Assembly: GCA_038065475.1 (NCBI GenBank)
Contig: JBBTQY010000001.1
Span: 26,145-90,144 of the forward strand
Direction: 5' to 3'
Length of the DNA: 64,000 bases
Source of the DNA: Patescibacteria group bacterium
GTDB taxonomy: Bacteria > Patescibacteriota > Minisyncoccia > Ryanbacterales > GWA2-47-10b
Positions 1-64,000 of this stretch are shown piece after piece. Within the stretch, counting starts at the first letter, position 1. The number at the start of each line of letters is the position of its first letter. The notes under the pieces were generated by a model. That model was given only the letters and a program-made list of their open reading frames with translations, had not been told where the DNA came from and ran no database searches. Position numbers and translations under genes: made by a program.

Positions 1-116
1 ACGCCATACTTGAGGAACCGCGCATTACTGCCCAACATAGTGTTATTGTAAACCTCGACAATCTCTTCTCCATACCAGATTTTCGTATCAACGAGCGCAT
101 ACTTCTTATACTCCAT
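1..116 (-). CDS. hypothetical protein, N-terminal fragment (gene continues beyond window start)
   Basis: Reverse-strand ATG at 114-116 opens a frame (MEYKKYALVDTKIWYGEEIVEVYNNTMLGSNARFLKYGV...) that runs off the window edge. No recognisable family. Confidence 0.3.
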   Translation of the reverse strand, partial: MEYKKYALVDTKIWYGEEIVEVYNNTMLGSNARFLKYG

Positions 117-242
117 CGATTTGCAGAAAAAGCATCGGAATCATTTGTATGGATCCAAACTCGCTTTCCGACACACCAACTTTTCTCGCATTTTATACGC
201 CAAGATACAAAAGGTTTTCTCCAGCAAGAATGCAGTGAACGC

Positions 243-524
243 ATGCGCGCCGGCCTCCCCCCTGCAATTTTGTTTATCAAGGCTACATTGCATGAGAAAA
301 ATCGAGAGCAGCGGGAACAGAAAATAAAAATATTTGAAGAGCTTATAACACCCTTCGCAGAATACGTGTCGAGTTATCCTGCCTTCAACGACACATCAAC
401 ACACAACCTTCTCATCAGCATAAATGAACAGGTCTGGATGGCGAACGCTGAAGATCTCAAGGGCATTTTAGCTACTCACAACGGAGAGTGGGACGTTGCA
501 GTAGATCCAGAAAATATCCTATAG
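243..524 (+). CDS. hypothetical small acidic protein (start uncertain)
   Basis: 93-aa ORF ending 7 nt before def. No recognisable motifs. Confidence 0.3.
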   Translation: MRAGLPPAILFIKATLHEKNREQREQKIKIFEELITPFAEYVSSYPAFNDTSTHNLLISINEQVWMANAEDLKGILATHNGEWDVAVDPENIL

Positions 525-531
525 TAGTCCC

Positions 532-1074
532 ATGGCTTCCGATATCGTAACACTTCCTGCGCCCGTCCTGCGCAAAAAAGCTCCTTTGGTGACAAGGGAG
601 GAATTTGGTTCGAAAGAACTTACTCATATCATCCGTAATATGTCGAGTGCCCTTCGCAAAACGCCAGATGGTATCGGTATTGCGGCGCCACAAATAGGCA
701 TCTCGAAACAAATTTTTCTCGCCTCTGAAGAAGCACTTGCTATTGATGAGGGCTGGGAGCCAAAAGATGCGGCGGATGAACGCGCAAAGAAAAAAACTTG
801 GCAATATATTATTTTCATTAACCCCACGGTTATGAAGGTCTCATCAAAAAAAATACCAGGCAGCGAAGGATGTCTAAGCGTACCAAAAACCTATGGTATC
901 GTACCACGTGCGGAAAAAATCCGCGTGCGCGCCTATGACGAGCACGGCAAGGTGTTTGAACGTGGCGCCTCAAAATTGTTTGCGCGACTCTTGCAGCACG
1001 AGATCGATCATCTTGGTGGTACACTCTTTATCGATCACGCAACCAAAATCACAAAGATAGCGGACAAAAAATGA
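532..1074 (+). CDS. def: peptide deformylase
   Basis: Motifs GIGIAAPQIG, EGCLSVP and HEIDHLGG (the three PDF signature motifs). Followed directly by fmt. Confidence 0.9.
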   Translation: MASDIVTLPAPVLRKKAPLVTREEFGSKELTHIIRNMSSALRKTPDGIGIAAPQIGISKQIFLASEEALAIDEGWEPKDAADERAKKKTWQYIIFINPTVMKVSSKKIPGSEGCLSVPKTYGIVPRAEKIRVRAYDEHGKVFERGASKLFARLLQHEIDHLGGTLFIDHATKITKIADKK

Positions 1075-1997
1075 AAAAGATCTCGATCGTATTTTTTGGT
1101 AACAGCGCATTTTCGGTAACGATACTCAATGCCCTCGTGCAAGCAAACTTTGATATACGAGCAGTCATCACAAGCCCCGATGAACCGAAAGGGCGCGGCG
1201 GCAAACCAACCCCCCCGCCAACCGCGCTCTATGCAAAAGAGCACGGATTGCCACTCTTGCAATCAACGCAACTAGATAAAAATGCCGTGCCGTCATGCGA
1301 TCTTGGCGTGATCGCATCATACGGTCACATCATACCCGATAGTATTTTGAGCGTACCCTCACACGGTACACTCAATGTGCATCCGTCACTTTTACCGCAC
1401 TATCGCGGGCCTACTCCAATTCAGACGGCGCTCGCAAATGGCGACACTTCTACCGGCACAACTATCATGCTTACTGATAAAGAGATGGATCATGGCCCAA
1501 TCATTGCTCAAGAATCTATCACTATAGACAGTAACGACAGCGCAATAACTCTTGAAGAAAAACTCGCGCGCACAAGCGCTAATCTTTTGGTAGACACGAT
1601 TCCTGCGTGGATTGAAGGTCGCATCCAGGCGCGACCGCAGGATCACGCAAATGCTACTTTTACCAAAATGCTTACAAAAGAGTCAGGTCATATCTGCTGG
1701 GATATGCCAGCGCGCGATATTATCAACAGTATTCGCGCATATAAAGCATGGCCTACGAGCTGGAATATACTCGACAAAAAAAATTTTAAAATCATCAATG
1801 CATCTATTTCAGATATACCTCGTGCCGCTAGCACGGTGCCGGGGACACTCATCACACACGATGGCAAACTCTATGCTGCAGCAAACGATTTTCTTGTACA
1901 TCTAGAAACAATACAGCCATCGGGTGGTAAACCGATGGCTGGTAAAGCTTTTTTTGCAGGACTGCGAGTAGACATCAGCACACTCAAACTCCTTTAG
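1071..1997 (+). CDS. fmt: methionyl-tRNA formyltransferase
   Basis: N-terminal FFG formyltransferase fold with HPSLLPHYRGPTPIQ (SLLP motif). 4-bp overlap with def in the classical def-fmt arrangement. Confidence 0.9.
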   Translation: MKKISIVFFGNSAFSVTILNALVQANFDIRAVITSPDEPKGRGGKPTPPPTALYAKEHGLPLLQSTQLDKNAVPSCDLGVIASYGHIIPDSILSVPSHGTLNVHPSLLPHYRGPTPIQTALANGDTSTGTTIMLTDKEMDHGPIIAQESITIDSNDSAITLEEKLARTSANLLVDTIPAWIEGRIQARPQDHANATFTKMLTKESGHICWDMPARDIINSIRAYKAWPTSWNILDKKNFKIINASISDIPRAASTVPGTLITHDGKLYAAANDFLVHLETIQPSGGKPMAGKAFFAGLRVDISTLKLL

Positions 1998-2004
1998 CTT
2001 TTCT

Positions 2005-3009
2005 CTACTTGAAAAGCACCCGCGCATCTTCCCAGAGTTCTGGCTCACCGCGTTCTTTGAGAGCATACCAAAACTCAACGCCCCAAAGATAAAACATATC
2101 GAAACCGGTGCGCGACGCGTACGCAGCCATTTCTGATAAATCGTCATCGCCAAAAGATTTCTCTCGCTCCGCGCGGGAAAAATTTTGTACTGCACCGGGC
2201 CCCCATGGCTCCGCTTGCAGCTCGATGACAACACTCTGACGCTTGTCGGTAAAAAGCGTGGCGAGAGCGTACTTGAGACGAAAAAATGAAGGCGGTAATG
2301 GATAGGTTACATACCCAAAGCGCTCCGTGTACACCGTACGATACATGGTTGTACCAAAAATATCTGCGCGCGACATAGCGGGCACCCACAATGACAATTC
2401 ACCTGAGTCAGTAATCACAATGGGACGCGAAGGGTCGAGTGAACGCACAAGCGCTATTTCCTGATCTAAAAATTCCTGATGAAATGGCGGGCAGATGCCA
2501 AATGGCAAAAATGGCTCATTCTCAACCTGCCATGCGACAATGGTATCCATGCCGCGATATCGCTCAACAACCATTTGTAGATAATTCAAAATAAGTTTGT
2601 CTTTTTCTGCATCAGTCATGTCGTGCGCCCATGCTGCTTCGTGACATTCTGGCCAACGTGGCACTTTGCGTCCAATCGCAACGATAACCTTTGCCCCTAC
2701 GTCGTCAGCGCGGCTCAACATATAATCGTAATCATCAAAATACCACTCGCCTTGTCGATGTTCGACCTCCGGCCAATAGACAGGAATACGCAAATGTCGC
2801 ACACCCAAATCTTGTAATATCGCCTCATACACCTCCGCCCACGCGATACCGAAGGATCGAGCATAGATATGTGAAAACGTTACCCCCCACACTTGTGGTT
2901 CACGTATGGGCGCGCGCACCACCAGCACATAACATCCGAGCAAAACTACTATCAATCCCCCCATAATGGCGCGAAGCACTTTGTGGCGTTTTCTGGCGTA
3001 ATACATCAT
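2005..3009 (-). CDS. membrane-anchored glycoside hydrolase, clan GH-A (GH5-like) TIM barrel
   Basis: N-terminal TM helix. WQVENEPF motif, typical of the NEP catalytic acid/base of clan GH-A hydrolases. Family assignment not resolved. Confidence 0.55.
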   Translation of the reverse strand: MMYYARKRHKVLRAIMGGLIVVLLGCYVLVVRAPIREPQVWGVTFSHIYARSFGIAWAEVYEAILQDLGVRHLRIPVYWPEVEHRQGEWYFDDYDYMLSRADDVGAKVIVAIGRKVPRWPECHEAAWAHDMTDAEKDKLILNYLQMVVERYRGMDTIVAWQVENEPFLPFGICPPFHQEFLDQEIALVRSLDPSRPIVITDSGELSLWVPAMSRADIFGTTMYRTVYTERFGYVTYPLPPSFFRLKYALATLFTDKRQSVVIELQAEPWGPGAVQNFSRAEREKSFGDDDLSEMAAYASRTGFDMFYLWGVEFWYALKERGEPELWEDARVLFK

Positions 3010-3896
3010 GCAAAAAATAAAAGATATGACGCAAGTCCCAATGCAGCGATACCGCCCATCTTTGCCATCAGTGCGCCGCGCGAAAAATCTTCAGCCTCGT
3101 ACTCAGGCAATACGCGCGAAAGGATACCAGCAAGTAAAAATGCAAACAGATATTCAAAGCTACCAAGCGCATGTACGAGGGAAACCGACGCGTGGGCAAG
3201 TGCAAGGTTAATAAGAAACAATGCTACCGCGCCGACAATTTTATTTATACCAAACAGCGCTACACCACGAGGAGCTGGGGTCTTTGTGGTACGAATAATA
3301 CGCCGCGCGCTGGGAATAAGAAAAAGCAACAAAGCAAAAAGTATAAGACCAAGGCGCGTCCATACGAGACCGTTGATAAATGATGTGTGATTAAATACAA
3401 GCCGTGCAAAAACAAAATGTGTACTCAAACCCAGAGCGGCCGCGAAAGTCAGACCTCCTAAAAGTGCGCTAAAGAGCGCCTGCCCCCTACCCTCCCACGC
3501 AAGCAACACACCGCCAACAATCAAAAGAGCGAAAACGCCCGCATTCCATGCGCCCACCTGTTCACCTAAAATTTCTGCCGAAAGTGCGATAGTAGTAAAG
3601 GGCGCAATACCCACAAAGAGCGGCACTACGCGTGAAACTTCAAACCTGCGCAATGCACTATAAAAACAAAAAAGTGAGGCACCAAACGCAAGACCTGATA
3701 CGAGTGCGTAGCCTGCAATTTGAGGCGACAATATCGAAAAATCATAAAATGCAAATATTACAACAAAGCTGCTCAAAACGCCCGTCCAAAAAGTATATAC
3801 TCGCGGATCGGGAATGGTGCCCGTCAAAAGCCCTTTATCGATAATCTTTGAAAGCGCTGCACAAAAATATCCTACAAGAGCTATGGCTGGCCACAT
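3006..3896 (-). CDS. EamA/DMT-family transporter
   Basis: Ten predicted TM helices arranged as two EamA-like halves (…SALRRFEVSRVVPLF…). 4-bp overlap with the downstream glycoside hydrolase. Confidence 0.65.
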   Translation of the reverse strand: MWPAIALVGYFCAALSKIIDKGLLTGTIPDPRVYTFWTGVLSSFVVIFAFYDFSILSPQIAGYALVSGLAFGASLFCFYSALRRFEVSRVVPLFVGIAPFTTIALSAEILGEQVGAWNAGVFALLIVGGVLLAWEGRGQALFSALLGGLTFAAALGLSTHFVFARLVFNHTSFINGLVWTRLGLILFALLLFLIPSARRIIRTTKTPAPRGVALFGINKIVGAVALFLINLALAHASVSLVHALGSFEYLFAFLLAGILSRVLPEYEAEDFSRGALMAKMGGIAALGLASYLLFFA

Positions 3897-3898
3897 AG

Positions 3899-4183
3899 TT
3901 ATTGATTTCCTAGTAGTATCTGAACTTCTACTAACCCCTCGCCGATGGCATGAAGCTCGATAGCGCGAAGATCTTCCTCAATGGCACCCGGATCCAGAGA
4001 ATCGCCTGAGGTGAGTATGCGCTCAATAGCTGGATCGCCAAGAGGGGCTGCCGGCAACTCTGCCGCCTGCGTATGCTCGGTCACGCGAACGATATCACGC
4101 ATCCAAAGCGTACTAAAAGTCACAAGCGCTGACATCAGCACAATAGCCGCCAGAGGTAAATGTGCCTTGAGATGCGGTATCAT
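3899..4183 (-). CDS. hypothetical small membrane-anchored protein
   Basis: 94 aa with an N-terminal hydrophobic helix. Tightly packed with neighbouring genes. Confidence 0.4.
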   Translation of the reverse strand: MIPHLKAHLPLAAIVLMSALVTFSTLWMRDIVRVTEHTQAAELPAAPLGDPAIERILTSGDSLDPGAIEEDLRAIELHAIGEGLVEVQILLGNQ

Positions 4184-4695
4184 TGGGTCTCTTTGAGCTT
4201 GAGTACAATGCCGATAAGCGTTGTGTGTGCTGCGCGCATCGGGGTGGCGACTTCTTTTTCGAAACGCATAATAATTCTACTGGCACGCGTACGCAACGTG
4301 GTGCGTATATCGGCGACTAAAATTTTTTCAAACTCAATTTTTATACTATCGAGAGCGTCTTGGGCTTCAGCAATACGCGTACGGCTGTAGGCAAGCTTGG
4401 TGCGCAATTGTTCAGAGTCTTCCGTAAGTTCTCGCGCACTCAATGCTCGCTCAATGCGACCTGCCTCATGTTCCAAACGAATGAGAGAGGCTAGCGTTTT
4501 ATTGTACGTAGAAAGAAAATGCTCTTTGAGTCGTGCACGTGTATCTACAGAAAGCATATATTCCGGTGCAGGGTTTTGAAAATCAAGAAATTTAAGTTCG
4601 CCTCGTAAAAACATCTCGCGAGGCCCTGCGAAGATAGCAAGCGGCAACGCAAGAGAAGATATAATAATGCCAACTACGAAAAAAGGCCGCATCAT
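4180..4695 (-). CDS. hypothetical exported coiled-coil protein
   Basis: Signal-peptide-like N-terminus followed by helical, charged sequence. 4-bp overlap with 3899..4183. Confidence 0.45.
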   Translation of the reverse strand: MMRPFFVVGIIISSLALPLAIFAGPREMFLRGELKFLDFQNPAPEYMLSVDTRARLKEHFLSTYNKTLASLIRLEHEAGRIERALSARELTEDSEQLRTKLAYSRTRIAEAQDALDSIKIEFEKILVADIRTTLRTRASRIIMRFEKEVATPMRAAHTTLIGIVLKLKETQ

Positions 4696-4770
4696 AAGCC
4701 TATTTTACGGCTCATCGCCTCCACAGGCTATGCATATCTTATCCACATGATATCCAGAGATATCGTATTT

Positions 4771-5202
4771 CTACTTTTCGCGGACAATCAACTTTCCTAC
4801 TTGGTCGTAATGACCTCGCGGCTTACCATCAATCACTCCGTCGCCGCAGGCAACCGAGCAATAAAACTGAAACTCCCCCGCTTGCGAGGCGATAAATTGT
4901 ATCGTTGTCGTGCTCTTTGGAAAAATACGTTCATTGACTGCAAATTCATCGAGACCGATACCGTGATCGTACGCATCTTCATTGTAAATATGCAAAATTA
5001 CTTTTGCGCCTTTAGTTGTTTCAAACATATTCGGCTCAAAAAGCCAGCTGCCCTCAACCGATCGCATGTTTCGCTCGAGCACCGTTACGCCATCCCAAGC
5101 GACAGCACCTATATTGGCAGGTCGAAAATATTTTTGATAGACAACGCCACCTCCAATCAAAACCGCAGCAAATAGAAGAAAAACAATATATTTGTTACCC
5201 AT
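4771..5202 (-). CDS. cupredoxin-like domain protein, membrane anchored (putative copper-binding)
   Basis: N-terminal TM. C-terminal FQFYCSVACGDG…HYDQVGKLIV matches the Cupredoxin_1-type pattern FxCxxxCGxxHxxMxGxLxV. Divergent from copA. Confidence 0.6.
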   Translation of the reverse strand: MGNKYIVFLLFAAVLIGGGVVYQKYFRPANIGAVAWDGVTVLERNMRSVEGSWLFEPNMFETTKGAKVILHIYNEDAYDHGIGLDEFAVNERIFPKSTTTIQFIASQAGEFQFYCSVACGDGVIDGKPRGHYDQVGKLIVREK

Positions 5203-5279
5203 AGGTATGCACAGGGAGCTTTATATTCCCGTGATAAGATAGAGTTAATACTATTACTATAGCATAATTCTTCTTTTTT

Positions 5280-7664
5280 ATGGCAACCATTCGTCAAAGT
5301 TATCGCGTACAGGGCATGCACTGCGCAAACTGCCAAGTACTCATCAACAAAATTCTCTCTGCGCAAAAGGGTGTCTCGAAGGCAAATGCAAATTATAGCT
5401 CCGAGCGCTTGATCGTCGAATATGATCCGGCGACCATCACCCTCGACGCTATGCAAGGTATTCTCAAAAAAGTGGGCTACGGACTTATCGTACCCAAAGA
5501 AGGGGCCTTGGAAGAAGAAGAAGTAGAAAAACATCGCCTCGCAGAGATAAAACACCTGCGCAACCGCACTATTATCTCGTTTTTGCTTGCCACGCCGATC
5601 ATCCTCTACTATATGGCGGTGCACATGTTTAACCTTCAGCACGGCCACGCGCTTTGCGCGGGGGGTGATGCCATCATCAAGGTAATCGATGGCGCATGCA
5701 CCAACGGCACCTTCATTGATCTCAACTGGATTTATCTGATCATGACTACGCCTATTCAGTTTTTTGTGGCATGGCCCTTCTATCGCAACGCCTATACAGC
5801 ATTGAGGGTGGGCTCAACCAATATGGATGTACTTGTAGTACTTGGTACTACAACCGCCTATCTCCTCTCTGCATTTGGATTTTTCTTCTCAATTTCATTC
5901 AAAGCTGGCTACCAAGACGTTTGGCAAGGTTTGAGTCATCCCTATTGGGAATCGTCAGCGGCACTCATATCATTTCTTATTTTGGGACGCTATTTTGAAG
6001 CGCGCGCCAAGGGGCAGGCATCGAGTGCCATTCGAAAACTTCTCAAGCTTGCACCCCAAGATGCCATTATCATTCGTGATGGCAAGGAAGTAACCGTAAA
6101 AATTGGTGATATCCAGATTGGTGATATATTCCTCGTAAAACCGGGCGAAAAAGTTGCTACTGACGGCATTGTAGTTGAGGGTGAGACTGCAATTGATGAA
6201 AAAATCATTACTGGTGAATCAATACCGGTTAACAAAAAAGCTGGCGATCAGGTTATCGGGGCAACGGTAAACAGCTATGGACTCCTCAAGTGTCGCGCAT
6301 CCAAAGTGGGCAAAGACACCCTACTCCATCAAATCGTAAAGATGGTAGAAGAAGCTCAATCAGCACGCGCGCCCATTCAAGATTTTACTGATCGTGTTTC
6401 CGAATATTTTGTACCAGCCATTGTGGTCATCGCCCTCCTTTCGTTTTTCTATTGGTATTACATCGCGGGCAAAATCATTGCGGTCGCACTCTTGGCCGCC
6501 GTCTCTGTCCTTGTAATCTCATGCCCTTGCGCTATGGGGCTCGCAACACCAACCGCCATCATGGTAGGTACGGGCCGTGGTGCCGAGTTTGGCGTACTGC
6601 TTAAGGGTGGCGAGGCACTCGAAAAAACTCGCTCACTCAACGCTATAGCCTTTGATAAAACGGGAACGCTCACAAAAGGTGAGCCTTCAGTCACCGACAT
6701 AGTACCTTTAGGTGAACTCTCGCGCGACGAGGTTTTGAAAATTGCTGCTACCGCTGAACGCGGATCTGAGCATCCGCTTGCACAAGCAGTAGTAAAAGCG
6801 GCAAAAGATTTAAATCCCCCAGAACCCAAAGAGTTTAAAAACGTTTCAGGCAAAGGAGTTTCCGCCCTTTATGAAGGCAAAACAGTTTTGGTTGGCAACG
6901 ACGAGCTCATGAAATCAATGAATATTGATTATATTGCAGGCGAGAAAGACCTTGACCGCCTACAGGGCGAAGCCAAGACCGCAGTTTTTATCGCCTATGA
7001 TGGCAAATTGATCGGCGTACTTGCGATGGCTGATACCCTCAAAGAATATGCAAAAGAGACTATTGCTGAGCTTAAAAAGCGCGGGCTTGAGATTATCATG
7101 ATCACGGGTGACAATCAAAAAACCGCAGACGCGATAGCAAAACTTGTTGGTATTGATCGCGTCATGGCGAAAGTTCTACCCGAGAAAAAAGAAGAAGTCA
7201 TCAAAGAGCTTCAAAAGCAGGGCAAGCGTGTGGCTATGGTCGGCGACGGGGTAAACGACTCCCCTGCCCTCGCGCAAGCTGAGGTCGGCATCGCTGTGGG
7301 ATCAGGTACTGATGTCGCCATCGAGACCGGCAGCATTGTACTCATCAAAGACGATTTGCGTGACATTGTGACGGCTCTCGATCTCTCACGTAAAACTATC
7401 CGCAAGATTTGGCAAAATCTTTTCTGGGCCTTTATTTATAATATTGTGGGTATTCCCCTTGCCGCAGGGCTTCTTTACTACATCGGGCAAAATTATCCTG
7501 CATTTGTTGCGGGTCTTCCGTGGGGCAAAAGTGCGTTTAACGCATTTCTCAAGCCTGAATACGCCGGTTTTGCCATGGCATTTAGTTCGGTATCAGTAGT
7601 AGGAAACTCGCTCCTTCTCAAATATTTCCGCGAACCCAAGATTGCGAGAGAAAAAGCAGCGTAG
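5280..7664 (+). CDS. copA: copper-translocating P1B-type ATPase
   Basis: N-terminal HMA domain (GMHCANCQ), CPC motif in TM6 (SCPCAMGLATP), DKTGTLT phosphorylation site and GDGVNDSPAL hinge. Confidence 0.9.
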   Translation: MATIRQSYRVQGMHCANCQVLINKILSAQKGVSKANANYSSERLIVEYDPATITLDAMQGILKKVGYGLIVPKEGALEEEEVEKHRLAEIKHLRNRTIISFLLATPIILYYMAVHMFNLQHGHALCAGGDAIIKVIDGACTNGTFIDLNWIYLIMTTPIQFFVAWPFYRNAYTALRVGSTNMDVLVVLGTTTAYLLSAFGFFFSISFKAGYQDVWQGLSHPYWESSAALISFLILGRYFEARAKGQASSAIRKLLKLAPQDAIIIRDGKEVTVKIGDIQIGDIFLVKPGEKVATDGIVVEGETAIDEKIITGESIPVNKKAGDQVIGATVNSYGLLKCRASKVGKDTLLHQIVKMVEEAQSARAPIQDFTDRVSEYFVPAIVVIALLSFFYWYYIAGKIIAVALLAAVSVLVISCPCAMGLATPTAIMVGTGRGAEFGVLLKGGEALEKTRSLNAIAFDKTGTLTKGEPSVTDIVPLGELSRDEVLKIAATAERGSEHPLAQAVVKAAKDLNPPEPKEFKNVSGKGVSALYEGKTVLVGNDELMKSMNIDYIAGEKDLDRLQGEAKTAVFIAYDGKLIGVLAMADTLKEYAKETIAELKKRGLEIIMITGDNQKTADAIAKLVGIDRVMAKVLPEKKEEVIKELQKQGKRVAMVGDGVNDSPALAQAEVGIAVGSGTDVAIETGSIVLIKDDLRDIVTALDLSRKTIRKIWQNLFWAFIYNIVGIPLAAGLLYYIGQNYPAFVAGLPWGKSAFNAFLKPEYAGFAMAFSSVSVVGNSLLLKYFREPKIAREKAA

Positions 7665-7678
7665 TATCATAACCTTAT

Positions 7679-7897
7679 ATGGCAATTGTAAAAAAACAAT
7701 TTGATGTAGGTGGCATGCACTGCGGCTCGTGTGCGGCAGGCATCCAGATGGTGCTCTCAACCCAAGACGGCATTAAAAACGCCTCAGTCAGCTGGGACAC
7801 CAAATCGGGCGAGGTTGAGTTTGATGACTCAAAAGTAACCGTAGAACAAATCCAAAAATCAGTCTCCGAGCTCGGATACTCAGCTACACCAAAGTAA
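7679..7897 (+). CDS. copZ: heavy-metal-associated copper chaperone
   Basis: 72 aa with GMHCGSC metal-binding motif and ferredoxin-like HMA fold. Lies 14 nt after copA. Confidence 0.85.
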   Translation: MAIVKKQFDVGGMHCGSCAAGIQMVLSTQDGIKNASVSWDTKSGEVEFDDSKVTVEQIQKSVSELGYSATPK

Positions 7898-7911
7898 TAA
7901 TACTCTGAGAA

Positions 7912-7948
7912 CAAAAAAAGCGTGACCCCATGTCACGCTTTTTTGTTT
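7912..7948 (+). terminator. rho-independent terminator after copZ
   Basis: Hairpin aagcgtgac-CCCA-tgtcacgctt followed by a TTTTGTTT run. Confidence 0.6.
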
Positions 7949-7966
7949 AGCCCAGCAGCACCGCGT

Positions 7967-8143
7967 TTACAAAAACGCGATGAGCAGCCAGCTGAGCGCT
8001 GCCGATATCACAAGTGCTATGAGTCCCGTGATGAGTGCGCGCGATGCGGAAATTTTTTCTTTTTTATAGAAGATGCCCGCAACTGTCGGGCCAGCGATAA
8101 AAAGTACCAGTGACGCGATCCAAACGACTGAGAGAAAATCCAT
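7967..8143 (-). CDS. putative 58-aa two-helix membrane peptide (below ORF-track cutoff)
   Basis: Translated by hand from the reverse strand: MDFLSVVWIASLVLFIAGPTVAGIFYKKEKISASRALITGLIALVISAALSWLLIAFL. Two hydrophobic helices. Starts 11 nt downstream of the stop of 8155..10083. Confidence 0.3.
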   Translation of the reverse strand: MDFLSVVWIASLVLFIAGPTVAGIFYKKEKISASRALITGLIALVISAALSWLLIAFL

Positions 8144-8154
8144 AATAAGCAGAT

Positions 8155-10083
8155 TTAGTGCGCGTGCCCACCGCCACCCTGCATCATCGAGCCCCCTTCG
8201 GGTCCTTGAGTGACTGAAATATCAAAGGTGGTTGTATATACGTCACCCCCGCGCGAAAACTGCGCAAATGCCCTATAGAGGCCTGGGTACGGAAATGCAG
8301 CATGAACGTCAATGAGAGGGCCAAATACGGCGTCTGGGGGCACCTCATGGCCGTAGCCGGGTACCTCACCATGCGTATGGATAAAATAACCAAGATCATA
8401 ACTCCAGATAGCCAAATGCATGGGCGCCCCAAGATACGCGACCATGTCATTTACTGGAGTGCCATCGTCGTTAGTCATTGTGTATTCAAGATGTGCTGAT
8501 ACGCCTGATTGAATTTGCCCCGGATCAGTTTTGAGGTTTACCGTAAGGTCATCAAATTTTTCTTCGCGCATCAGGTTTTTTGTGATTGCAACCGGCTCCG
8601 GTTTGCCACCTGGCACTGTCACAATATTCTGCACCGTGCCTGCGTGCCCCTGGTGCAAAAATCCACTCGCCAGCGAATAGGTACCCGCCTTAGGAAATGT
8701 GACGTAGATAGGATATTCTCCCTTGGCACGCATCTCGTCAGTGATCTGACCGTAATCATCAGGATGCACATGCATAAATGTCTCAAGGTCTTCAGAGACA
8801 ATGATGACGTGCACCAAACGCTCATGCTCGATCTTGAGATCTTGCAATGGTGCGCCGTTCTCATCTTTGAGCGCGATAGTTATTCGGGTCAACTCGCCAG
8901 GCCTTGGCATCAGTGGATCAGTAGTAACCACACCTTGAAACGCTGGCGCAGTTTCCATATGAGTCGCATGAAATTGGAAATTATGAGGCAATACCCAGCC
9001 AAACAGCGTATAGAGACCAATGCCGAGCCAAATTACAAAACCCAAATAGGTGCGTGACGCGGCAACTTTCTGAGCACGCTCCGCCTCAAGAGCCTCGTGC
9101 GCTTCTTTGCGCTTTTTCCACCAAATCCAGACAAACGGTATGAGCCATATGGTGACCATAACGTAGCTGCCCAGCCATAAATTGTCTCCCAGAGGTAACT
9201 CGTGCGCATGACCCAATTGGCCAATATTTGACCCTAGCAAGCCCGTAATCGCCTCTTCTTGCGTCACGCTCTCCAGATATGTGTGGATGCCTGAATATAC
9301 ATACCAGTCATGAGTAAAGGTACCGAGGGTAAACAAAAATCCTGCGACAAAGACCATTGCCCATCCGGTCGTCTTCTCAACCTTGGTGCGGTGTTTTACC
9401 AAAAAGCCAGTAGCGTTGACCCCCAAGATTGCGTAAAACGTCAAAATAAAGAGCGGAGTGACGCGCCCGAGTGCTTGCACTACCATGATAAGCCAGCCCT
9501 GAAACGCGCTGCCGCTGACCAAAATCTGCGGGATGATCACGCCATTGAACAACGGATTGGGGCACCCAACACCCACATTGCCCAAAAAGAGACCGAGCAA
9601 AAATGCTTTGACATATTCCTGCTGCTTTTGGATAAAATCAGGAAACGCGCCACCGTAGGTAGGCATCTTGATACCTTTAAGACCTATATCATGAAATGCA
9701 AAAAGGAGCCCCATGGCACCTGCAAACATATACATCCAATTTTTTGCAGTCTCAGCGCTACCCAAAAAGGTTTGGCCGATAGCGCCCAAAAGCGCCCCGT
9801 AAAAACTGAGAGTAATCGTCACACCAGCGGCAAATGCAGCTGCAATACCAATGCCACGAATATATCCCTTGCCCATGGCGAGCGGCACTACCACGAATGC
9901 AAGCGGCAGCGTGCAGGGCAAAAAGATCATAGTGAGACCTACCGCATAGTCATATATATAGAAAAAGGCGCTGTCAGTAGTGGGTGCGGCAAAAAATACC
10001 CACCGGAGGCCGATGGCAAAAACTGCAGTCAGGATAACGGTAAGGACAAGAAGCGGAAGGCGCGTCTTTTGGCTTTCTTCCAT
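8155..10083 (-). CDS. CcdA/DsbD-like thiol-disulfide transporter fused to a duplicated His-rich periplasmic domain
   Basis: The N-terminal ~370 aa is polytopic and carries the two conserved Cys of the CcdA/DsbD family (FLPCTLPL in TM1, GVGCPNPLF). The C-terminal ~270 aa contains two related ~110-aa repeats with H-x-H motifs (FMHVHPDD, FIHTHGEVPGYGHE) and ends in GGGGHAH. Confidence 0.65.
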   Translation of the reverse strand: MEESQKTRLPLLVLTVILTAVFAIGLRWVFFAAPTTDSAFFYIYDYAVGLTMIFLPCTLPLAFVVVPLAMGKGYIRGIGIAAAFAAGVTITLSFYGALLGAIGQTFLGSAETAKNWMYMFAGAMGLLFAFHDIGLKGIKMPTYGGAFPDFIQKQQEYVKAFLLGLFLGNVGVGCPNPLFNGVIIPQILVSGSAFQGWLIMVVQALGRVTPLFILTFYAILGVNATGFLVKHRTKVEKTTGWAMVFVAGFLFTLGTFTHDWYVYSGIHTYLESVTQEEAITGLLGSNIGQLGHAHELPLGDNLWLGSYVMVTIWLIPFVWIWWKKRKEAHEALEAERAQKVAASRTYLGFVIWLGIGLYTLFGWVLPHNFQFHATHMETAPAFQGVVTTDPLMPRPGELTRITIALKDENGAPLQDLKIEHERLVHVIIVSEDLETFMHVHPDDYGQITDEMRAKGEYPIYVTFPKAGTYSLASGFLHQGHAGTVQNIVTVPGGKPEPVAITKNLMREEKFDDLTVNLKTDPGQIQSGVSAHLEYTMTNDDGTPVNDMVAYLGAPMHLAIWSYDLGYFIHTHGEVPGYGHEVPPDAVFGPLIDVHAAFPYPGLYRAFAQFSRGGDVYTTTFDISVTQGPEGGSMMQGGGGHAH

Positions 10084-10131
10084 GCGATTAGTATAGCAAG
10101 CCGCAAAGCAAAACCGCTTGTTGATAAAAAG

Positions 10132-10749
10132 TCACTTAGGCTTCGATTTATTGATAGCGTGGTCGTTCTTCACAATTATGTCTGCAAGAGGTAACTGTTT
10201 CTCTCGAAATGGCACATCCGGCCGATAGATGCCTATGTAGTAATCAGCCGCATATCTTGGCATTTCTTGTCGTTGGAATTTCTCTGTGAGACTCTCTGCC
10301 GTCCAGTCTATCTCTTCGCTAAAATAAACACTTTGAGGCTTGCTGCCAGGTTTTGTGTGTGCCTCACCAAGCTTGCGACGCTCAACATCTAAACCGGTAT
10401 ATGCATTTATAGAACCCCCTACAGGCACTCCTCTTTTCGCCAACTCTTCTACGAGGGTGCGCCTAAAAAACGATTTACCGACGTTGACGGAGCTACCGTT
10501 AATAACGACGATAATATCCTCTTTTGCCTTCTCATATACGCTACTCAGTGCATCTGCCGCCTCGTGTACGCCCGCCTCAAAGTCATATTCTCGGACTTCC
10601 TCTATCTTACTCACCACTCCACGAAAATCTCTCTCATAGCCAACATTCACCAACTCCTCCATGGGAATATCTTTGATATTCTTGTGTGCTGCGATCAACT
10701 CCTGAAGTCTTTGTGATTGCTCATCGAGAGCTGGCATTTGCTCGGGCAT
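10132..10749 (-). CDS. hypothetical protein (weak P-loop-like GSSVNVGKS segment)
   Basis: 205 aa. VVINGSSVNVGKSFF resembles a degenerate Walker A motif but is not canonical. Family unknown. Confidence 0.4.
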   Translation of the reverse strand: MPEQMPALDEQSQRLQELIAAHKNIKDIPMEELVNVGYERDFRGVVSKIEEVREYDFEAGVHEAADALSSVYEKAKEDIIVVINGSSVNVGKSFFRRTLVEELAKRGVPVGGSINAYTGLDVERRKLGEAHTKPGSKPQSVYFSEEIDWTAESLTEKFQRQEMPRYAADYYIGIYRPDVPFREKQLPLADIIVKNDHAINKSKPK

Positions 10750-10904
10750 GTTTTGATTATCGCCTAAAATCAGCGCAAATCAACATCAAACCTATCTAGG
10801 CTCGAGCTGGTTTAATTAGATTGCCCAAGGCGTCAGCGCGCAGCACGTGACAAACTCTACGCGCTTGATAAACCTTTTGAGAGATACTTGAGGGCTGATT
10901 AACA

Positions 10905-10960
10905 ATATAAAAAACTCCCCCGACAGTACTTTGCGCTTCGCGCATTTCCTGTCGGGGGTG
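10905..10960 (-). terminator. rho-independent terminator after the SPFH-like gene
   Basis: ctcccccgacag…ctgtcgggggtg inverted repeat (11 of 12 bp) with a nested gcgcttcgcgc hairpin, followed on the minus strand by TTTTTTATATT. Confidence 0.5.
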
Positions 10961-10984
10961 ATACTGTCGCCTGCTTGGCGAAGA

Positions 10985-11917
10985 CTACTGCTTCTCGGGC
11001 TGCTGATCCTGCTGCGGGACCGGCTTGATCTGCCCACGAAGGTACTCTGCTGCTACCAGCGAGTCTCCCAGGGGGCTCGCCTCACCCGTGATGATGAGCG
11101 TATTGGTGCCCGACTTGGAGCCCGTCTCGGCGATGCGTTCGAGCGACTCCCACTTCATGAAGGTCACGTACTCGGGGTTGGCACGGAGCGCGGCACCGAT
11201 GGCGTTGATGGCCGTCACCTTGGCGGCGGCTGACGCACTTTGGTTTTGCGCTCCCCATACCGTCTCGTCGGGCTTCACATTCGATAGCGAGACGTTCTGG
11301 AGGTCGAGCGGAACACCGTTGGCAGCAAAGGTATCCTTGACCATCTTGGCAATCTTGTCGTTGACCGCCTGATAGTCGGAGTACACGGCCTGGTAATCGT
11401 CGTAGCCCGCGAAGATGGCGCGCACCTTGCTGCGCACATCCATGCGAGCGAAACGATTGTAGACGTCTTCGACCGTGATGTAGCGGACGAGGACATCATT
11501 CTTGCCATCGCGCGGCGTGACGAGCGCGAAGACGTTGTTGCGCTGCTTGTTCGCATCGGTATTGCCACCCGGAATCACCGCCCTGATGTAGACGTCGACG
11601 GCGAGTGGCGTACCCTTGCGAGTCAGCACGCGGTGATCCTGCTTGTCTTCGTTGCCCACGGCATCAGGAGCCATGAACTGCTCTTTGACCAGCGTCGAGG
11701 TCGCCTCGAGTAGCACCAGCGTGTTGTAGGTGCCGTTGGCATTCGACTGCCCAAGGTCAACCTGACCCGCTTCGCGGATGTCATCCTCCCAACCAGTGGG
11801 CGTGAGTATGCGACCCACGAATCCTGCTGGGATCTCCTTGACATTGCTGCACGCGCTACCGAACAGCGCCAGCGCGATGACAATGCCAAACACAAGCCTC
11901 TTGATATCTCTCTGCAT
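10985..11917 (-). CDS. SPFH/band-7 (HflK/C-like) domain lipoprotein
   Basis: Signal peptide with a Cys near the cleavage site (LFGSAC). The C-terminal …AIGAALRANPEYVTFMKWESLERIAETGSKSGTNTLII… resembles the HflC/stomatin C-terminus. GC-rich gene with a strong SD (gaGGAGGGcatcATG). Confidence 0.5.
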   Translation of the reverse strand: MQRDIKRLVFGIVIALALFGSACSNVKEIPAGFVGRILTPTGWEDDIREAGQVDLGQSNANGTYNTLVLLEATSTLVKEQFMAPDAVGNEDKQDHRVLTRKGTPLAVDVYIRAVIPGGNTDANKQRNNVFALVTPRDGKNDVLVRYITVEDVYNRFARMDVRSKVRAIFAGYDDYQAVYSDYQAVNDKIAKMVKDTFAANGVPLDLQNVSLSNVKPDETVWGAQNQSASAAAKVTAINAIGAALRANPEYVTFMKWESLERIAETGSKSGTNTLIITGEASPLGDSLVAAEYLRGQIKPVPQQDQQPEKQ

Positions 11918-11930
11918 GATGCCCTCCTCT

Positions 11931-12233
11931 TCAGTGAGCGTTGGAGTGGGCGTCGCCGGCCCGATCTTCGAAGCGATCGATCTGCCGATTGACGTCGGTA
12001 CGGTCGATGACCGCGCGTGGCGTCACGTTGACGCTCGCGGCTGCGAAGAGCTGCCAGATGAAGGCGGCCATGAGGATCAGGCCAAGAATGTTGCGCCCTC
12101 TGCGGATGAACACCTTGACGTCATCCTCGACCTCGGGCTGGGTCAAGAAGACCCACGCGACGCCAAACACGAAGGCGAGCGCTCCGAGCGTGCCTAGCAC
12201 ACCTGGATGTGCCCATCTCAAGAAATCTTCCAC
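11931..12233 (-). CDS. small two-TM membrane protein, co-operonic with the SPFH-like gene (NfeD-like partner?)
   Basis: 100 aa, GTG start preceded by AAGGGAG. 13-nt gap to the SPFH-like gene. GC-rich. Confidence 0.4.
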   Translation of the reverse strand: MEDFLRWAHPGVLGTLGALAFVFGVAWVFLTQPEVEDDVKVFIRRGRNILGLILMAAFIWQLFAAASVNVTPRAVIDRTDVNRQIDRFEDRAGDAHSNAH

Positions 12234-12454
12234 GACTTCTCCCTTCTGCCCATGCCTGCCGTTTGGTCAGGACTTATTGAGCATCCTCTGTTTATTGGAG
12301 CAGAAAGTGAACGAACAACCGAAAAAATAATACACTATTTTAAACTATATGTCAATCATCGCCGAGCGCGGGTTCTGAAAAATATTTCTAAGGATTGAGT
12401 CCGAAGTCAGCACAGCTGGTCCAGAATGGCTGTGGCTCTGCGTCAGCGCATATA

Positions 12455-12637
12455 CTACGACGACCGCAGCATGTCAAAACTGGGCAGTTCAATACCATAC
12501 CAACGAGCAACAAAAAATAGCAAACATACAGCGGCAATAAAGCAAACCAATACGATCAAAAATAGACCGCGCGGCTTGCCGCGTGCTGGTGGTTTTTCTT
12601 CTTCTAAATCATCAAGATTCCAAATTTCTTCTGGCAT
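12455..12637 (-). CDS. hypothetical small membrane protein
   Basis: 60 aa with one TM helix. Last gene downstream of GH6 on the same strand. Confidence 0.3.
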   Translation of the reverse strand: MPEEIWNLDDLEEEKPPARGKPRGLFLIVLVCFIAAVCLLFFVARWYGIELPSFDMLRSS

Positions 12638-12652
12638 ATAATAAATATATAA

Positions 12653-13885
12653 CTATTCAAAACGAAATGGCGAGTTTTTAATCATTTCGAGAGCTCTTTC
12701 CGTCCAAAATTTGCCCGTGGGTACCCCGCCGTTACATGGTCCATCGGATTCTCCTGGTAGTTTAACCCATAAAAGCGCATCTACAAGCACATTACCTGTC
12801 GTAGTAGTCGGCACCTTGCCTATAGTTACTCCAGGGGCATTACACCACTCTGTTTTATGCGGACCAGAACCATTGCGGCTCGTATCGATCACAAAGTGTT
12901 TATTACCAATAAGCGTGGAGACCTCTTGCCCAAAGGCAATCTCATCTGAAACGTACTGATAGTTAGAGACATTAAGAGCAAAGCCATCAGCCGAATCAAT
13001 GCCCGCTGTTTTAAGAAAATTAGCGATACTGCTCGCCTTGCGCCAATTGCTATGACCGGCATCAAGATATATTCGCGCTTTTGGCGCCTTGGCTCTCAGA
13101 GTCAAAATGGCTTTTTTGAGGTCCGCCAGACGGACAGCTTGGTCAGAATCACTCAAATTCGCAACAAGACCTATACTATCGGGCTCAAGGATGATCCAAG
13201 CATCATGATCTCCTATAGACTCAGCGACAGCGGTAACCCACTGAGCATAACTATCTCCCGCCGTTATGCCGCTCCAGTAACGTAGCGTTGTATGGTCAGG
13301 AATATTGTAAAGTACCAAAATAGGCATTTTACCTGCAGCTGTAGCCTTAGAAACAGTAGAAATTACGCGAGAACGAATAGTATCGAGGTTGTCGCCAATG
13401 ATCCATGTACCCTGAGGTCTACAAGAAATTTGCTGCAATAAATCAGCATCTGCTATATTGCCAGCGTTTCGTAATTCTTTCTCAACGCGAACTGCTTGCA
13501 TGGTGGGATCAACATAAAAATTTGTTGAATTTTTCGCGTATTCGCAGCTAAAAACCTTTTGTGGATTTGGTGGCGGGGGTGGGTTAACAACGACTACTGG
13601 AGGAGGAGTAGGGTTTACCGGTGGTGGAGGTGGGGAGATTGGTTTTGGCGGAGGCACAGGCAATACTGGTGGAGGAGGATTAACCACTTGAATGGGCGGC
13701 GGTACATTAGGTTGAGGAATTGTTGGTGGATTGGGAGAAATAACGACTGGAGGAATTTCTTCTTCTCTCTCCCAAGTTTGAGTCGTTTGTGTATACGTAG
13801 ATGCAAAAAGTACGAAAATAAAACCCGCAGCGATAAACACCACAGCAAGATACTGAATAAGCCCGCTTGTATTATCTCTTCCCAT
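12653..13885 (-). CDS. glycoside hydrolase family 6 (endoglucanase/cellobiohydrolase-like), membrane anchored with proline-rich linker
   Basis: N-terminal TM and a Pro-rich PPxP linker. Catalytic domain has the GH6 signatures AWIILEPDSIGL (cf. VIEPDSL) and DALLWVKLPGESDG (cf. WVKPGGESDG). Confidence 0.75.
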   Translation of the reverse strand: MGRDNTSGLIQYLAVVFIAAGFIFVLFASTYTQTTQTWEREEEIPPVVISPNPPTIPQPNVPPPIQVVNPPPPVLPVPPPKPISPPPPPVNPTPPPVVVVNPPPPPNPQKVFSCEYAKNSTNFYVDPTMQAVRVEKELRNAGNIADADLLQQISCRPQGTWIIGDNLDTIRSRVISTVSKATAAGKMPILVLYNIPDHTTLRYWSGITAGDSYAQWVTAVAESIGDHDAWIILEPDSIGLVANLSDSDQAVRLADLKKAILTLRAKAPKARIYLDAGHSNWRKASSIANFLKTAGIDSADGFALNVSNYQYVSDEIAFGQEVSTLIGNKHFVIDTSRNGSGPHKTEWCNAPGVTIGKVPTTTTGNVLVDALLWVKLPGESDGPCNGGVPTGKFWTERALEMIKNSPFRFE

Positions 13886-13890
13886 TATTC

Positions 13891-14619
13891 TTAGAATTTC
13901 CAGGCCTCCGAACGTTTTAAGGGAAAGGTGCGCCGATCACTATTGATAACGGTTTCAGCACGCTGAATGTCTTCCGGTGTTGATAGTGGATGCCAAAAAC
14001 TCGACGGCACCGCCATAATCTTTTTAGTTGCAAGCATTTGCCCAACAGCATGGGAAAGAAAATACTCACCAGTAGCGCTATGTACCTCGGGTGCGTAGTC
14101 AAAAACAGAATAATCGAGCAGCAAAACTCCCGTACTCACCATATTTGTTTTTGGATACAACGGTTTTTCTTCAATATCTCTAATATGGCCTGCGCGATCA
14201 ACTTCAACTACACCGTATGGGCGAGGATCATCGACCTCAGCAACTAAAAGAGCTCTATCATATTTTAAACACTCTTTAAATCCATCTGCTCCATGCAAAT
14301 CGTCGGCGAAGACAACAAAAAAGCGCTCGCCAGGCGACAAAAGATGCTTGGTCTTTTCTAGGGCTTTATATGTACCCTTGATCTCATCATCGCCCACATA
14401 GGTGACACGACGCCCCAAAAAATAATCTCCACAATATTCACGAATCATATCGCCGAGATATCCGACAACGATAACCAACTCATCCACCTGGCGTGGGAGC
14501 TGAGAAACCACATGCTCAATAAGGGCCCTTTTATTTACTTCGACAAGCGGCTTGGGCCTTTCAAGAGTTAAGGGGCGCATACGCGTCCCCTTGCCTGCCG
14601 CCAGAATAATTGCTTTCAT
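13891..14619 (-). CDS. sugar-phosphate nucleotidyltransferase (RmlA/GalU-like)
   Basis: MKAIILAAGKGTRMRPLTLERPKPLV is the canonical NTP-transferase N-terminus. Short (242-aa) form. Confidence 0.8.
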   Translation of the reverse strand: MKAIILAAGKGTRMRPLTLERPKPLVEVNKRALIEHVVSQLPRQVDELVIVVGYLGDMIREYCGDYFLGRRVTYVGDDEIKGTYKALEKTKHLLSPGERFFVVFADDLHGADGFKECLKYDRALLVAEVDDPRPYGVVEVDRAGHIRDIEEKPLYPKTNMVSTGVLLLDYSVFDYAPEVHSATGEYFLSHAVGQMLATKKIMAVPSSFWHPLSTPEDIQRAETVINSDRRTFPLKRSEAWKF

Positions 14620-14629
14620 GTTCGATCAA

Positions 14630-15505
14630 TCAAAACGGAATAGCCTTATAATCATCAAACGACACATCCATAAAATCCGTACGGATGCCCGCATACCCCT
14701 CTTTGACGATTGGGCTTACTCCGTACTTTGATCCTGTATCTTTTGCTTCCAATACTAGCGTCCAAGTGCCAGTTTTGCCTTTATCCATAAAAAGCTTTAT
14801 CGCGACACTGCCATCAGCATTATTTTGCGATTCACTGCGAAGGCCTATCCAAACATTTTTTGGCAATAAATTTGGATTTGTATCTCGATTATAGATGCCT
14901 GGAAATATTTTTTTATAGGCAATCGTGTGGTAAGTGCCATTTTGCTTCTTTTTGATAACCGCCGCTCCATCAACACGAGTACCTACGTAATACAGGTTAT
15001 TACCATCTTGATAGCGATTAAAAAGAAGAAGACCATTAGACGCGTCACGATTTGGGCTTTTACTCAGATTGTCTTTGTTGATCTTAAAATATGCTTCCTG
15101 CTTAAAATTGCCCCATTTGGAACGCGTTAACAAACGAAAAATGTTTTGCGGATGATACCCATTATCTGTATCGACAGGATTGGAGCTACTATAAATAAGA
15201 CGCCACTTATCAATAATGGATAAATTACCATCTATAGTTTTTCCAACTCCATCAACAATATGTAAGTAAGCACCGGAATTTAACCACCAATACGGACTAG
15301 AACTATAATCCATCTGCCCACTCTCCACTAATTTGCCGGGAACATTAAAAGTATAAACAAAATTAGAAGTAATAATCGCTGACGGTGTCTTTAACTCTGC
15401 AGCTGACAGTAAAGCTAAGCCCAATGTATTATCAAAATAATACTGACTAATGCCCGCAAGAATAAAAGATATTAACAATAACAAAATAAAAATTGGTCTT
15501 TTCAT
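14630..15505 (-). CDS. secreted hypothetical protein in the EPS operon
   Basis: Signal peptide. 291 aa, β-rich and Asn/Tyr-rich. 4-bp overlap with the deacetylase gene. AT-rich. Confidence 0.5.
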   Translation of the reverse strand: MKRPIFILLLLISFILAGISQYYFDNTLGLALLSAAELKTPSAIITSNFVYTFNVPGKLVESGQMDYSSSPYWWLNSGAYLHIVDGVGKTIDGNLSIIDKWRLIYSSSNPVDTDNGYHPQNIFRLLTRSKWGNFKQEAYFKINKDNLSKSPNRDASNGLLLFNRYQDGNNLYYVGTRVDGAAVIKKKQNGTYHTIAYKKIFPGIYNRDTNPNLLPKNVWIGLRSESQNNADGSVAIKLFMDKGKTGTWTLVLEAKDTGSKYGVSPIVKEGYAGIRTDFMDVSFDDYKAIPF

Positions 15506-17118
15506 AGTAATTTCTCAACAATTAATTGATTAACGATCACCTCGCTGTTGTTTTCAACAGGATCCCATACTTTAAACCCTATACCACCGCGATCTAAAGA
15601 GGAATCCAAGGAATCTACAGACAAAAGCTCTTCGCCATCAATAAAGCACTTTATGGTGTTCTTGTGAACGGACAACTCGAAGGTGGCATTATCCCAAGAA
15701 AAATTCTGATCTATGGAAGTTTCGGCGATCTTCTTTCTTTCTCCGTTTATAGATTCATCTATACGAATAAAACGTCCAGAGACATTACAAGAAGTAAAAT
15801 TTTTACTATCTTTATATCGCGCGACCAGAGATAGCGATTCTCCTCTCGTCCAATCAATTAATGCCTTCAAATGATAATTTTCCCAATTACGCGTACCGTC
15901 TAAAACAACAGCAGCACCCGTTGTTTTTTCTCCTGCGCGCAAAACTAGCGAAGAATTCTTTAATCCTATGTTTCCCCATTCCTTTATCCATTCCTCATTA
16001 AGAGAAAAATCATAAATATGTAAAGGTATTTCTTTAGACCGCCCCGCATTCAATACCCTTAATAAGTCTGCATCTGTCCATGCTCCTCCAACATCTATAC
16101 GCTTAACTAAAAAAGTATTGTCGTCAAAATAATTTTGAGTAAAACCAGCACTAGGATATGTTTGGAAAAATGCTAAATCATAATTATCTTTAACTGAATT
16201 GAGCAAAACCCTTTGGGCCTCGGGATAATTTGTTATATTTTGGGCAAAGTCACCATAAGGAAAAGCGAAAGAAACAGAAGCTATATCCAAAACTCTCTCA
16301 ATTTTTTCCTTAACTAAGCTTATATCATGCCCGATACGTTGCTCATATTCATCATCTGTCTCTAATCTTCCAAGCTCTTTCAACCAAAGTTTATTAGTAT
16401 AATAGTGTCCCTGTTCGCCGTTTATAGAGATTGATTGAAAAACATGGCCACTATCGGCATGTGCTTGAATCTCCCAACGTCCACTGCGCTTCATCGCCCG
16501 TAGTTCATTAGCATTTAGATAATAAGAACTTTTTCTATCACTATCAGTCAACGAATGGCCACTGATAATAAAAGTGACAGCATTATAATCCAATGCTCTC
16601 AAAATGGGATCGACTGGGTAGTAACTTGACTTCGCTCCATCATCAAACGTTAATAAAAATGATTTATTCGGTAGGGTCTTTTCACCCTTAACGAAGGAGT
16701 TAAAATCCTCGACACTTATAGTTTTCCAGCCAGCTTGTTTGAGCGCAAACATCTGAGCCTCAAAATTCGTTTTCGTAATATTTTCTCCATCAGGGATGTC
16801 TACAAGGCCGTGGTAAAGAAGCACGGGTACAGACTCCGCGGTACCCGTAACAACGACGTTTTCTACTGTTGATCTATTTGAGAATATTCTCGCTAGACTG
16901 CCGAGCATATCATTCTCCGCATAAGCCAATTTTGCAGCATAAAAGCCATAAGCTGCAGTTTCTTTGCTATCCAAAATCATTCCGTCGGTAAATTGGGATA
17001 AACTCTCCCTAATGAACAAGAAGGCATAACTGCCACAAAAAAGTAATATAGCAATTACGGTAACTCGCAAAACCTTTAATCTTGAAAAATCTAAATATTT
17101 CATTATCGAGTTCCCCAT
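15502..17118 (-). CDS. polysaccharide deacetylase (CE4/NodB-domain) with C-terminal β-rich domain, membrane anchored
   Basis: N-terminal TM. NodB-type motifs (LLTFDDGAKS, …HADSGH). A ~250-aa C-terminal extension gives a PgaB-like overall layout. Confidence 0.75.
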   Translation of the reverse strand: MGNSIMKYLDFSRLKVLRVTVIAILLFCGSYAFLFIRESLSQFTDGMILDSKETAAYGFYAAKLAYAENDMLGSLARIFSNRSTVENVVVTGTAESVPVLLYHGLVDIPDGENITKTNFEAQMFALKQAGWKTISVEDFNSFVKGEKTLPNKSFLLTFDDGAKSSYYPVDPILRALDYNAVTFIISGHSLTDSDRKSSYYLNANELRAMKRSGRWEIQAHADSGHVFQSISINGEQGHYYTNKLWLKELGRLETDDEYEQRIGHDISLVKEKIERVLDIASVSFAFPYGDFAQNITNYPEAQRVLLNSVKDNYDLAFFQTYPSAGFTQNYFDDNTFLVKRIDVGGAWTDADLLRVLNAGRSKEIPLHIYDFSLNEEWIKEWGNIGLKNSSLVLRAGEKTTGAAVVLDGTRNWENYHLKALIDWTRGESLSLVARYKDSKNFTSCNVSGRFIRIDESINGERKKIAETSIDQNFSWDNATFELSVHKNTIKCFIDGEELLSVDSLDSSLDRGGIGFKVWDPVENNSEVIVNQLIVEKLL

Positions 17119-18389
17119 CTAGAATCGCGAATAGTTATCATCGCCCAAGGCAGTTGCCACATAAGCATCACTGTATAAAACCAAAAAGTCATCACGGACA
17201 AAAACCAAGCACGCGGACCCACTTGAGTACGATAATAAATCCCGTGCAATAATAACATTAAGAATAAACCAGCCAAATAGGCGAGAGGAATGCTTCCTGT
17301 CAAATACGGATGCCAAATAACAGCCCTTATAAAAACAATGGGCGCACTAAGGGCAAGAATGACATAGGAATAATACGATAGAGCAGCAAAAAAATTTTTA
17401 CGCCACATAAACGCGCTGGCAATTAGCGTCTCTCTAATCCAAGATTTTTTCCATCTCTGCTGCTGTTTAATATATTTACCAAGCGTATCTGGCACAACTG
17501 TGTGCGCCTTTGCTTCTGGAGAATAAACAGCTTCATATTTTCGAATAATAAAATTTGTTAAACTTCTGTCATCACCGAATGTACACTCACTTCCTAAGAA
17601 CCTCTGATTTAGCCAAACGTCAATAAACTCGAGTAAATACTCTCTACGATATGCAGAACAACAGCCGGGACAGCAAGTTACATTACCAAAAACGGATTCA
17701 GCTGCCTTATAAACACTAAAAGCGATAAAATATCTTGTGGCCTGCATCTGTGTTAAAAGATTTGTATCTCTATTAAAAACATCTGTATGCCCAGAGACAG
17801 CTCCAACTCTCGGATTAGAAAAATATTTTACAAGATGCTTGACACAATCAGGGGCAATAAAACTATCCGAATCAATAAATATAACTATTTCATGGTTTGC
17901 CCTTCTTACCCCTTCTGCCATACCTGCTCTTTTACCGCGATTAACTTTCCAATTAACAACGGTAACTGGTATTTCTTGACCTATCTCCTTTTTAATTTTC
18001 AACATCTCAGCATAGGTACTATCTGTTGAGCCATCATTAATAGCAATAATTTCTATTTTTTCTTTAGGATAATCCGCATGCAAAAAGCGCCTAATCGTCT
18101 CAGCAACATTATCTTCTTCGTTTTTTGCTGGAACAACAAAAGTGATTGAAGGCTGATAGCCCTCATCATGCTTAATAGATCTATGGAAATATGCAAGAAA
18201 AAATCTTGAAATAATATAAATAAAAATTAAAATACTATAGAATTTAAAAAAGGTTACCCCCCCGACAAAGCTAGTCGTGCTAATTTTAAATAAAAGTATC
18301 AAATAGAGCACAACAAAAAAAAGAAACCAAAAACCAAAATCACTAAATACTGCGAGCCTTTTTTTAATTTTATTAAAAATTTTTGCCAT
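17103..18389 (-). CDS. processive family-2 glycosyltransferase (PgaC/HasA/cellulose-synthase-like synthase)
   Basis: Two N-terminal TMs, then a GT-A domain with DGSTD and DSDS motifs and QQQRWKKSW (QxxRW), then C-terminal TM helices. Confidence 0.8.
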   Translation of the reverse strand: MAKIFNKIKKRLAVFSDFGFWFLFFVVLYLILLFKISTTSFVGGVTFFKFYSILIFIYIISRFFLAYFHRSIKHDEGYQPSITFVVPAKNEEDNVAETIRRFLHADYPKEKIEIIAINDGSTDSTYAEMLKIKKEIGQEIPVTVVNWKVNRGKRAGMAEGVRRANHEIVIFIDSDSFIAPDCVKHLVKYFSNPRVGAVSGHTDVFNRDTNLLTQMQATRYFIAFSVYKAAESVFGNVTCCPGCCSAYRREYLLEFIDVWLNQRFLGSECTFGDDRSLTNFIIRKYEAVYSPEAKAHTVVPDTLGKYIKQQQRWKKSWIRETLIASAFMWRKNFFAALSYYSYVILALSAPIVFIRAVIWHPYLTGSIPLAYLAGLFLMLLLHGIYYRTQVGPRAWFLSVMTFWFYTVMLMWQLPWAMITIRDSRWGTR

Positions 18390-18391
18390 AC

Positions 18392-19690
18392 CTATCGCCC
18401 TATACCATTGTAGATAATATTGGAGTCCAAAAATATATCTTTTTCTAGACAGTTACGCCCGTCTACAATTGTTCTGACTCCATATTTTTTTAGATCATCA
18501 GGAGTAAGTTTCTTGAAAATGCTATGTGCGGTGGCGACGATAACACCGATTGATCCCTGTAAGGCTTCCTCTAAAGTTTTTACATCTGAACGATCAAGTA
18601 CAAATGGATCATAGGCAACCACCTCTGCTCCAAACTCTTTCAAAATTTTAATAATCTCAAACGATGGGCTCTCGCGACAATCATCAATATCTGCCTTATA
18701 TGAAAGTCCCAATACAGCTATGCGTGACCCATTGATAGCAATCTTCTTTTCATTGAGTCCTGCGATCAATTGCTCAACGGCGAAATGGGGCATGCCGTTG
18801 TTTATACGGCGAGCGAGCGCCAAAAAATCATGATCGAAACCATTCTTTTTTGCATACTCAATAAGATAATACGGATCAACAGGTATACAGTGTCCGCCTA
18901 CACCGCAGCCTGGATAGTGAGGCATAAAAGCAAAGGGCTTGGTGGCTGCGCCATCAATTACATTTACTACATCAATGCCGAGGCGTGAGAATGACCGCGC
19001 GAGTTCGTTTACAAATGCAATATTGATATCTCGAAAAGAATTCTCAACAACTTTAACTGCCTCTGCCTCTTTGAGGTTTCCCATCGGCTTTACCGTGCCA
19101 GTCAAAATTGATTCATAAAATGCCACGGCCTTTTTGAGTCCTGCCTCATCAAAGCTGCCAACAACGCGCGGTATATTTTCCACGTTCCATTTTTTATCAC
19201 CCGGATTGATACGCTCAGGACAGTGTGCCAAAGAAAAATCTTTACCACACTCCATGCCGGAGATTGATTCGAGTATCGGTAATACCACGCTCTCTGAAAC
19301 TCCCGGGTTCACTGTTGACTCTAAGATAACTAAGGTATCTTTTTGAAGATACGGAGCAATCGAGCGCACGGCATTTTCCACCGGCTCAAGATTTGGCATA
19401 TGATTTTCATACACCGGTGTTGGTACGCAAATAATCACAATGCCGCAATCTTTAACTACAGAGAAATCATGGGTGGGTGTAAATGAAACTTCCTGCAAAG
19501 CCTGCTCAATCGCCTCATCCTGTATTGGGGATTTCTTTTGTTTTAAGAGCTCTATCTTCTGCTGGCTGACATCTATGCCAAAAACCTCATAGCCCTTGCG
19601 GGCCGCAAGCAAAACAAGCGGAAGACCCACATACCCAAGGCCTACAACCGCTATTTTTTCCTTATCTGGTAATGTTTTTTTGGCCTCCAT
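18392..19690 (-). CDS. nucleotide-sugar dehydrogenase (UDP-glucose / UDP-N-acetylhexosamine 6-dehydrogenase family)
   Basis: N-terminal Rossmann motif IAVVGLGYVGLPLV, central catalytic Cys region, and a C-terminal UDP-binding domain. Confidence 0.85.
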   Translation of the reverse strand: MEAKKTLPDKEKIAVVGLGYVGLPLVLLAARKGYEVFGIDVSQQKIELLKQKKSPIQDEAIEQALQEVSFTPTHDFSVVKDCGIVIICVPTPVYENHMPNLEPVENAVRSIAPYLQKDTLVILESTVNPGVSESVVLPILESISGMECGKDFSLAHCPERINPGDKKWNVENIPRVVGSFDEAGLKKAVAFYESILTGTVKPMGNLKEAEAVKVVENSFRDINIAFVNELARSFSRLGIDVVNVIDGAATKPFAFMPHYPGCGVGGHCIPVDPYYLIEYAKKNGFDHDFLALARRINNGMPHFAVEQLIAGLNEKKIAINGSRIAVLGLSYKADIDDCRESPSFEIIKILKEFGAEVVAYDPFVLDRSDVKTLEEALQGSIGVIVATAHSIFKKLTPDDLKKYGVRTIVDGRNCLEKDIFLDSNIIYNGIGR

Positions 19691-19955
19691 AGTTGGCCTA
19701 GTTTACAATAAAATAATAAAAGAGTCAATAGCTCCCTAGAGTATAGAGAACCATTTCCATTAACAATAACGTTCTAACTGGGGTTGTGTGATGATAACAC
19801 CGCCATCCACCTACTAACTAAGCCTCGTTCGCTTAAGATTTATTACAACCCTATAAACTTATACAACAAAAAGAATTCTTAAAAAGAATACGGTCAGGCC
19901 CAGAAAAAACATTGCGGTCAAAACTGATACTTGCGCCTGTTGAGACATATAATAT

Positions 19956-22900
19956 TTAGAGTTGTGTAATGCTGGCGGCGTTATTTACCCACTGATAGAG
20001 CCCTGTCCAGTTGAGTTTAATAACGCCAACCGCTACGCGATAGGTGCCTGGGCCTGGCGGCGTAAATTCATAGTTAAACACACGAGACTCACCTGCTTGC
20101 AAGGTTTCGCCATTGTAAAATTCTTGGAATACTTGCGTGCCTCCAGCGTCGTACACTTCAAGATTGAGTACTACATGACCGGGTTGAGTGCCGGTATTTT
20201 GAAGGGTCACATCGATATCACGCATACCGGACGCTCCAGTGACCACTGTACTCGCGTGTGTGGGCACAAAATCGGTCATCGGCGTGGTAGATCCGCCCAA
20301 TGACCATGCAGGGTCATTTACATCAACATCCGCCGTTGAACCAAATCGCCCATGGTGACCACTATTTGATCGATCGATAATATCTTGCCCGAAGTTTTCA
20401 TTGAACTTCCAGTATTTGATAAGACCAATCTGAGAGCCGATAAGAGGTTGACCGAGCGTCGCCAAAATATCATCATCTGCACGCACAATATTCCAAACAC
20501 GCATATCCTCGAGAACACCTTTAAATCCCCTTGCGGAATGATCCGCAGGATTGCCGCCGATCACCACAGGAGCTGACGTTTGTGCGATATTGCCCGTTTT
20601 CGGCACCGTTGCGACCACCGCTCCATTTTTATAGAGCCGCATCGCAGCACCGTCATAGCGCGCAGCAATGTGCGTAGTCTCGTTGAGTCCAAATGAACCG
20701 CCAACAAGTTTTGTGACTACACCGTCAGTATTAAGCCTAAAAACAAATTGATTTTGATCATTCACCCCGATAGACCAAACATAATCATTGTCAGTAATAC
20801 CTGTAGCCTTCGCGAGTAGGTCTGCGTTGCGACCAAGCTCTGACGCCTTAAACTCGGCCTCGAAAGTAAAGGTGGGCTCTTCTACGTCCCACACTCCGAT
20901 ATCGACATAATCATTTACACCGTCAAAAACGAGCGCGCCATCGTTATTCGTTGGTATAACAGAAGGTACACTCGCGCAATCGCCAAACCCCTCTGCTGGA
21001 TAACTAAAGATAGCCGTATTATCACCCCACTTATTTTTGACCCATGATGCAGGTCCGGGTGTTTCAAACGATGGATTCTTTACAAGATTGGAAGTATCAT
21101 TACCCTCCTTGCGTACATAAAACTGATCAACAGTTAATGAGCCGACACCATCAATAATATGGAAAAAAGTAACCGTACCTGTATTTGGGGGCGTCAGTAT
21201 AGATGCAGTGGCATCTTGCCATGTTGCTGCGGCGGGCAAAGTACCAAGCCCTCGATATTGTACCGATCCGTCATGCATTCTAAGCACCGCAACAATACGC
21301 GTTGGTACAGTTGCCTTATATTTATCTGAAAAATAATAAGTTAAATCTGATGCAACTACTAACGGCTCGTGATACCACTTGGCATCACCAGTCACATATT
21401 CAGTGATCTCAACTTTCGCTCCACGAACGGTGCAGGCTTCTATTTTTTCATATTCAAAGTTAACGAGTGCAGCGTATGCATTTTCATAGTATTCAAGCTT
21501 CATCGTATGGATTCCGGGTGTCATTTGATGAGTAACAGTATAAGTTGTCGCTGCCTGATCATGCCACTCATCTATGACAAGAACATCATCAACATAAAGC
21601 CGCACACCATCGTCAGCTGTTACAGTAAATTGATAAGTTGCGTCTTCAAAGTCTGCTTGCTTTATCCAGCGCGCTGAGAACCGGTCTGGTTGGATAAGTG
21701 CATGCGGAGAATTAAGCCCCCAATCAAAATTGATCGAGGCATCTTGCTGTACAACGCTCGGAGCTCCGCTCAGATTTATGTTATTGAAATATGATGCGCA
21801 AAATTCATCAGCACCGACGACACCCGATACCGGATAAGAAAAAGTTACCGTATTATCGCCCCAACTATTCTGAGCCCAGTTATCTGATCCTCCCTCTTCA
21901 AATGACCAATCGCTAATAAGATTATTTTCTTGATCTGATATATCGTAAAGTTCATAAGCATCCACTTCCAAAAACCCTACAGATCGAATGAGATGAAAAA
22001 TAGAAATACGTTGAGCATCCTCGGGTACAAAAAACGTTTTTTCGTTTTTTGTCCAGGTGTCAGACGGCGCCACTTCTCCTAACCAGCGGTACAAAAACGT
22101 TCCGTTGGTCAGACGGATTTGCAAAATTAAAGTTGAGGAAACATCTGATCGAGAGTAATTAGAAAAATTATATAATCCAGCGCCTGGCACAACATCTACC
22201 TCTTTCATGCGCCACTTGGCGTCACCGGACGTATATGCCGACATATCAATGCGAGCTGCCTTCGCGCTACAAATATCTTTCTTGGCATACGCAAGTTTTG
22301 CGACCGCCGCAAAACCATTTTCATAATATTCCATACGAATAGTATGGAGCCCCGGAGTGATTGAGCGCTCAACGGTATGAGCTGTCGCTGCTTGATCGTG
22401 CCATTCATCTATGATAGCGACATCGTCAATAAAGAGGCGCACGCCATCATCAGCATTTACCGTGAACTCATATAGCCCTCCATCAAAATTTTCTTGTCGC
22501 GTCCAACGAGCAGAAAAATGGTCATCAGGAATTACAGGATTCGGTGAACCAAGCCCCCAATCAAAATTGATCGAGGCATCACTACGCGTAAGAGCTGGCG
22601 TACCTATCGGCGTTTGAGTATTATAATACTCGCCGATAAAACCATTCGAAGCATCAACTAATCCTATATTAATACTTTTCTTCACAGAAAGACCTTGGGA
22701 ATCTGTTGCTGTTAAAGCAAGCTCGAAATATGTATCACTACCATGATCAGGAACGACGAAGCTACCAGACTCGCCCGTCATATCTAATAGAGGATGGTTA
22801 TGACACGTGCCAAACGGACAATGATGAACAATAACCACCCACTGAAGACTGCCCCCAGCAAGGGCACCGTCCTCAAGGTCACTGGCGGATCCGGAAAAAT

Positions 22901-24497
22901 TCAATGTATCACCTTGATGTACTGATGTTCCGTCAGTTGGAGCGATGATTGTCGCTGTAGGCTGATGATTGCCTGGCTGAATCTGCACAGAAGCCGAACC
23001 GGCTGCATTAAAGCTATCGGTGACAGTTAATGTTACGTTAAATATGCCAGCTGTCGTATATGTATATGTTGGATTTGCCTCTTCAGAGGTTGCCCCGTTA
23101 CCAAAATCCCAATGATAACTAATAGTATTTCCATCTTGGTCGGAAGATCCAGCGCTTGAAAAATGTACAGTCATTGGTACAGAGCCGCCTACTGCATCGG
23201 TAGAAATTTTTGCTGTGGGGGCATGATTATCGCTCGAGTAACGCACGCGCACAATCTCATCAGGATAAATAGAAACATAATAAAGATGCCCATCCGGCCC
23301 CATGGTGATATCCACCGGTGTTGCAACCTGCTGACTAAAAATCTTGTTACTATCAGGAACAAGGTTATTTAAATCGTCCAACCTTAAGGTACGCATTTCA
23401 TTGCGGCCGTAATCACTGAAAAAGAAAGAGCCCTGATACTCAGCCGGGAACTCTGTACCGGTATAAAAAGTACCACCAACTACCGCAGCTCCCGGCGGAT
23501 GATTATACGTATAGAGAGGTTTTGTATCTCCGCCTGCCGCATAAAAATCTTGGCACGCACCCATAAAATGATACCCCTCCTGCTGCTCGTCTCCCTCCCA
23601 ACATGGCCATCCATAATTGCCACCTGGAGTAATAACGTTGATTTCTTCAATAGCCGACCAGCCAACATCGCCTACAACAAGAGTGTTCGTACCAGGCTTA
23701 ATATTAAAACGGTATGGATTGCGAAACCCATATGCCCATACTTTTGAGCGATTTTCGTTTGGATCGCCAGTATAAAAAGGGTTTGATTCAATACCGGTGC
23801 CGTCTGTATTAATGTGTAAAATTTTACCCGCCAAACTATCAAGGTTTTGGGTACGCAACGCAAGCGGATCTACTGTCGTGAATGACGAGGCGTCACCTGA
23901 ACTGACAAAAAGAGTACCATCATCGGCAACCCGAACAGATCCAATAGTATGGCTTGGGGAGTCGCTCGGAATACAATCAGCACCTACGGGAAGATCTTCG
24001 CAAGACGCGGCACTAGCCGTCCCTAAGATGATCGTTTCACTGCCAGGTAGAGCAACATCGCCATCAGCGACAACACGAGAAAGACGACTTGTTTTAGTGC
24101 CAGTGTAATCATCGGGATTATTTTCATAAGTATAGAGTAGATAAATAAAATGGTTCGTCTCAAAGTCCTTATCAAAGGCAAGATCAAGTAAACCACGATC
24201 ATTATAATCATTGACGTGTGAGAGAGTGATAAATGGCGTAGGTAAAACAACACCATCCTTTACAACTTTCACCACTCCTCCCTTTTCCACCACAAACATT
24301 CGGCCATCGGGAGCAAAGCGTGTCGCTACGGGCAAATTAAAACCAGAGGCTACAGACTCAAGGTAAAAACCTGCTGGCAAATCAGTTGCCGCAGCACCCC
24401 ACGATACGGGGATGAAATGCCAAACACTCAAGGCTAAAAAAAGCCCGAGAACTATAGATATTTTTACTTTTATGGATTTCGTTTTCATGCTTAGCAT
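19956..24497 (-). CDS. giant secreted multidomain surface protein: GSDH-like β-propeller + PKD + 2×(PA14 + β-sandwich) + LamG/ConA-like + CARDB-like
   Basis: Signal peptide MKTKSIKVKISIVLGLFLALSV. GSDH motifs (VASGFNLPVATRFAPDGRMFVVEKGG). PKD domain (…YHWDFGNGATS…). Two PA14 domains (…DHFSARWTRQ…DDGVRLFIDDV and …DRFSARWIKQ…DDGVRLYVDDV). LamG-like and CARDB-like C-terminus. The ORF track extends to 24593, but the signal peptide begins at the internal Met (24488/24497), which also removes the overlap with the upstream GT39 gene. Confidence 0.8.
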   Translation of the reverse strand: MLSMKTKSIKVKISIVLGLFLALSVWHFIPVSWGAAATDLPAGFYLESVASGFNLPVATRFAPDGRMFVVEKGGVVKVVKDGVVLPTPFITLSHVNDYNDRGLLDLAFDKDFETNHFIYLLYTYENNPDDYTGTKTSRLSRVVADGDVALPGSETIILGTASAASCEDLPVGADCIPSDSPSHTIGSVRVADDGTLFVSSGDASSFTTVDPLALRTQNLDSLAGKILHINTDGTGIESNPFYTGDPNENRSKVWAYGFRNPYRFNIKPGTNTLVVGDVGWSAIEEINVITPGGNYGWPCWEGDEQQEGYHFMGACQDFYAAGGDTKPLYTYNHPPGAAVVGGTFYTGTEFPAEYQGSFFFSDYGRNEMRTLRLDDLNNLVPDSNKIFSQQVATPVDITMGPDGHLYYVSIYPDEIVRVRYSSDNHAPTAKISTDAVGGSVPMTVHFSSAGSSDQDGNTISYHWDFGNGATSEEANPTYTYTTAGIFNVTLTVTDSFNAAGSASVQIQPGNHQPTATIIAPTDGTSVHQGDTLNFSGSASDLEDGALAGGSLQWVVIVHHCPFGTCHNHPLLDMTGESGSFVVPDHGSDTYFELALTATDSQGLSVKKSINIGLVDASNGFIGEYYNTQTPIGTPALTRSDASINFDWGLGSPNPVIPDDHFSARWTRQENFDGGLYEFTVNADDGVRLFIDDVAIIDEWHDQAATAHTVERSITPGLHTIRMEYYENGFAAVAKLAYAKKDICSAKAARIDMSAYTSGDAKWRMKEVDVVPGAGLYNFSNYSRSDVSSTLILQIRLTNGTFLYRWLGEVAPSDTWTKNEKTFFVPEDAQRISIFHLIRSVGFLEVDAYELYDISDQENNLISDWSFEEGGSDNWAQNSWGDNTVTFSYPVSGVVGADEFCASYFNNINLSGAPSVVQQDASINFDWGLNSPHALIQPDRFSARWIKQADFEDATYQFTVTADDGVRLYVDDVLVIDEWHDQAATTYTVTHQMTPGIHTMKLEYYENAYAALVNFEYEKIEACTVRGAKVEITEYVTGDAKWYHEPLVVASDLTYYFSDKYKATVPTRIVAVLRMHDGSVQYRGLGTLPAAATWQDATASILTPPNTGTVTFFHIIDGVGSLTVDQFYVRKEGNDTSNLVKNPSFETPGPASWVKNKWGDNTAIFSYPAEGFGDCASVPSVIPTNNDGALVFDGVNDYVDIGVWDVEEPTFTFEAEFKASELGRNADLLAKATGITDNDYVWSIGVNDQNQFVFRLNTDGVVTKLVGGSFGLNETTHIAARYDGAAMRLYKNGAVVATVPKTGNIAQTSAPVVIGGNPADHSARGFKGVLEDMRVWNIVRADDDILATLGQPLIGSQIGLIKYWKFNENFGQDIIDRSNSGHHGRFGSTADVDVNDPAWSLGGSTTPMTDFVPTHASTVVTGASGMRDIDVTLQNTGTQPGHVVLNLEVYDAGGTQVFQEFYNGETLQAGESRVFNYEFTPPGPGTYRVAVGVIKLNWTGLYQWVNNAASITQL

Positions 24498-24531
24498 TAC
24501 TAGGATATTCTTAGCACACAACAAGCCCCCA

Positions 24532-26133
24532 TTACAAAGCCTCGGGCACCGTGAGATCGCTGTTTTGATTACAGCCAAGTGTAGCTGCGACACGCTGCGA
24601 CTTGTCTCGAAGCTTATAAATCTTCACATCTTGATACGAATACACGCAATCAAACTCGCTCGCCAACCACTCACCGCTACGAAATCGCTCATCAATACGA
24701 TCTTTTTCTCTTAACACGGCCCAATCAACCGCGCGCTCAGGCGCCTCTAGTGCGGCGCCGAAAAGCTTGGGATCGCCCACATGCACCCAATACTTGAAAG
24801 GAATACGACTTGCAAAAGGCACAGCATCATTATTAAAAATATCGACCAAGATTAAACCGTGATCGTAATTATCTTGCAACCACTCACCCGCTTCCAGTCG
24901 ACTTTCATTGGCGTGCGCTCCGGCAAAACCATCAACAGCCTCATGCAGAGTTATAATATTATTACTAAGCAACATAACACCGTACTCAATAAAAATTACA
25001 ACGAGCATAAAGATACCAACCTTTTGAAATCGCGCCCCGATAACACCGACAAGGATGGCAAAAAATGGCACAAACATAAGTGCGTAGCGAACATTAAATA
25101 TAAGATACGGTGCTAGTTGGGGAACAAAGATAACGGCATTACCGCCAAATATATTGAGAATATAGTAAACGATGTGAACACCTATCAAGAGAACAAAAAG
25201 ATATCTTAATTGTTTATGCTTTAAGATTTGCCACACAATATATATGAGCCCGAAAATGCTAAAAATAATTAAGAACCATCCTGAGACCATTTGCGCCGCA
25301 TACCATATGTGAGCCAGGGTATTTTCAAGGTCGCCACGCGAGGGTAAGAAGCCGGCAGCTGCGAGTGACTCTTGTTGACCCTTCGAAGAATACTCCCCTA
25401 CTGCAAAATAAAATGGGTTATCAAAAATTGCATAATTCCAAGTAAGCCATAGAACGGGGCCGAGGAACGCAAGAGACGCAAATAAAATAATGGTTGCCTC
25501 AACCTTTTTAGAATCTCGAGAAGTAAGATATAAATAGAGAGCAACAACACATACCGTTGCGATAGCAAAAATCCAACCATCATAACGCGATAGCGTCGCG
25601 AATAAAAACGCTACGCCACTGGCGACCAAATAAATATCTTTAAGAGAACGTGCCCACAGCAAAGCATACATTAGAGCACCGAGCATGGCAGCTATATAAA
25701 ACATCTCTGACAAAGGCGTAGCCTGCATATAAAGCGTATTGGGATTTAGCATAAAGATAAGAGCTGCCAAACCCCCAGCAATCGGTCCTGCCAAAGTCTC
25801 TCCAATTTTGAAAAGAAACCATGAAGCAAGAATGTAAGCGAGCATCGAGAAAAAAATACCAGCAAACCCCGAATAGTAGAGAAAATCTATCCAGATAAAC
25901 GGCAGCATAACAAGGCTTGGTGCAGGCAACCATACATATCCCAATTGAGAAAATCCCGGAGACGTGCCGTCGACCACACGTCGCGACAAATTTAATCGAG
26001 CGGTGGCATCACCGCTAGCATTAGCGAGATCAAGATACATTACTAAAGCCGTCACGACCAAGCTCAAGAAAATAGCTAGAGCTAAAACAAAATATTTTAT
26101 ATATGGTTTATATTTTTCGATCATAGCAATCAT
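24532..26133 (-). CDS. GT39/PMT_2-family membrane glycosyltransferase (protein O-mannosyltransferase / ArnT-like)
   Basis: 533 aa with ~12 TM helices and the loop/TM layout of the PMT_2/ArnT superfamily. 4-bp overlap with the upstream GT2. Confidence 0.65.
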   Translation of the reverse strand: MIAMIEKYKPYIKYFVLALAIFLSLVVTALVMYLDLANASGDATARLNLSRRVVDGTSPGFSQLGYVWLPAPSLVMLPFIWIDFLYYSGFAGIFFSMLAYILASWFLFKIGETLAGPIAGGLAALIFMLNPNTLYMQATPLSEMFYIAAMLGALMYALLWARSLKDIYLVASGVAFLFATLSRYDGWIFAIATVCVVALYLYLTSRDSKKVEATIILFASLAFLGPVLWLTWNYAIFDNPFYFAVGEYSSKGQQESLAAAGFLPSRGDLENTLAHIWYAAQMVSGWFLIIFSIFGLIYIVWQILKHKQLRYLFVLLIGVHIVYYILNIFGGNAVIFVPQLAPYLIFNVRYALMFVPFFAILVGVIGARFQKVGIFMLVVIFIEYGVMLLSNNIITLHEAVDGFAGAHANESRLEAGEWLQDNYDHGLILVDIFNNDAVPFASRIPFKYWVHVGDPKLFGAALEAPERAVDWAVLREKDRIDERFRSGEWLASEFDCVYSYQDVKIYKLRDKSQRVAATLGCNQNSDLTVPEAL

Positions 26134-27704
26134 TCTAATACTCTCTGCTCACGTAAATGGCTCCCGTGACGCGTCTTCTCCCAAGTGTGTGGGCTACTGA
26201 TCATCTGTAAAACGGCGCGCATAGTGGCAACGGCCAAAAGCATCCAATAGAGCGGGGTCAGCAAAACATATTTTAATAGGGCGTAACGTTTGCGACGATA
26301 AACAGCTAAAAGATTCATATACATGAAAACAAAGTTTCCTACCAAAAAAGAAAAAATAGAGAAATAAAGTATCAGAGGAGGATAGAGTCTCTGGATAAAA
26401 GCAGCTTCGGTGGTGAACCAAATAAATTGAGTGATCCAAGATAAAAAATTGAGCAAGTTAAGAACAATTGTCCCCGGTACAATATATAAAAATGCAAAAA
26501 AGTTAATCCAGCCGCCTATCTCTTTTTTAAAACGAAAAGGATGTCGTAAATGTACAATGCTTGTCTGTATAAAACCCTTCATCCAACGAGTACGCTGCGG
26601 AATCCAAGAATCGAGAGTACTCGTAGCCTCTTCTAAGCTCGCACTATTAAGCATACCAACCTGGTAACCTTTACGATGAAGGCGCATACCGATATCGCAA
26701 TCTTCCGTAACATTGTATGGGTCCCAGGCGCCTATCGCTTTTAATGCCTCCATACGAAAGTGAGTGCTATGTCCAGATAATGGTATTGGAAAGCCTAGCT
26801 TTTGAAGACCTGGCAAAAATAAATCGTAGTAAAAAGCAAATTCTGCGTTAAAAAGCCTAGTGAGAATATTTTGATCAGCATTGTAATGATCAAGCCTTAC
26901 CTGGAGCGCTCCAACATCTGGATATTTTCCAAAAGCAAGAATAGCTTTTTTAAGCTGATCAGCATCCGGAATAATTTCTGCGTCATAAATAACAACATAC
27001 TCCCCCTTGGCCTGGTGCAAGGCAACATTAAGTGCCTTTGGTTTTGTCTTTGGCTTTACATTGGGCAAGATGAGAACACGAAAATTGTCCGGAGGATTTA
27101 TAGCTTTAATAGCATCGTGGGTGGCTTTATCATATTCTTCGAGAGTGATAATAAACTCGAGTTTTTCTTTAGGATAATCAATAGCTTTCATTGCACGCAC
27201 AATCTGCGGGATCACTTCGGCTTCATTTAAGAGCGGAATAAAAACAGTATAAAAAGGTAAATCATCTGTAAGCTCGGCTATTTCTTTCTTTGAGAAATCA
27301 ATGAGCGGATAATGCGAACCCTTATAGACTACCCAGAGCTTAAAAATAACGAAAGTAAAATAGAAGAGCGCTATCAATCCGGACAAGATAGCAAGAAATG
27401 AAAGATTAAGTGCTAGGTGCAAAAAAATTATAAAAAACGCAAACAGTACGGTAACGAATGCGCCCGCAGCGACAGTTTCATGATATACATGTTTTTTTGC
27501 GCTATGAATCTCCGGAAGAAACAGAAAATCGCCAGAATTATCAAAATCATGACCTCTAGCTTCTGAATGATGGGGATGATCTAAAAATTTGAATACAAAG
27601 AAAAACCAGACGCGCACCGTGCGCAATAAAGCCAATATAAAACCAGAAACCTCGTCCAAGACCGAGGAAATGAGAGGCTTAACTATTTTTACCATTCTTT
27701 CCAT
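26130..27704 (-). CDS. family-2 glycosyltransferase with QxxRW motif and flanking TM bundles
   Basis: GT-A core (YDAE, TED) with QRTRWMKG. Hydrophobic N- and C-terminal segments. Confidence 0.75.
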   Translation of the reverse strand: MERMVKIVKPLISSVLDEVSGFILALLRTVRVWFFFVFKFLDHPHHSEARGHDFDNSGDFLFLPEIHSAKKHVYHETVAAGAFVTVLFAFFIIFLHLALNLSFLAILSGLIALFYFTFVIFKLWVVYKGSHYPLIDFSKKEIAELTDDLPFYTVFIPLLNEAEVIPQIVRAMKAIDYPKEKLEFIITLEEYDKATHDAIKAINPPDNFRVLILPNVKPKTKPKALNVALHQAKGEYVVIYDAEIIPDADQLKKAILAFGKYPDVGALQVRLDHYNADQNILTRLFNAEFAFYYDLFLPGLQKLGFPIPLSGHSTHFRMEALKAIGAWDPYNVTEDCDIGMRLHRKGYQVGMLNSASLEEATSTLDSWIPQRTRWMKGFIQTSIVHLRHPFRFKKEIGGWINFFAFLYIVPGTIVLNLLNFLSWITQFIWFTTEAAFIQRLYPPLILYFSIFSFLVGNFVFMYMNLLAVYRRKRYALLKYVLLTPLYWMLLAVATMRAVLQMISSPHTWEKTRHGSHLREQRVLE

Positions 27705-27821
27705 ATATGTAGCCGTCTAGACATTCGTACAACATATTAATTAAATTGTCAATACTCCTTTAAGAAAAAAGCGAGGTAGCCGATGCTACCTCGCTGATGA
27801 TGAGACGCCTTCCAAGCCCTC

Positions 27822-28400
27822 TTACTGGGCCCAGCAAAACGCCTTGCAATAGTTGAACCTTGCTCGGCATTGCTTGATGGACACTCCGAGCGAAGCGCAC
27901 AAGCCCCTGGTGCAGGGGCGCTCACCGACTATCGGGTCGCAGATCTGCTCGCAGCAGTTCACCTCGGGCGGGCACTGCCCGCAGTACTGGCCGACGCATG
28001 TGCGCCAGACCTGATTGACGTAGCGCAGCGTGCACCCGTTTTGTCCGTACATGCCGACGCCGATACCGTGGTTACCATCCTGAGCGGTGAAGGACACCTC
28101 GAAGGTGTCGGACGTGAGTGCGCCGAGGACAACGTCGGAGTAAGGCTGATGCTCGATCCTGACGCCGTCTCGGAAGACGTCGAGTACGATCGTGACCGGC
28201 ACGTTGGGTGCGAGCGTCACATTCGTGATCTCGGCCGAGCAGTTGACCGGCTGACCTGCCGTCGGATTGTCCGGCACGCAGGTCGTCTGGATGTGGGCCA
28301 GCGGTGAAGTGGCCGGGCACTCGGCCGTCGCATGCGCATCCTCGGTGAAAACGGCGCAAAGCACGGCGAGAGCGATGATCGTTGCGGTAATGAACTTCAT
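27822..28400 (-). CDS. secreted Cys-rich protein (paralog 1)
   Basis: Signal peptide. Cys-rich C-terminal tail ending …CKAFCWAQ. GC-rich with a strong SD (AGGGAG). Paralog of 28426..29019. Confidence 0.55.
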   Translation of the reverse strand: MKFITATIIALAVLCAVFTEDAHATAECPATSPLAHIQTTCVPDNPTAGQPVNCSAEITNVTLAPNVPVTIVLDVFRDGVRIEHQPYSDVVLGALTSDTFEVSFTAQDGNHGIGVGMYGQNGCTLRYVNQVWRTCVGQYCGQCPPEVNCCEQICDPIVGERPCTRGLCASLGVSIKQCRARFNYCKAFCWAQ

Positions 28401-28425
28401 GTCTTTCTCCCTTGTGTTGTGACGG

Positions 28426-29019
28426 CTACTGCCAGTAGCCGCAGGTTTCTTTGCATTCCTTGAGAAGGGCGGCGCACTTCGAACTGTTCTTCTTCTGCCA
28501 GACGCACTGACCGTACGCCTTCATGTTGGTCATGTTCTCGTAGGCCTTGCACTCGTCTGAGCACGCAGGCGCTGGCGGCGCCTCACACGCCAACTCCTTC
28601 ACATCGAGAACGGCGACCTCATTCCATGCGTAGTTGGGACACCAACCGACACCGTACAGACCGAGGCGAGCAAAGTGCTTGCCCGCGGGCAGTACACATT
28701 GGAACTCGAGGATCTTGATCTCGTCCTGATCGAACCAGACCCCCTCGTTCTGCACCTTGCATGAGGTCTCGCCGCCATTATAGAAAACTTCGAGTAGCAC
28801 GACGAAGTCCGCGCCCACTCCGCGGTTCTCGATCCACGCCTTGCAGACCGACACATCGCCCGCACTTGCGGGGACGCACTCGGTCCGGTGATGCTGGAGC
28901 GGCGAGCAAAGCGCATCACCACAGGTCGCGCTGGCGAAGGAGGCGAACACGCCGAAGATGAGTGCCGCCAGCAACGAAACTGCTGACCGGACCCAGCGCC
29001 CTCTCTTGATTCTTTTCAT
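28426..29019 (-). CDS. secreted Cys-rich protein (paralog 2)
   Basis: Signal peptide. Colinear with paralog 1 (TECVP/TTCVP, GLYGVGWCP/GMYGQNGCT) and ends …CKETCGYWQ. GC-rich. Confidence 0.55.
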   Translation of the reverse strand: MKRIKRGRWVRSAVSLLAALIFGVFASFASATCGDALCSPLQHHRTECVPASAGDVSVCKAWIENRGVGADFVVLLEVFYNGGETSCKVQNEGVWFDQDEIKILEFQCVLPAGKHFARLGLYGVGWCPNYAWNEVAVLDVKELACEAPPAPACSDECKAYENMTNMKAYGQCVWQKKNSSKCAALLKECKETCGYWQ

Positions 29020-29195
29020 AGCGTCACCCCAAATTGTTACAGAATATCTCTGTAACGCCCGAATCGTCGGGTCCGCGGTTATGAGTTAGAGTAGAATATA
29101 TTGTCAACGAACGTATTAATGAATATCAAGAAATCGTCGTTTTGTCAATAATTTATCTGGCGCAGTTTTTAAAAATCCTACATACTAAGATACAT

Positions 29196-29984
29196 ATGCA
29201 AAGCTATTTTATCGCAACGCTTTTAGGACTCATACAGGGGTTTACTGAATTTCTTCCCGTCTCCTCTACTGGGCATCTCATCGTTTTTGAAAACTTTTTT
29301 GGCATTGCCGCCTCAGATGCCGTGCCGTTTGATGTAGCGGTACACTTGGCCACCGTACTTGCCGTCATCTGGTACTTTCGTGCCGATTGGATACATCTGG
29401 TCAAATCATTTACTTCACGCATTGATACGCGCGGTAGGCAGCTGTTGCTAAATATTATTTTGGGTACGATACCTGCGGGTATTGCGGGTATTTTATTTGA
29501 AGAAACCATCACCAATACTTTTCGCACACAAATGGCGGTCGCCATAGGACTGATTGCGGGTAGCGCACTCATTGCTGGCGCCGAATATATGCGCCATCGC
29601 AAAAATCGCGACAGCGGCATGATCTTGCCCTATGAGGGCTTTATCATTGGTATTTTTCAGGCGATCGCTCTCTTTCCAGGCATTTCGCGCTCAGGGGCGA
29701 CTATCTCTGGTGGATTGCTCTTGGGTAAAACGCGCACCGAAGCTACTCATTTTTCTTTTTTGCTCTCAACGCCCATCATTTTGGCGGCGGGCCTCAGAAC
29801 GCTTGCCAGCAAACCTGAAATCATCATCACAGGCCCCAATATTTTTGGATTTATCGCCGCGTTTATCTCTGCTATTGCCGCCATCAATCTCATCAGCCGC
29901 ATTGCCGAGCGCTCAACACTCATGCCGTTCGTCTACTATCGCCTCGCACTCGCGGGGGTGATTATTCTCTCCTTGACTTTTTAG
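29196..29984 (+). CDS. uppP: undecaprenyl-diphosphatase
   Basis: GFTEFLPVSSTGHL signature plus the second conserved PGISRSGATI region. I start at the internal Met at 29196 rather than the ORF-track start at 29142. Confidence 0.85.
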   Translation: MQSYFIATLLGLIQGFTEFLPVSSTGHLIVFENFFGIAASDAVPFDVAVHLATVLAVIWYFRADWIHLVKSFTSRIDTRGRQLLLNIILGTIPAGIAGILFEETITNTFRTQMAVAIGLIAGSALIAGAEYMRHRKNRDSGMILPYEGFIIGIFQAIALFPGISRSGATISGGLLLGKTRTEATHFSFLLSTPIILAAGLRTLASKPEIIITGPNIFGFIAAFISAIAAINLISRIAERSTLMPFVYYRLALAGVIILSLTF

Positions 29985-30048
29985 ATAAAAGTTGTAAAAA
30001 TATTTCCAGCTCCAAACGTCCTTCCACGCAAACAAAAGGAGAACACGC

Positions 30049-30558
30049 GTGACCGATGAAGACAATATCAAGCCGAAGTTCCTCACGAAAGACGTTGCGG
30101 AAACCGCCACCGATAGGGTCATCGCGATGGCCACACGCGACTTCCCCCTCAAGCGACAAGACTGCCACATCGTGGTGCTCGCTCCGTCTATGGAACAAGA
30201 CTCCATGTGGCCGAACTACAACATCACACCATTCGTCCTCTACGAGAAAAGCGTCGGCGCAAGAAGTGAATGGCAACACTCTTACGACGTGATTGCACGG
30301 CGCAAAGCGGCGCAACTCTGGCAAGAGCGCAACGACGGCCGCACCGACTGCATGCCGCATCTGCTCTTCCCCGGTGACACGCCCTACTGGGGTGGCGTGG
30401 AGCGAGATGGCATCGTCGTCGCCTGCTCCGGCTTCCAAGCCTGGTTCGATAAAATGGTCGCTGGCATGATCGCCGATGCATGCATCGCACTCGCCTACAA
30501 TCTCTGGGTGGAAAGCGACGACAAGCGCAAGGGTCTCGACTTCCTCTCACGATTCTGA
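30049..30558 (+). CDS. hypothetical protein (GC-rich island)
   Basis: GTG start preceded by AAAGGAGA at optimal spacing. Terminator immediately downstream. No recognisable family. Confidence 0.5.
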   Translation: MTDEDNIKPKFLTKDVAETATDRVIAMATRDFPLKRQDCHIVVLAPSMEQDSMWPNYNITPFVLYEKSVGARSEWQHSYDVIARRKAAQLWQERNDGRTDCMPHLLFPGDTPYWGGVERDGIVVACSGFQAWFDKMVAGMIADACIALAYNLWVESDDKRKGLDFLSRF

Positions 30559-30570
30559 CCAACACACCAA

Positions 30571-30603
30571 CCTCGCCACGAACCGTGGCGAGGGCTTTTT
30601 TAT
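30571..30603 (+). terminator. rho-independent terminator (bidirectional; overlaps the DedA stop)
   Basis: Hairpin cctcgccacgaaccgtggcgagg followed by a TTTTTTAT run. Confidence 0.55.
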
Positions 30604-31211
30604 TTATTTCGTTTTTTATGCGCCAAATACTCGCGCCCTATGTGAAATACACCCGGCAGCATTGAGATAGTAATGATGACTAAAATAATTGGCAGTAGAT
30701 ACTGATCGACACCGGGTACAAATGCACCCAAGAAATACCCGAGAAGCGGCATGCCAATAGCCCACAACACTGCGCCGACAACATTGTAAAACAAAAAAGT
30801 TGGGTAATGCATATGGCCCACGCCCGCAACAATGGGCGCAAACGTACGAATCACGGGCGTGAAGCGCGCAAGCACCAAGGTCTTGGGCCCATGCTCTTTG
30901 AAAAATGCCTCGGCACGACGCACATGATCTTTGTGAAAGAAAATAGAATCTTCTTTTTTGAAAATGTGCGGCCCCACTCGCCTGCCAAACGCATAGCCTA
31001 CGTTGTCACCCAAGATTGCCGCTGAAAACACAAGCGGCACCAGAAACCAGATATTGAGAAAATCTTGCGAGGCCAAAAATCCTGCGGTAAAGAGCAATGA
31101 ATCACCTGGTAGAAAAAAACCTATGAAGAGGCCTGATTCGGCAAAGACAATAAAAAACAAACCGATATATCCGGCTGTCTTGATTAAAAATACAGGCTCG
31201 AGAAAACTCAT
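30600..31211 (-). CDS. DedA/VTT-domain family membrane protein
   Basis: …FAESGLFIGFFLPGDSLLFTAG… is the characteristic DedA motif. Confidence 0.8.
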   Translation of the reverse strand: MSFLEPVFLIKTAGYIGLFFIVFAESGLFIGFFLPGDSLLFTAGFLASQDFLNIWFLVPLVFSAAILGDNVGYAFGRRVGPHIFKKEDSIFFHKDHVRRAEAFFKEHGPKTLVLARFTPVIRTFAPIVAGVGHMHYPTFLFYNVVGAVLWAIGMPLLGYFLGAFVPGVDQYLLPIILVIITISMLPGVFHIGREYLAHKKRNK

Positions 31212-31283
31212 AGAGTTACTGAGCTTAGTGTAGCAGGAAAATACTTTCGTAAAAAAGAAAAAAGCGGCGGGTGAACCCGGCCG

Positions 31284-31811
31284 CTACGGCAACGTGCAAA
31301 TGGCGATGATGAACACCACGTAGTGTGCTGTGAGCATGCCGCCGGGTACGACACCCAGCGCCTTGAGCCTTGCATCGTATGTCTGACACCCCTTCGCTTG
31401 ATATTCTCGATAACTCGACGGAATGAAGAGAGCGCCCAAGAGCGCACCCGCCACCGTGATACCGAGAGCAAACTGCGGCGCCGTCCAGAAGAGAAAGGTG
31501 GGCCACACAAGCACGATCAAGCTGATAGTGCCCATGACGAGCGCTGGCCGCAAGATACGCCAGCATGTTGCGATGAATGCCGCTGTAGCCCTGCGGGGCC
31601 GCGTGATGTACTGGCGTCGAGCATAGCGAAGTACCTTCTTGCCCCGGCGCCAACCATGGCGCAGAGGAATTCGCATCACACGAAACGGTCGCGTAACCCA
31701 TGTATGCCGTAGTGAATGGTTGTCTGCCATCCAGACAAAACCTCCAAACACCGCACACGCCATGGCAGCTGCAAGTATCAACCCGAACCCCCAAAAGAAC
31801 GTTGGCTTCAC
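31284..31811 (-). CDS. hypothetical membrane protein (GC-rich island)
   Basis: Hydrophobic segments alternating with basic loops. GGAGG SD upstream. I prefer this over the alternate-frame ORF 31225..31854, which has Cys/His/Arg-rich wrong-frame composition. Confidence 0.4.
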   Translation of the reverse strand: MKPTFFWGFGLILAAAMACAVFGGFVWMADNHSLRHTWVTRPFRVMRIPLRHGWRRGKKVLRYARRQYITRPRRATAAFIATCWRILRPALVMGTISLIVLVWPTFLFWTAPQFALGITVAGALLGALFIPSSYREYQAKGCQTYDARLKALGVVPGGMLTAHYVVFIIAICTLP

Positions 31812-31872
31812 AAGAGACCTCCTCGGTTAGGTAATCTGTGTTAGAGGTTAGCAAAAAATCTATAGTAAAACA

Positions 31873-31897
31873 AAAACCCTCGCATGCGAGGGTTTTT
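31873..31897 (-). terminator. bidirectional rho-independent terminator
   Basis: Perfect palindrome aaaaaccctcgcatgcgagggttttt. Confidence 0.5.
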
Positions 31898-31910
31898 GTT
31901 TTGTTACCGC

Positions 31911-32114
31911 TTAGCGGCGGAAGCCGCCTCCACCACCACCTGTGCGAGGTTGGCGATTGCGGTTACAGTCGCGGCAGAAGATGCGGCCGTAAGTTCCATC
32001 ATCACGCTTTGTGGGCGCAAACGGAAGCTCGGTCACAGCGTTGCCACAGCTTGCGCACGTGATTCCCAATGATGTGACATCGTGAATCTGGCGCGCTGGT
32101 CGTTGCATATCCAT
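31911..32114 (-). CDS. small C4 zinc-ribbon protein with Gly/Arg tail
   Basis: CASCG…(19 aa)…CRDC and a C-terminal GGGGGGFRR. Confidence 0.4.
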   Translation of the reverse strand: MDMQRPARQIHDVTSLGITCASCGNAVTELPFAPTKRDDGTYGRIFCRDCNRNRQPRTGGGGGGFRR

Positions 32115-32244
32115 GTGAATGTGCCGTTGCCTAGTTTTCTTTATAATCTCTCCTTCCGGCTAGGCAAACGACTTCTTGTTTCTCAAACTCTGAAAATTGC
32201 CTAATCGTTGAGTGCATTCATTGTGCCACCCACACCCAGAGAGG

Positions 32245-32835
32245 TCAAACACCAACGTGCACAAGTGCAAGAAGTGCCCAGATACCAATCGTATTGAGCA
32301 CGAAAGATATGATTAAAAATGTTTTATTACTCATGCGCGAGAGACCTAAAAGCCCTACGCCCAGCTCGTCCGGTAGCGGTGAGGCAACAATAATTGCGCC
32401 GATAACGGGCGTAATCATACTAAAATAGCGCGAACGAAATACGTGCAAAATATGGAACCTCTTTATACCACCGAAAAGATGTTTGAGATCTTCTGCGAGG
32501 CCGTCTCGTACAAATCGAAAGATAAAATAATCACCTAGCGAGGCACCAAAACCCGCGCATAAGGCAGTTAGAAATATACTATCAAGCTCGCTACCCAAGA
32601 GTATCAACGCCGCCGATGCGGGTATGACAGTAAATGAGCTTACAAACGCCATCCCTACAGCAAACACGCTTATATACCCATACCCGTCAATATGCGTAAT
32701 AACATATTGAAAAATGTGTGCCTGCCAAAACGCCCACGTCAGCACAACGCTCGCAAGAAATGCGGTAACGTTATGATAAATATACCGATGATGATTATTT
32801 GACTTCATTGGGTTTTTTCTGCCACAAAAGGGCAC
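32245..32835 (-). CDS. hypothetical polytopic membrane protein
   Basis: ~5 TM helices. Start may be the internal Met at ~32808. Confidence 0.45.
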   Translation of the reverse strand: MPFCGRKNPMKSNNHHRYIYHNVTAFLASVVLTWAFWQAHIFQYVITHIDGYGYISVFAVGMAFVSSFTVIPASAALILLGSELDSIFLTALCAGFGASLGDYFIFRFVRDGLAEDLKHLFGGIKRFHILHVFRSRYFSMITPVIGAIIVASPLPDELGVGLLGLSRMSNKTFLIISFVLNTIGIWALLALVHVGV

Positions 32836-33013
32836 GACTCAGCACCATACCTACCGCAACACCTATCAAAAATCCACCGATAGCGGCAGGTGTTTGTAAT
32901 GGTACTGCAGCCACTGGGGGCTCTTCGTGCGGTTCATCAGACGCGTGCGCACTCAGAGTCAACGGCACCGCAAGTACCGTCACCATAAAACATACGCCAA
33001 AAAACTTTTTCAT
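32795..33013 (-). CDS. small exported/anchored protein
   Basis: 72 aa with a signal peptide and a C-terminal TM. 4-bp overlap with the upstream gene. Confidence 0.4.
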   Translation of the reverse strand: MKKFFGVCFMVTVLAVPLTLSAHASDEPHEEPPVAAVPLQTPAAIGGFLIGVAVGMVLSRALLWQKKPNEVK

Positions 33014-33525
33014 AGTATTTTTTTATAGACAACAAAGCGCGCGAATACAAATCCAACTATCAAGCCGGCTATCGCAGCGTAAATCAAAGCGATAGCATCA
33101 CTCGCCTGCTCTCGAGGCTGTATGTCGAGCAAATAATCTTCAGCGTGAAAGATTTTTTTAGGCTCATCCGCAAACGCAAAATCAATATAGATCTCATGAA
33201 ATCCTTCTTCGGTAAAATCATAGGTATACCCCACGGTCGAGCGTTCAGCTTTGATGTCGCGTTCTTCAAAAATAAATTGCGGCTCGTCCCCCGGGCTTGC
33301 GAGTCGCGCTACACGTATATGCATAATTGCATCGTGATCAAGTACATTGCCTGACTTGATGTCTGATATTGAGATAAGAAGCTTGGTGGGTGTGCCTACA
33401 CGCGGTGTGAATGGCGCGCGCGACATGGTGACAATATATTTGCCATCAACCACACGCTGCTCGCCACCATGCGCACCCGCCAAAAACGGCAGAACAAAAA
33501 ATAGCGCGAAAAATATTTTTTTCAT
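33010..33525 (-). CDS. YtkA/FixH-like exported β-sandwich protein with C-terminal TM anchor
   Basis: Signal peptide. …PRVGTPTKLLISISDIKSGNVLDHDAIMHIRVA… resembles the repeats in the periplasmic domain of 8155..10083. C-terminal TM. Confidence 0.45.
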   Translation of the reverse strand: MKKIFFALFFVLPFLAGAHGGEQRVVDGKYIVTMSRAPFTPRVGTPTKLLISISDIKSGNVLDHDAIMHIRVARLASPGDEPQFIFEERDIKAERSTVGYTYDFTEEGFHEIYIDFAFADEPKKIFHAEDYLLDIQPREQASDAIALIYAAIAGLIVGFVFARFVVYKKIL

Positions 33526-34181
33526 TAGTATTCCTTGCCCGTCATCTGGGGCACATATTCGGGGCCCTTATCACGATAGCGATCAATGAAATCTTGTACG
33601 CGCACAGCATCAAAACTGCCATCGGCATTGAGATTGAACGTATCGAGCCGATTCCATGCAGCCAAAGCTACGTCAGTTTCATTAGCATTTCTGATGCTTA
33701 CTACTATGCGCACATTGTCACGTGCGATTGCCTTGAGTGCCTCTTTGGTGCTCTCGGGAATACTTGATTTATAGGAAATCCAAATGCGACCGTGCTCGAG
33801 CGAATGCACTACGCCCTCTTCGGGCAATTCTTTGTCATAAACCCCGTCACGCTGAGGGTCGGGCCAGTGCGGGCCTGATGTGGGCGGGTTTGATTTCCAA
33901 GTGGTTGTCTTTTCACCTTCTGTTGTATGATCGCTTCCAGCATCTTCAGTAGCGCGCGAATAATCAGTACCCAATTCACGAGCCTCTGGCAATGAACGGT
34001 AGATAAAATACCCGCCAGAGACAACAAGCAATACAATCAAAACCCAAAAGCCAATCTTTTTTGCTTTGCGCATTTGTACGCGGCGCAGCGCTGCGGCATC
34101 ACGCGCGGCGCGCTCTGCCATGCGCTGGTCTTTTTTAGTTGGCCCCTCTGCTATTTGAGGTTGTATTTGCTCATCTTCCAT
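33525..34181 (-). CDS. DUF3105-domain membrane-anchored protein
   Basis: …SGPHWPDPQRDGVYDKELPEEGVVHSLEHGRIWISYKS… matches the DUF3105 signature. Confidence 0.7.
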   Translation of the reverse strand: MEDEQIQPQIAEGPTKKDQRMAERAARDAAALRRVQMRKAKKIGFWVLIVLLVVSGGYFIYRSLPEARELGTDYSRATEDAGSDHTTEGEKTTTWKSNPPTSGPHWPDPQRDGVYDKELPEEGVVHSLEHGRIWISYKSSIPESTKEALKAIARDNVRIVVSIRNANETDVALAAWNRLDTFNLNADGSFDAVRVQDFIDRYRDKGPEYVPQMTGKEY

Positions 34182-34199
34182 AGAAACCAGTATATAAAA

Positions 34200-34991
34200 T
34201 CACGGGCCGAAAAGCGAGTTTTGCTTTTTGACTCTTGGTTTTTTGCCAAGCGGCTTCAAGGCCTTTTCTGCCTCAGCGCGATACAAGCAATATTGGCAAC
34301 CGCCGCCTGATGGTGGCAACTCGTCGCCGGAAAACGCTTGATGAATAGCTTTGATGGTGCCTTCAAGCCATGAGTCATCGCCTATGTACGGGATAATCTT
34401 TACATCAAATTCAAGCTTGGCATCAAACGCCGCGCGGTCACGCTTGCCATTGGCGTACACAAAATAACCAGTATTGGAAACTTTGAAACCAACGCGACGC
34501 AACAACCACTGATAGATCTCCATCTGACGCTTATAGCCATCTTGCCATTCGGCATCAAGAGTTACCTCGGTATCTTTGCTGGTAGCTTTGTAATCAACCA
34601 CGTGGAGTTCGCCCTTGGGGTTTACCCAAATATCATCAACGGCTCCTGTGATAATAAAGTTGGTCGGCTCGTGATGATACTGCACTCCCACAAAGTTCTC
34701 GCGCCACCTGTCTATCTCCGGGTGATCAAAAGGAATAGCATCAACACCATAATGTTCCATGAGCGGATGCGCGTTGCCACGCGCCCGATGCACATCAAAT
34801 TCTTTTTTGAGCAAATGATCAACCGCGCTGTTGAGATTAAATGGATACCCATCAGGCTCGGAGACACCCAAACGCCTATCAAGATATGAACAGCGCGGGC
34901 AGCGCATATAATTTTCGATCTTTGAGCGCGAGAGTCGAAAAGGAGCCGAAGATTTGGGATCGTAAATATTTGATCTACGCCTGACAGCCAT
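34200..34991 (-). CDS. PD-(D/E)XK nuclease, Cas4-like with Cys cluster (stand-alone)
   Basis: N-terminal CPRCSY, core GAVDDIW…ELHVVDYKAT (D…E-x-K), and C-terminal CQYC. No CRISPR or cas genes nearby. Confidence 0.7.
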   Translation of the reverse strand: MAVRRRSNIYDPKSSAPFRLSRSKIENYMRCPRCSYLDRRLGVSEPDGYPFNLNSAVDHLLKKEFDVHRARGNAHPLMEHYGVDAIPFDHPEIDRWRENFVGVQYHHEPTNFIITGAVDDIWVNPKGELHVVDYKATSKDTEVTLDAEWQDGYKRQMEIYQWLLRRVGFKVSNTGYFVYANGKRDRAAFDAKLEFDVKIIPYIGDDSWLEGTIKAIHQAFSGDELPPSGGGCQYCLYRAEAEKALKPLGKKPRVKKQNSLFGP

Positions 34992-35458
34992 TAGATTGAT
35001 TTTTGATCAGCCAATACTTGATCTGCATGCTCTTTGGGTTTTACCTCACTATACATCTTGGCGATCTTGCCCTCAGGATTTATGAGAAACGACATACGCC
35101 TCGTACCCATATACGTGCGCCCCATAAATTTCTTCTCACCCCACACACCATACGCCTCTACCATTTTTTTGTCAGTATCGGCTAAAAGTGGAAATGGCAA
35201 CTGATACTTTCGGGCAAATTTTTCATGCGAAGTAATCGAGTCAGTGGATACTCCCAATATCGCTATCTTTGATTTTTTAAAATCAGTAAAACTATCACGA
35301 ATAGTACACGCCTCGGTGGTGCATCCCGGAGTATCGTCTTTGGGATAGAAATAAATCAGCAACCACTTGCCCACATAATCTTTGAGCGAGTGGTTGGTGC
35401 CCGACTGATCGGGCAAATTAAATGCTGGCGCTTTAGATCCTTCTTTGAGTTGTGCCAT
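34991..35458 (-). CDS. bcp: thiol peroxidase / peroxiredoxin Bcp
   Basis: FYPKDDTPGCTTEAC active-site motif. Internal Met at 35458 chosen as start. Confidence 0.85.
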   Translation of the reverse strand: MAQLKEGSKAPAFNLPDQSGTNHSLKDYVGKWLLIYFYPKDDTPGCTTEACTIRDSFTDFKKSKIAILGVSTDSITSHEKFARKYQLPFPLLADTDKKMVEAYGVWGEKKFMGRTYMGTRRMSFLINPEGKIAKMYSEVKPKEHADQVLADQKSI

Positions 35459-35463
35459 GCTCC

Positions 35464-35661
35464 TTAGTGTAGCGAGATCAGCGAAGAAAACCAACCCGAG
35501 CGAATACCGCTACGCTCAAGACGTGCGAGCTGCCTCGTGAGCATGCGATGACGCTCAGCATCTTTGCGATATGGTCTGCCGCGTAAGATCTTGATATCAA
35601 TGCGATCATTGACCCGGCCAATCTCGTGAACGATGCTTTTGTGAAGTTGTGTTTTGCTCAT
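35464..35661 (-). CDS. hypothetical small basic protein in the lexA operon
   Basis: 65 aa, sandwiched between lexA and bcp with 5–10 nt gaps. Confidence 0.35.
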   Translation of the reverse strand: MSKTQLHKSIVHEIGRVNDRIDIKILRGRPYRKDAERHRMLTRQLARLERSGIRSGWFSSLISLH

Positions 35662-35670
35662 ATAGATGGG

Positions 35671-36240
35671 TTAGCGATATTTTCTGATAATGCCGGTTAC
35701 GACCGCGCCGATGTTGAGTGATTCTTCGGCAAATATTGGTTTGAAATTTCTATTTGCAGGCTCGAGATACGTAGCACCATTTTTCTTGCGTAAATATTTC
35801 ATGGTCCATCCGCCATCAACTTCAGCTATGACGATATCTCCCTCTTTCGCGGCTCTACCGTGCTCTGCTACTACCAAATCACCATCGCGTATACCTGCCT
35901 CAATCATCGAATCGCCTTTTACAGTCAGTACATACGTATGTTCGCGATTTCTGATCAAAAGTTGATCGATACTGATCATTTCGGCTGCTTCTTCGGCGAG
36001 CGACGGGATGCCAGCTTCTACTACACCAAGCATTTTAACTTCACCGAGCATGCTGGTGGGCACCAGGCGCCCTTGCGAATCTTTGTCGAGCACGCCCATC
36101 CCTATCAATTTATCAACTACTTTGGAGACAGCGTTTTTTGATTTGAAGCCCAATATGGCAGCAATCTCGCCATAACTTGGCATGCGCCGATTGCCTTCAT
36201 AAAAGTTTAAAATTTTTGATTTGTAACGCTCAATACTCAT
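35671..36240 (-). CDS. lexA: LexA repressor
   Basis: N-terminal winged HTH and C-terminal S24 peptidase domain (VKGDSMIEAGI, …KYLRK…). Internal Met MSIERYK taken as start. Confidence 0.85.
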   Translation of the reverse strand: MSIERYKSKILNFYEGNRRMPSYGEIAAILGFKSKNAVSKVVDKLIGMGVLDKDSQGRLVPTSMLGEVKMLGVVEAGIPSLAEEAAEMISIDQLLIRNREHTYVLTVKGDSMIEAGIRDGDLVVAEHGRAAKEGDIVIAEVDGGWTMKYLRKKNGATYLEPANRNFKPIFAEESLNIGAVVTGIIRKYR

Positions 36241-36253
36241 GCAATTATCATAA

Positions 36254-36269
36254 GTGAACGGTCGTTCAC
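36254..36269. promoter_or_regulatory. LexA box (Cheo-box type GAAC-N4-GTTC), autoregulatory
   Basis: Perfect palindrome GTGAACGGTCGTTCAC 14 nt upstream of the lexA start codon. Confidence 0.6.
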
Positions 36270-36380
36270 CGCGCAAGACGTAACACACAAAAAGTTGTGG
36301 ACAACTGCGTGTATCTTTACAAAAAAGCTCATGTGTGATTTGGTAAAGAAGAACCGCAACTTACAACGAAAGGAGCAGCG

Positions 36381-36497
36381 ATGCCTCACACAGATAGAGA
36401 ATCAGGCTCACCGTACGTGCGGCTCGCCGCCATTGTACTGGGAGTAGTGGTAGTTGCCTGTGTGGCTACTAGGGTCATCATGGCATTTGTGCGCTAG
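36381..36497 (+). CDS. tiny hydrophobic peptide 1 (38 aa)
   Basis: Hand-translated as MPHTDRESGSPYVRLAAIVLGVVVVACVATRVIMAFVR. AAAGGAG SD at 36374–36380. Confidence 0.35.
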   Translation: MPHTDRESGSPYVRLAAIVLGVVVVACVATRVIMAFVR

Positions 36498-36505
36498 GAG
36501 GAGAG

Positions 36506-36730
36506 ATGGCCGCAAAGGTCGTAAAACTCAATCCGGATCGATTTCGCCCCAAGCACGCCTCTGGCAAACCGAAGAGATGGAAACCCGTCAGCAACATGGT
36601 GGCGCGACGCAAGAAAGCCAAAGCGACAAAAGGCAGAGAGTTCTTTCTCTATGTACTGATCGCAGCACTCGTGTGCCTGATCCTTTCTGGCGTCACTCGA
36701 GATCTCTTTCCCCCGCTGTTCGGCCGCTGA
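36506..36730 (+). CDS. small basic protein with C-terminal TM (74 aa)
   Basis: GGAGGAGAG immediately upstream of the ATG. Lys/Arg-rich N-terminus, then a TM helix. Confidence 0.45.
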   Translation: MAAKVVKLNPDRFRPKHASGKPKRWKPVSNMVARRKKAKATKGREFFLYVLIAALVCLILSGVTRDLFPPLFGR

Positions 36731-36751
36731 TATATCACGGAGGACAATCGG

Positions 36752-36856
36752 ATGCACAAAGCGTACATTGTACCTTTGGTGATCGTCGTTGTCGGCTTCC
36801 TCTGGGTGAGACACGACTCGCGGCCGAGAGGCAAACGCGACGAGAATGACTCGTGA
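36752..36856 (+). CDS. tiny hydrophobic peptide 3 (34 aa)
   Basis: MHKAYIVPLVIVVVGFLWVRHDSRPRGKRDENDS, with a GGAGGA SD. Confidence 0.35.
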   Translation: MHKAYIVPLVIVVVGFLWVRHDSRPRGKRDENDS

Positions 36857-36863
36857 CTCTCGC

Positions 36864-36950
36864 AATGTGGGCAATGCTGTGCGCCACGACAGCGCAAGCA
36901 GCACTGCTCATCTACGCTTTCGTGAAAGACTGGCGCGACCCGCCGCCCTG
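36864..36950 (+). CDS. tiny hydrophobic peptide 4 (28 aa)
   Basis: MWAMLCATTAQAALLIYAFVKDWRDPPP, followed directly by a terminator. Confidence 0.3.
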
Positions 36951-36952
36951 AC

Positions 36953-36988
36953 CCCCAAGCACTCGATGCTTGGGGGGATTTTTTATTC
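36953..36988 (+). terminator. rho-independent terminator
   Basis: cccccaagcactcgatgcttgggggg hairpin followed by a TTTTTTAT run. Confidence 0.55.
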
Positions 36989-37013
36989 AGTATAAAATTC
37001 AGTATGTAGTTTT

Positions 37014-37186
37014 TCAGCGGCGATATAACGTAGCGAGATTTTCGCCCTCGAGCTGCAAGGCTACAGCTTCTTCGATATTCTTTGCAAGCTCATCGAGCGT
37101 AGACGCCTCTGTCACAACAGGCAAATCAACCCCTTCCGCCACATAAGAGTGTTCACCGCGCGTGATACGAAATTGGATGATATTTT
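37014..37186 (-). pseudogene. possible HicB/UPF0150-like antitoxin remnant
   Basis: Reverse-strand frame …FRITRGEHSYVAEGVDLPVVTEASTLDELAKNIEEAVALQLEGEN… resembles the HicB N-terminal domain but has no ATG; an in-frame TAA lies just upstream. Confidence 0.25.
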
Positions 37187-37299
37187 AATAACACAGTGCC
37201 TCTACGTAGACAAACAGCTATTTATATGGTACTAATAATACGAATTTGATCTTCAACAACGAGAACGAAAGTTCTCCTGACGGGAAAGGAAACACGAAA

Positions 37300-37866
37300 A
37301 TGAAAACGCAAAACGGACGACCGACCTGCAAGACAAACCTCTGGGCAGCGATCAACCACACGGCGATCCTACTCGCCTTCATCATCGGCTTCATCGCCGG
37401 CAGCATCGCCACCGCGCATGCCGAGGCGCTATGCCGACCCAAGAGCGGAGTAGCCGTGCGTGTGCGTACCGAATGCAAGAAGCAGGAAGTGCAGCTCGAC
37501 CCGATCACCCTCGGCCTGCAAGGCCCTGCTGGCCCCACCGGCCCGCAAGGTCCTGAAGGAATACTGCCAGCGGGCTTCCTCCCAACTCCGGCATTCGACA
37601 GCGGCTGGATCGAACTACCGAACCATGGCGCGGTCATCGATGTACCACACAACGTCGGAGGAGATTACAACGACTACTTCATCGAAGCCAGCTACAGACG
37701 GCCCGCTGAAAACGGTACGCTGAAATCTCATCAAACCGCAGCGGATGTTATCTGGTGGGAAGACGTGACACCAAATAACATCCAAATCGTCACAAATGGA
37801 GATGTGACGAACAACTTCGATGCAGCGCGTATCAGAATCTGGATCATTCACCAGGGCCAGCCCTGA
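37300..37866 (+). CDS. secreted protein with collagen-like (GXY)5 repeat
   Basis: Signal peptide, then GLQGPAGPTGPQGPEG, then a ~100-aa C-terminal β-rich domain. GC-rich. AAGGA SD-like element. Confidence 0.55.
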   Translation: MKTQNGRPTCKTNLWAAINHTAILLAFIIGFIAGSIATAHAEALCRPKSGVAVRVRTECKKQEVQLDPITLGLQGPAGPTGPQGPEGILPAGFLPTPAFDSGWIELPNHGAVIDVPHNVGGDYNDYFIEASYRRPAENGTLKSHQTAADVIWWEDVTPNNIQIVTNGDVTNNFDAARIRIWIIHQGQP

Positions 37867-37891
37867 CCATCGCGCACAGTGCGACACACGC

Positions 37892-37922
37892 CAACCGGCA
37901 ATACCGGCTGGCGATTTTTTTA
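37892..37922 (+). terminator. rho-independent terminator (bidirectional)
   Basis: caaccggcaataccggctgg hairpin plus a TTTTTTTAT run. Confidence 0.5.
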
Positions 37923-38642
37923 TTCAAAAATTATTTTTGCGTCAATCGCATCTGCCCACAGTTTGTATCCAGCATCGCTCGGATGAAAGCGGTCATTGGC
38001 ATAATATATATCAGGCTCATTTTGAAAATGCCCTTCATCAACCGCATACATATTGACGTATGTTACGTTTGGCATATCTTTTATAACGCTCGATACATGC
38101 CCACCGAGCTGTGAGCTTCCGCGTGACCAAAATTTGCGCACGGGATATGGCATATTGAGCACGTCGCCCAAATCACCCGGCGTGAGCAACACGATACGCT
38201 TTGTTTTTTTTGACACGGCATCAAGCGCATTTTGTAAATCACGCTCAAAGCTTGACCACCGGGTCGCATGCGTTACATTATTGCCACCGATCGATATGAT
38301 GGCAAGATCGCTATCGCGCATTTCTGTTATTTGACTCATCAAGTCACCCACACGCGCACCGACTATACCTTTGTTTTCTACATCAAAAGAATATGTATCT
38401 TTATGTCGTTCTAAAACTTGATAATGATACGTCTTTGTATAATCGCTCGCTCCCGTACCTACTGACGCACTATCACCAAGCACTGTTACTATTAATTTTT
38501 TAGAATCGCCCTCGATAATATAATTTTTTGCTGGCGTTACCTCTATCAACGCCCAGGTACGACTCAGATAAAACCAAAAACGCGCACCTGACGCGAGCGT
38601 ATAAACCACCAAAAATATAATAATCGCTTTAATAAATATCAT
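37920..38642 (-). CDS. SGNH/GDSL-family hydrolase, membrane anchored
   Basis: N-terminal TM. Block I VLGDSASVG, block III IGGNNV, block V DRFHPSDAGY. Confidence 0.7.
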   Translation of the reverse strand: MIFIKAIIIFLVVYTLASGARFWFYLSRTWALIEVTPAKNYIIEGDSKKLIVTVLGDSASVGTGASDYTKTYHYQVLERHKDTYSFDVENKGIVGARVGDLMSQITEMRDSDLAIISIGGNNVTHATRWSSFERDLQNALDAVSKKTKRIVLLTPGDLGDVLNMPYPVRKFWSRGSSQLGGHVSSVIKDMPNVTYVNMYAVDEGHFQNEPDIYYANDRFHPSDAGYKLWADAIDAKIIFE

Positions 38643-38899
38643 GTACGTGGCTTGTATCCTTCGGCGCGTAATTTTTGCGCTTTTACTTTTGTGCCGCCCA
38701 TACTGTACCCACCGAGTGTGCCGTCACTGCGAATCACGCGGTGACATGGTATCTGTGGGCTGCGGTTAGTACCGATGATATTGCCCACCGCACGCTGGGC
38801 ACGTGGGTTACCCGCGCGGCGAGCTACCTCACTATACGTGAGTACTTTACCTCGAGGAATCTTTTTTACTATTGAAAAAACTTTATCGCGAAAGGTCAT
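38639..38899 (-). CDS. MGMT-family (methylated-DNA–protein-cysteine methyltransferase DNA-binding domain) protein
   Basis: IPCHRVIRSDGTLGGY contains the PCHR active-site motif. Short single-domain form. Internal Met start. Confidence 0.65.
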   Translation of the reverse strand: MTFRDKVFSIVKKIPRGKVLTYSEVARRAGNPRAQRAVGNIIGTNRSPQIPCHRVIRSDGTLGGYSMGGTKVKAQKLRAEGYKPRT

Positions 38900-38903
38900 A
38901 CCA

Positions 38904-40322
38904 TTAGTATGACAAAAGAAGCTCGACAAGCAAGCGCACTGGCTCGCCAGTTGAACCCTTGGCAAGAAAATCTCCGTCGGCAGTACCTATACGGGATCCT
39001 ATATCAATATGTACCCACGGTGTACCTTTGATAAATTGCCACAAAAACATCGCACCCTCGATAGTGCCTGCGCCCCGCGTTTTACTCGAGTTCGTCACAT
39101 CTGCAAACGTGCCCTTGATCATTCCCTCGTACTCTTCCCACAATGGTAGTGGCCAGATATAGTCACCAGACTTCTCACTAAAATTACGAATTTTCTTCTC
39201 GAGCATTTCGTCAGTAGCAAAAAAAGATGATGCCTTTTGACCGAGGGGTCCCATGGTCAGTGTTGCCACATCAATGACAACCTCTGGCTTGTAGCGCTTT
39301 GAATATTCGAGTGCATCGGCGAGCACCACGCGTCCTTCTGCATCAGTATGACCAATCTCGATCGTCTTGCCGTTCATCGTGCGTAAAATATCACCCACGC
39401 GATAACTGCGACCCGATGGCATGTTTTCTGCAGCGGGTACCAACGCCACGATATTGCGTTTAATGCCAAGCTTGGCCGCCGCCGTAATCGCGTGGATGAC
39501 CGCGGCTCCACCTGACATATCCATATGCATCTCCTCCATACTGTTGCCGGGTTTGATATTGAGCCCGCCCGTATCAAAAGTGATACCCTTGCCTACCAAT
39601 ACTATCGGCTTTTGCCCCAAGTCGCCTGCCATATATTCCATGATGATAAATTTGGGCTCTGAGTCTGATCCTTTGCCAACGCCCAAAATACCGCCCATAC
39701 CCAAAAGCTCCATATCAACAGAACCCAATACCTGTACGTTGATATCCGTACCGTCGGCTGCATCCATCGCCGCGCGCGCAAGTACGGCAGGTGTCATCTC
39801 ACCGCCCGGTGTATTGGCAAGGTCGCGCATCTTGTTGGTTTCCGTGGCGATAATCTGACCTCTACGAAAGCCATCGCGCATGTCACGGCTTTTAGCTCCT
39901 TTGATAAAAATTTTCTCAACACCATTCCAACCTTCTTTGGGTTTAGTTTTGTAGCGATTAAATTCATAGTTTGCGAGCTGCATGTTGACCGCGCACATCT
40001 CACCAATGTCAGCGATCGCTAACGCCAAGTTGGCAAACGCGAAGTCATTCATGTCGATTGAGAGCTGGCGTATATGGTTTTGCTTGGCAATATTAATAAC
40101 GCGACGAAAGAGTGTCTGCAAACGTCGACGCGTCATCTTTTTGAAAGAATCAATACCAATACGAATCTCGCGTCCACCGGTTTTGGTGCGCGTGACCTCA
40201 GTTTCTTTCGACTCAAGCAATACGATGCGGGCAATGTCTTTGCCCTTGGGAAGTGAGTCCACAAAGCTAAAAATGATTGGTTTCATCGCCATTACCCTAG
40301 CAGGTGGAAGAGCTTTTTTCAA
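38904..40322 (-). CDS. pepA: leucyl aminopeptidase (M17)
   Basis: NTDAEGRVVLADAL signature and VGKGITFDTGGLNIKP. Start could be one of the Mets in MKKALPPARVMAMKP. Confidence 0.85.
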   Translation of the reverse strand: MKKALPPARVMAMKPIIFSFVDSLPKGKDIARIVLLESKETEVTRTKTGGREIRIGIDSFKKMTRRRLQTLFRRVINIAKQNHIRQLSIDMNDFAFANLALAIADIGEMCAVNMQLANYEFNRYKTKPKEGWNGVEKIFIKGAKSRDMRDGFRRGQIIATETNKMRDLANTPGGEMTPAVLARAAMDAADGTDINVQVLGSVDMELLGMGGILGVGKGSDSEPKFIIMEYMAGDLGQKPIVLVGKGITFDTGGLNIKPGNSMEEMHMDMSGGAAVIHAITAAAKLGIKRNIVALVPAAENMPSGRSYRVGDILRTMNGKTIEIGHTDAEGRVVLADALEYSKRYKPEVVIDVATLTMGPLGQKASSFFATDEMLEKKIRNFSEKSGDYIWPLPLWEEYEGMIKGTFADVTNSSKTRGAGTIEGAMFLWQFIKGTPWVHIDIGSRIGTADGDFLAKGSTGEPVRLLVELLLSY

Positions 40323-40339
40323 TATGGTAGAATGACCCC

Positions 40340-41569
40340 ATGCCTGAGGTGCTTGCGGTCGCTCTGCCGCTCTCGAAACTCGCGCGTGAACTCTACTTCA
40401 CCGATGTTTTTGACGTGCTCATGGTGACCATCATCATGTATGCGGGGCTCATGCTCTTTAAACGGACACGTTCAAACTCGGTCTTTGCGGGCATCGCCAT
40501 CGTGGTAGGTATCTACGCCGTCTCGCAAGTATTCAACCTCTATCTTACCTCACTCATACTGCGCGCATTCTTTGGCGTATTTATCGTAGTATTGGTAGTC
40601 ATTTTTCAAGACGAGCTGCGAAGATTTTTTGAATTTTTAGCTCTTCTCGGCACACGCCGTGAACAGCGCGATGAAGCCATGGCGGTCTCGCCCCTTATTA
40701 ATAGCCTGTTGCAGGCGGCAACCAACCTTGCGTACCGGAAGATTGGGGCACTCGTCATACTCAGTGGTATAGAAAACATTGACCGACATGTGGAAGGCGG
40801 ACGGGTGGTTGATGGTATCGTCTCACAAGAACTTTTGGAAAGTATTTTTGATCCCACCTCGCCCGGACACGATGGCGCTGTCATCATCAGACACAATCGT
40901 ATCGCTATGCTCGGCACTCATCTGCCACTCTCAAATGATTTTGAACAAATTGGTAAATATGGCACGCGACACGCCGCAGGCCTCGGTATCGCCGAGCGAT
41001 CTGATGCGCTCGCACTCATCGTCTCTGAAGAGCGGGGGCAGATCTCGATCGCGCAAAATGGTAAATTTGAAACCTTTGATGATATCAGCAAAGTAGAAGA
41101 TCGCCTGCGCGATTTCTTTCGCGTTAAATTCCCGCGCGAAGCGTCACCCGTGTGGCGCAATATTGTTCGCAGAAACACAAGCGAAAAAATAGGCGCACTC
41201 GCCATCTCGTCAGTCCTTTGGTTTTTCTTAGTATATCAAACGGGAACCGTGCGACGTGATTTTGTAGTCCCCATCACCTACCGCAATCTCAATGAGACAC
41301 TGGTGGTTGAAACCTCAAACCCCAAGGAGATCACTATCACACTCGAATCACGCGGACGCGCATTTGACCAGCTTGATCCTGCATCACTCGAGATACTGGT
41401 GGATGCCAGCGGCTTTACACCCGGTAAGAAAAAGCTTGTCATTGGTGACAACATGGTCAAACGGCCACTCACCTTCTCGGTCATCTCACTCTCACCACCC
41501 AACATTCAGCTGACTATCGGTAAATCTCCCGAAATACTAGAGACTGATTTGGCACCTCAGGGCCGCTAG
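40340..41569 (+). CDS. cdaA: diadenylate cyclase CdaA fused to a YbbR (CdaR-like) domain
   Basis: Three N-terminal TMs, then a DAC domain (DGAVIIRHNRI, GTRHAAGLGIAERSDALALIVSEERGQISIAQNGK). This is followed by an additional TM and a YbbR-like β domain (…ILVDASGFTPGKKKLVIGDNMV…). Confidence 0.8.
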   Translation: MPEVLAVALPLSKLARELYFTDVFDVLMVTIIMYAGLMLFKRTRSNSVFAGIAIVVGIYAVSQVFNLYLTSLILRAFFGVFIVVLVVIFQDELRRFFEFLALLGTRREQRDEAMAVSPLINSLLQAATNLAYRKIGALVILSGIENIDRHVEGGRVVDGIVSQELLESIFDPTSPGHDGAVIIRHNRIAMLGTHLPLSNDFEQIGKYGTRHAAGLGIAERSDALALIVSEERGQISIAQNGKFETFDDISKVEDRLRDFFRVKFPREASPVWRNIVRRNTSEKIGALAISSVLWFFLVYQTGTVRRDFVVPITYRNLNETLVVETSNPKEITITLESRGRAFDQLDPASLEILVDASGFTPGKKKLVIGDNMVKRPLTFSVISLSPPNIQLTIGKSPEILETDLAPQGR

Positions 41570-41625
41570 CGCGCCATTGACAACTAACCCCTTACGGGGG
41601 TTTACTTGACTACGGAGGGGAGCCG

Positions 41626-42513
41626 TTGGGGTTCCTTTTGTGTTTTAGGATCTTTGACTACACAACGGGGGGAAATGTGAGCCTAGACACTTTACGTGCA
41701 AAAGCGAAGATCTGGTCCTCCAGATTCATTCCGCCACAGCATTGCATACCTCTATCCAACGAGGCGTATCGGGAGATCCGATTCTTCCGGCATCCAGACG
41801 TACGCGTCCTCGACGGCGTGATCCATCACAAGGTCAAAATCGAAAACGGCGTGATCGTCCTCATGTGCTGCGACGGCGATCGCTTTCTTGCTGGACTCCT
41901 GTCCATCGCAGGGCTGTTCGCGACCAAGCACCGGTGGTCGACGCGCGTCGCAAGCTGGATGAAACGTACTTCGCTACTCTTCATCTGGGCCTTCGTGTTC
42001 ATCTATCCACGCATGCACGTCATCTCACGACACGCGGGTGCCCATCGAGTCGTGAAGGGGTCACGCACCAATGCGCCGGGTCGCGCAACAGACAAAGACC
42101 TGCTCGACGACATCATGATGGCGATAGAGCGCATGGGCATCTACCAGATTGTCCTGCTCGACCACTGCGCCTGCCTGAAGCTTGGCGATCATAACTTCAC
42201 GGTCAACGAGCAATTCCACGATCTATTCGAAGCTCGAGATCGCATTGTCGCAGAGTATGCGAAGGTGCGATCTGAAAAAGCCGTTCGTCTTGCTGCGGAT
42301 GGCGACCTGCACGCAGCGACTACCTTGCCAAACCTCCAGGTCATCTGCATGTGCCAGGTCGACTACGGAAAGAAAACTTGGTGGCAAAGACGAAAACTAC
42401 GCACCTACCACCTGGATGGTGCACGGCTCATCGAAGTCGACATCACCAGGCACAAGCCGGCTCACAACCCGAAGATCGCGCGAGCGATCTCCGACTATCT
42501 CGAGGCTGCCTGA
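41626..42513 (+). CDS. hypothetical protein (GC-rich island)
   Basis: TTG start preceded by GGAGGGG. Terminator follows. No recognisable family. Confidence 0.45.
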   Translation: MGFLLCFRIFDYTTGGNVSLDTLRAKAKIWSSRFIPPQHCIPLSNEAYREIRFFRHPDVRVLDGVIHHKVKIENGVIVLMCCDGDRFLAGLLSIAGLFATKHRWSTRVASWMKRTSLLFIWAFVFIYPRMHVISRHAGAHRVVKGSRTNAPGRATDKDLLDDIMMAIERMGIYQIVLLDHCACLKLGDHNFTVNEQFHDLFEARDRIVAEYAKVRSEKAVRLAADGDLHAATTLPNLQVICMCQVDYGKKTWWQRRKLRTYHLDGARLIEVDITRHKPAHNPKIARAISDYLEAA

Positions 42514-42532
42514 AAGCAACTTCGGACACCAA

Positions 42533-42575
42533 AAGGCCAACGCGACATCATCGTGCGTTGGCCTTTTTTATTTTC
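42533..42575 (+). terminator. rho-independent terminator (bidirectional)
   Basis: ggccaacgcgacatcatcgtgcgttggcc hairpin followed by TTTTTTATTTT. Confidence 0.6.
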
Positions 42576-42578
42576 TCT

Positions 42579-44270
42579 TTATTGATACTCGTGTGCAATA
42601 TTGAGCTTGAAACCAAGCGTCTCTAATGCATCGGCAGTATGAGGAAATACTTGACCGTGCTTTTCGAGTCTCTTGAATGCATGACTCTGGCGCAAAATAT
42701 GAATCGTCAGATCGTTGGCTCCGGTGATATATACTTTTTTTTCACGCCGCTCGATGATGGAGACAATTTCATCAAACGCATCAACGCCATCGAGATCGAT
42801 AAAGTAAAGCTCGCGAAGACGTAAAATAATATTTTCATAACCATTGAGATTTAATTCAAAGCGAGAAATGTGTGCCTGACTATCAATATAGGTCAGATGA
42901 CCCTTAATAGAATATACAAGCGTGTGAGAATTTTGCGTAATCTCACCGATATCATGACCTGAAAGCCGACCGACAATTTTTTTGTTCGTATCATTGATGA
43001 CGAGATCGAACTGCCCGCGTGAGAGCGTATCAAGAAAGAGTACCAGCGACACAGCAGCGCCTACCAAAATACCAGCGATGGGATCTTCGTAGATGGTAAT
43101 ACCCGCTACAATCAGTGCGATGATAAAACTCTTTTTATCAATAAGCCACATGCGACGAAAATGCTCGCGCTCAACCATGCGCACCGCAACCGTCACCAAA
43201 ATAGCTGCGATCACCGCGAGCGGTATATATTGAAACGACGTTAAAAGCAGAAAAGAAATCAGCGCTACAAAAAGTGCGCTCATCGCGGCGGACACTTTGT
43301 GGGAAGCGCCACTCTTAATATTGAGCGCGGTTCGAGCCAGCGCAGCCGTCGCAGGTATACCTCCCGCAAAACCTGAAGCAAGGTTTGCCAAACCAAGCCC
43401 AAGCATTTCATTTCGCTTGTTGTGCTTGGTTTTGGTCATACCATCAGCAATTTTTGCCGAAAGCATCGTCTCAAGGATAGCGATAAGTGCAATAGTTACT
43501 GCAACGACAAATAACGAGCGATCGATGTGAAATTCAAATGAGTACGGCAAAAAGAGTCGAGGCGCCATATCGGTATAACGCATACCAAGCGTCTGTAAAC
43601 CTAACGCCACTTTCCCCGTTGCGGACAAGTATCCTAAAAGAATACCGAACGGAGTCAAAATAACAGCTGCGGGTAAATGTGGCACTTTTGGTATTTTTCT
43701 CCATGCGCGCTCAACCGTAAACATCAAGAAAAAGAAAACGGCAAATGTTGCGAGAGCCGCCAAAGACGAGTCGCCAATATGCCGAAAAGACTCGATAAGA
43801 TTGTCGATAAACGCTTCGTGTTTAGGAAGACCGGAGAGTCCAAACGCAAAATTAAACTGATTGAGCCCGATAATAAACGCAACGCCCAACGTAAAGCCCT
43901 GAATGGTATTGGCTGGAATATAAATCAAATATCGTTCGAGCCGAAAAAACCATGCGACTAAGATAAGTGTACCTACAAGCACGGTCAGTAACCATAAACT
44001 GTTTGCGCCATTTGTAAAAACAAATGTTGCCAAAAGACCTGAGAGCGCGCCCGTGGGACCCGTGATATTGTAGTTGCTTCCGCCGAAGATGCCCGCAATA
44101 ACACCTGCCCAAATGGCAGTAACAATGCCTTGGGTCGGTGTTGCACCTGCTGCCACCGCAAGCGATATAGAGAGAGGAATAGCAACTAGTGAGACAGTGA
44201 GTGCCGCCTTCCAGTTATGCTTTGCTTGCTCGAGTGAAAACGGAAAAAAGTAAGAAGCACGCTTCTTCAT
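42579..44270 (-). CDS. SulP-family anion transporter with C-terminal STAS domain
   Basis: Polytopic Sulfate_transp core followed by a ~120-aa STAS-like C-terminus. Confidence 0.85.
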   Translation of the reverse strand: MKKRASYFFPFSLEQAKHNWKAALTVSLVAIPLSISLAVAAGATPTQGIVTAIWAGVIAGIFGGSNYNITGPTGALSGLLATFVFTNGANSLWLLTVLVGTLILVAWFFRLERYLIYIPANTIQGFTLGVAFIIGLNQFNFAFGLSGLPKHEAFIDNLIESFRHIGDSSLAALATFAVFFFLMFTVERAWRKIPKVPHLPAAVILTPFGILLGYLSATGKVALGLQTLGMRYTDMAPRLFLPYSFEFHIDRSLFVVAVTIALIAILETMLSAKIADGMTKTKHNKRNEMLGLGLANLASGFAGGIPATAALARTALNIKSGASHKVSAAMSALFVALISFLLLTSFQYIPLAVIAAILVTVAVRMVEREHFRRMWLIDKKSFIIALIVAGITIYEDPIAGILVGAAVSLVLFLDTLSRGQFDLVINDTNKKIVGRLSGHDIGEITQNSHTLVYSIKGHLTYIDSQAHISRFELNLNGYENIILRLRELYFIDLDGVDAFDEIVSIIERREKKVYITGANDLTIHILRQSHAFKRLEKHGQVFPHTADALETLGFKLNIAHEYQ

Positions 44271-44281
44271 ACAAGAAAAAC

Positions 44282-46817
<2,536 letters not shown>

Positions 46818-46818
46818 A

Positions 46819-48345
46819 CTACTTTATAAATACTTCAGTAAATGATTGAATAGCAGACTTGAGCGCAGTCTCGGTGTCATCATCAATCGCACGACTCGAG
46901 GCAATCTTACTAAATATATCGCCTTGCATTGATTCGATATATTGTAAAAGACCCGCCTCAAACTCTTTGATGCGTGGCTTTGGAATCTCATCGATATACC
47001 CGCCGAGCGCCGCATAAAGCACAACCGCTTCGCGCTCAAACGCGAGCGGCTGGAGATCAGATTGCTTGAGTACTTCGGTCAAAATTTGCCCGCGGTGAAT
47101 TTTTGCCTTGGTAGCGTCATCGAGGTCTGATGCGAATTGCACGAATGCTTCTAGCTCGCGAAATTGTGCGAGCTCAAGACGCAGGCGGCCTGCTACTTTT
47201 TTGACTGCTTTGGTCTGTGCAGCAGATCCTACGCGCGAGACTGACAAGCCCACATTGACCGCAGGACGCAAGCCCTTGGTAAAAAGATCTGACTCGAGAT
47301 AAATCTGCCCGTCCGTAATTGAGATAACGTTGGTGGGCACGTAAGCCGAGATATCACCAAGCTTGGTCTCGATAATAGGAAGTGCCGTGAGTGACCCGCC
47401 ACCAAACTCGCGCGAGAGACGTGCGGCTCGCTCCAAAAGGCGTGAATGCAAAAAGAAAATATCACCCGGGTAGGCCTCTCTACCTGGCGGGCGGCGCAAG
47501 AGAAGCGAGAGCTCGCGATAGCTATCCGCATGCTTTGAGAGATCGTCGTACACGACCAACACATCTTTGCCCTGATCCATAAAATATTCGCCGATGGCGC
47601 ATCCGGCGAACGGCGCTAAATACTGTAATGCCGCGGGAGAAGATGCGGGAGCTGACACCACAATAGTATATTTGAGCGCATCTGCTTCTTCGAGCACGCG
47701 CATGATGCGCGCTATTTTCGCGCTCTTCTGGCCAATAGCTACGTAAATACAAATCGGGCGATTTGATTCATTTTTTTGATTTAAAATGGTATCGATAGCA
47801 ATTGCAGTCTTACCTGTTTGGCGGTCACCAATAATAAGCTCGCGCTGACCACGACCAATCGGGATCATGGCATCAATCGCTTTGATGCCCGTATGAAGAG
47901 GCACATTGACTGATTCACGCGCAACGACTGATGGGGCCTTGCGCTCGAGCGGTGCGGTTTCTGCATCGTCAACATCTTTAAAAAGCGATCCCTTACCATC
48001 AACAGCAATACCCAAAGGACTGACCGCGCGACCTATCATCTCTTTACCTACCGGGATAGAAAGAATTGCACCCGTACCACGTACCTTGGCGCCAACGCGC
48101 ACAGCGGTCGCCTCACCCAAAAGTACCGCACCGATAAAATGTTCTTCGAGATTAAATGCTACCGCGAACACTTCGCCTTCCGGTGTTTCGATTACTAAAA
48201 GTTCTTGTGACTGAGCACGCGAGAGGCCTGAAATTTTTGCGATACCATCGCCCGCTTCAACGACCGCGCCGACAGACTCAAGACCTGGTTCATCACGAAA
48301 ACCAGCGATTTCTTTTTTAAGTTTTTCGACAAGATCGTATTGCAT
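46819..48345 (-). CDS. atpA: ATP synthase alpha subunit
   Basis: GDRQTGKT P-loop. Conserved alpha-subunit architecture. Confidence 0.95.
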
Positions 48346-48352
48346 ATATTAA

Positions 48353-48730
48353 TTAACGAAAAAGTTTTTTAATACGACGCAGAGCCGTGTGATCAAACTC
48401 GCGTTCATGATCGATGGTGATACGCACGCCTGCGACAAGTTCAGGTTCAGTATGAAATATCACCTCATCATGTTTTGCAAAAAGCCCGCGAAACGCATCA
48501 AGTACTGATTTTTTATGACGACGAGCAAGAGCAATTTCAATAAGCTTACCGCCCGTTTTCTTGCGTTCAATTTCACTCACCGCTGCCGTGATAAGAGGCA
48601 AAAGACGCAAATCGCCTCTACGGTGTATGGCCGATATAAATCTCTTGATAATCCCCGCGTGCGTCGAGGCAGGAGCTGAAGCGAGAGAATCTACAAGCGC
48701 TTTGGCGTAGATGCGGGGCGTATATTTCAT
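48353..48730 (-). CDS. atpH: ATP synthase delta subunit (short form)
   Basis: 125 aa, OSCP-like, in the canonical operon position. Confidence 0.65.
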   Translation of the reverse strand: MKYTPRIYAKALVDSLASAPASTHAGIIKRFISAIHRRGDLRLLPLITAAVSEIERKKTGGKLIEIALARRHKKSVLDAFRGLFAKHDEVIFHTEPELVAGVRITIDHEREFDHTALRRIKKLFR

Positions 48731-49236
48731 AACGCTTTTTGTTTTCTGATATACGCTACTGCTTCGCCTATCAGCTTATCATCAACCCTAGCAGATTCTG
48801 TATCGATCGCTTTAGCGAGTGCGGAGCGCACAAGTGAACGCGCGCTATCGGCAAATTTTTCAAACTCTTCTTGCTCACGCTGAGCGATAACTTCGAGTGC
48901 CGCTCTGCGCAATTCTTCTGCGCGCACATCAGCCTTGTGAACAATATCAGCACCTTTTATTTCAGCCTTTTTCTCTGCTTCACGAATAATACTAAACGCT
49001 TGTTTGTCTGCCTCGAGCGTACGCTCGCGCAGCACTCCATCAATCTCGCCGAGTTGTTGCGTTGCCTTGTCGGCATCGCGTAGGCCTTCTTCTATTTTTT
49101 CTTTGCGCTCGCGCATGACACGCAAGAGCGGACGCCACACCAAAAACGTAAGAGCTGCGAGCAAAATAAAAAAGTTAACTCCTTGGGATACCAGAAGTTT
49201 CCAGTTGATGCCCAGCTGGCTTGCAAGCTCACTCAT
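48727..49236 (-). CDS. atpF: ATP synthase subunit b
   Basis: A single N-terminal TM followed by a long charged helix. Confidence 0.8.
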   Translation of the reverse strand: MSELASQLGINWKLLVSQGVNFFILLAALTFLVWRPLLRVMRERKEKIEEGLRDADKATQQLGEIDGVLRERTLEADKQAFSIIREAEKKAEIKGADIVHKADVRAEELRRAALEVIAQREQEEFEKFADSARSLVRSALAKAIDTESARVDDKLIGEAVAYIRKQKAL

Positions 49237-49257
49237 ATATGGCGCCTAAAAAATAAT

Positions 49258-49497
49258 TTATTCGACGAATTTCAAGACGAGCGACACAACAAGCGCGTAG
49301 ATGGCGATCGCCTCCGCAAATGCGATAGACAAAATCATCGCTGTTTGGATTTTGGGAGCAGCCTCGGGATTGCGACCCATAGCGTCAACGCCCTTTGAAC
49401 CCATCCAACCGATTGCGAGCGCTGGCGCGATAGTACCAACACCCATAATAAACGCGATTGACATGATCTTGATTACTTCAGGACTCATTCCTTCCAT
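49258..49497 (-). CDS. atpE: ATP synthase subunit c
   Basis: Helical hairpin with the conserved carboxylate in …AFAEAIAIYALV…. Confidence 0.85.
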   Translation of the reverse strand: MEGMSPEVIKIMSIAFIMGVGTIAPALAIGWMGSKGVDAMGRNPEAAPKIQTAMILSIAFAEAIAIYALVVSLVLKFVE

Positions 49498-49541
49498 AGT
49501 GATGTTCTTTCAGTCTTATAAATAATGACCTTTCATCTCGT

Positions 49542-50303
49542 TTAGTGGGATGGTTCTTCGCTCGTTGCCATGGCCACAAAAACCATCGTAAGCATGGCAA
49601 AGATAAATGCTTGAATAAATCCTACAAAAACTTCAAGGAAAAGAAATGGGAGAGGTACTATGTATGGCACCAAAAATCCAATAATGATGAGTAGTACCTC
49701 GCCCGCAAACACATTGCCAAAGAGTCGAAACGAGAATGAGATTATTTTAACAAATTCGGCTACAAATTCAAGGAGCCCGACAAAGGTAAAGACAGGATTT
49801 TTAAAAGTAAAATATTTTGAAAAATGCTTCACGAAACCTACTGCGAGCACTCCAAAAAACTGCACTGCGAAAACTGAGATGATAGCAAGCGCAATAGTAA
49901 AGTTTAAATCTGCAGCCGGCGCGCGCAAGAGCGGTACAAACGCTTCATGTCCATCATGAACCACATGAAGACCCAGCGATCCTACAATTGGCAACAGACC
50001 AAACCAATTGGAGATCATAATAAACAAAAATACTGTGGCAATGAGCGGAAAATATTTTTCTGATGTGTGGCGATTACCAAAAACTGAATCCATCACGCCT
50101 AAAAGCTGCTCCATTAACAACTCGAAAACGCTCTGAAGTTTACCGGGTACAAGCGCTATTTTTTTTCGCACCACCAGCGCGACGATAAGCAAAACGAGAA
50201 GTGTAATGACGGAAAGCAAAAAAGAATTTGTCACACTAAACGTGCCGATATGAAAAAGTTCTTCTGCTTTGATAGAGATTTCAGTCATGAATAGGCTTAT
50301 CAT
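49542..50303 (-). CDS. atpB: ATP synthase subunit a
   Basis: FSFRLFGNVFAGE (the a-subunit Arg motif) in the penultimate TM. Confidence 0.85.
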   Translation of the reverse strand: MISLFMTEISIKAEELFHIGTFSVTNSFLLSVITLLVLLIVALVVRKKIALVPGKLQSVFELLMEQLLGVMDSVFGNRHTSEKYFPLIATVFLFIMISNWFGLLPIVGSLGLHVVHDGHEAFVPLLRAPAADLNFTIALAIISVFAVQFFGVLAVGFVKHFSKYFTFKNPVFTFVGLLEFVAEFVKIISFSFRLFGNVFAGEVLLIIIGFLVPYIVPLPFLFLEVFVGFIQAFIFAMLTMVFVAMATSEEPSH

Positions 50304-50328
50304 GCCAAAAAATAACGCTTTTTGGATG

Positions 50329-50357
50329 TTGACATTTACTTAAAAATAGAGTATAAT
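50329..50357 (+). promoter_or_regulatory. consensus sigma70-type promoter (TTGACA-17-TATAAT)
   Basis: Exact TTGACA at 50329–50334, a 17-nt spacer, and exact TATAAT at 50352–50357. Lies between the atp operon start (minus strand) and a GC-rich ORF (plus strand). Confidence 0.45.
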
Positions 50358-50422
50358 GCACATAGGTACGTTCATCTTTTTTTTCATCAACAGCGCGACA
50401 ATAGTCGCAGGAGGACATAAGA

Positions 50423-50674
50423 TTGGCAAAACAAGTAGAGTACAAAGGCCCCCCGTGTCCGACTCACGGAGAGGATACGACGGAGAAATGCAGAGAGCTC
50501 TGCGTCTGGCCAGACAGCGAGCTCGCAGCGCGAGTAGCGCTCGTGCCCGCAGCTCCCAACTGCTCGACAAAGCCAGTCGACGGCCTCTGCGGCAAGCACG
50601 GAAGGCCGATGGAGCGCGGCATGAGCCGTCGCCATCCGCGCCGGCCTCTGTGCGTGGGCGCCTTCCCCTCCTGA
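50423..50674 (+). CDS. Cys-rich 83-aa protein (GC-rich island)
   Basis: TTG start 8 nt after AGGAGG. 8 Cys residues. Two stem-loops after the stop, the second with a T-run. Confidence 0.4.
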   Translation: MAKQVEYKGPPCPTHGEDTTEKCRELCVWPDSELAARVALVPAAPNCSTKPVDGLCGKHGRPMERGMSRRHPRRPLCVGAFPS

Positions 50675-50705
50675 CTACGCTCGTGGCGTAGTCGCCAACC
50701 CCAAC

Positions 50706-50746
50706 CCGCCAGCAGTCACGACGACTGCTGGCGGCTTTATTTTTTG
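50706..50746 (+). terminator. rho-independent terminator
   Basis: Perfect 12-bp stem ccgccagcagtc/gactgctggcgg followed by CTTTATTTTTTG. Confidence 0.6.
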
Positions 50747-50777
50747 TAGAAAAAAACGGCCCGTGATGACCGTTTGA

Positions 50778-50966
50778 CTATCCGAGATATTGACCGAAGC
50801 GATCGCGCACAGGACACCCCTCGGGATCGCAATAGGCTTCACGTGCTGGATCATAGTGAAGCCCATGCGCCTCGGCTACCTGAATATTGCGTGGATTGTC
50901 CGGCGAGAGATCCGGATCGAACCCTGGCAACCTCTCGTCATTAGTACCTTGTTTACTGTTCTCCAA
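50778..50966 (-). CDS. hypothetical small protein
   Basis: TTG start preceded by AAGGAGG at 7-nt spacing. 62 aa. Confidence 0.4.
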   Translation of the reverse strand: MENSKQGTNDERLPGFDPDLSPDNPRNIQVAEAHGLHYDPAREAYCDPEGCPVRDRFGQYLG

Positions 50967-51023
50967 TGCAAAACCTCCTTAATGAGCTAGAAAAAATATA
51001 CCACACCGTCTAAGAAACCAAAA

Positions 51024-51056
51024 TCCCGCCGAAGGCGGGATTTTGTGTTTTTTAAA
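51024..51056. terminator. bidirectional rho-independent terminator
   Basis: aatcccgccgaaggcgggatt hairpin flanked by A- and T-runs. Confidence 0.5.
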
Positions 51057-53055
51057 ATTCTTTATCCATCGCGGGTTTGTCGGCGGTCTTGCCGTAACCG
51101 CACTGTGGGCCCGGGTCAGGTACGCGTGTACCGTCGGTAGCGGTTACCACGCCTTGGGCCGCATGCCAGTGATCAGCCCCACACCCAACCTCACTTTCAA
51201 TAATCAACTGGTCAACAGGCAAATATTTGCCATTGTATTCGATAACTTTTATTTTCTTTTTCTCTGTAGCGCCAGTTGCGCCACCTCCGGTAGTGCCTGC
51301 TGCTGGCGGATCAATATCGCGTATGGGCTGACCGGGATCAGTCATGGGAGGCGGAGGAGTTTTCGCATCAATCGGACACTGAAGTTCGCCGGGCTTACCA
51401 TCAGCACCGTTGGGCTTGCCAAGACCTCCTTTGCCTCCACCACCCGGGCCGCAACCATCGCCGCCATTGCCACCAACGCCACCAGTCTCATCTTGCACAA
51501 TACCGTCAGCGCCATCACCTGTCGTTCCTTTTCCGGCCTTTCCAATCTTTGTAATTGCATTACCTCCGTTGCCACCTTTGCCGCCGGTCGGTTTCAAGGG
51601 GCAGTTGCCTCCAACGCCGCCATCAGCGCCGTGTGCATTGGCATCGCCGCCATCACCACCAACCGCCTCGCCTGTAGCCCCCGTAAGTTTTAATGACGCA
51701 TCGCCACCTTTGCCACCAGTTGCATTAGCACTGCCACCCTTGCCGCCAGCACACTTGCATCCTGTGCCATTGCCACCCCTACCGGGTTTTGCGAACGCGG
51801 GGCCACCCTCGCCGCCCTCTACTTTATCAACCGTCACACTGCCAATACCTTCAACGGCACCAAGGGCCGCGAGTTCTTTTTTGTTTTTGCCGCCATCACC
51901 ACCTGTTGCAATCGCATCCCCACCCTTGGTACCTGGACAAGCATCGATACCTGGCTTGCCGATTGCAGTGGCTGACCCACCCTGGCCACCCATACCTGGT
52001 ACCACATGAAAATTATTGATAACAATTTTTCCAAGAGCTGTCATTTTGAAGTTGCCAGCAGCACCTCCCACTCCACCGGTCGCATGAGCAGAATCACAGT
52101 CAGCCGTGGTCTCTGCGTCACCTCCTTTGCCGCCATCACCGAGCTCCAGTCTAAAGTTATCAATAGTAATATTTGCGGCATTCACGCGCATACGAAACGC
52201 ATCCTCACCCTTGCCGCCACGCGCGTTGCATGACTTACCAATATCATCATCACCATCGCGCCCATCGGGACCCACAAGATGAAAATCTTTTATCTCAATA
52301 TTACCCTTGTCTCCAAAATCAAAATTGAGAAGGATCTTTTTAACATCTTTTGGTGGTACCGGCACCGCAACGCCAGAAGGAGCTGTGCCTCCGTTGCCGA
52401 TCGTCCACCTGCCGCTCAATATTACTTGTGGCAAAAGATTGCCATCTTTGTCGCGCGCGTCTTGCGCATGAGCCTCACGTATTAAAGAAAACTCTGGGAT
52501 TGATACGGGTTGCCCATTGAGACTTATTTTCTGTATAGCACCTTCGGTAAATGGACCAATGCGCGTCCCCGCGCCACTATTGGTACCCGCTTCCAAAAAC
52601 AATGCGTCGATCTCGCCTTGAGTTTCTTTCGCGAGCGCCGCACTTTGTACAATCTGGACAGAACCATTTGAAGAAACTTCGGCGTCTTTGCTAAATGTTA
52701 TAGGGCCCGCAACCGCCAACACAATACCGACGCCGTCGGTACTGCCATCAGGACGTATACATTCAATGCGACGATTTACTTGGAGCGCGCCTGAAACCTC
52801 TATCGACGCGGAACCACCATCACACGCAAGCACTCCGTCAATCGTAAGGTCACCATCAACGGCAAGTGATGCATTGTTTTGCAAAACCATCTTGTGGTCA
52901 GATGCGATCGCCTGGCTACCGGCGAGCTTTGTGTCATTTGATATAGTATCGACAATGAACTGCTCTTCGGGCGTATCAGTATTACTGCCCAAATACCAAG
53001 ATCCGCCAATTACCAAAAAAAGTACAACGAGAACAACGAGGATTTTATTAGTCAT
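51052..53055 (-). CDS. glycine-rich repeat surface protein
   Basis: N-terminal TM/signal, a β-rich N-terminal domain, then ~250 aa of GG(K/D/N)GG-type repeats. Confidence 0.6.
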   Translation of the reverse strand: MTNKILVVLVVLFLVIGGSWYLGSNTDTPEEQFIVDTISNDTKLAGSQAIASDHKMVLQNNASLAVDGDLTIDGVLACDGGSASIEVSGALQVNRRIECIRPDGSTDGVGIVLAVAGPITFSKDAEVSSNGSVQIVQSAALAKETQGEIDALFLEAGTNSGAGTRIGPFTEGAIQKISLNGQPVSIPEFSLIREAHAQDARDKDGNLLPQVILSGRWTIGNGGTAPSGVAVPVPPKDVKKILLNFDFGDKGNIEIKDFHLVGPDGRDGDDDIGKSCNARGGKGEDAFRMRVNAANITIDNFRLELGDGGKGGDAETTADCDSAHATGGVGGAAGNFKMTALGKIVINNFHVVPGMGGQGGSATAIGKPGIDACPGTKGGDAIATGGDGGKNKKELAALGAVEGIGSVTVDKVEGGEGGPAFAKPGRGGNGTGCKCAGGKGGSANATGGKGGDASLKLTGATGEAVGGDGGDANAHGADGGVGGNCPLKPTGGKGGNGGNAITKIGKAGKGTTGDGADGIVQDETGGVGGNGGDGCGPGGGGKGGLGKPNGADGKPGELQCPIDAKTPPPPMTDPGQPIRDIDPPAAGTTGGGATGATEKKKIKVIEYNGKYLPVDQLIIESEVGCGADHWHAAQGVVTATDGTRVPDPGPQCGYGKTADKPAMDKEF

Positions 53056-53147
53056 AGCAAATTAAGAAAACCAGTAAATGATTATCTTCAGCCTAGCAAA
53101 AAATACACCCGCGCGTCCAAGCGTTAAAAAGAAAAACTATTTTCTGA

Positions 53148-54365
53148 CTACTCTGTCAAGAATGCACGCGCCACTTTATAAATCACACCTGCATGATCGT
53201 CGGAAATATACATTGTGCCGCCTGGCTGAATGAGAATACCTACAGGTCTGCCGAGCGCGCCATCGGGCGTGAGCCAGCCAGAGATAAAATCTTCGATGCC
53301 TTCAAAGTTGCCCTGCGCATCAAGCTTTACGCGTACTACTTTGTAACCGGTAGGGGTCGTACGATTCCACGATCCGTGATAAGCGACCAACAAATCGTAC
53401 CAATACTCTTCGGGCCAACCCTCTTCAGGGATAAAGCCAAGCCCCAGCGGCGCCGAGTGTGCGGGTAAATCAACGCGCGAAGGAATTTCAAACGGCTCCA
53501 TACAAGGGTTGCGAATATACGTATTTTTATCAAAATCGGTATCGTGAATATTTTTGCCGTAACAAATAGGCCACCCATAGTTTTTATCTTCTTCAATAAT
53601 ATTTATCTCATCGGGCGGCAAGTCATCGCCCAGCAAGTCTCTACCCATCTCGGTCGCCCACATGCGACCATCAACATAACTCCAAGTAAAAAATGGCGCG
53701 TTGCGAAGCCCTCGCGCAAATTCTTTAAAATCTGATCCATCAGGGTTGAGTGAATAAATAGCTGCGCGACGTTGATCCTGTTCGAGACATACATTGCAGG
53801 TAGAACCCATTGAGACATAGAGGCGCCCATCAGGACCAAAGCGCAGCGAATAGTAGTTGTGATTGCCGCCTGAGGGCAATTCGATGACACGTGTGGGCGC
53901 CTGCGCCTTGGCAGTATCAACGCGAAGCAACTCTCCTGCGCTCGCGATGTAAAGCACCTGCGGCTCACGATAATCAAATGCGATGCCGTGCGGGCGGCGC
54001 AACCCAGAGTAAACAACCTTTTGCTCGCCCGCCCTACCATCTTGCATGGCAATACGTATGATCTTGCCTTCACTCGTTTGCGAGAACCAGAGAGCGCCAT
54101 CGGGACCGAACGCCATGTCACGTGCGCCCGGAATATTTTTTGCAAAAATAGATATATCAAAACCCGGCGGTAACTTGAGCGGCATGTCAGTACTATTGGT
54201 ACCTGGTAACAACTCTTTGCCCGTCTCGGGAATTTTTTCTGTAATATCTGCGGGTGGTGGTTTGAGTGCAAAAAATGCACCACGAATATTGGGCCAGAAG
54301 TAAATAGAAGGCAGTACCACTATAAAGGAAAAGACAATAACAAATACTTTTCTCATTGCCTTCAT
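53148..54365 (-). CDS. soluble glucose/sorbosone dehydrogenase (GSDH/YliI)-family β-propeller, membrane anchored
   Basis: …RDMAFGPDGALWFSQ… and DEINIIEEDKNYGWP (the GSDH NYGWP motif). Confidence 0.75.
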   Translation of the reverse strand: MKAMRKVFVIVFSFIVVLPSIYFWPNIRGAFFALKPPPADITEKIPETGKELLPGTNSTDMPLKLPPGFDISIFAKNIPGARDMAFGPDGALWFSQTSEGKIIRIAMQDGRAGEQKVVYSGLRRPHGIAFDYREPQVLYIASAGELLRVDTAKAQAPTRVIELPSGGNHNYYSLRFGPDGRLYVSMGSTCNVCLEQDQRRAAIYSLNPDGSDFKEFARGLRNAPFFTWSYVDGRMWATEMGRDLLGDDLPPDEINIIEEDKNYGWPICYGKNIHDTDFDKNTYIRNPCMEPFEIPSRVDLPAHSAPLGLGFIPEEGWPEEYWYDLLVAYHGSWNRTTPTGYKVVRVKLDAQGNFEGIEDFISGWLTPDGALGRPVGILIQPGGTMYISDDHAGVIYKVARAFLTE

Positions 54366-54409
54366 TGTAGTACGGCCTTTCGCACTTGTATAATAAAGAT
54401 GTGTAGCTA

Positions 54410-54441
54410 TAAAAAAGCGCCCTAGTGGCGCTTTTTTGTTT
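54410..54441. terminator. bidirectional rho-independent terminator
   Basis: aaaaaagcgccctagtggcgctttttt. Confidence 0.55.
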
Positions 54442-54449
54442 CATTCGTC

Positions 54450-55376
54450 CTACTCTTTCTTAAAAAACTGAAAACTCTTTATGAGATCCTCCATCTCTGT
54501 AATCGCTTGGTCAACGCCCTCTGATACGCTGGATGGCAAATTATTGGAATCTTTGCGCACCTCTTCTAACTGACTTTCGGTTACTTTGGCTGAATAACAT
54601 GCACTGGAATCCCCCGTTCGATAGGTTGTTTTATCGCTATTTTCAAAAAATATACCGACATTATCGTAGACACAAAACACCTGACAATCTTTCGCGCCAA
54701 GCTTTGATTGGGGTCTCAATTCTATTTGTTTTTCTCTTTGGTAGGCTGCTTCGCCTGCAACCGTTTTTAATTTTTTAAAAATATGAGCATCTCTATAAAG
54801 CGCATTATCAGACCATTCCCTCATCTCACTATCGAGGGTACTGTGCGGCGGCTCTCCGGGCGGAGTTTCCGTGGTAGATAGAGAAGCACGCGAGTTAAAA
54901 CCTAAAATTAACAGAGACCGATCACACATACCCCCATTATCTAAATAAGCACCGAGCCTCTCTCGAAACGCCTTCTCAACCTCAGGTTCCCTGATATTAG
55001 CAAACCTTGGTAATAAATTGGGAGCATTTACGAACGTCCACTCACCATTTCTTTTCATATCGACAAACGAGTATGCTCTCGGTGATGTAAAAGTAAAAAA
55101 AGCACCTGGATGATGCGGCAAAAATCCATCAGGGCTTTTAACGAGGTGAGGCCCTTCTGAAGAATTTTTATTCCCCTCATCCAATGACTCCATGACAGTC
55201 AACAAACCAAACTGCCATGCAAGCAGACCCATCGCTACCAATACCACTATCATGATAATGATAATCACCCATGCATACGATTTCGGCCGACCGCCTTGTG
55301 GTGTCATGGAAGGTACTTGCCCAAAGGGTGGTTGGGATACCGGCTGATTTTGCTGAAATGAGTCTTGCTCGTTCAC
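54450..55376 (-). CDS. hypothetical membrane-anchored protein
   Basis: Gln/Pro-rich N-terminus, one TM, then a ~230-aa extracytoplasmic domain. 4-bp overlap with the ABC permease. Confidence 0.5.
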   Translation of the reverse strand: MNEQDSFQQNQPVSQPPFGQVPSMTPQGGRPKSYAWVIIIIMIVVLVAMGLLAWQFGLLTVMESLDEGNKNSSEGPHLVKSPDGFLPHHPGAFFTFTSPRAYSFVDMKRNGEWTFVNAPNLLPRFANIREPEVEKAFRERLGAYLDNGGMCDRSLLILGFNSRASLSTTETPPGEPPHSTLDSEMREWSDNALYRDAHIFKKLKTVAGEAAYQREKQIELRPQSKLGAKDCQVFCVYDNVGIFFENSDKTTYRTGDSSACYSAKVTESQLEEVRKDSNNLPSSVSEGVDQAITEMEDLIKSFQFFKKE

Positions 55377-56146
55377 TCCCTTATTTTATATCCGATCTTG
55401 AATAGATACCAGACCCAATAACCGAGGCCGAGGATAAGACCTATGGTAAGTGCCATGCCAGCAATCATATTGGACTCAGAAATACCGAGCATCGTGTAGC
55501 GAAGACCATCGACAAAATAGAAAAACGGATTGAGCCGCACCACCCACTGCAAGAGCGGCGGCATCATGTAGATCGAGTTAAACACGCCGCCCAAAAAAGT
55601 TAATGGCGTGATAATAAAAATACTCGGGAGCGAAAGCTGTTCGAAATTTTTTGCCCAGAGCGCGACGAGCATACCCGCGAGTGAGAAGATGGTCGAGATA
55701 GCAGCCGCGTAAAGAATCATCAAGAAAAAATGTGCAACGGTAGCCTGAGTAAAGAAAACCCCTAGAGCATACACACCTGCGCCCACAATGACGCCTCTGA
55801 CCACGCCGCCTGCCAAAAATCCAATAATCATCTCAAAATATGAGAGCGGCGCTACAAGCAACTCATCGATCGCGCGGAACCACTTCATGACGTAAAGTGA
55901 GGTCGAGGTATGCGAAAATGCCGAGTTCATAATATTCATCATCACGATACCGGGAAGCACGAAATCAATATAAGATACGCCAGCAATCGTATCGATGCGC
56001 TGACCTACAACGTGACCAAAGATCAAAATATAGAGAAGCGAGGAGATCCACGGTGCGCCCAACGTCTGGATCCACACGCGAAACATGCGCCCCGTCTCGC
56101 GAGCAACAAACGTATAAAGACCTACCCAGTTTATTTTATGCATCAT
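55373..56146 (-). CDS. ABC-2 type transporter permease
   Basis: Six TM helices and ABC-2 family topology. Overlaps the ATPase gene. Confidence 0.8.
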   Translation of the reverse strand: MMHKINWVGLYTFVARETGRMFRVWIQTLGAPWISSLLYILIFGHVVGQRIDTIAGVSYIDFVLPGIVMMNIMNSAFSHTSTSLYVMKWFRAIDELLVAPLSYFEMIIGFLAGGVVRGVIVGAGVYALGVFFTQATVAHFFLMILYAAAISTIFSLAGMLVALWAKNFEQLSLPSIFIITPLTFLGGVFNSIYMMPPLLQWVVRLNPFFYFVDGLRYTMLGISESNMIAGMALTIGLILGLGYWVWYLFKIGYKIRE

Positions 56147-56871
56147 AATGATTTGCCATCCTTGGTAATTTCCAAATATGTCTGCTCGAGTTTTTTACCA
56201 CCTGTCGTAAACTCGCTCTTGTCTCCTATTGCTGCGATCTTGCCACCACTAATAATCGCGATGCGATTACATAAAAACTCTACTTCTTCTAAATAATGAG
56301 ATGTGAGCAAAATAGTCTTACCGGCTTTATTTAAGTCCTGTAAATATCGCCATAGGTCGTGACGCATCTCTACATCAACGCCTGCGGTCGGCTCGTCGAG
56401 AATCAGCAGATCGGGATCATGCACCATGGCACGCGCAAGCATCACGCGACGCTTGAGCCCACCTGACAAGGCCATAAAGCTTTTTTTGCTGTGCGCGCCG
56501 AGCTCAAAGCGTTCAAGTACATCATCGACTCTCTTTTTGCGCGAAGCACCCGGGATGCCATAATAACCACCCACGTACCATAAAATATCATACGCGGTCG
56601 CAAAAATGTCGACATTAAAATCTTGCGGGGCTAATCCAATCTTTTTGCGTGCTTCACGATAATCAGCAACCACGTCGATACCAAATACTTTGATCGTACC
56701 GCCCTGAAACGATGCAATGCCCGTCGTACATTTGATAGTCGACGTCTTGCCGGCACCATTAGGTCCTAAAAAACCGAAAAACTCACCCGGCTCGATAGAA
56801 AACGAGATTTCTTTGACGGCGTCCGTAGCACCGTATGATTTGCGCAGATTTTTTATTTCAAGAGCTTTCAT
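56143..56871 (-). CDS. ABC transporter ATP-binding protein
   Basis: Walker A GPNGAGKTS, signature LSGGLKRR, Walker B LLILDEPT. Confidence 0.9.
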   Translation of the reverse strand: MKALEIKNLRKSYGATDAVKEISFSIEPGEFFGFLGPNGAGKTSTIKCTTGIASFQGGTIKVFGIDVVADYREARKKIGLAPQDFNVDIFATAYDILWYVGGYYGIPGASRKKRVDDVLERFELGAHSKKSFMALSGGLKRRVMLARAMVHDPDLLILDEPTAGVDVEMRHDLWRYLQDLNKAGKTILLTSHYLEEVEFLCNRIAIISGGKIAAIGDKSEFTTGGKKLEQTYLEITKDGKSL

Positions 56872-56875
56872 AATA

Positions 56876-57253
56876 TCATTTTACCGTAGCGCCAGGTGGC
56901 ACCTCTCTGTCGGGTGTTAAGAGTACCGGCACATCGGCACCAGCCGCAAGTAGCATCCCCTGACTTTCCAAACCCATGAGTTTACGCGGCTCGAGATTGA
57001 TAACCACCACAATCTGACGACTTATCAAATCTTCAGGCGCATATCCTTTACCGATACCAGCAATAATCTGACGCGGCCGCTCGGTACTTGCCTCATCGAC
57101 TTCTCCGGTATCAACCGAAAGACGAATCAATTTATCAGAACCCTCGACGCGCTCGGCGGCACGTATCGTGCCTACACGCAGTTCAGTTTTTGCAAAATCG
57201 TCATAAGAAATCGTCATGTCTTCTATCATGCTATGCCTGAGGTCAATTGGCAA
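56876..57253 (-). CDS. tRNA-binding (CsaA/Trbp111-like OB-fold) protein
   Basis: …FAKTELRVGTIRAAERVEGSDKLIRLSVDTGE… resembles the MetRS C-terminal/CsaA tRNA-binding domain. Start may be an internal Met. Confidence 0.65.
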   Translation of the reverse strand: MPIDLRHSMIEDMTISYDDFAKTELRVGTIRAAERVEGSDKLIRLSVDTGEVDEASTERPRQIIAGIGKGYAPEDLISRQIVVVINLEPRKLMGLESQGMLLAAGADVPVLLTPDREVPPGATVK

Positions 57254-57256
57254 CTT

Positions 57257-58417
57257 TTAGATGCGTCCCGCGCGAATATCATCACGCACGCGAGCAACCA
57301 ATGCATTAAAATAAAAAAGATTGTGTTTTGAAAGAAGTGACATCGCCGTCATCTCACCTGCGCGCCACAGATGTGTGATGTATGCGCGCGAATAAGTTTT
57401 ACATACTTCGCACGCACATTTCTTATCAAGCGGTTTTTGATCTTTGAGATAGGCGATTTTTTTTATATCAAGCTTGCCGGTACTCGTATAGGCAAACCCG
57501 CGACGAGCATAGTGAGTAGGTACAATACAATCAAATGTATCGGCACCCGCCCTAACGATTGGTACAATATCTTCCGGATATCCAATACCGAGCAAATGCC
57601 GAGGTTTTTCTTCTGGTAGTTCGTCTACTACCCAACCTACCATCCGTGTCATAGCACTCTTGTCATCACCAAACTCGCCACCAATACCAATACCATCAAA
57701 CGGCAATGCCCCCGTAAAACGCGCCGATGCTCTGCGCAAATCTTCAAACTTGCCGCCCTGCACAATACCATAGAGCGCCTGTTTGTTTTTCTTTTTATAT
57801 TTAAGACAAAGCTTGGCCCACAGGTGACTCCGCTCAAGTGAACGCTCAGTATAGGCGCGATCGGCTATCGGCGAGGTGCACTCGTCAAACGCAAAAATAA
57901 TATCAGCACCTAGTTGCTCCTGAATACGCATTGATTCACGCGGGCCGATAAAGATTTTGGCGCCATCGATTGGCGAGCGAAACTCGACGCCTTTGTCAGT
58001 AATGCGCAGTTTCTGCGGTTGTGCACCTTTTTTTATTTCCTTATCACTCTTTTCTTTGAGCATTTTACCCGTACCAAAATCATGCCCAAAGCCAAGACTA
58101 AATACTTGAAATCCACCCGAATCAGTCATCAGCGGCCGCGGCCACTGCATAAACTTATGAAGCCCGCCTGCGCGCGCGACAACCTTCTCACCAGGGCGCA
58201 GGTGGAGGTGAAACGTATTGGCAATCAAAAGTTGCGCTTTTGCGTCAAGTGCATCTTGTGAGGTCAGCGTTTTAACCACTGCTCGCGTCGCTACCGGCAC
58301 AAACGCAGGAGTTTCTATCTCACCGTGCGCGGTACGCAAAACCCCGAGACGCGCTCGGGATTTTTTGGATTTTTTTGTTATGCGAAACGAGAACATAATC
58401 GGCCAATCATACGGCAA
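57257..58417 (-). CDS. tgt: queuine tRNA-ribosyltransferase
   Basis: TIM-barrel TGT and a C-terminal zinc site CACEVC…H. Confidence 0.9.
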   Translation of the reverse strand: MPYDWPIMFSFRITKKSKKSRARLGVLRTAHGEIETPAFVPVATRAVVKTLTSQDALDAKAQLLIANTFHLHLRPGEKVVARAGGLHKFMQWPRPLMTDSGGFQVFSLGFGHDFGTGKMLKEKSDKEIKKGAQPQKLRITDKGVEFRSPIDGAKIFIGPRESMRIQEQLGADIIFAFDECTSPIADRAYTERSLERSHLWAKLCLKYKKKNKQALYGIVQGGKFEDLRRASARFTGALPFDGIGIGGEFGDDKSAMTRMVGWVVDELPEEKPRHLLGIGYPEDIVPIVRAGADTFDCIVPTHYARRGFAYTSTGKLDIKKIAYLKDQKPLDKKCACEVCKTYSRAYITHLWRAGEMTAMSLLSKHNLFYFNALVARVRDDIRAGRI

Positions 58418-58426
58418 ATCAAGTAC

Positions 58427-60337
58427 TTACTCAAGCCTTCCCCCCTTCCAAACTAAAATCGAAAGTTTATCTGCTGGGATGCTGATCGGACGATTCTTGA
58501 ATGTAAACGAAAGACCTTCTTGCTGCTGCCAATTATCAATCACAAACAATTCCTCGCGCGAGCTTCCACGAAAGCGTCTGACATCAATGCCCGCAGGAAT
58601 ATTAGAAAGGCTAATACGGTCCATGTAGACAGGCTTGCGCGCCCACCAGTTTTTTTCATTACGCTCCTCAACGATCATTTTGACTGCTGTGTTGAGTACG
58701 CCAGCTGCTTCCTGCCCAGTCTCAAATGGCCGCATGATATCAAGCTTTGCGCCGAGCAAAAATGCCTCCCGCTCCGTAATGTAGTTGTTGGCAACACCCC
58801 AGTACGCATGACCACCGTTTGATTCTCCCAAAAACATTGCTTGTCCATTGAGAAAATATCTTCCGAACCGAGGAAAACGTGTACGCGCCCCGCCCGGATC
58901 AACCACGTCATTGTTGTTATCAAGAAATCCGCTGATCAAAAACGCGGCAGGATAAATATCATGCACTCCTTCAATGACCGCATCTTTGGGCAATCGATCA
59001 CGCAAGAAACGCGCGACCGTCAAAATATCGCCAAAATCTTGCCGCGCAAAGATATCGATATAGTGTGCATTTGCCTTGTACTCATCGCGATTGCGCGCGA
59101 CCCAGTCAAGGAGGTACGCGGTGTTTGTAGTATTTTCAACGCCGTCTACACCAAAGAGTGGACCGCCCTCGGTGATCAAATGCGGGCGAGAATAATAACC
59201 TACGCGACCTCCGCTCACCGCAACGGACTCTGCAAACTGCGGTAATGACGACACGTAGCGCGGATGCATTTCTGTTTTATCAACACAGCATCCTACCAGT
59301 TCACCTGGGAGCGGCGACGGCACCGCAAGATTGGGCGGTCCTGCATACGTACTCATTTGCCCCCACAGCTGCATCCAAGGAAAATGGGTCTTTGTCTTAT
59401 CATAAAGTGCTTGAATGCTTGCAATATCAAATGACGCGCGATTCTGAAGCTGCACGTTGATCCAGCCGTGAGATGTATTGAGCCAATCGGGGTAAGTTGG
59501 CTTTTCGATTTTTGCGACGCGCAACTGCCGATCAAGCCACGAGCGATATTTATCGACTGCCGTTTGCCATGCTTCTGCTGCACCCACCGTTTTTTTCTTT
59601 TTTACTTTTGCAATGAGTGTTCGGTAGGTTACAGACGTATTGAGAGGCACATCTTGCTCATAACGCAACACCATACGATTGAGTGAATAGAGCGGGGTAA
59701 CTGTGCGTGGGGGCCAGTTTGTCGCAGCGACAATCTTTGCCTCCATATCATTTGCAGAGACTACTAGCGGCGCATAAATGGCCCCCGGGTATTCCAAGCC
59801 CTGCCAACCCCATTCGACAAGCGTGGAATCTTTTTGCGCAGCGCCAAGAAACACCGTACTGTAAATAACCGCATCATCACGCAGAGGATTGAGGGGGTTA
59901 CGCTGAGCTTCCCACGGAAAATAGACTTGGGTAATCGTGCGTACTTTTGTAGTCAGTGTTAACTGCCACTGATCGCGCCCGGCGCGGATAACCATGGCAC
60001 CTACATCAACATCACTTACCACCCCGCTATCGGGAACCGCATACTGTTTGAGTGTGCCATCAGAAAATTTCACCGCAAAACCCGGATACACACTGCCGGC
60101 GACCGATGCACTTTGAGCAAACGTAAGTGGAACATCTTCTGCAGCAAGGGCTTCGGCATCATCCGTGCTGGCGGTAACAATGCTTAATAGCTCTGCGAGG
60201 CCGTGATCAATCGCCTCAACATAAACACTGTAACGCCACCCGACAAACGAAAGAAAGAAAAAAACAGAAGCAGCAAGTATAACGACAACAAAACTTTTAT
60301 CGAGAATTTTAAACATCATGCGCTCCATCATCCCCAC
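58427..60337 (-). CDS. hypothetical large membrane-anchored extracytoplasmic protein (possible glycoside-hydrolase-like)
   Basis: N-terminal TM. 636 aa. No family recognised. Confidence 0.45.
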   Translation of the reverse strand: MGMMERMMFKILDKSFVVVILAASVFFFLSFVGWRYSVYVEAIDHGLAELLSIVTASTDDAEALAAEDVPLTFAQSASVAGSVYPGFAVKFSDGTLKQYAVPDSGVVSDVDVGAMVIRAGRDQWQLTLTTKVRTITQVYFPWEAQRNPLNPLRDDAVIYSTVFLGAAQKDSTLVEWGWQGLEYPGAIYAPLVVSANDMEAKIVAATNWPPRTVTPLYSLNRMVLRYEQDVPLNTSVTYRTLIAKVKKKKTVGAAEAWQTAVDKYRSWLDRQLRVAKIEKPTYPDWLNTSHGWINVQLQNRASFDIASIQALYDKTKTHFPWMQLWGQMSTYAGPPNLAVPSPLPGELVGCCVDKTEMHPRYVSSLPQFAESVAVSGGRVGYYSRPHLITEGGPLFGVDGVENTTNTAYLLDWVARNRDEYKANAHYIDIFARQDFGDILTVARFLRDRLPKDAVIEGVHDIYPAAFLISGFLDNNNDVVDPGGARTRFPRFGRYFLNGQAMFLGESNGGHAYWGVANNYITEREAFLLGAKLDIMRPFETGQEAAGVLNTAVKMIVEERNEKNWWARKPVYMDRISLSNIPAGIDVRRFRGSSREELFVIDNWQQQEGLSFTFKNRPISIPADKLSILVWKGGRLE

Positions 60338-60735
60338 AATGCCAATATGCTCGCCATCACCAAAAATGCAACGAGCTGATACGACACATAGATGAGGAAA
60401 CTCGTCTTGCTCTGACTTTCAAAAGCAACGTCGGCAAGTTTGGTTGTCACAATATATCCAAGCCACGTCCAAAACGCGAGCGGCAATGCGCCACCTACCG
60501 TTGTAATGTCGAGCATTTTAATAAAGTGCGCGAGCACAAACGCCGTGAGCATCGCGCCTACAAACCCCCACGCCATTGCCTGCACCTGTCCACCTTTTTT
60601 TAAATCTTCTTCGGTCTTACCTGATGCTGCCATCCACGCCTTGGCAAAGAGCAACGGTGAATACCAAAGCCCACCGATAATAAAATTGGCGATACCTGCC
60701 GCCAACACTGCCCAGTAATTTACAATGATATCCAT
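60328..60735 (-). CDS. DUF1761-family membrane protein
   Basis: MDIIVNYWAVLAAGIANFIIGGLWYSPLLFAKAW matches the DUF1761 N-terminus. Confidence 0.6.
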   Translation of the reverse strand: MDIIVNYWAVLAAGIANFIIGGLWYSPLLFAKAWMAASGKTEEDLKKGGQVQAMAWGFVGAMLTAFVLAHFIKMLDITTVGGALPLAFWTWLGYIVTTKLADVAFESQSKTSFLIYVSYQLVAFLVMASILALWG

Positions 60736-60764
60736 AAAAAATATATTTTTTATAAAGTGACCGT

Positions 60765-61106
60765 TTATGAACCTAAAATATGCTCAATTTTTGCCGCTAG
60801 AATAAAATCGTTTTCTGAAAGCCCCTTGATCGCATGCGTCCAAAGCTCGATCGTCACGATGCTATATGAAATGTGAATATCGGGATGATGACCTTCACGC
60901 TCTGCGATATCTGCCACTTTATTTACAAAACCAATGGCATCGCGAAACGTACCGAACTCAAACTCGCATAATATTTTCCCCGCATCGGGTGCAAGTTCCC
61001 ATGTTGCACGCAAGTCAGATATCTGACGAATTGCCTGCTGGCGCGTGAGTGGCTGAGCACTTCCTTCGCACGGTACACATTTTTTATCGAGCAATGAACT
61101 TACCAT
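60765..61106 (-). CDS. pterin-4a-carbinolamine dehydratase (PCD/DCoH)
   Basis: …EREGHHPDIHISY… (the [EDKH]-H-H-P motif). Confidence 0.8.
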   Translation of the reverse strand: MVSSLLDKKCVPCEGSAQPLTRQQAIRQISDLRATWELAPDAGKILCEFEFGTFRDAIGFVNKVADIAEREGHHPDIHISYSIVTIELWTHAIKGLSENDFILAAKIEHILGS

Positions 61107-61164
61107 ACACACAGTATCTCACGGTAAGAAAAAACGGGCAAAGAAAAAAGCCGCGCCCGATTGG

Positions 61165-61644
61165 CTACGGCTTTGCCTGACGAGATTTGCGACGAGCCTC
61201 TCTAATGCTGTGCTTTGAGGTGCCCGCGATCCTGCGAACAGAGAGGTACTTTGGCAATTCCTTACCCTGAAGCTTTTGCTTGCGCCATTCCTGGAGACCG
61301 GACCGCAAGTTGTCAGCGTCAAGATCGCAGGCCGAACAGATATTCGCGAACGAATACGGCCAGGTGATGTTCTGAGATTCGATCCAAGCCTGAGCCTCAC
61401 GAAAAAGTCTTTGTCCACGGCGGTTGGAAGGAGCGGCAGACGCATATCTCTGGTAGGTAGCGATGGCATCAGTGAGCACGGCGAGCATAAGCCGCATCTC
61501 CGCCCTGTCTCGAATTGCAGAACTACCACTCTGCGAAACCCCACCAAAGAACTGGCCGGGAAGAATTGCATTGCCGCCGAAAATCGTCACCGCTGAACTA
61601 CTCGCAAGAATGCCGGCCACTCGCGCATGAGCAGACATCATCAC
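61165..61644 (-). CDS. hypothetical protein, paralog A (GC-rich island)
   Basis: Shares the LAVLxDAIAxxQ…AWxxS…WPYSFxxICS…LRxxLxxWR module with 61651..62121. GAGGAG SD. Confidence 0.45.
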   Translation of the reverse strand: MMMSAHARVAGILASSSAVTIFGGNAILPGQFFGGVSQSGSSAIRDRAEMRLMLAVLTDAIATYQRYASAAPSNRRGQRLFREAQAWIESQNITWPYSFANICSACDLDADNLRSGLQEWRKQKLQGKELPKYLSVRRIAGTSKHSIREARRKSRQAKP

Positions 61645-61650
61645 CTCCTC

Positions 61651-62121
61651 TTAGTCACGAGCTTGAACAGAATGTCGATGTACTCGGTTAGCACGCCGCG
61701 GCGTACGAGGAACGGGCAGGACAATCATCCGACGCCACTTCCAAAGATTTTGACGTAGCTCCGTGGAGTCGAATCCGAAAAGACTGCAGATACTCTCAAA
61801 GGAGTAGGGCCACGAGCAATCGCGCGAGGTAAACCATGCACTCACCTCTTCGAACTGCTGCTTATCTCTTCGCCCAAACGCGCAAGCATGCAGCTGGAAG
61901 AGAGCAATCGCGTCTTCAAGTACCGCCAGCGCCAAACGGTATTCCCCCGAAAGATCGTCAACACCCACTTCGATACCTTGTGCGAATGTACCGAAGAAAA
62001 CCTCGGGCGGAACCCAGTCGGGTTCTAAGAGGCCCTCAACCCCATCCCGAGAAAAGACATTTCCGTACGTGTTGCCGAACCCCCGCTGTACCATGTTGGA
62101 AATAACGCCGATACGAACCAT
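61651..62121 (-). CDS. hypothetical protein, paralog B (GC-rich island)
   Basis: Same conserved module as paralog A. GGGGGAGGG SD. Confidence 0.45.
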   Translation of the reverse strand: MVRIGVISNMVQRGFGNTYGNVFSRDGVEGLLEPDWVPPEVFFGTFAQGIEVGVDDLSGEYRLALAVLEDAIALFQLHACAFGRRDKQQFEEVSAWFTSRDCSWPYSFESICSLFGFDSTELRQNLWKWRRMIVLPVPRTPRRANRVHRHSVQARD

Positions 62122-62244
62122 CGCAATGTCCCTCCCCCAAAGTAAGAAATCTGAATAAGATTGTAGAAGAAAGAAGAAGATTATGCAAGAGATTGACTAG
62201 CTTGTCAAAAACCTCTATCAATAGAGAGGAAAGGAGTTCGCACA

Positions 62245-62468
62245 TGAAAACTAAAAAGCCGTGCTCATCTTACGGCTACCATTCGATACGCGTAATCTCG
62301 ACAAAGCGTATCGCACGCGAAAAACAATCGACCATCCCCGGCCTTGGTGCGCTCGCCCTCTCATGGACGGAAGTGCGTACCCGGCACCGCTGCCGTACCT
62401 GCCGCCGCCAACGCACGATCATCACGCGGGAAAACTATCGCCAACAGCACTCGCCGCCTCCTACCTAG
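62245..62468 (+). CDS. small basic protein (74 aa)
   Basis: AAAGGAG 7 nt before the ATG. Lys/Arg-rich. Divergent from the paralog pair. Confidence 0.35.
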
Positions 62469-63067
62469 GGGTGGCTTTCTTTTTCCAATGCTTCAATTAC
62501 CTCTTTGCTATTCATATATTTATAAAATATTCCCACCACAATAAGGGCTACTAGTGAAAGCACAAGAGCGTACGCACCAAAAATATCTTCGGTCTTACCA
62601 AAGAAATATCCGATCGCCAAAAAGATAAGCGACCAGAGCCATGACGAGATAAAAATAATCGGCACAAAAACCGCGCGATGCATTTTAGAAACGCCCGCGG
62701 GAATCGGCGCGAACACTTTGATGGCTGGCAACATCTTTGCTACAAATAAAAACCATGCTCCTCGCCTCCGAAACGCGATAATAATTTTTTTTACTTCACG
62801 CTCAGGAAACATCGCCCATTTGGTAATATACGCAATACCATATGCGCGCACTAACTCATAGAGTATAATATTGCCGATCGTGTTACCAAGCGCACCCACA
62901 AGTGTAGTAATCCATATATTGAGGTGTCCTAATGAACCAAAATATCCAGCGACAATATATAAAACCTGACTCGATGGAAAGCTGATAAACCCATTGGCAA
63001 TCATCAGCAAGAAAACGCCTGCGTATCCTAACGCCTGCAAGATAGATTCAAAGGGTACGGCAAACAT
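62465..63067 (-). CDS. DedA/VTT-domain family membrane protein
   Basis: Second DedA paralog in the window, with the conserved G-rich re-entrant region. Confidence 0.75.
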   Translation of the reverse strand: MFAVPFESILQALGYAGVFLLMIANGFISFPSSQVLYIVAGYFGSLGHLNIWITTLVGALGNTIGNIILYELVRAYGIAYITKWAMFPEREVKKIIIAFRRRGAWFLFVAKMLPAIKVFAPIPAGVSKMHRAVFVPIIFISSWLWSLIFLAIGYFFGKTEDIFGAYALVLSLVALIVVGIFYKYMNSKEVIEALEKESHP

Positions 63068-63076
63068 ATCTCTATA

Positions 63077-64000
63077 CTAGCGAATCAGCATCGCATCACC
63101 AAAAGAATAAAAACGAAACTTTTTACGTATAGCGATTTTATAGAGATCGACGACTCCTCGCCTTGCGTGCTTGTGCTGTAAAAATGCGTCAACGAGCAGC
63201 ATAAGTGATGATTGGGGTAGATGAAAATTGGTAATCAGCCCATCGATGATGCGAAATCGATACGGCGGATAGATAAAAATATCCGTTGCTCTCTTGCCCG
63301 CCAAATGTGAACTCTCGCGCGCCGCGCTCTCGAGTGCTCGCGTGGCTGTCGTACCCACAGCAATGATAGGATGTCCCACTTTTTTTGCATCATTGATGCG
63401 GCGCGCGCTCCCACGAGAGATTTCATAATATTCGGTAAAAAGTTTTTTGGTGCGTAGTTCACGCTCACCAAAGGGTGCGAACGTACCCATGCCCACATGC
63501 AACGCTACCTCTGTATGTGTAACATGTTTTTTCTCAAGTGTACGAAATACCTGTGGCGTAAAATGAAGTGATGCGGTGGGCGCCGCAACTGACGCCGCAC
63601 GCTTGGCAAAAATACTTTGATAGCGCAAACGCAACGTGCGCTCGGGCATTTCGCCGCCCGCAAGATATTTTGGTATCGGCGTCTCGCCTACCTTTGATAA
63701 AAACCTGATGAGCGTCTCGCGCGAAACATTTGGCTTGAGAAAAAACAATTTTCCTTCCTGCCCCACCACACGAAATTGATGACGCGCGCCAGCGCGCAAT
63801 ATCTGACCAACCGTTACCTTGCGATCGCAAAGCGCCTTGAGCGGTTCTCCTGCACGCCATTCGTTGATCAGCAACAATGCAACCACCTTCCCACCCGTCT
63901 CCTTGGTGAGCGTAATACGCGCCGGTACTACTTTTGTTTCATTGAGCACTAACAGTGACTGGGGCGCCAGATACTGTGCGATGTTTCGAAACTCATCGAA
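63077..64000 (-). CDS. queA: S-adenosylmethionine:tRNA ribosyltransferase-isomerase (partial; N-terminus beyond window end)
   Basis: GTTATRALESAA, FHLPQSSLMLLV and RFYSFGDAMLI motifs. The frame stays open upstream of the annotated GTG (…FDEFRNIAQYLAPQSLLVLNETKVVPAR…) to the window edge, matching the QueA N-terminus. Confidence 0.85.
   Translation of the reverse strand, partial: FDEFRNIAQYLAPQSLLVLNETKVVPARITLTKETGGKVVALLLINEWRAGEPLKALCDRKVTVGQILRAGARHQFRVVGQEGKLFFLKPNVSRETLIRFLSKVGETPIPKYLAGGEMPERTLRLRYQSIFAKRAASVAAPTASLHFTPQVFRTLEKKHVTHTEVALHVGMGTFAPFGERELRTKKLFTEYYEISRGSARRINDAKKVGHPIIAVGTTATRALESAARESSHLAGKRATDIFIYPPYRFRIIDGLITNFHLPQSSLMLLVDAFLQHKHARRGVVDLYKIAIRKKFRFYSFGDAMLIR

Follow-up and report, generated by a model that had tools for sequence, protein, structure and literature searches.

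Proteins of the CcdA/DsbD family carry one essential, Pro-flanked Cys in each of TM1 and TM4, receive electrons from a cytoplasmic thioredoxin and are paired with a thioredoxin-fold, Cys-bearing extracytoplasmic acceptor, either a domain or a partner of the ResA, CcmG, DsbDgamma or ScsC type. ScsB is the copper tolerance class of DsbD (PMC3322552). Its N-terminus is a large periplasmic domain that bears redox Cys, and its partner is ScsC. CtaK/YtkA and the YtkA domain of YcnJ, a CopC-CopD-YtkA protein, have been implicated genetically in CuA assembly (PMC9145763, PMC13344008), and CtaK has conserved His and Met residues and a His-rich tail comparable to the one described below (PMC9145763). 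In YcnJ, a YtkA-like domain fused to a copper membrane protein is already known. Also among the closest known systems are the CopC family (CopC, PcoC and H. pylori CrdA), P19/FtrA/Tp34, the CuA domains of COX2 and N2O reductase, and three-domain NirK proteins with a fused cupredoxin or cytochrome c. Cupredoxin or cytochrome c domains fused to NirK act as electron donors of NirK.

The locus described here comes from a Patescibacteria group bacterium (GTDB lineage Patescibacteriota; Minisyncoccia; Ryanbacterales; GWA2-47-10b; assembly GCA_038065475.1, contig JBBTQY010000001.1, positions 26,145-90,144, forward strand). This whole stretch of 64,000 nt is referred to as the window, and its features are listed in Table 1. 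All open reading frames named in an initial annotation of the window are present. Its description of a copper-handling locus is borne out. The central gene encodes a protein of 642 aa with a CcdA-like membrane cassette and two C-terminal beta-domains, here called CcdA-beta2. The components of the locus are from known families (CcdA, YtkA, CuA cupredoxin, CopA and CopZ), and the combination matches no studied system. We found no study of a CcdA-beta2 fusion in the searchable literature, in line with the initial annotation, which had called the fusion undescribed.

Table 1. Features of the copper locus and of the second cluster, with positions in the window.
Feature	Position	Strand	Support
Membrane-anchored putative CuA-type cupredoxin, 143 aa	4771..5202	-	Pfam Cupredoxin_1, NCBIfam, motif
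Inverted repeat in divergent intergenic region	5210..5233	n/a	read from sequence
CopA, P1B-1 ATPase for Cu(I) export; single HMA domain at N-terminus, GMHCANC	5280..7664	+	TIGR01511, TIGR01525, motifs
CopZ-type Cu(I) chaperone, 72 aa, GMHCGSC	7679..7897	+	Pfam HMA, NCBIfam
58-aa two-helix membrane protein, directly 3' of the 642-aa gene	7967..8143	-	
642-aa CcdA-beta2 protein gene, convergent with copZ	8155..10083	-	
Membrane cassette of the 642-aa protein, aa 1-372	8968..10083	-	PF02683 in family, hhalign, AF2 helices
Beta-domain 1, aa 378-505, YtkA-like; H420, H425, D432, H438, H440	8569..8952	-	
Beta-domain 2, aa 506-630, duplicate of domain 1; M555, H556, D563, H569, H571	8194..8568	-	
Disordered C-terminal tail of the 642-aa protein, GSMMQGGGGHAH	8158..8193	-	pLDDT <50
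72-aa protein: signal peptide, His/acidic motif (AHASDEPHEE), TM anchor	32795..33013	-	
171-aa secreted, C-terminally anchored beta-sandwich protein	33010..33525	-	
DUF3105 membrane-anchored protein, first gene of second cluster	33525..34181	-	Pfam DUF3105 90.8 bits

We suggest, with a probability of roughly 0.4, that the 642-aa protein is a reductant and metallochaperone that assembles or maintains extracytoplasmic copper centres by a thioredoxin-fed copper hand-off. In brief, it would be a CcdA/DsbD-type transmembrane dithiol relay in which the usual outside thioredoxin-like partner is replaced by His-lined copper sites, namely a patch of four His and two Glu at the outer mouth of the C57/C174 pair and the two beta-domains. 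CopZ would hand Cu(I) to CopA for export, and the beta-domains would capture the exported copper outside. Electrons from a cytoplasmic thioredoxin would pass through C57/C174, hold the captured copper in the Cu(I) state and prevent oxidation of the Cys ligands in client proteins. The putative CuA-type cupredoxin encoded alongside, itself anchored in the membrane, would then receive the copper; in relatives, the NirK or multicopper oxidase that is joined to this cassette may be the client instead. Such a protein is a candidate answer to the question of how bacteria with minimal genomes, which have no Sco, PCuAC or TlpA for the task, supply their surface proteins with copper.

The membrane cassette is made up of an N-terminal helix, a CcdA-like core of six TM helices, the His/Glu patch on the outside and two further TM helices. 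The 642-aa protein has exactly two Cys, C57 and C174 (codons at 9913-9915 and 9562-9564), which are invariant in 71 homologues of 37-85% identity and also in alignments of 14 and 12 sequences. They lie in Pro-rich breaks of TM1 and TM4 (FLPC57TLP and GVGC174PNP), an arrangement that by sequence places the protein with CcdA/DsbD. Both align with the catalytic Cys of canonical CPR CcdA (hhalign of the cassette profile, 90.8% probability, E 1e-6), and the CcdA/DsbD-type domain with two conserved Cys proposed in the initial annotation is upheld by alignment. The best Pfam match of the window protein is DsbD_2 (PF13386; 21.8 bits, under the cut-off of 24.9), NCBIfam DsbD gives E 0.004, and Pfam YtkA (PF13115) reaches 21.8 bits over a 21-residue stretch, under the cut-off of 25.9. 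Because its own scores fall under the Pfam thresholds, the assignment of the window protein to CcdA/DsbD and YtkA rests on its family, in which PF02683 (DsbD_TM) matches 59 of 71 members (best E 2.6e-13), DsbD_2 matches 18 and YtkA 13 (best E 3e-7).

No solved CcdA/DsbD structure was recovered for the 642-aa protein by sequence profile or fold search. Profile searches of the PDB with full-length and TM-only alignments gave chance matches only (e.g. claudin, TOM5), and Foldseek of the full-length model against the PDB gave only generic tandem Ig/FN3 proteins, an uninformative result. An internal 3+3 TM repeat was undetected by hhalign, which is uninformative for such divergent inverted repeats.

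The patch, which did not figure in the initial annotation, consists of the invariant residues H258, H267, E271, E276, H292 and H294 (codons within 9202-9312); H367, H372 and H375 are semi-conserved and also predicted to face outward. With the AF2 helices oriented by the positive-inside rule, the patch and the beta-domains are predicted to lie outside the cell. So many outward-facing His resemble a metal relay, and one could read the DsbD/LysE-superfamily core as re-purposed into a channel for Cu(I) or another metal, with C57/C174 as in-membrane binding site and the patch and beta-domains as an outside relay, like CopC/YtkA for CopD in YcnJ. The DsbD_2 family, best match of the window protein, includes UreH-like nickel permeases, and the same beta2 module occurs on CopC-CopD importers. 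We nevertheless consider a transporter very unlikely: the family matches the redox model PF02683 more often than DsbD_2, the conserved adjacent thioredoxin with its redox-type CxxC favours redox cycling of the Cys pair, and the cluster already has a dedicated Cu(I) exporter in CopA.

The two beta-domains are true duplicates (hhalign, 99.7% probability, E 4e-26) with superposing His triads, in agreement with the tandem His-containing beta-domains with HxH motifs reported before. Each carries an H-x12-H-x-H triad and an Asp that is likewise conserved, as is M555 of domain 2; H425, H438, H556, H569 and H571 are, like the four His of the patch, invariant in the 71 homologues, and H440 is kept in 70. 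The domains are modelled as beta-sandwiches at pLDDT 94. The triad residues stay invariant, or are conserved to at least 90%, across 67 diverse representatives that cover stand-alone forms and fusions to CopC-CopD as well. A relative, P0149, matches the window beta2 module at E 3e-38 and Pfam YtkA above cut-off (33.6 bits, 78 of 85 model positions); on sequence grounds the beta-domains are divergent YtkA/CtaK-like domains. Among solved structures, CrdA, a member of the CopC family, has the nearest fold. Copper would be the expected ligand, and three His and an Asp could also hold Zn, Fe or Ni. The GGGGHAH tail pointed out in the initial annotation is present and only partly conserved, with H640 kept in 48 of 71 homologues and H642 in 31.

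Close relatives of the beta-domains fall, at the Pfam level, into the same family as YtkA/CtaK and the YtkA domain of YcnJ. Further likenesses are a predicted membrane-tethered, extracytoplasmic placement, conserved His, a Met (domain 2) and a C-terminal tail containing His. Both the 642-aa protein and YcnJ have such domains fused to a copper-related membrane protein and are associated with a CuA-type target, a putative one in the case of the 642-aa protein. The 642-aa protein differs from YtkA/CtaK in the tandem duplicate and may differ in the H-x12-H-x-H+Asp triad; from YcnJ it differs in that the membrane partner is CcdA-like and not CopD. The beta2 module is found on CopC-CopD (YcnJ-like) proteins, as a lipoprotein and stand-alone.

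The initial annotation had likened the protein to ScsB. With CcdA/DsbD/ScsB it shares a homologous TM core, two invariant Cys and, in most relatives, a thioredoxin gene alongside. In contrast to these proteins, it lacks an outside domain or partner that is thioredoxin-like or bears Cys, and it adds the N-terminal helix, the 4-His/2-Glu patch, two C-terminal TM helices and copper-type domains free of Cys. The redox-Cys periplasmic domain and ScsC partner of ScsB are likewise missing; the N-terminus is a single TM helix and the extracytoplasmic domains are C-terminal. The resemblance to a tolerance reductase can still be entertained, and it is not the best fit because there is no outside thioredoxin-like partner and the fused domains lack Cys. 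In databases the family goes by the probably misleading name of cytochrome c biogenesis protein CcdA, since most of these bacteria are not known to produce c-type cytochromes.

The CcdA-beta2 family is widespread, with members in the genomes of at least 327 species of Patescibacteria, which the initial annotation had not covered. A CcdA-type thiol relay with putative His-lined copper sites as outside partner would thus recur in hundreds of genomes. Among 83 related loci that were profiled, most have a conserved cluster of six genes: a small thioredoxin, DoxX/MauE, CcdA-beta2, cupredoxin, CopA and CopZ. Among 31 well-flanked loci, the cupredoxin is present in 29, CopA and CopZ in 27 each, the thioredoxin in 25 and DoxX in 24. 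The profiling used domain-restricted profiles; the MauE/DoxX profile otherwise picks up DoxX-cupredoxin fusions, which exist among MauE/DoxX relatives, and the window cupredoxin. The thioredoxin, a small MJ0307-like CxxC protein, adjoins in 66 of the 83 loci. The sequences inspected show no signal peptide, as expected of a donor in the cytoplasm. None of the 83 loci encodes, among the six recurring cluster genes, a thioredoxin-like or DsbC/ScsC-like extracytoplasmic acceptor. In six loci the cassette and beta2 are split into separate genes, which indicates that they work together.

Several points stand against the assembly role. CopA already exports Cu(I), so a dedicated reductase is not obviously needed, and neither a thioredoxin nor a DoxX gene lies near the 642-aa gene in the window or in the closest relative, L004; no thioredoxin gene was found anywhere in the 64-kb window.

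In some relatives the same cassette occupies the same cluster slot fused to NirK or to two- and three-domain multicopper oxidases, another feature absent from the initial annotation. These fusions keep all invariant Cys, His and Glu, and the NirK part matches AniA at E 2e-92. Loci with a NirK or multicopper oxidase head keep the cupredoxin and encode no beta2 in the cluster, and beta2 is therefore not an obligatory chaperone of the cupredoxin, which also weighs against the assembly role. Like three-domain NirK, the NirK of these relatives carries an extra module in a redox and copper context; the module is, however, a polytopic N-terminal CcdA-like cassette rather than a soluble redox protein, and the likeness does not extend to the window protein.

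These fusions to bona fide enzymes also raise the possibility, which we find doubtful, that the cassette is not an assembly factor but the transmembrane electron donor of a copper redox branch free of cytochromes and quinones. Electrons from NAD(P)H would pass to thioredoxin, then to C57/C174, to a copper ion at the outer His patch and on to the CuA cupredoxin. The chain would end at a copper head that reduces nitrite, O2 or another oxidant: NirK or a multicopper oxidase in relatives, the pair of 3-His beta-domains in the window protein. The solved NirK structures that match P0109 carry an extra fused cupredoxin or cytochrome c, and the cluster keeps a putative electron-transfer CuA cupredoxin and a dedicated thioredoxin in most well-flanked loci. 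For CPR NirK, the electron supply is conceded to work 'by an unknown means' (PMC5581439), and in other systems a transfer to non-thiol acceptors has been proposed for members of the DsbD family (PMC8238504). The fusion could instead merely anchor and mature the enzymes, no NirK or multicopper oxidase is encoded in the 64-kb window, and beta2, which also turns up as a lipoprotein and fused to CopC-CopD importers, behaves more like a binding domain or chaperone than like a terminal enzyme. We know of no CcdA/DsbD protein that passes electrons to a metal centre, and of no precedent for a two-electron dithiol that feeds copper sites taking one electron each. To our knowledge, Patescibacteria mostly lack quinones, cytochromes and respiratory complexes. 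A complete thioredoxin-driven transmembrane wire, from C57/C174 through patch copper and the CuA cupredoxin to NirK, multicopper oxidase or the 3-His beta-domains, is unlikely; if true, it would represent a new type of electron sink or of O2-scavenging chain, made of thiols and copper only. It would also be a candidate electron source for the NirK, multicopper oxidase and cupredoxin proteins of bacteria with minimal genomes, and the direct cassette fusions open this question to experiment. Whether by assembly or by electron supply, the cluster may reveal how Patescibacteria assemble extracellular copper proteins or provide them with electrons.

The cupredoxin was described in the initial annotation as membrane-anchored and cupredoxin-like. 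It has an N-terminal TM anchor and matches Pfam Cupredoxin_1 (33 bits, cut-off 27), and we refine the label to putative CuA-type on its ligand motif. Its top NCBIfam matches are the NosZ C-terminal CuA region, which is the best, nitrosocyanin and CoxB/CtaC, the NosZ and CoxB scores being far under their cut-offs. The putative ligands, H80-x34-C115-x3-C119-x11-H131-x2-Q134, resemble the pattern of the CuA domains of COX2 and N2O reductase, H-x34-C-x3-C-x3-H-x2-M. The motif H-x34-C-x3-C-x3/x11-H-x2-M/Q is kept in about 65 of 69 cupredoxin homologues of related loci, which vary in the spacing before the second His (x3 or x11) and in the last ligand (Met or Gln). In contrast to the CuA domains of COX2 and N2O reductase, the window cupredoxin is a free-standing protein with neither an oxidase nor NosZ as catalytic partner. 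Eight extra residues precede its second His, and Gln takes the place of Met. Because of the CuA ligand spacing, it is the client candidate in the proposed assembly role.

CopA scores well above cut-off as a copper ATPase (TIGR01511, 596 bits against 397; TIGR01525, 644 bits). With GMHC12 in its N-terminal HMA domain, TGE311, CPC415, DKTGT459, YN720 and MxxSS766 (MAFSS766), it has the sequence features of a P1B-1 Cu(I) ATPase, in which CPC, YN and MxxSS belong to TM4, TM5 and TM6. CopZ matches Pfam HMA (62.3 bits) and, at about 70 aa with a GMxCxxC motif, is by sequence a CopZ/Atx1-type chaperone; it reaches 54-56 bits against the NCBIfam CopZ models, under their species-specific equivalog cut-offs. 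The initial annotation had singled out an MHC motif variant in both proteins. GMHCxxC is indeed present and is not special to this locus, being found in 58/58 CopZ and 57/57 CopA N-termini of related loci, and so a state of the whole clade.

CopA and CopZ are typical parts of copper efflux systems, and the locus might accordingly be read as a copper tolerance island, along the lines of the ScsB comparison above. CopA and CopZ would pump copper out, the beta-domains (or the CueO-like multicopper oxidase of relatives) and the cupredoxin would sequester or oxidise it outside, and the CcdA-like core, thioredoxin and DoxX would supply reducing power to repair copper-catalysed disulfides. CrdA, the best structural match, is a copper-resistance determinant, and DsbD/ScsB members have been linked to copper tolerance or copper binding (PMC3322552, PMC7785015). 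A gene table also places a DsbD_2-cupredoxin fusion of Chloroflexi between CopZ, a Cu-ATPase and a CsoR-like regulator (PMC8756737). We judge the tolerance role rather improbable: no outside acceptor is among the recurring cluster genes of the 83 loci, the fused domains have no Cys and so cannot join thiol-disulfide exchange, the NirK fusions are hard to square with detoxification, and the putative CuA ligand set implies an electron-transfer centre and not a sponge.

It also speaks against a tolerance role that no copper sensor was found in the window. A regular-expression scan of all window ORFs gave no CsoR, MerR, ArsR or CopY signature, and no regulator gene is among 20 flanking genes scanned against Pfam; within this non-exhaustive scope, we agree with the initial annotation that no CsoR, CopY or CueR regulator is present. 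It had also proposed comparing 5203-5279 with known copper operators, and this region has neither a TACAnnTGTA CopY box nor a GC-rich CsoR-type palindrome. The 77-bp divergent intergenic region does contain an inverted repeat, CACAGGGA-N9-TCCCGTG, 7 nt 5' of the cupredoxin start codon. It is kept in L004, and L005 has a different palindrome there (CATAGAGTG...CCACTATG). The 58-aa membrane protein gave no family match in Pfam or NCBIfam; it is clade-specific and kept only in these two closest relatives.

The 171-aa protein of the second cluster had been taken for a third stand-alone copy of the beta-domain. It is instead a distant paralogue, with an hhalign match (86.5% probability against domain 1, 41% against domain 2) and without the HxH or His triad. 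We rejected a CopC/YcnI-like N-terminal histidine brace at its mature end (HGGEQ, following AGA), because homologues have Asn there and the single aligned His, His69, is not conserved in its own family. A homologue search with this protein gave 8 close relatives only, and its homologues lie inside the copper cluster in L007, L021 and L048. Relatives of the 72-aa protein, with the pattern (A)H-x-x-D/E...H-E-E, are found directly 5' of the CcdA-beta2 gene in L002, L012, L014, L015, L016 and L019, and DUF3105 homologues are located just 5' of this gene in L005 and L065.

All open reading frames that the initial annotation had placed in the copper locus were recovered at their positions in a sequence check, and they are listed in the table below. 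In brief, CopA has a single HMA domain with the motif GMHCANC, and carries the residues CPC415, DKTGT459, YN720 and MAFSS766. The GMHCxxC motif had been taken for a peculiarity of this locus; it is instead present in 58/58 CopZ proteins and 57/57 CopA N-termini of related loci and, as judged from sequence within these loci, is a lineage trait. The flanks consist of unrelated housekeeping and glycoside hydrolase genes, and the GH6 cellulase-type enzyme among them is notable for a minimal Patescibacteria genome. The inverted repeat in front of the cupredoxin gene may form a hairpin in the 5' UTR or serve as an operator. It is kept in the related locus L004 (L handles denote related loci, P handles relative proteins), and L005 has a different palindrome at the same position, a swap that looks like a compensatory change.

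Features of the copper locus, the second cluster and their surroundings (window positions unless a related locus is named)
Feature	Position	Remarks
GH5-like and GH6 glycoside hydrolases	2005-3009 (-), 12653-13885 (-)	Flank the copper locus
Cupredoxin		143 aa; divergent from copA; N-terminal TM anchor; above Pfam Cupredoxin_1 threshold
Inverted repeat	5210-5233	CACAGGGA-N9-TCCCGTG; 7 nt upstream of cupredoxin start codon
CopA	5280-7664	P1B-1 Cu(I) ATPase; TIGR01511 596 bits
CopZ	7679-7897	72-aa HMA protein; motif GMHCGSC
58-aa membrane protein		Convergent on copZ; followed by the 642-aa gene
642-aa protein	8155-10083 (-)	Convergent on copZ
1545-aa ORF	19956-24593 (-)	By far the largest ORF in the window
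Second cluster	32245-34181	DUF3105, 171-aa protein, 72-aa protein, 196-aa membrane protein
Small His/acidic protein	32795-33013 (-)	
Small His/acidic protein, related loci	L002 6721-6984; L014 419-628; L016 9763-9978; L019 9858-10013	
171-aa protein	33010-33525	
DUF3105 protein	33525-34181 (-)	Membrane-anchored; first gene of second cluster
DUF3105, related loci	L005 8085-8741; L065 6689-7261	Directly upstream of CcdA-beta2 gene
AhpC/TSA peroxiredoxin	34991-35494 (-)	142 bits; two genes upstream of DUF3105/171-aa/72-aa cluster

A Patescibacteria MAG protein annotated as 'cytochrome c biogenesis protein CcdA' matches the 642-aa product at 100% identity, and the nearest relatives (78-85% identity) were found in MAGs of Candidatus Ryanbacteria and of unclassified Patescibacteria. 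Alone, the 642-aa protein falls slightly under the Pfam thresholds for DsbD_2 and YtkA (21.8 bits each), so that its assignment to CcdA/DsbD rests on its homologues, 59 of 71 of which match PF02683 DsbD_TM (best E 2.6e-13). When the membrane cassette profile was compared by hhalign with a 253-aa canonical CcdA encoded in a related genome (64 bits to PF02683), the probability was 90.8% (E 1e-6) and the catalytic Cys pairs aligned in register. The pair in the window protein, C57 (FLPCTLP) and C174 (GVGCPNP), is invariant and comprises its only Cys residues. In the AF2 model (pLDDT 86.6) an N-terminal helix is followed by a six-helix core interrupted at each Cys, a pair of short outside helices with a loop, two more TM helices and finally the beta-domains. 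The positive-inside rule predicts an outside location both for the stretch behind TM6 and for the C-terminal domains. The stretch behind TM6 contains a His/Glu patch (H258, H267, E271, E276, H292 and H294) that is invariant in every alignment; canonical CcdA stops before this stretch. The semi-conserved H367, H372 and H375 directly follow the last TM helix.

The C-terminal tandem repeat of the earlier description is genuine, residues 378-505 and 506-630 aligning with 99.7% probability (hhalign, E 4e-26). Modelled alone, the two beta-domains (together termed beta2) reached pLDDT 94.4 and pTM 0.90. Each holds an H-x12-H-x-H triad plus an Asp, namely H425/D432/H438/H440 in domain 1 and H556/D563/H569/H571 in domain 2, where M555 precedes H556. 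In the CcdA-fused family all of them are either invariant or conserved to at least 90%, and the same applies across 67 diverse representatives of the beta2 module alone. A phmmer search with beta2 among 1.84 billion representatives gave 2,645 clusters, which include CcdA fusions, CopC-CopD-beta2 proteins of 820-1000 aa and apparent stand-alone forms, some of the short matches being fragments of longer proteins. The alignment consensus has a conserved Gly-Cys close to the N-terminus, which could be a lipoprotein signal. One stand-alone module, P0164 (264 aa), is annotated from a MAG of Candidatus Nanoarchaeia, a DPANN archaeon, and the module is therefore not limited to bacteria. Part of the CopC-CopD-beta2 proteins are above the Pfam YtkA threshold, and they share the CopC-CopD-YtkA architecture of Bacillus subtilis YcnJ (PMC13344008). 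Both the YtkA domain of YcnJ and CtaK, a paralogous lipoprotein, contribute to CuA assembly (PMC13344008, PMC9145763). CtaK has conserved His/Met residues and a C-terminal EEEHSHHH tail (PMC9145763). The window protein ends in GGGGHAH.

When one genome was scanned for each species, relatives of the 642-aa protein turned up in 327 genomes, nearly all of them Patescibacteria. The contigs of L014, L067 and L071 are titled Gammaproteobacteria, Binatia or Verrucomicrobiia. As all three are MAG-derived and at most 11 kb, they more probably reflect contaminated bins than a genuine presence of the family outside Patescibacteria. We profiled 83 loci with domain-restricted HMMs. The usual gene order, mostly on one strand, is small thioredoxin, DoxX/MauE, CcdA cassette-beta2, cupredoxin, CopA and CopZ. 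Among the 31 well-flanked loci, cupredoxin was present in 29, CopA and CopZ in 27 each, thioredoxin in 25 and DoxX/MauE in 24, and 18 had all five. The thioredoxin, about 90 aa long, is of the MJ0307-like CxxC type, and the sequences inspected showed no evident signal peptide. In six loci beta2 is encoded apart from the cassette, and DoxX occurs as a fusion partner of the cassette (L070 and L071) or of the cupredoxin (L002 and L012). Thioredoxin and DoxX genes are absent nearby in the window and in L004; L005 retains DoxX.

The cupredoxin family has the motif H-x34-C-x3-C, followed by x3 or x11, then H-x2-M or Q (H80, C115, C119, H131 and Q134 in the window), which is predicted to be of CuA spacing. 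Its top NCBIfam matches are the NosZ C-terminal CuA region, nitrosocyanin and CoxB. In other Patescibacteria, cassettes 46-56% identical and retaining every invariant Cys, His and Glu have as fusion partner either NirK or a multicopper oxidase of two or three domains. Such fusions are encoded at L031, L056, L059 and L082, at L052, L054, L057 and L066 (three-domain oxidases), and in the further proteins P0089, P0090, P0102, P0085 (two-domain laccase-type oxidase) and P0109 (bona fide copper nitrite reductase, E 2e-92 to AniA). They occupy the same cluster slot, with thioredoxin and cupredoxin kept. A few beta2-type loci have NirK or a multicopper oxidase as a gene of its own nearby (L007, L060 and L076, the cassette and oxidase of L076 being adjacent genes), and none was found in the window. 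Both the fusions and the acknowledged gap in the electron supply of CPR NirK (PMC5581439) favour an electron wire running from thioredoxin through the dithiol and His-bound copper to the CuA cupredoxin and on to NirK, oxidase or beta2. We nevertheless consider such a wire unlikely; it would need chemistry never demonstrated for the CcdA/DsbD family.

The most economical reading, to which we give a probability of about 40%, is that the 642-aa protein is a combined reductant and metallochaperone for extracytoplasmic copper centres. We suggest this tentatively because of the CcdA homology with intact catalytic Cys, the dedicated thioredoxin in most relatives, the invariant His/Glu patch on the outer face, the fused YtkA-type domains with three His and an Asp, and the CuA-type cupredoxin beside CopA/CopZ. 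A further reason is that no thioredoxin-like acceptor was found outside the membrane in the protein or its cluster, and that the outside part of the protein has no Cys. The lack of a thiol acceptor, together with the NirK fusions, also speaks against a copper-tolerance island in the sense of ScsB. That role, which we hold to be improbable, draws on the likeness of the beta-domains to Helicobacter pylori CrdA, on CopA/CopZ and on a Chloroflexi DsbD_2-cupredoxin fusion adjoining a CsoR-like regulator (PMC8756737). A metal channel seems very improbable. If the protein acts as reductant and metallochaperone, copper exported by CopZ and CopA would be held on the putative binding sites of the beta-domains, an electron relay through C57 and C174 would keep it as Cu(I) and the ligand Cys reduced, and it would then be loaded into the cupredoxin or, in relatives, the fused oxidase or NirK. 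CuA assembly as known elsewhere divides the work among several proteins, CcdA or TlpA for reduction and Sco, PCuAC or CtaK for copper (PMC9145763), whereas the proposed role would pack its steps in one polypeptide. A main weakness of the assembly role is that loci with an oxidase in place of beta2 do without it.

We found no description of the architecture or the cluster in the literature searched (CPR CcdA; DsbD/CcdA copper fusions; Patescibacteria with copper, thioredoxin and DoxX). The nearest published items are the DsbD_2-cupredoxin fusion, an unremarked table entry in the Chloroflexi paper (PMC8756737), and speculated Cu(I) handling by an archaeal DsbD-family protein (PMC7785015). The component families are known; what is undescribed is their wiring, in which a CcdA core is combined with His sites on the outside and with copper heads that can be exchanged, all within a cluster of six genes recurring across Patescibacteria.

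The 171-aa protein of the second cluster had been proposed as a third copy of the beta-domain. It holds as a distant paralogue (hhalign, 86.5% to domain 1), and jackhmmer from it eventually reaches a CcdA-beta2 protein; as a copy it fails in lacking the HxH. Among its own homologues, neither the His aligned with H425 nor the His at the mature N-terminus is conserved. Homologues of this protein, of the 72-aa His/acidic peptide and of DUF3105 lie inside or beside the copper cluster in other genomes, and by this gene neighbourhood the second cluster is judged to be functionally linked to the copper cluster. The recurrence of DUF3105 points to a possible role of that family in copper or redox processes. 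The small His/acidic proteins, among them the 72-aa protein, have a signal peptide, (A)H-x-x-D/E...H-E-E(P) and then a single TM helix, and in Microgenomates-type clusters they are encoded directly between copZ and the CcdA-beta2 gene. If cleaved after Ala, they would start with His and could be small membrane-tethered copper-binding peptides. With the AhpC/TSA peroxiredoxin, a further redox enzyme that depends on thioredoxin is encoded close by.

Follow-up and report, generated by a model that had tools for sequence, protein, structure and literature searches.

Shine-Dalgarno-led, GC-rich gene cassettes among Shine-Dalgarno-less genes of a Candidatus Ryanbacteria chromosome

The 64,000-nucleotide stretch of DNA analysed here (the window) is chromosomal core of a Candidatus Ryanbacteria (CPR/Patescibacteria) from Hainich groundwater, and at least eleven GC-rich cassettes of 54-65% GC (window mean 47.4%) are scattered between its native genes. 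The cassettes, of one to four genes and 0.2-1.5 kb each, comprise 17 ORFs and 8.5 kb in total (13% of the window), code mainly for small membrane peptides and for envelope or secreted proteins, and have Shine-Dalgarno (SD) sites that the native genes lack (Table 1). On balance, they are probably the clade's flexible gene pool, exchanged among CPR lineages, with the SD being part of the cassette and not the fingerprint of a donor. The native genes, annotated by Pfam and context, include def, fmt, a GH5-like cellulase, copA, copZ, a GH6 hydrolase, a glycosyltransferase cluster, ugd, a gene for a 1545-aa surface protein, uppP, DedA, DUF3105, lexA, pepA, cdaA, SulP, and an ATP-synthase gene (Pfam ATP-synt_ab).

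Table 1. Cassettes and their ORFs in the window (dG, SD duplex energy in kcal/mol).
Feature	Positions	Strand	Description	Composition and dG
Native background	1..64000	.	56 ORFs, 0/56 with SD (dG <= -8.5)	
Cassette A	10905..12355	-	promoter-like TTGACA-17-TATTAT (12355..12327; promoter scan), ~90 nt leader, terminator hairpin ~10911-10945	GC 0.60-0.62, GC3 0.77
A1	11931-12233	-	small two-TM protein, GTG start, SD GGGAG	
A2	10985-11917	-	SPFH/Band_7 protein (Pfam Band_7), probable lipoprotein, SD GAGGAGGG	
Cassette B	27770..29129	-	promoter-like site (29129..29100), structured leader (29020-29099), terminator 27795..27770 (11 pairs, then T run)	GC3 0.77-0.80
B1	28426-29019	-	secreted Cys-rich protein, SD GGGGTGA	
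B2	27822-28400	-	secreted Cys-rich protein, B1 paralog, SD GGGAG	
Cassette C	29973..30593	+	promoter-like TTGACT-17-AAAAAT, -35 overlapping last uppP codons; terminator 30571-30593 (10 pairs)	
C1	30049-30558	+	169-aa cytoplasmic protein, GTG, SD AAGGAG	GC3 0.73
Cassette D	31284..31811	-	175-aa predicted membrane protein, GTG 31811, SD GAGGAGG 6 nt upstream	GC 0.58, GC3 0.65, dG -12.8
Cassette E	36340..36976	+	predicted 4-gene operon, small membrane peptides/proteins, coding status judged from sequence; terminator 36952-36976	
E ORFs	36381-36497, 36506-36730, 36752-36856, 36853-36951	+	SDs of first three AAGGAG, GGAGGAG, GGAGGA; fourth overlaps third	
Cassette F	37225..37911	+	ATG 37300-37866, SD AAAGGAA 9 nt upstream; 188 aa, membrane-anchored, collagen-like GPxG stretch; terminator 37895-37911	GC3 0.66, dG -10.4
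Cassette G	41578..42575	+	TTGACA at 41578, conserved leader (41600-41676), terminator ~42533-42575	
G1	41677-42513	+	278-aa protein, GTG, SD-like GGGGGG	GC3 0.68
Cassette H	50329..50734	+	perfect-consensus promoter-like TTGACA-17-TATAAT (50329-50357), ~60 nt leader, terminator 50706-50734 (12 pairs)	
H1	50423-50674	+	putative 83-aa ORF, TTG, SD AGGAGG; coding status uncertain, could be RNA instead	GC 0.65
Cassette I	50754..50985	-	terminator 50775..50754	
I1	50778-50966	-	62-aa ORF, TTG, SD AAGGAGGT 7 nt upstream	dG -12.3
Cassette J	61165..62208	-	promoter-like TTGACA-17-CATAAT (62208..62180); paralogs J1 and J2, 38% identical	
J1	61651-62121	-	SD GGGAGGG	dG -12.1
J2	61165-61638	-	SD GAGGAGGTGAT	dG -18.9
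Cassette K	62244..62475	+	74-aa basic ORF 62244-62468 (putatively coding), SD AAAGGAG; hairpin 62453-62475	GC 0.58, dG -12.9

GC-rich patches had been reported by eye in a preliminary description, and sliding GC confirms them as steps: 200-nt windows of at least 54% GC delimit segments at 10975-12250 (60%), 27850-29025 (61%), 30100-30525, 31350-31750, 36750-36925, 37350-37700, 41800-42500, 50475-50825 (63%) and 61375-62050. The GC3 of cassette ORFs is 0.51-0.80 (mean 0.67), versus a mean of 0.45 in the 56 native ORFs (Mann-Whitney 3e-9). The other positions are shifted as well, with GC1/GC2/GC3 of.60/.46/.69 in islands versus.55/.40/.44 in natives, and non-coding GC of.49 versus.41. Genes equilibrated at about 58-60% genomic GC are expected to differ in approximately this way.

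SDs were scored as the duplex energy between the 19 nt upstream of each start and 5'-GAUCACCUCCUUUCU-3', with a cut-off of -8.5 kcal/mol. The division into SD-led island genes and SD-less native genes, claimed from a smaller sample, extends to the whole window: 16 of 17 cassette ORFs versus 0 of 56 native ORFs reach the cut-off (Fisher 3e-15), as do 5.4% of random positions window-wide and 9.2% within islands. The SD core lies 4-9 nt from the start in cassette ORFs. Ten island ORFs were assigned their first start codon with the SD ignored, and all ten have an SD; the choice was SD-informed for the remaining seven. The start of the 41.6-kb gene had to be moved from TTG 41626 to GTG 41677. Several cassette SDs extend to GGAGGTGAT, matching the 16S tail of L032, a CPR-like locus with the same SD pattern, where a 16S gene with the canonical anti-SD (GGATCACCTCCTTTCT) adjoins an SPFH module. 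About half of Parcubacteria 16S sequences have no detectable anti-SD motif (Tsurumaki et al. 2022, PMC9297842). The organism of the window presumably possesses the anti-SD.

Native genes appear to start differently. In 18 of 56 native ORFs, a TANNNT motif has its end 4-11 nt upstream of the start, versus a background of 12% (p=6e-5), which suggests, as far as sequence can tell, that a -10 box abuts the start in about a third of native genes and that their mRNA is leaderless. Operon-internal native genes mostly abut or overlap the preceding gene.

Most cassettes have consensus matches to at least one of three features: a -35/-10 promoter about 50-90 nt upstream, a leader, and an intrinsic terminator of high strength. 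Several islands are bounded by strong terminators, as first described. The junctions are of insertion type and sit in intergenic spacers, leaving promoter-like and terminator-like sites intact. This placement counts against chimeric joins with reads of a GC-richer organism, an explanation that is extremely improbable. Two independent Logan assemblies from other runs (L002 and L003) are 100% identical to the window over 23581-31896 and 26144-29521, both spanning cassette B. Since the junctions are the same in independently made assemblies, chimerism is excluded for islands B, C and D. Islands A, B and G are found at the same loci in L009 (JGI metagenome), L005 (a Lake Baikal Ryanbacteria MAG) and L004 (MAG CH-Oct18-76), respectively.

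Cassette content is patchy among these relatives. A is kept in L009, with an ortholog of 91% protein identity and a 94% identical 3'UTR, and B is conserved and GC-rich (60-67%) in L005, while A to F are all missing in the close relative L004. There, C1 is missing between uppP and a shared terminator, cassette D and the native-GC DedA gene (30600-31211) are absent with it, and the regions of E and F are absent too; the presence/absence segments also hold native-GC genes (DedA and a 205-aa gene). At the place of G, L004 has an ortholog of G1 with 65% protein identity, the same leader and SD AGGAGGAG, but fully native GC (GC3 0.41).

The genomic surroundings of the cassette families differ in other members of CPR. 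The module of A1 and A2 is kept in many loci; both this module and C1 homologs are GC-elevated and SD-led in L009, L010, L012, L070 and L073, amid SD-less neighbours that include ribosomal-protein operons. In CPR-like metagenome loci, the SPFH gene exceeds its flanks in GC by 0.02-0.19. Across 109 database-called genes at seven loci picked via homologs of island genes, the median GC3 offset is +0.145 for SD-strong genes versus -0.01 for the rest (p=5e-7), and 11 of 18 SD-strong genes versus 22 of 91 others have no Pfam match (p=0.004). Among the loci examined, the SD class was never clearly below host GC. In L069, a CPR-like genome with 55% GC and SD-less genes of its own, the C1 homolog retains GAGGAGG.

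Judged on named homologs, the island families look CPR-restricted: C1 has 89 homologs, of which every named one belongs to Patescibacteria or Paceibacterota, 1.8 billion cluster representatives include three G1 relatives at E<=1e-10, and J1 has one homolog besides itself among 5.8 billion clusters (5.8e9). The AlphaFold model of C1 (pLDDT 88) has a weak fold match to DUF336/GlcG-like proteins. These near-orphan or CPR-restricted families (C1, G1, J) fit poorly with the higher-GC, SD-using donor originally proposed, taken here as a bacterium outside CPR (for instance an Acidobacterium or Actinobacterium from soil or groundwater) whose ribosome-binding sites have not yet ameliorated. That origin is quite improbable, although cassette composition would suit a genome with about 58-60% GC, their promoter, SD and terminator signals resemble textbook bacterial ones, and SD-led SPFH homologs (47-50% identity) occur in soil contigs of uniformly 57-61% GC. 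The SPFH protein of the window groups with other CPR copies, outside the clade from GC-rich genomes, and A and B are older than species splits whose flanking silent distance ranges from about 0.9 (A, versus L009) to saturated (B, versus L005). Genes that no longer stand out in GC (the C1 homolog of L069 and the G1 ortholog of L004) have nonetheless kept their SD, which therefore is no evidence for an SD-using foreign donor. CPR-restricted families, SDs without GC contrast and the SPFH grouping together indicate that the SD is a property of the cassette class, not of a donor's translation system.

Alternatively, the cassettes may be a native class kept in place. They would be leadered envelope genes under tight regulation and inherited vertically, whose high GC is actively maintained: either selection acts on codons or mRNA structure, or GC-biased gene conversion operates at accessory loci prone to recombination. 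The SD would then be how a few leadered mRNAs get translated in a mostly leaderless organism. Within CPR, protein identity in cassette families has fallen as low as 45-60%; even so, GC is elevated in most copies examined from lower-GC genomes, a directionality that speaks for maintenance, as do conserved leaders, one with a compensatory change. B1 and its L005 copy have locus, leader and signal peptide in common and a mature part only about 28% identical, yet GC4 is about 0.8 in both species. Substitutions between SPFH copies are balanced (10 GC-to-AT versus 9 AT-to-GC). Silent-site distances from relatives, which in the first place speak for horizontal exchange, are 2-4 times lower in islands than in flanking native genes: for SPFH (window versus L009) 0.21 versus 0.87-1.3 in the flanks (Fisher 1e-14), and for CysRich1 (window versus L005) about 0.65, by our own correction of a 4-fold-site difference of 0.41, with saturated flanks. 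In the island 3'UTR, 5 of 86 positions (6%) differ, versus about 21%, by hand count, in the native intergenic spacer. Island proteins have diverged to an ordinary degree, so the low silent divergence could mean that silent sites are constrained rather than recently shared. Maintenance in place fits the deep CPR divergence with GC kept, an SD class never clearly below host GC, the GC4 of B1 and its L005 copy, and the low silent divergence better than movement does.

Nevertheless, maintenance in place is on the whole unlikely. GC1, GC2 and non-coding parts are shifted too, so codon selection alone is insufficient, and the ribosomal-protein genes of L012 have no GC3 elevation, so expression-linked codon bias is not the cause. 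The fully native GC of the L004 G1 ortholog, the absence of cassettes from close relatives and the differing contexts also argue against it.

Phage morons combine a promoter-gene-terminator architecture with deviating GC. The resemblance of the cassettes to morons raises the very improbable explanation that they are cargo or remnants of CPR phages or other elements with GC-rich composition and SD-dependent genes of their own. The SPFH module does occur in large phage-like contigs (L014, L015 and L072), but the GC of these contigs is 30-34% and they carry only distantly related SPFH copies. Also in favour, one SD-led ORF of the otherwise SD-less L010 genome is of the LAGLIDADG type and lies in the 23S rRNA region, which contains an intron. 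A search of IMG/VR for relatives of C1 and B2 found none, and phage or integrase genes are absent from the window. Its cassettes also lack any mark in the form of an integrase, transposase, tRNA gene, direct repeat or common border sequence. The IMG/VR result and the lack of such marks count against the reading as an exchanged gene pool too.

If the cassettes are a flexible gene pool, they would be small autonomous expression units with their own promoter, leader, SD and terminator that come and go, replace one another and pass between CPR lineages, with a source probably in GC-richer members of the CPR radiation or an unseen GC-rich mobile element. Horizontal acquisition, as first proposed, would thus keep its foreign-looking composition, self-contained units, variable content, different contexts and low silent divergence, but lose its SD-using donor. 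Native genes would begin translation SD-free, about a third of them from leaderless mRNA. Cassette mRNA is probably more structured because it is GC-rich, and such leadered mRNA may need an SD for recruitment of the 30S subunit, which leaderless or AU-rich native starts may not. The ribosome could presumably still read the cassette SD because the clade retains a canonical anti-SD.

Three details of the islands differ from first appearances. The supposed pair of SPFH proteins in cassette A is one SPFH protein and its small two-TM partner. The patch at 31250-32110 contains cassette D, but also a conserved native Zn-ribbon gene (31911-32114) without an SD. What looks like a further GC-rich patch at 51350-51925 is no cassette; it reflects glycine codons of a native gene with GC3 of 0.43. 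The database gene call for cassette D has a shorter start, at 31763.

The window is core chromosome and not a mobile element. Its native genes, recognized by Pfam match or database context, include def, fmt, a GH5-like cellulase, copA, copZ, a GH6 hydrolase, glycosyltransferases, ugd, a 1545-aa PKD/PA14 surface protein, uppP, DedA, DUF3105, lexA, pepA, cdaA, SulP and an ATP-synthase gene (Pfam ATP-synt_ab). The sequence matches, without a difference, a section of a 347-kb Hainich groundwater contig (ENA ERZ1292624, 0.1-µm fraction), and its proteins carry the NCBI label 'Patescibacteria group bacterium' (locus tags AAB367_xxxxx). The nearest genomes by UppP protein (84-86% identity) are two Candidatus Ryanbacteria MAGs, L004 (isolate CH-Oct18-76) and L005 (Lake Baikal), the syntenic genes of which are 70-79% identical to those of the window at the nucleotide level. 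The GC-rich islands are no assembly artefact; the concern of the preliminary description that they might be chimeric did not hold up against two independent Logan assemblies from other runs, which are 100% identical to the window over 23581-31896 and 26144-29521.

Overall G+C content is 47.4%, and sliding windows step sharply to 54-63% essentially where the preliminary description had placed its GC-rich patches. After curation there are eleven cassettes (A to K) with 17 ORFs, totalling 8.5 kb or 13% of the window. The islands have 54-65% G+C against 47%, and the difference extends to codon usage, with a mean GC3 of 0.67 in the cassettes compared to 0.45 in the 56 native ORFs. GC1, GC2 and non-coding G+C are shifted too, and all of these shifts fit a genome of ~58-60% G+C, if they track genomic composition as we take them to do. 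One listed patch, 31250-32110, does show a G+C step, but its Zn-ribbon gene is a conserved native gene with no Shine-Dalgarno (SD) site. Another G+C bump was rejected as an island, as it falls within a native glycine-rich gene (GC3 0.43) whose GGN codons create a local rise that mimics one. A second compositional anomaly runs in the direction opposite to the islands: an AT-rich block of glycosyltransferase and ugd genes, likewise SD-less.

The coupling of this composition to SD sites is real and, within the window, statistically overwhelming. SD strength was scored as the energy with which the canonical 16S tail pairs to sequence no more than 20 nt from the start, with a cut-off of -8.5 kcal/mol; the window itself has no rRNA gene. 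The cut-off is reached by 16 of the 17 cassette ORFs and none of the 56 native ORFs (Fisher 3e-15), as well as by 5% of random positions (9% inside the islands), so that the earlier reading of SD-led island genes among SD-less native genes stands on both counts. Ten cassette starts were set without reference to SD, and all ten have one. SD and start are separated by 4-9 nt. Several sites lengthen to GGAGGTGAT, a longer match to the canonical 16S tail than the core, and the motif is kept in orthologs in L004, L005 and three further genomes (L009, L010 and L012). A greedy automatic ORF caller, which kept whichever of several candidate starts had the strongest SD, was discarded: the association it gave was noisy and much weaker, because GC-rich regions yield long spurious antisense ORFs and because such a choice raises the number of native genes that seem to have an SD. 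The final statistics rest on curated ORFs and database gene calls.

Many native starts have another signal. A TANNNT motif ends 4-11 nt before 18 of the 56, compared to a background of 12% (p=6e-5), and several of these -10 boxes are extended (TGnTAnnnT) and lie 6-8 nt before the ATG, for example at the 642-aa gene and cdaA. TGnTAnnnT boxes likewise precede many genes in three other loci (L069-L071). A Pribnow box ~6-10 nt before the starts of first operon genes is the leaderless signature that defines GeneMarkS-2 group C (PMC6028130). In the window this type of signature covers only part of the native genes, and the others either adjoin or overlap the gene before them or have an AU-rich region upstream.

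Judged by consensus matches, most cassettes look like complete expression units. Some 50-90 nt before the first start there are promoter-like sites in which both hexamers can be recognized, and strong terminators, which the preliminary description had noted at several islands, recur as predicted hairpins that close several units. Cassettes A, B, C, H and J are flanked in this way by promoter-like sites and strong terminators, as in a promoter-ORF-terminator unit of the moron type. Band_7 is the only Pfam match among the island proteins: the A2 protein matches PF01145 (SPFH/Band 7) with 26.3 bits against a cut-off of 23.6, and has 103 homologs, many annotated as HflC-like. Pfam gave nothing meaningful for 26 members of the C1 family, and no tRNA gene or Rfam family was detected in scans of the window.

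Features of the window and of related loci (window coordinates unless a locus is named)
Feature	Coordinates	Description
Promoter-like site	50329-50357	TTGACA-17-TATAAT; 12/12 consensus matches
Promoter-like site	12355..12327	11/12 consensus matches
Promoter-like site	62208..62180	11/12 consensus matches
Intrinsic-terminator-like hairpins	27795..27770, 30571-30593, 36952-36976, 50706-50734	Predicted, strong
Hairpin at end of cassette G	~42533-42570	Read directly from the sequence
Cassette A cargo		Small two-TM protein (A1) and SPFH protein (A2), the latter probably a lipoprotein
Cassette B cargo		Two paralogous secreted Cys-rich proteins
Cassette C cargo		169-aa protein (C1); structure model with pLDDT 88, weak match to a DUF336/GlcG-like fold
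Cassette D cargo		Membrane protein
Cassette E cargo		Four small membrane peptides
Cassette F cargo		Collagen-like anchored protein
Cassette G cargo		278-aa protein (G1)
Cassette H, I and K cargo		Small ORFs
Cassette J cargo		Paralogous gene pair
B1 gene	28426-29019; L005 9379-9900	First gene of the Cys-rich operon
Cys-rich operon 5' leader	29020-29099 (-); L005 around 9850-9930	Conserved; two predicted hairpins, one with a compensatory change (TTACAGA/TCTGTAA to TTGCAGA/TCTGCAA)
G1 leader	41612-41645; L004 16727-16760	Conserved block GGAGGGGAGCCG..GGTTCCTTTTGTG upstream of the real SD
Zn-ribbon gene	31911-32114 (-)	67-aa CxxC...CxxC protein with poly-Gly tail; 94% protein identity to L004 copy
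Glycine-rich gene	51052-53055 (-)	667-aa secreted repetitive protein without Pfam match
G+C bump	51350-51925	Within the glycine-rich gene
AT-rich block	14630-19690	34-40% G+C, GC3 0.29-0.40
Stretches absent from L004	10084-29169, 29972-31866, 36307-38923	The first spans the AT-rich block and is missing as a whole from the syntenic contig
205-aa gene	10132-10905	Native G+C, without Pfam match, own -10 box
42-aa ORF	37014-37142 (-)	Between cassettes E and F; by eye resembles the N-terminus of a HicB-type antitoxin; probably a gene remnant
L010 23S region	1-3307	Group I intron and two LAGLIDADG ORFs
L032 16S gene	8501-10429	~430-nt insertion near the 5' end
L037 HEARO RNAs (Rfam RF02033)	62-283, 6148-6367	Two copies flanking the SPFH locus in a low-GC contig

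The GC-rich, SD-led pattern is general to a group of CPR genomes and no quirk of this one. The small-TM and SPFH gene pair of cassette A is found in a close relative (L009), in a 42%-GC genome (L010) and, beside a ribosomal-protein cluster, in a 46%-GC genome (L012). The pair has 52-61% G+C compared to roughly 32-52% in its flanks, and has AGGAGG-type SDs among neighbours without SD that include ribosomal-protein genes; other ORFs without Pfam match in these loci combine an SD with raised G+C too. A metagenome scan with SPFH gave 53 loci, in which the G+C of the gene is 0.02-0.19 above that of its flanks in CPR-like contigs, and equal to it in soil contigs (57-61% G+C) and phage-like contigs (30-37% G+C). 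Homologs of C1 vary: one in a 48%-GC host (L073) has G+C 0.59, GC3 0.76 and an SD of -16 kcal/mol, and one in a 36%-GC host (L070) has G+C 0.44 and an SD; in a 55%-GC host with SD-less genes (L069) the homolog has the G+C of its host and the SD GAGGAGG, and in another 36%-GC host (L071) there is no G+C offset and no SD at the called start. Among 109 database-called genes pooled from seven loci, the median GC3 offset is +0.145 for SD-strong genes versus -0.01 for the rest (p=5e-7), a comparison to which every locus contributes at least one SD/GC-high gene by construction, because the loci were chosen via island-gene homologs; additional unrelated ORFs in these loci follow the same trend. The SD class is never clearly below host G+C in the pooled loci, and 11 of its 18 genes are without a Pfam match, compared to 22 of the 91 others (p=0.004).

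The small-TM and SPFH module directly adjoins rRNA genes in many CPR-like loci, with 23S-5S upstream in L010 and L016 (both of which end inside the 23S gene) and 23S downstream in L024, L026, L038 and L041. The first of the LAGLIDADG ORFs in the 23S region of L010 carries a strong SD, while the rest of that genome is SD-less. The module also occurs in three large low-GC contigs (L014, 416 kb; L015, 161 kb; L072, 157 kb, from IMG/VR) that look like huge phages, with an intein-containing DNA polymerase III alpha and RecA.

The preliminary description had ascribed the islands to a donor of higher G+C that uses SD, and the evidence is against it. Families with named homologs look restricted to CPR, and the others are nearly orphans. 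The SPFH protein of the window is not nested in a clade from GC-rich (57-61%) genomes; a neighbour-joining tree places it with CPR copies, on long branches, and shows no donor clade. The G1 ortholog in L004, whose silent sites are saturated relative to the window copy, has fully native composition (GC3 0.41; GC4 0.40 versus 0.65 in the window), and still has a AGGAGGAG SD and the conserved leader. In L069, native starts are SD-less and of leaderless type, and the C1 homolog alone has an SD. Together, these four lines indicate that the SD travels with the gene class and not with a donor. On the simplest mechanistic reading, cassette mRNAs would be leadered and GC-rich and would need an SD to recruit the ribosome; native mRNAs would need none, since they would lack a leader, be coupled to the gene before them or be AU-rich.

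That the SDs function is argued by their conservation, well spaced, in the orthologs of all five genomes. Within Parcubacteria an anti-SD motif was detected in only 48% of 16S sequences (Tsurumaki et al. 2022, PMC9297842), a result from the same radiation that is consistent with SD-less native genes. That study covers rRNA only, and the conserved cassette SDs argue that some lineages still pair, as does a CPR-like locus of uncertain relatedness (L032), in which a complete 16S gene downstream of the SPFH module has the 3' end GGATCACCTCCTTTCT, the canonical anti-SD. The only SD-bearing genes of L032 are those for the small-TM protein, SPFH and one other small membrane protein.

The claim of horizontal acquisition fared better than the claim of a donor: deviant composition, patchiness and varied contexts agree with it, but hallmarks of mobility were not found. 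A search of the cassette borders gave neither shared nor flanking repeats, and neither target duplications nor attC-like sites; no integrase or transposase Pfam domains were found among the genes examined. Three stretches are missing from L004, and cassettes A to F with them, the junctions relative to L004 and L009 look like clean insertions or deletions within intergenic spacers, and SPFH and C1 modules occupy different neighbourhoods in L010, L012 and L069-L073. The 205-aa gene stretch is itself an insertion of ~770 nt relative to L009, flanked directly by the SPFH terminator on one side and by the promoter of the 642-aa gene on the other.

Silent (4-fold) sites of the islands are 2-4 times less diverged than those of flanking genes. 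Between the window and L009, the silent distance is 0.21 for SPFH and 0.87-1.3 for copA, the 642-aa gene and other native genes (Fisher 1e-14 for SPFH against flanks); copA is 96% identical in protein sequence, and weak constraint therefore does not explain how far its silent sites have diverged. In the SPFH 3'UTR, 6% of positions differ between the window and L009, compared to ~21% in the adjacent native spacer by hand count. Between the window and L005, 0.41 of silent sites differ in CysRich1 (a distance of ~0.65 by our own correction) compared to 0.62-0.72, which is saturated, in flanking native genes. This lower silent divergence suggests later sharing, and is also compatible with constraint. 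The best explanation would be that autonomous, SD-led cassettes form a flexible pool, which circulates within the CPR radiation and sits in core genomes that do not use SD, a reading to which we give moderate confidence.

The main rival explanation, that the cassettes are a native gene class whose GC-richness is maintained in place, seems to us rather improbable; it leaves the absence of cassettes A to F from L004 and the different neighbourhoods of the families to be accounted for. It would account well for the persistence of the composition: SPFH and C1 copies from CPR share only 45-60% identity with one another, and most copies examined in lower-GC genomes are GC-elevated nonetheless. The B1 genes of the window and L005 share locus, leader and signal peptide, and both have a GC4 of ~0.8, despite mature parts that are only ~28% identical. 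Island proteins have diverged as much as native ones, and their silent sites have not; differences between SPFH copies are balanced between GC-to-AT and AT-to-GC. Such deep divergence with stable composition speaks against a simple recent import that is now ameliorating, and leaves room for active maintenance of G+C or for continual re-seeding from a GC-rich pool. Tentatively, and with some doubt, Paceibacteria-type CPR might have two distinct expression regimes within a single genome, an SD-free leaderless core and a classical promoter-leader-SD regime that is limited to a clade-wide, stably GC-rich pool of cassettes for envelope and secreted proteins. GC-richness would then be actively kept, by selection or biased gene conversion, and would be no fading signature of a donor; alternatively, CPR bacteria would harbour an undiscovered GC-rich mobile element or virus that keeps replenishing the pool. 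On this reading, SD pairing would act as a dedicated switch for an accessory host-interaction regulon.

In the Cys-rich operon, the paralog downstream of B1 is 77% identical between the window and L005, and its contrast with the mature part of B1 points to rapid diversification or allele swapping of the secreted protein. The operon leader may be a regulatory RNA element.

Phage origin of the cassettes received little support: a scan of IMG/VR gave a single distant locus for SPFH and none for C1 or B2 (CysRich1), and the neighbours of the cassettes are housekeeping genes, not prophage. Phage morons are autonomous promoter-gene-terminator units of deviating G+C inserted between phage genes. The cassettes resemble them in unit architecture, deviating G+C and non-disruptive insertion between neighbours, but morons sit in phage or prophage, whereas the cassettes sit in core chromosome and for most of their cargo no phage relatives were found. 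Integron cassettes are likewise small units of one or few genes with accessory functions, but they have attC sites, intI and arrays, whereas the cassettes of the window are not arrayed, have no shared attC-like repeat and no intI, and have their own promoter or promoter-like site in each unit. Bacteroidota that are poor in SD keep the anti-SD and use it for few genes only. The likeness is that most genes are SD-less, a minority has SD and a canonical anti-SD is kept (here in L032); the differences are the phylum, the A-rich non-SD motif of Bacteroidota where the window has a leaderless signature, and the GC-rich accessory cassettes to which the SD genes belong here.

We rate the pattern as related to islets of atypical genes and to dual-initiation genomes. 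Genomic islets share with the cassettes the steps in G+C and codon usage, the patchiness and an accessory, mostly uncharacterised cargo. Atypical genes usually have lower G+C than their host (PMC6028130), whereas the cassettes are above it, have the tiny size of a single operon, and lack integrase, tRNA gene and flanking repeat. They differ further in that membership in the composition class goes, almost without exception, with another translation-initiation signal, and in that the G+C offset persists in deeply diverged copies. Dual-initiation genomes are represented by GeneMarkS-2 groups C (Actinobacteria and Deinococcus, with leaderless starts as well as RBS) and X (PMC6028130). The window is like them in that many starts are preceded within a few nt by a -10 box and other genes have an SD, but its SD set is a small, accessory and compositionally distinct minority, and native genes internal to operons are SD-less too.

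No description of a coupling of SD use with GC-rich accessory cassettes in CPR was found in the searchable literature. CPR bacteria (Patescibacteria) account for much of bacterial diversity, and hardly any have been cultured. Their ribosomes are unusual in that some ribosomal proteins are missing and, in part of Parcubacteria, the anti-SD is reported lost. If the pattern holds, an SD plus a GC3 offset would be a cheap marker, in thousands of CPR MAGs, of a flexible gene pool that probably consists of host-interaction genes, and the question of whether, and in what way, a largely SD-free bacterium uses its anti-SD would become directly testable with existing metagenomes and metatranscriptomes. 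GC-richness that lasts in deeply diverged copies also bears on the real pace of amelioration. If SD is confined to a GC-rich accessory class, gene callers with a single start model would misplace starts or miss genes in one class. The database caller missed several small cassette genes in the window, and the native Zn-ribbon gene was also left uncalled.

Follow-up and report, generated by a model that had tools for sequence, protein, structure and literature searches.

Does a tight run of genes in a member of the Patescibacteria, read by the first-pass annotation as a seven-gene exopolysaccharide operon, form one functional unit, and what polymer would it make? The genes lie in a 64-kb stretch of DNA (the window, taken at its full length) from an ultra-small groundwater bacterium. 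The relevant features are as follows.

19691 to 19955, minus strand: intergenic region of 265 bp, 5' of the dehydrogenase gene
18392 to 19690, minus strand: dehydrogenase (DH), 432 aa
17103 to 18389, minus strand: GT2 synthase, 428 aa
15502 to 17118, minus strand: CE4 deacetylase, 538 aa (533 aa from the gene caller's start at 17103)
14630 to 15505, minus strand: 291-aa ORF (U291)
13891 to 14619, minus strand: nucleotidyltransferase (NTP-transferase), 242 aa
12653 to 13885, minus strand: GH6 protein, 410 aa
12455 to 12637, minus strand: 60-aa transmembrane (TM) ORF
24532 to 26133 and 26130 to 27704: second synthase module, a PMT_2-like protein and a GT2 (GT2b), respectively

All seven minus-strand ORFs are present at the positions first reported, and their spacing is as tight as described: 2 nt separate DH from GT2, the GT2-CE4 overlap is 16 nt or 1 nt according to the start codon taken, CE4 and U291 overlap by 4 nt, and gaps of 10, 5 and 15 nt follow between U291, the NTP-transferase, GH6 and the 60-aa ORF. 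The shared strand is weak evidence for a unit, because about three quarters of the window's long ORFs are already on the minus strand. The AT-rich character noted for 14630-19690 was also borne out (GC 38.8% against 48.3% in the remaining window), and the lowest-GC 5-kb window of the whole 64 kb begins at 14901. This stretch coincides exactly with the four genes DH-GT2-CE4-U291, whereas the NTP-transferase (45.8%) and GH6 are near the host level. Within the region upstream of the DH gene, a 12-bp hairpin followed by Ts occurs at 19755-19727 and a weak -35/-10 match at 19728-19700. The transcription unit may begin here; this is put forward as a suggestion, since the promoter consensus scan was overall no better than chance (22 sites against 19.9 expected). 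The genes of the cassette are presumably co-transcribed.

Synteny distinguishes a core from its additions. In 71 GT2 loci sampled from 80 related species-level genomes, CE4 follows GT2 in 68, and U291 follows CE4 in 55 of 65. DH is directly upstream of GT2 in 44 of the 71 loci; it is co-oriented and adjacent in 29 of 38 loci of the closest family and in only 2 of 12 among more distant relatives. Because DH is absent beside GT2 in the other 27 loci (~38%), the uronic component may be optional. The core cassette is also found on contigs of DPANN archaea, where the DH-synthase-deacetylase triad recurs and where, in one locus, glmS lies 1.6 kb from U291. DH-GT2-CE4-U291 is thus a conserved four-gene cassette, and it is synteny that supports it as a functional unit. 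The proposed seven-gene operon holds for these four genes; the NTP-transferase, GH6 and the 60-aa ORF fall outside the conserved unit.

GH6 accompanies the core in four independent loci only (the window, L003, L083 and L086), on the same strand and after U291 with or without the NTP-transferase, and 79 of 80 genome loci lack it; it is a rare, lineage-specific add-on. Of these four loci, the window, L083 and L086 carry the NTP-transferase, placed between U291 and GH6; L003 and the other 79 genome loci lack it. The 60-aa ORF has one hydrophobic segment, no family match, no counterpart 3' of GH6 in L083 or L003, and homologs only in L001 and L002, whose genes match the window exactly. It is strain-specific and doubtfully part of the system. 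Other lineages show other additions. In diderm relatives, a TPR protein of 1565-1625 aa, resembling PgaA of the PNAG systems and BcsC, is added after GT2-CE4; a Paenibacillus plasmid has the order GT2-CE4-GH18, and in L072 a GH8 fusion adjoins the cassette. The presence of GH18, GH8 or GH6 beside cassettes suggests that different lineages have recruited different glycanases of β-1,4 gluco-configured chains.

The domain identities proposed for the encoded proteins agree with Pfam (dehydrogenase, GT2, deacetylase, NTP_transferase and Glyco_hydro_6). Hydropathy analysis gives one N-terminal anchor each to CE4, U291 and GH6, and none to DH and the NTP-transferase.

GT2 matches Glycos_transf_2 and Chitin_synth_2 (94 bits for the latter) and carries the motifs NDGSTD, DSDS, CCPGCC, GDDRSLTN and QQQRWKKSW, with RWGTR at its C-terminal end. 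Two N-terminal and at least two C-terminal TM segments flank the catalytic domain. Its top PDB match is the chlorovirus hyaluronan synthase (HAS) 7sp6/7sp7 (E 2e-34), with Xenopus HAS1 next, and all NCBIfam scores are below cut-off: 185 bits against 550 for NodC and 142 against 422 for PgaC (TIGR03937). The family is monophyletic in 100 of 100 bootstraps and groups with HasA, the chlorovirus HAS and NodC, to the exclusion of PgaC, in 96 of 100; a grouping with HasA alone occurs in 6 of 100, so the family is not nested within HAS. The processive character claimed for this enzyme is therefore upheld by motifs (D, DSD, GDDR, QQxRW and WGTR), flanking helices and the HAS/NodC grouping. Of the description "PgaC/HasA-like", the HAS-type half stands; the PgaC half does not, the two proteins being 24% identical with TEDI in PgaC in place of GDDR. 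By its sequence, GT2 represents a clade of its own beside HAS and NodC. Because sequence does not separate HAS, chitin synthase and NodC, it gives no guide to the linkage formed or to how many substrates are used. Relatives at E<=1e-30 form 694 clusters (50% identity); the ten whose names were checked among the 150 best are all bacterial, and a scan of viral contigs with family-specific patterns gave no match. Annotation pipelines label the family "hyaluronan synthase".

The first-pass annotation also likened the pairing of synthase and dehydrogenase to hasAB, and here the evidence points elsewhere. DH contains all three UDPG_MGDP_dh domains and scores 254 bits with TviB, 158 with TuaD and 76 with Ugd in NCBIfam. 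Compared with plasmid genes, it gives 223-274 bits with those annotated as UDP-GlcNAc 6-dehydrogenase (UNGD)/TviB, 156-184 with WecC and 114-157 with UGD/HasB. In a neighbor-joining tree with few references, named partly from annotation, the cassette DHs cluster with UNGD/TviB to the exclusion of four UDP-ManNAc dehydrogenase references in 199 of 200 bootstraps, and UDP-Glc dehydrogenase/HasB (HasB as outgroup) is apart from them and the HexNAc dehydrogenases in 200 of 200. No 2-epimerase gene is found in the cassette. DH is thus predicted to be a cytoplasmic enzyme of the UDP-GlcNAc 6-dehydrogenase (UNGD/TviB/WbpA) type, and from this placement the expected acid sugar is GlcNAcA, not GlcA.

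Three parts make up CE4 (Pfam Polysacc_deac_1): a helix at the N terminus, a CE4 domain that is PgaB-like in fold and motifs (residues ~99-370) and a CBM66/lectin-like β-sandwich (~377-536), in keeping with the PgaB-like deacetylase with an extra C-terminal domain described earlier. It is a predicted membrane-anchored polysaccharide de-N-acetylase, with the deacetylase domains of PgaB, BpsB and IcaB as its best sequence and fold matches. These enzymes act on β-1,6 PNAG, not on β-1,4 chains. U291 has no Pfam family match and belongs to an unannotated family; it is a membrane-anchored, extracytoplasmic ConA-like/CBM66-like β-sandwich that has an additional sub-domain at its N terminus and an unusually large number of invariant charged residues. 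Both the extra domain of CE4 and U291 are therefore CBM66/lectin-like, although their identity to CBM66 of the Bacillus subtilis levanase SacC and to ConA-like lectins is 13-20% without a sequence-level family match, and U291, unlike those modules, is a stand-alone, membrane-anchored protein.

The NTP-transferase scores 164 bits with Arch_glmU and 145 bits with AglF, and is predicted to be a cytoplasmic sugar-1-phosphate nucleotidyltransferase resembling the N-terminal domain of archaeal GlmU as well as AglF. As a lineage-specific accessory, it is the functional analog of HasC. GH6 has an N-terminal TM segment, a linker of 49% proline and a domain that passes the HMM test (171.7 bits, cut-off 27), in line with the earlier description. 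Its closest PDB relatives are the true endoglucanases Thermobifida fusca Cel6A/E2 and Mycobacterium tuberculosis CelA1 (~195 bits), with which it shares the catalytic acid (EPD), DAGHS and PGESDG; unlike them, it is anchored to the membrane. However, P-D-H-T-T-L takes the place of the family's P-x-R-D-C-G, which leaves GH6 without the putative base Asp. The equivalent residue is D79 in TfCel6A and D175 in TrCel6A, where mutation cuts activity 100- to 1000-fold (PMC6091422). An alignment of 83 GH6s shows DH[T/N]-TL in each of the four cassette-linked proteins, whereas RD-C is retained by the ~55 ordinary relatives that cover this region; R-D-C is also absent from a divergent high-GC soil subgroup. 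On these grounds GH6 is not a canonical cellulase, and it may be catalytically impaired.

Which known system does the cassette resemble most? The closest described analog is a cluster in chloroviruses, phaeoviruses and fungi that combines UNGD, a chitin/hyaluronan-synthase-like GT2 ("CV/ESV class", fungal CHS8) and a deacetylase, with UDP-GlcNAcA as the presumed precursor (PMC4059230, PMC5122149, PMC7053769). The likeness lies in three enzyme classes occurring together; the version in the window differs in being prokaryotic and operonic, in its fourth conserved gene, U291, and in the CBM66-like domain of its CE4. With the PNAG systems (pgaABCD/icaADBC), the cassette shares a synthase-dependent HexNAc polymer and a tethered CE4 de-N-acetylase. 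It differs from them in the presence of DH, in the absence of a conserved PgaD/IcaD-like partner and in having the CBM66-like domain where PgaB has GH153.

Class I HAS operons (hasABC; hasA-galU-hasB of Bacillus anthracis pXO1) share with the locus GDDR, QQxRW-KS and the C-terminal WGTR, a synthase of ~420 aa whose GT2 domain is flanked by TM helices, and a dehydrogenase together with, here, a nucleotidyltransferase. Genuine hyaluronan (GlcA-GlcNAc), with DH as UDP-glucose dehydrogenase and the NTP-transferase as HasC, would fit these likenesses, the HAS enzymes as best solved-structure matches and the pipeline label. It is nevertheless very improbable: DH is of the wrong type and 27% identical to pXO1 HasB, GT2 shares 33% identity with pXO1 HasA and stands in a clade of its own, the NTP-transferase belongs to the GlmU-N/AglF type and not to that of GalU, and is not conserved with the cassette, and has operons contain neither the de-N-acetylase nor the lectin-like partners. 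A better, though still unlikely, candidate is a plain chitin/chitosan-like homopolymer or NodC/NodB-type chito-oligosaccharides, with DH loosely linked and feeding another glycan. NodC is the best NCBIfam match and aligns end to end, NodC/NodB likewise pairs a GT2 of the same superfamily with a CE4, Chitin_synth_2 is matched, the GH18 gene of the Paenibacillus relative is of a chitinase family, and DH is patchy beside GT2. Yet GT2 has GDDR and WGTR in place of the GEDR and WLSR of NodC, CE4 is PgaB-like, no nodA-type acyltransferase is present, and DH is mostly adjacent in the closest family. The recurrence of the triad in DPANN archaea, chloroviruses and fungi favors a functional link of DH to the synthase.

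GH6, and perhaps the NTP-transferase, could also be outside the system, as a surface cellulase acting on foreign or host cellulose or as a trimming enzyme for the second synthase module. This is possible, if not the likelier account. GH6 may serve another polymer, because the synthase-like GT2b lies 8 kb upstream; GT2b resembles BcsA and PgaC, and in L072 the PMT_2-like partner of its homolog is the protein fused to GH8, the BcsZ family. The rarity of GH6, the host-like GC of both genes and the endoglucanase relatives point the same way. On the other side, GH6 is ~12 kb from GT2b and directly follows the cassette on the same strand in four independent loci. That these same four proteins lack R-D-C, which ordinary relatives keep, argues for a specialization tied to the cassette. 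Placed at the end of a synthase operon, GH6 recalls BcsZ (GH8), AlgL and PslG, although its link, unlike that of BcsZ, is to a HexNAc-type synthase and not to cellulose synthase.

The reading that we favor, and consider fairly probable, is a four-gene synthase-dependent surface polysaccharide cassette of Patescibacteria, with two accessory genes added here and the following mechanism. DH would convert part of the cytoplasmic UDP-GlcNAc pool to UDP-GlcNAcA. In the membrane, GT2 would polymerize UDP-HexNAc, probably with the uronic derivative, and export the chain through its own channel. Outside, the tethered CE4 would remove some N-acetyl groups while its CBM66-like domain grips the polymer, and tethered U291 would serve in polymer binding, retention or other processing. 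In this sub-lineage, the NTP-transferase would supply more precursor, and the tethered GH6, without the canonical base Asp, would trim or release the chain, presumed to be β-1,4-linked. Substrates, linkage and the presence of GlcNAcA, like the roles of U291 and GH6, are what we infer.

A partly deacetylated β-glycan containing uronic acid, as first proposed, is still the best reading of the product, although the combination is not wholly undescribed, since the three enzyme classes are clustered in chloroviruses and fungi. The product is probably a partly de-N-acetylated, GlcNAc-based polymer that includes GlcNAcA. The core recurs in most of the relatives sampled as well as in some tiny archaea, and its four genes probably serve to make an amino-sugar polymer of the cell surface, export it and partly deacetylate it.

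The first-pass annotation had placed seven minus-strand genes between 12455 and 19690, and ORF calling recovers all seven:

18392-19690, minus strand: nucleotide-sugar 6-dehydrogenase (DH; ORF call and Pfam)
17103-18389, minus strand: GT2 synthase (ORF call and Pfam)
15502-17118, minus strand: CE4 polysaccharide de-N-acetylase (ORF call and Pfam)
14630-15505, minus strand: U291, a 291-aa ORF (ORF call; no Pfam match)
13891-14619, minus strand: sugar-1-phosphate nucleotidyltransferase (NTP-transferase; ORF call and Pfam)
12653-13885, minus strand: GH6 (ORF call and Pfam Glyco_hydro_6)
12455-12637, minus strand: 60-aa TM ORF (ORF call)

The genes are as closely spaced as had been described, with junctions between a 16-nt overlap and a 15-nt gap, and each domain call was confirmed by Pfam, including the GH6 assignment, which stood up to the HMM search (Glyco_hydro_6, PF01341; 171.7 bits against a cut-off of 27). 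With roughly three in four of the window's long ORFs on the minus strand, the common direction of the seven genes is uninformative. Promoter matches in a promoter and terminator scan of the window were at chance level and did not inform the operon structure.

A scan with a synthase alignment, using one genome per GTDB species, confirmed 495 relatives, and the window proteins were searched against the six-frame ORFs of 80 fetched loci. CE4 follows GT2 in 68 of the 71 loci having room for it (39/40 in the closest family), U291 follows CE4 in 55 of 65 (35/37 in the closest family), and DH directly precedes GT2 in 44 of 71 (29/38). DH, GT2 and CE4 are adjacent and co-oriented in the window and in most relatives, and the four-gene cassette occurs in most sampled Parcubacteria-type genomes. 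None of the 80 genome loci has the NTP-transferase, GH6 or the 60-aa ORF, save for a GH6 immediately after U291 in L003, the nearest relative. Scanning metagenomes with the GH6 domain yielded two more cassette-linked loci, ordered U291-NTP-GH6 (L083) and CE4-U291-NTP-GH6 (L086); every other GH6 relative shows 45% identity or less and lies in an unrelated context. The 60-aa ORF has no counterpart 3' of GH6 in L083 or L003 and is conserved in no related locus; its membership in the system is doubtful, and its candidacy as a PgaD/IcaD-like partner was rejected on this ground. The description of the seven genes as one unit thus holds for the syntenic DH-GT2-CE4-U291 core but not for the other three, which are lineage-limited. 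By these synteny counts and the rarity of GH6 and NTP, the unit consists of four conserved core genes, to which NTP and GH6 are a lineage-specific extension.

The synthase had been called PgaC/HasA-like. Its best matches among solved structures are chlorovirus hyaluronan synthase (CvHAS; E 2e-34) and then Xenopus HAS1. With reference sequences taken from plasmid records and the PDB alignment, its motifs DSDS, GDDRSLTN and QQQRWKKSW, and the RWGTR at its end, line up with those of B. anthracis HasA (33% identity over the core) and CvHAS (35% in a three-sequence alignment, 28% over the aligned core), the common set being DSDS, GDDRxLTN, QQxRWxKS(W/F) and a C-terminal WGTR. At the position of GDDR, PgaC (24% identity for the E. 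coli protein) has TEDI and BcsA has TEDC, whereas NodC has GEDR and WLSR where the window synthase has GDDR and WGTR. The synthase scores 185 bits on the NCBIfam NodC model TIGR04242, below the equivalog threshold of 550, and 142 bits on the PgaC model TIGR03937 (cut-off 422). Hydropathy places TM segments at residues 18-36, 47-65, 336-354 and 363-381, two N-terminal and at least two C-terminal, and the match to CvHAS runs on through the C-terminal membrane region. In a neighbor-joining (NJ) tree the family is monophyletic (100/100 bootstraps) and takes in CPR sequences, several diderm relatives and one Paenibacillus plasmid gene. It joins HasA, CvHAS and NodC to the exclusion of PgaC and of GT2b, a second synthase-like GT2 upstream of the cassette, in 96/100 bootstraps and nests in none of them, family plus HasA recurring in 6/100 and family plus HasA and CvHAS in 21/100. 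The likeness to HasA therefore stands as far as the HAS motifs and the grouping with HAS/NodC, but PgaC is excluded and placement of the family inside the HAS clade is not supported. Its sequence marks GT2 as a synthase of processive type, embedded in the membrane and belonging to a distinct clade with HAS-like motifs.

The synthase relatives form 694 clusters at 50% identity; among the 10 examined of the best 150 cluster representatives, those bearing names are all bacterial. A scan of IMG/VR viral contigs with the GT2 alignment found no relative, its patterns being specific to the patescibacterial family and saying little on chloroviruses. A row of CE4, a 625-aa GT2, CE4 and GH18 was found on the megaplasmid NZ_CP045296 (4487-12117) of a cultured Firmicute, Paenibacillus cellulositrophicus; over the core, its GT2 shares 43% identity with the synthase of the window, and this could be an experimentally tractable relative of the system.

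By analogy with hasAB, the dehydrogenase had been taken as a counterpart of HasB, a view that the comparisons overturn. In NCBIfam and the PDB, N-acetylhexosamine dehydrogenases come far ahead of UDP-glucose dehydrogenases (UGD) as matches to DH. Against plasmid genes it scores 223-274 bits with those annotated as UDP-GlcNAc 6-dehydrogenase (UNGD) or TviB, 156-184 with WecC and 114-157 with UGD/HasB; the score on the TviB equivalog model is 254 bits, below the cut-off of 592, and identity to Rhizobium UNGD is 42%. In an NJ tree whose references are few and partly named from annotation, with four for UDP-ManNAc dehydrogenases (P. horikoshii 4r16, Cap5O and two WecC), the cassette DHs cluster with UNGD/TviB to the exclusion of the UDP-ManNAc enzymes in 199/200 bootstraps and of UGD and HasB in 200/200. 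No 2-epimerase gene stands alongside the cassette. We infer that the product of DH is UDP-GlcNAcA.

The membrane-anchored U291 and the C-terminal domain of CE4 have the same fold, a CBM66/lectin-like beta-sandwich. A paralogous relationship between the two was considered and rejected, homology being unproven at an hhalign probability of just 50%. A PADLOC search of the unknown proteins gave no match. This unannotated lectin-like family is widespread and merits biochemical study.

Some indication of the polymer comes from the glycanases near related synthases. A Paenibacillus plasmid relative has the order GT2-CE4-GH18, and in locus L072 a PMT_2-GH8 fusion is directly upstream of GT2-CE4-U291. 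The substrates of GH6, GH8 and GH18 alike are beta-1,4 gluco-configured chains, a modest argument for a beta-1,4 HexNAc/HexN backbone. In Desulfovibrio and Aminicenantes relatives, a TPR protein of 1565-1625 aa follows GT2-CE4; such a protein is the diderm hallmark of synthase-dependent export. The general features of a synthase-dependent exopolysaccharide system are thus found, with a GT2 and an anchored CE4 here and the TPR protein in diderm relatives. On balance we favor, with some reserve, a synthase-dependent system for a partly de-N-acetylated, GlcNAc-based surface polymer, probably with GlcNAcA, which the lectin-like proteins would hold or process and which, in this lineage, an atypical GH6 may trim.

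Three further genes lie upstream of the cassette:

26130-27704, minus strand: GT2b, 524 aa, related to PgaC and BcsA (64 bits with E. coli BcsA)
24532-26133, minus strand: PMT_2-like protein, 533 aa, about 10 TM segments and a PMT_2-like region
19956-24593, minus strand: 1545-aa secreted protein with GSDH, PKD, two PA14 and Laminin_G_3 domains, directly upstream of the cassette

A homolog of the 1545-aa protein abuts GT2 in L003, pieces related to it flank U291 in L008, L021, L074 and L075, and in two archaeal loci, L175 and L176, U291 has a Laminin_G_3 protein as its neighbor. As for control, an OmpR-type response regulator and a histidine kinase are found beside the cassette in 24 of the 80 genome loci (e.g., L005:6533-8312), mostly upstream and on the same strand, which points to two-component control of the cassette in those loci. 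In place of this pair, an ECF sigma factor and a DUF5667 protein lie downstream of the cassette in five loci. Neither arrangement occurs within the 64 kb of the window, and none of the seven proteins has a PilZ, GGDEF or similar domain of a c-di-GMP receptor.

The fold of GH6 is securely assigned: it gives about 195 bits with each of T. fusca E2 and M. tuberculosis CelA1, and it keeps the EPD, DAGHS and PGESDG motifs; its IILEPDSIGL aligns with T. fusca IIVEPDLISL, which holds the catalytic acid D117. In place of V-x-Y-x2-P-x-R-D-C, the motif with the putative base Asp, the window protein reads VLYNIPDHTTL. In an alignment of 83 GH6 sequences from the fetched loci, P-x-R-D-C-G is replaced by P-D-H-T/N-T-L in all four cassette-linked GH6s, while R-D-C is retained by the roughly 55 ordinary relatives that cover the region. 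The shared loss of R-D-C marks the cassette-linked enzymes as a specialized GH6 subfamily. The lost Asp is at the position of TfCel6A D79 and TrCel6A D175, a putative base reached by a water wire, whose mutation lowers activity 100- to 1000-fold, whereas the equivalent TfCel6B mutant gains 10% activity on carboxymethyl-cellulose (PMC6091422). The cassette GH6 may hydrolyze slowly, may serve in binding, or may be adapted to a substrate with its own charged group; adaptation to such a substrate is speculation on our part. A GH6 lacking the putative catalytic base merits biochemical study. A separate, divergent group of GH6s on soil metagenome contigs of 63-69% GC (L149-L162) has EPD, DAGHS and PGESDG and, in the alignment, also lacks the R-D-C region; either this is another lineage of base-less GH6s or the alignment is at fault. 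In L003 the cassette-linked GH6 is followed, 1.8 kb downstream, by a clan GH-A hydrolase gene (16872-17882) with weak profile matches to GH42, GH5 and GH10.

The main alternative for the role of GH6 is that it could serve the polymer of another synthase. GT2b and the PMT_2-like protein form a second synthase-like module (24532-27704), 8 kb upstream of the cassette synthase, and the pair also adjoins the cassette in L003. The GH8 of L072 is fused to the PMT_2-like partner of a second synthase-like GT2, and since the homologous module lies upstream in the window, GH6 could act on the product of that module. Trimming of the cassette polymer by GH6 would accord with its position immediately after U291 in L003 and with the U291-NTP-GH6 order of L083 and L086.

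The cassette is shared by Patescibacteria and DPANN archaea, because ribosomal proteins on the same contigs establish that several archaeal-labeled loci are truly archaeal. L014 (3705-5479) carries L10P with the archaeal/eukaryotic insertion domain RL10P_insert, plus L1; L047 (5539-6120) and L177 (11296-12794) carry L31e, S19e and an RNA polymerase L-type subunit; and L175 (1717-3421) carries L1, L10P and Ribosomal_60s, with glmS 1.6 kb from U291. Each of the four has DH-GT2-deacetylase with U291 alongside (L175:6207-10822 and L177:6159-10849, for example), and L177 is from the same aquifer project as the window, which exact matching puts on a 347-kb contig of a Patescibacteria MAG recovered from groundwater of the Hainich aquifer (ENA ERZ1292624). 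The GT2s on archaeal contigs are 54-76% identical to that of the window, and their deacetylase, a variant related to DUF2334, is shorter at 304-315 aa. In the tree, synthases from archaea branch at no fewer than three points inside the patescibacterial radiation, a scattered placement that indicates repeated transfer of the cassette between domains.

The AT-richness noted for 14630-19690 is real (38.8% GC against 48.3% in the rest of the window) and coincides exactly with the four-gene core; the 5-kb window of lowest GC in the 64 kb begins at 14901, and 12455-14619, with NTP, GH6 and the 60-aa ORF, has 45.2%. In 60 relatives the GC of the cassette follows that of the flanks (median difference -0.005), so the low GC of the window's core is not intrinsic. 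Its contrast with the flanks suggests that the core arrived laterally and comparatively recently. An origin in low-GC DPANN archaea is not supported, as the window and L003 stand beside a Woesearchaeota pair in just 31/200 NJ bootstraps and in 16/200 on the full-length alignment. No tRNA gene that could be an integration site lies within the window. Separate, strongly GC-rich outliers in the window (47% GC overall) are an SPFH/Band_7-like gene at 10985-11917 (59.8% GC, GC3 77.5%), two ORFs without a Pfam match at 27822-29019 (1-kb bin of about 61% GC) and a 667-aa ORF without a Pfam match at 51052-53055 (1-kb bin of about 57%).

For each of hasABC, pgaBC and nodBC, the window system lacks one or more defining features. 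It resembles hasABC in its synthase motifs, but has no HasB-type DH and its GT2 is not supported as a member of the HAS clade; it has a possible likeness to pgaBC in its deacetylase, but the synthase is not of PgaC/IcaA type; and the likeness to nodBC is in the pairing of GT2 and CE4. The proposal that the combination is undescribed is only partly upheld. In the full-text literature we found no paper describing the cassette in Patescibacteria or CPR, but clusters of UNGD, a chitin/hyaluronan-synthase-like GT2 and a deacetylase are known in chloroviruses, phaeoviruses and fungi, including Wangiella, Fusarium CHS8 and Trichoderma chs8-cda1-UNGD, with the product unsolved (PMC4059230, PMC5122149, PMC7053769). 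The fungal and chloroviral UNGD-CHS8-CDA cluster has the same three enzyme classes, a match drawn from published descriptions, the sequence comparison covering chlorovirus HAS.

A much broader and improbable reading would have the cassette make a beta-linked, partly de-N-acetylated, zwitterionic poly-(GlcNAc/GlcN/GlcNAcA), not yet described, which would serve the ultra-small episymbionts, Patescibacteria and DPANN archaea alike, as a major material of the envelope or for attachment. The cassette would have been exchanged across domains between these two groups and would be the prokaryotic counterpart, perhaps the source, of the chlorovirus/fungal UNGD-CHS8-CDA cluster; U291 and the CE4 C-terminal domain would define a new carbohydrate-binding/processing family; and a neo-functionalized base-less GH6 would cleave the acidic/aminated polymer, a carboxylate or amine of the substrate standing in for the lost Asp.

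The abundant Patescibacteria and DPANN archaea are for the most part uncultured and are believed to live attached to the cells of hosts, and to our knowledge almost nothing is known of their surface chemistry. Four features give the system its interest: its breadth in ultra-small bacteria and archaea, a partner family that lacks annotation, a GH6 without its base, and its link to chloroviruses and fungi. With four small genes, the cassette offers a compact bacterial model for the chlorovirus/fungal UNGD-CHS8-deacetylase cluster, whose product is unsolved. Being widespread and present on archaeal contigs, it is a concrete, testable candidate for producing a major surface or attachment polymer of these organisms.
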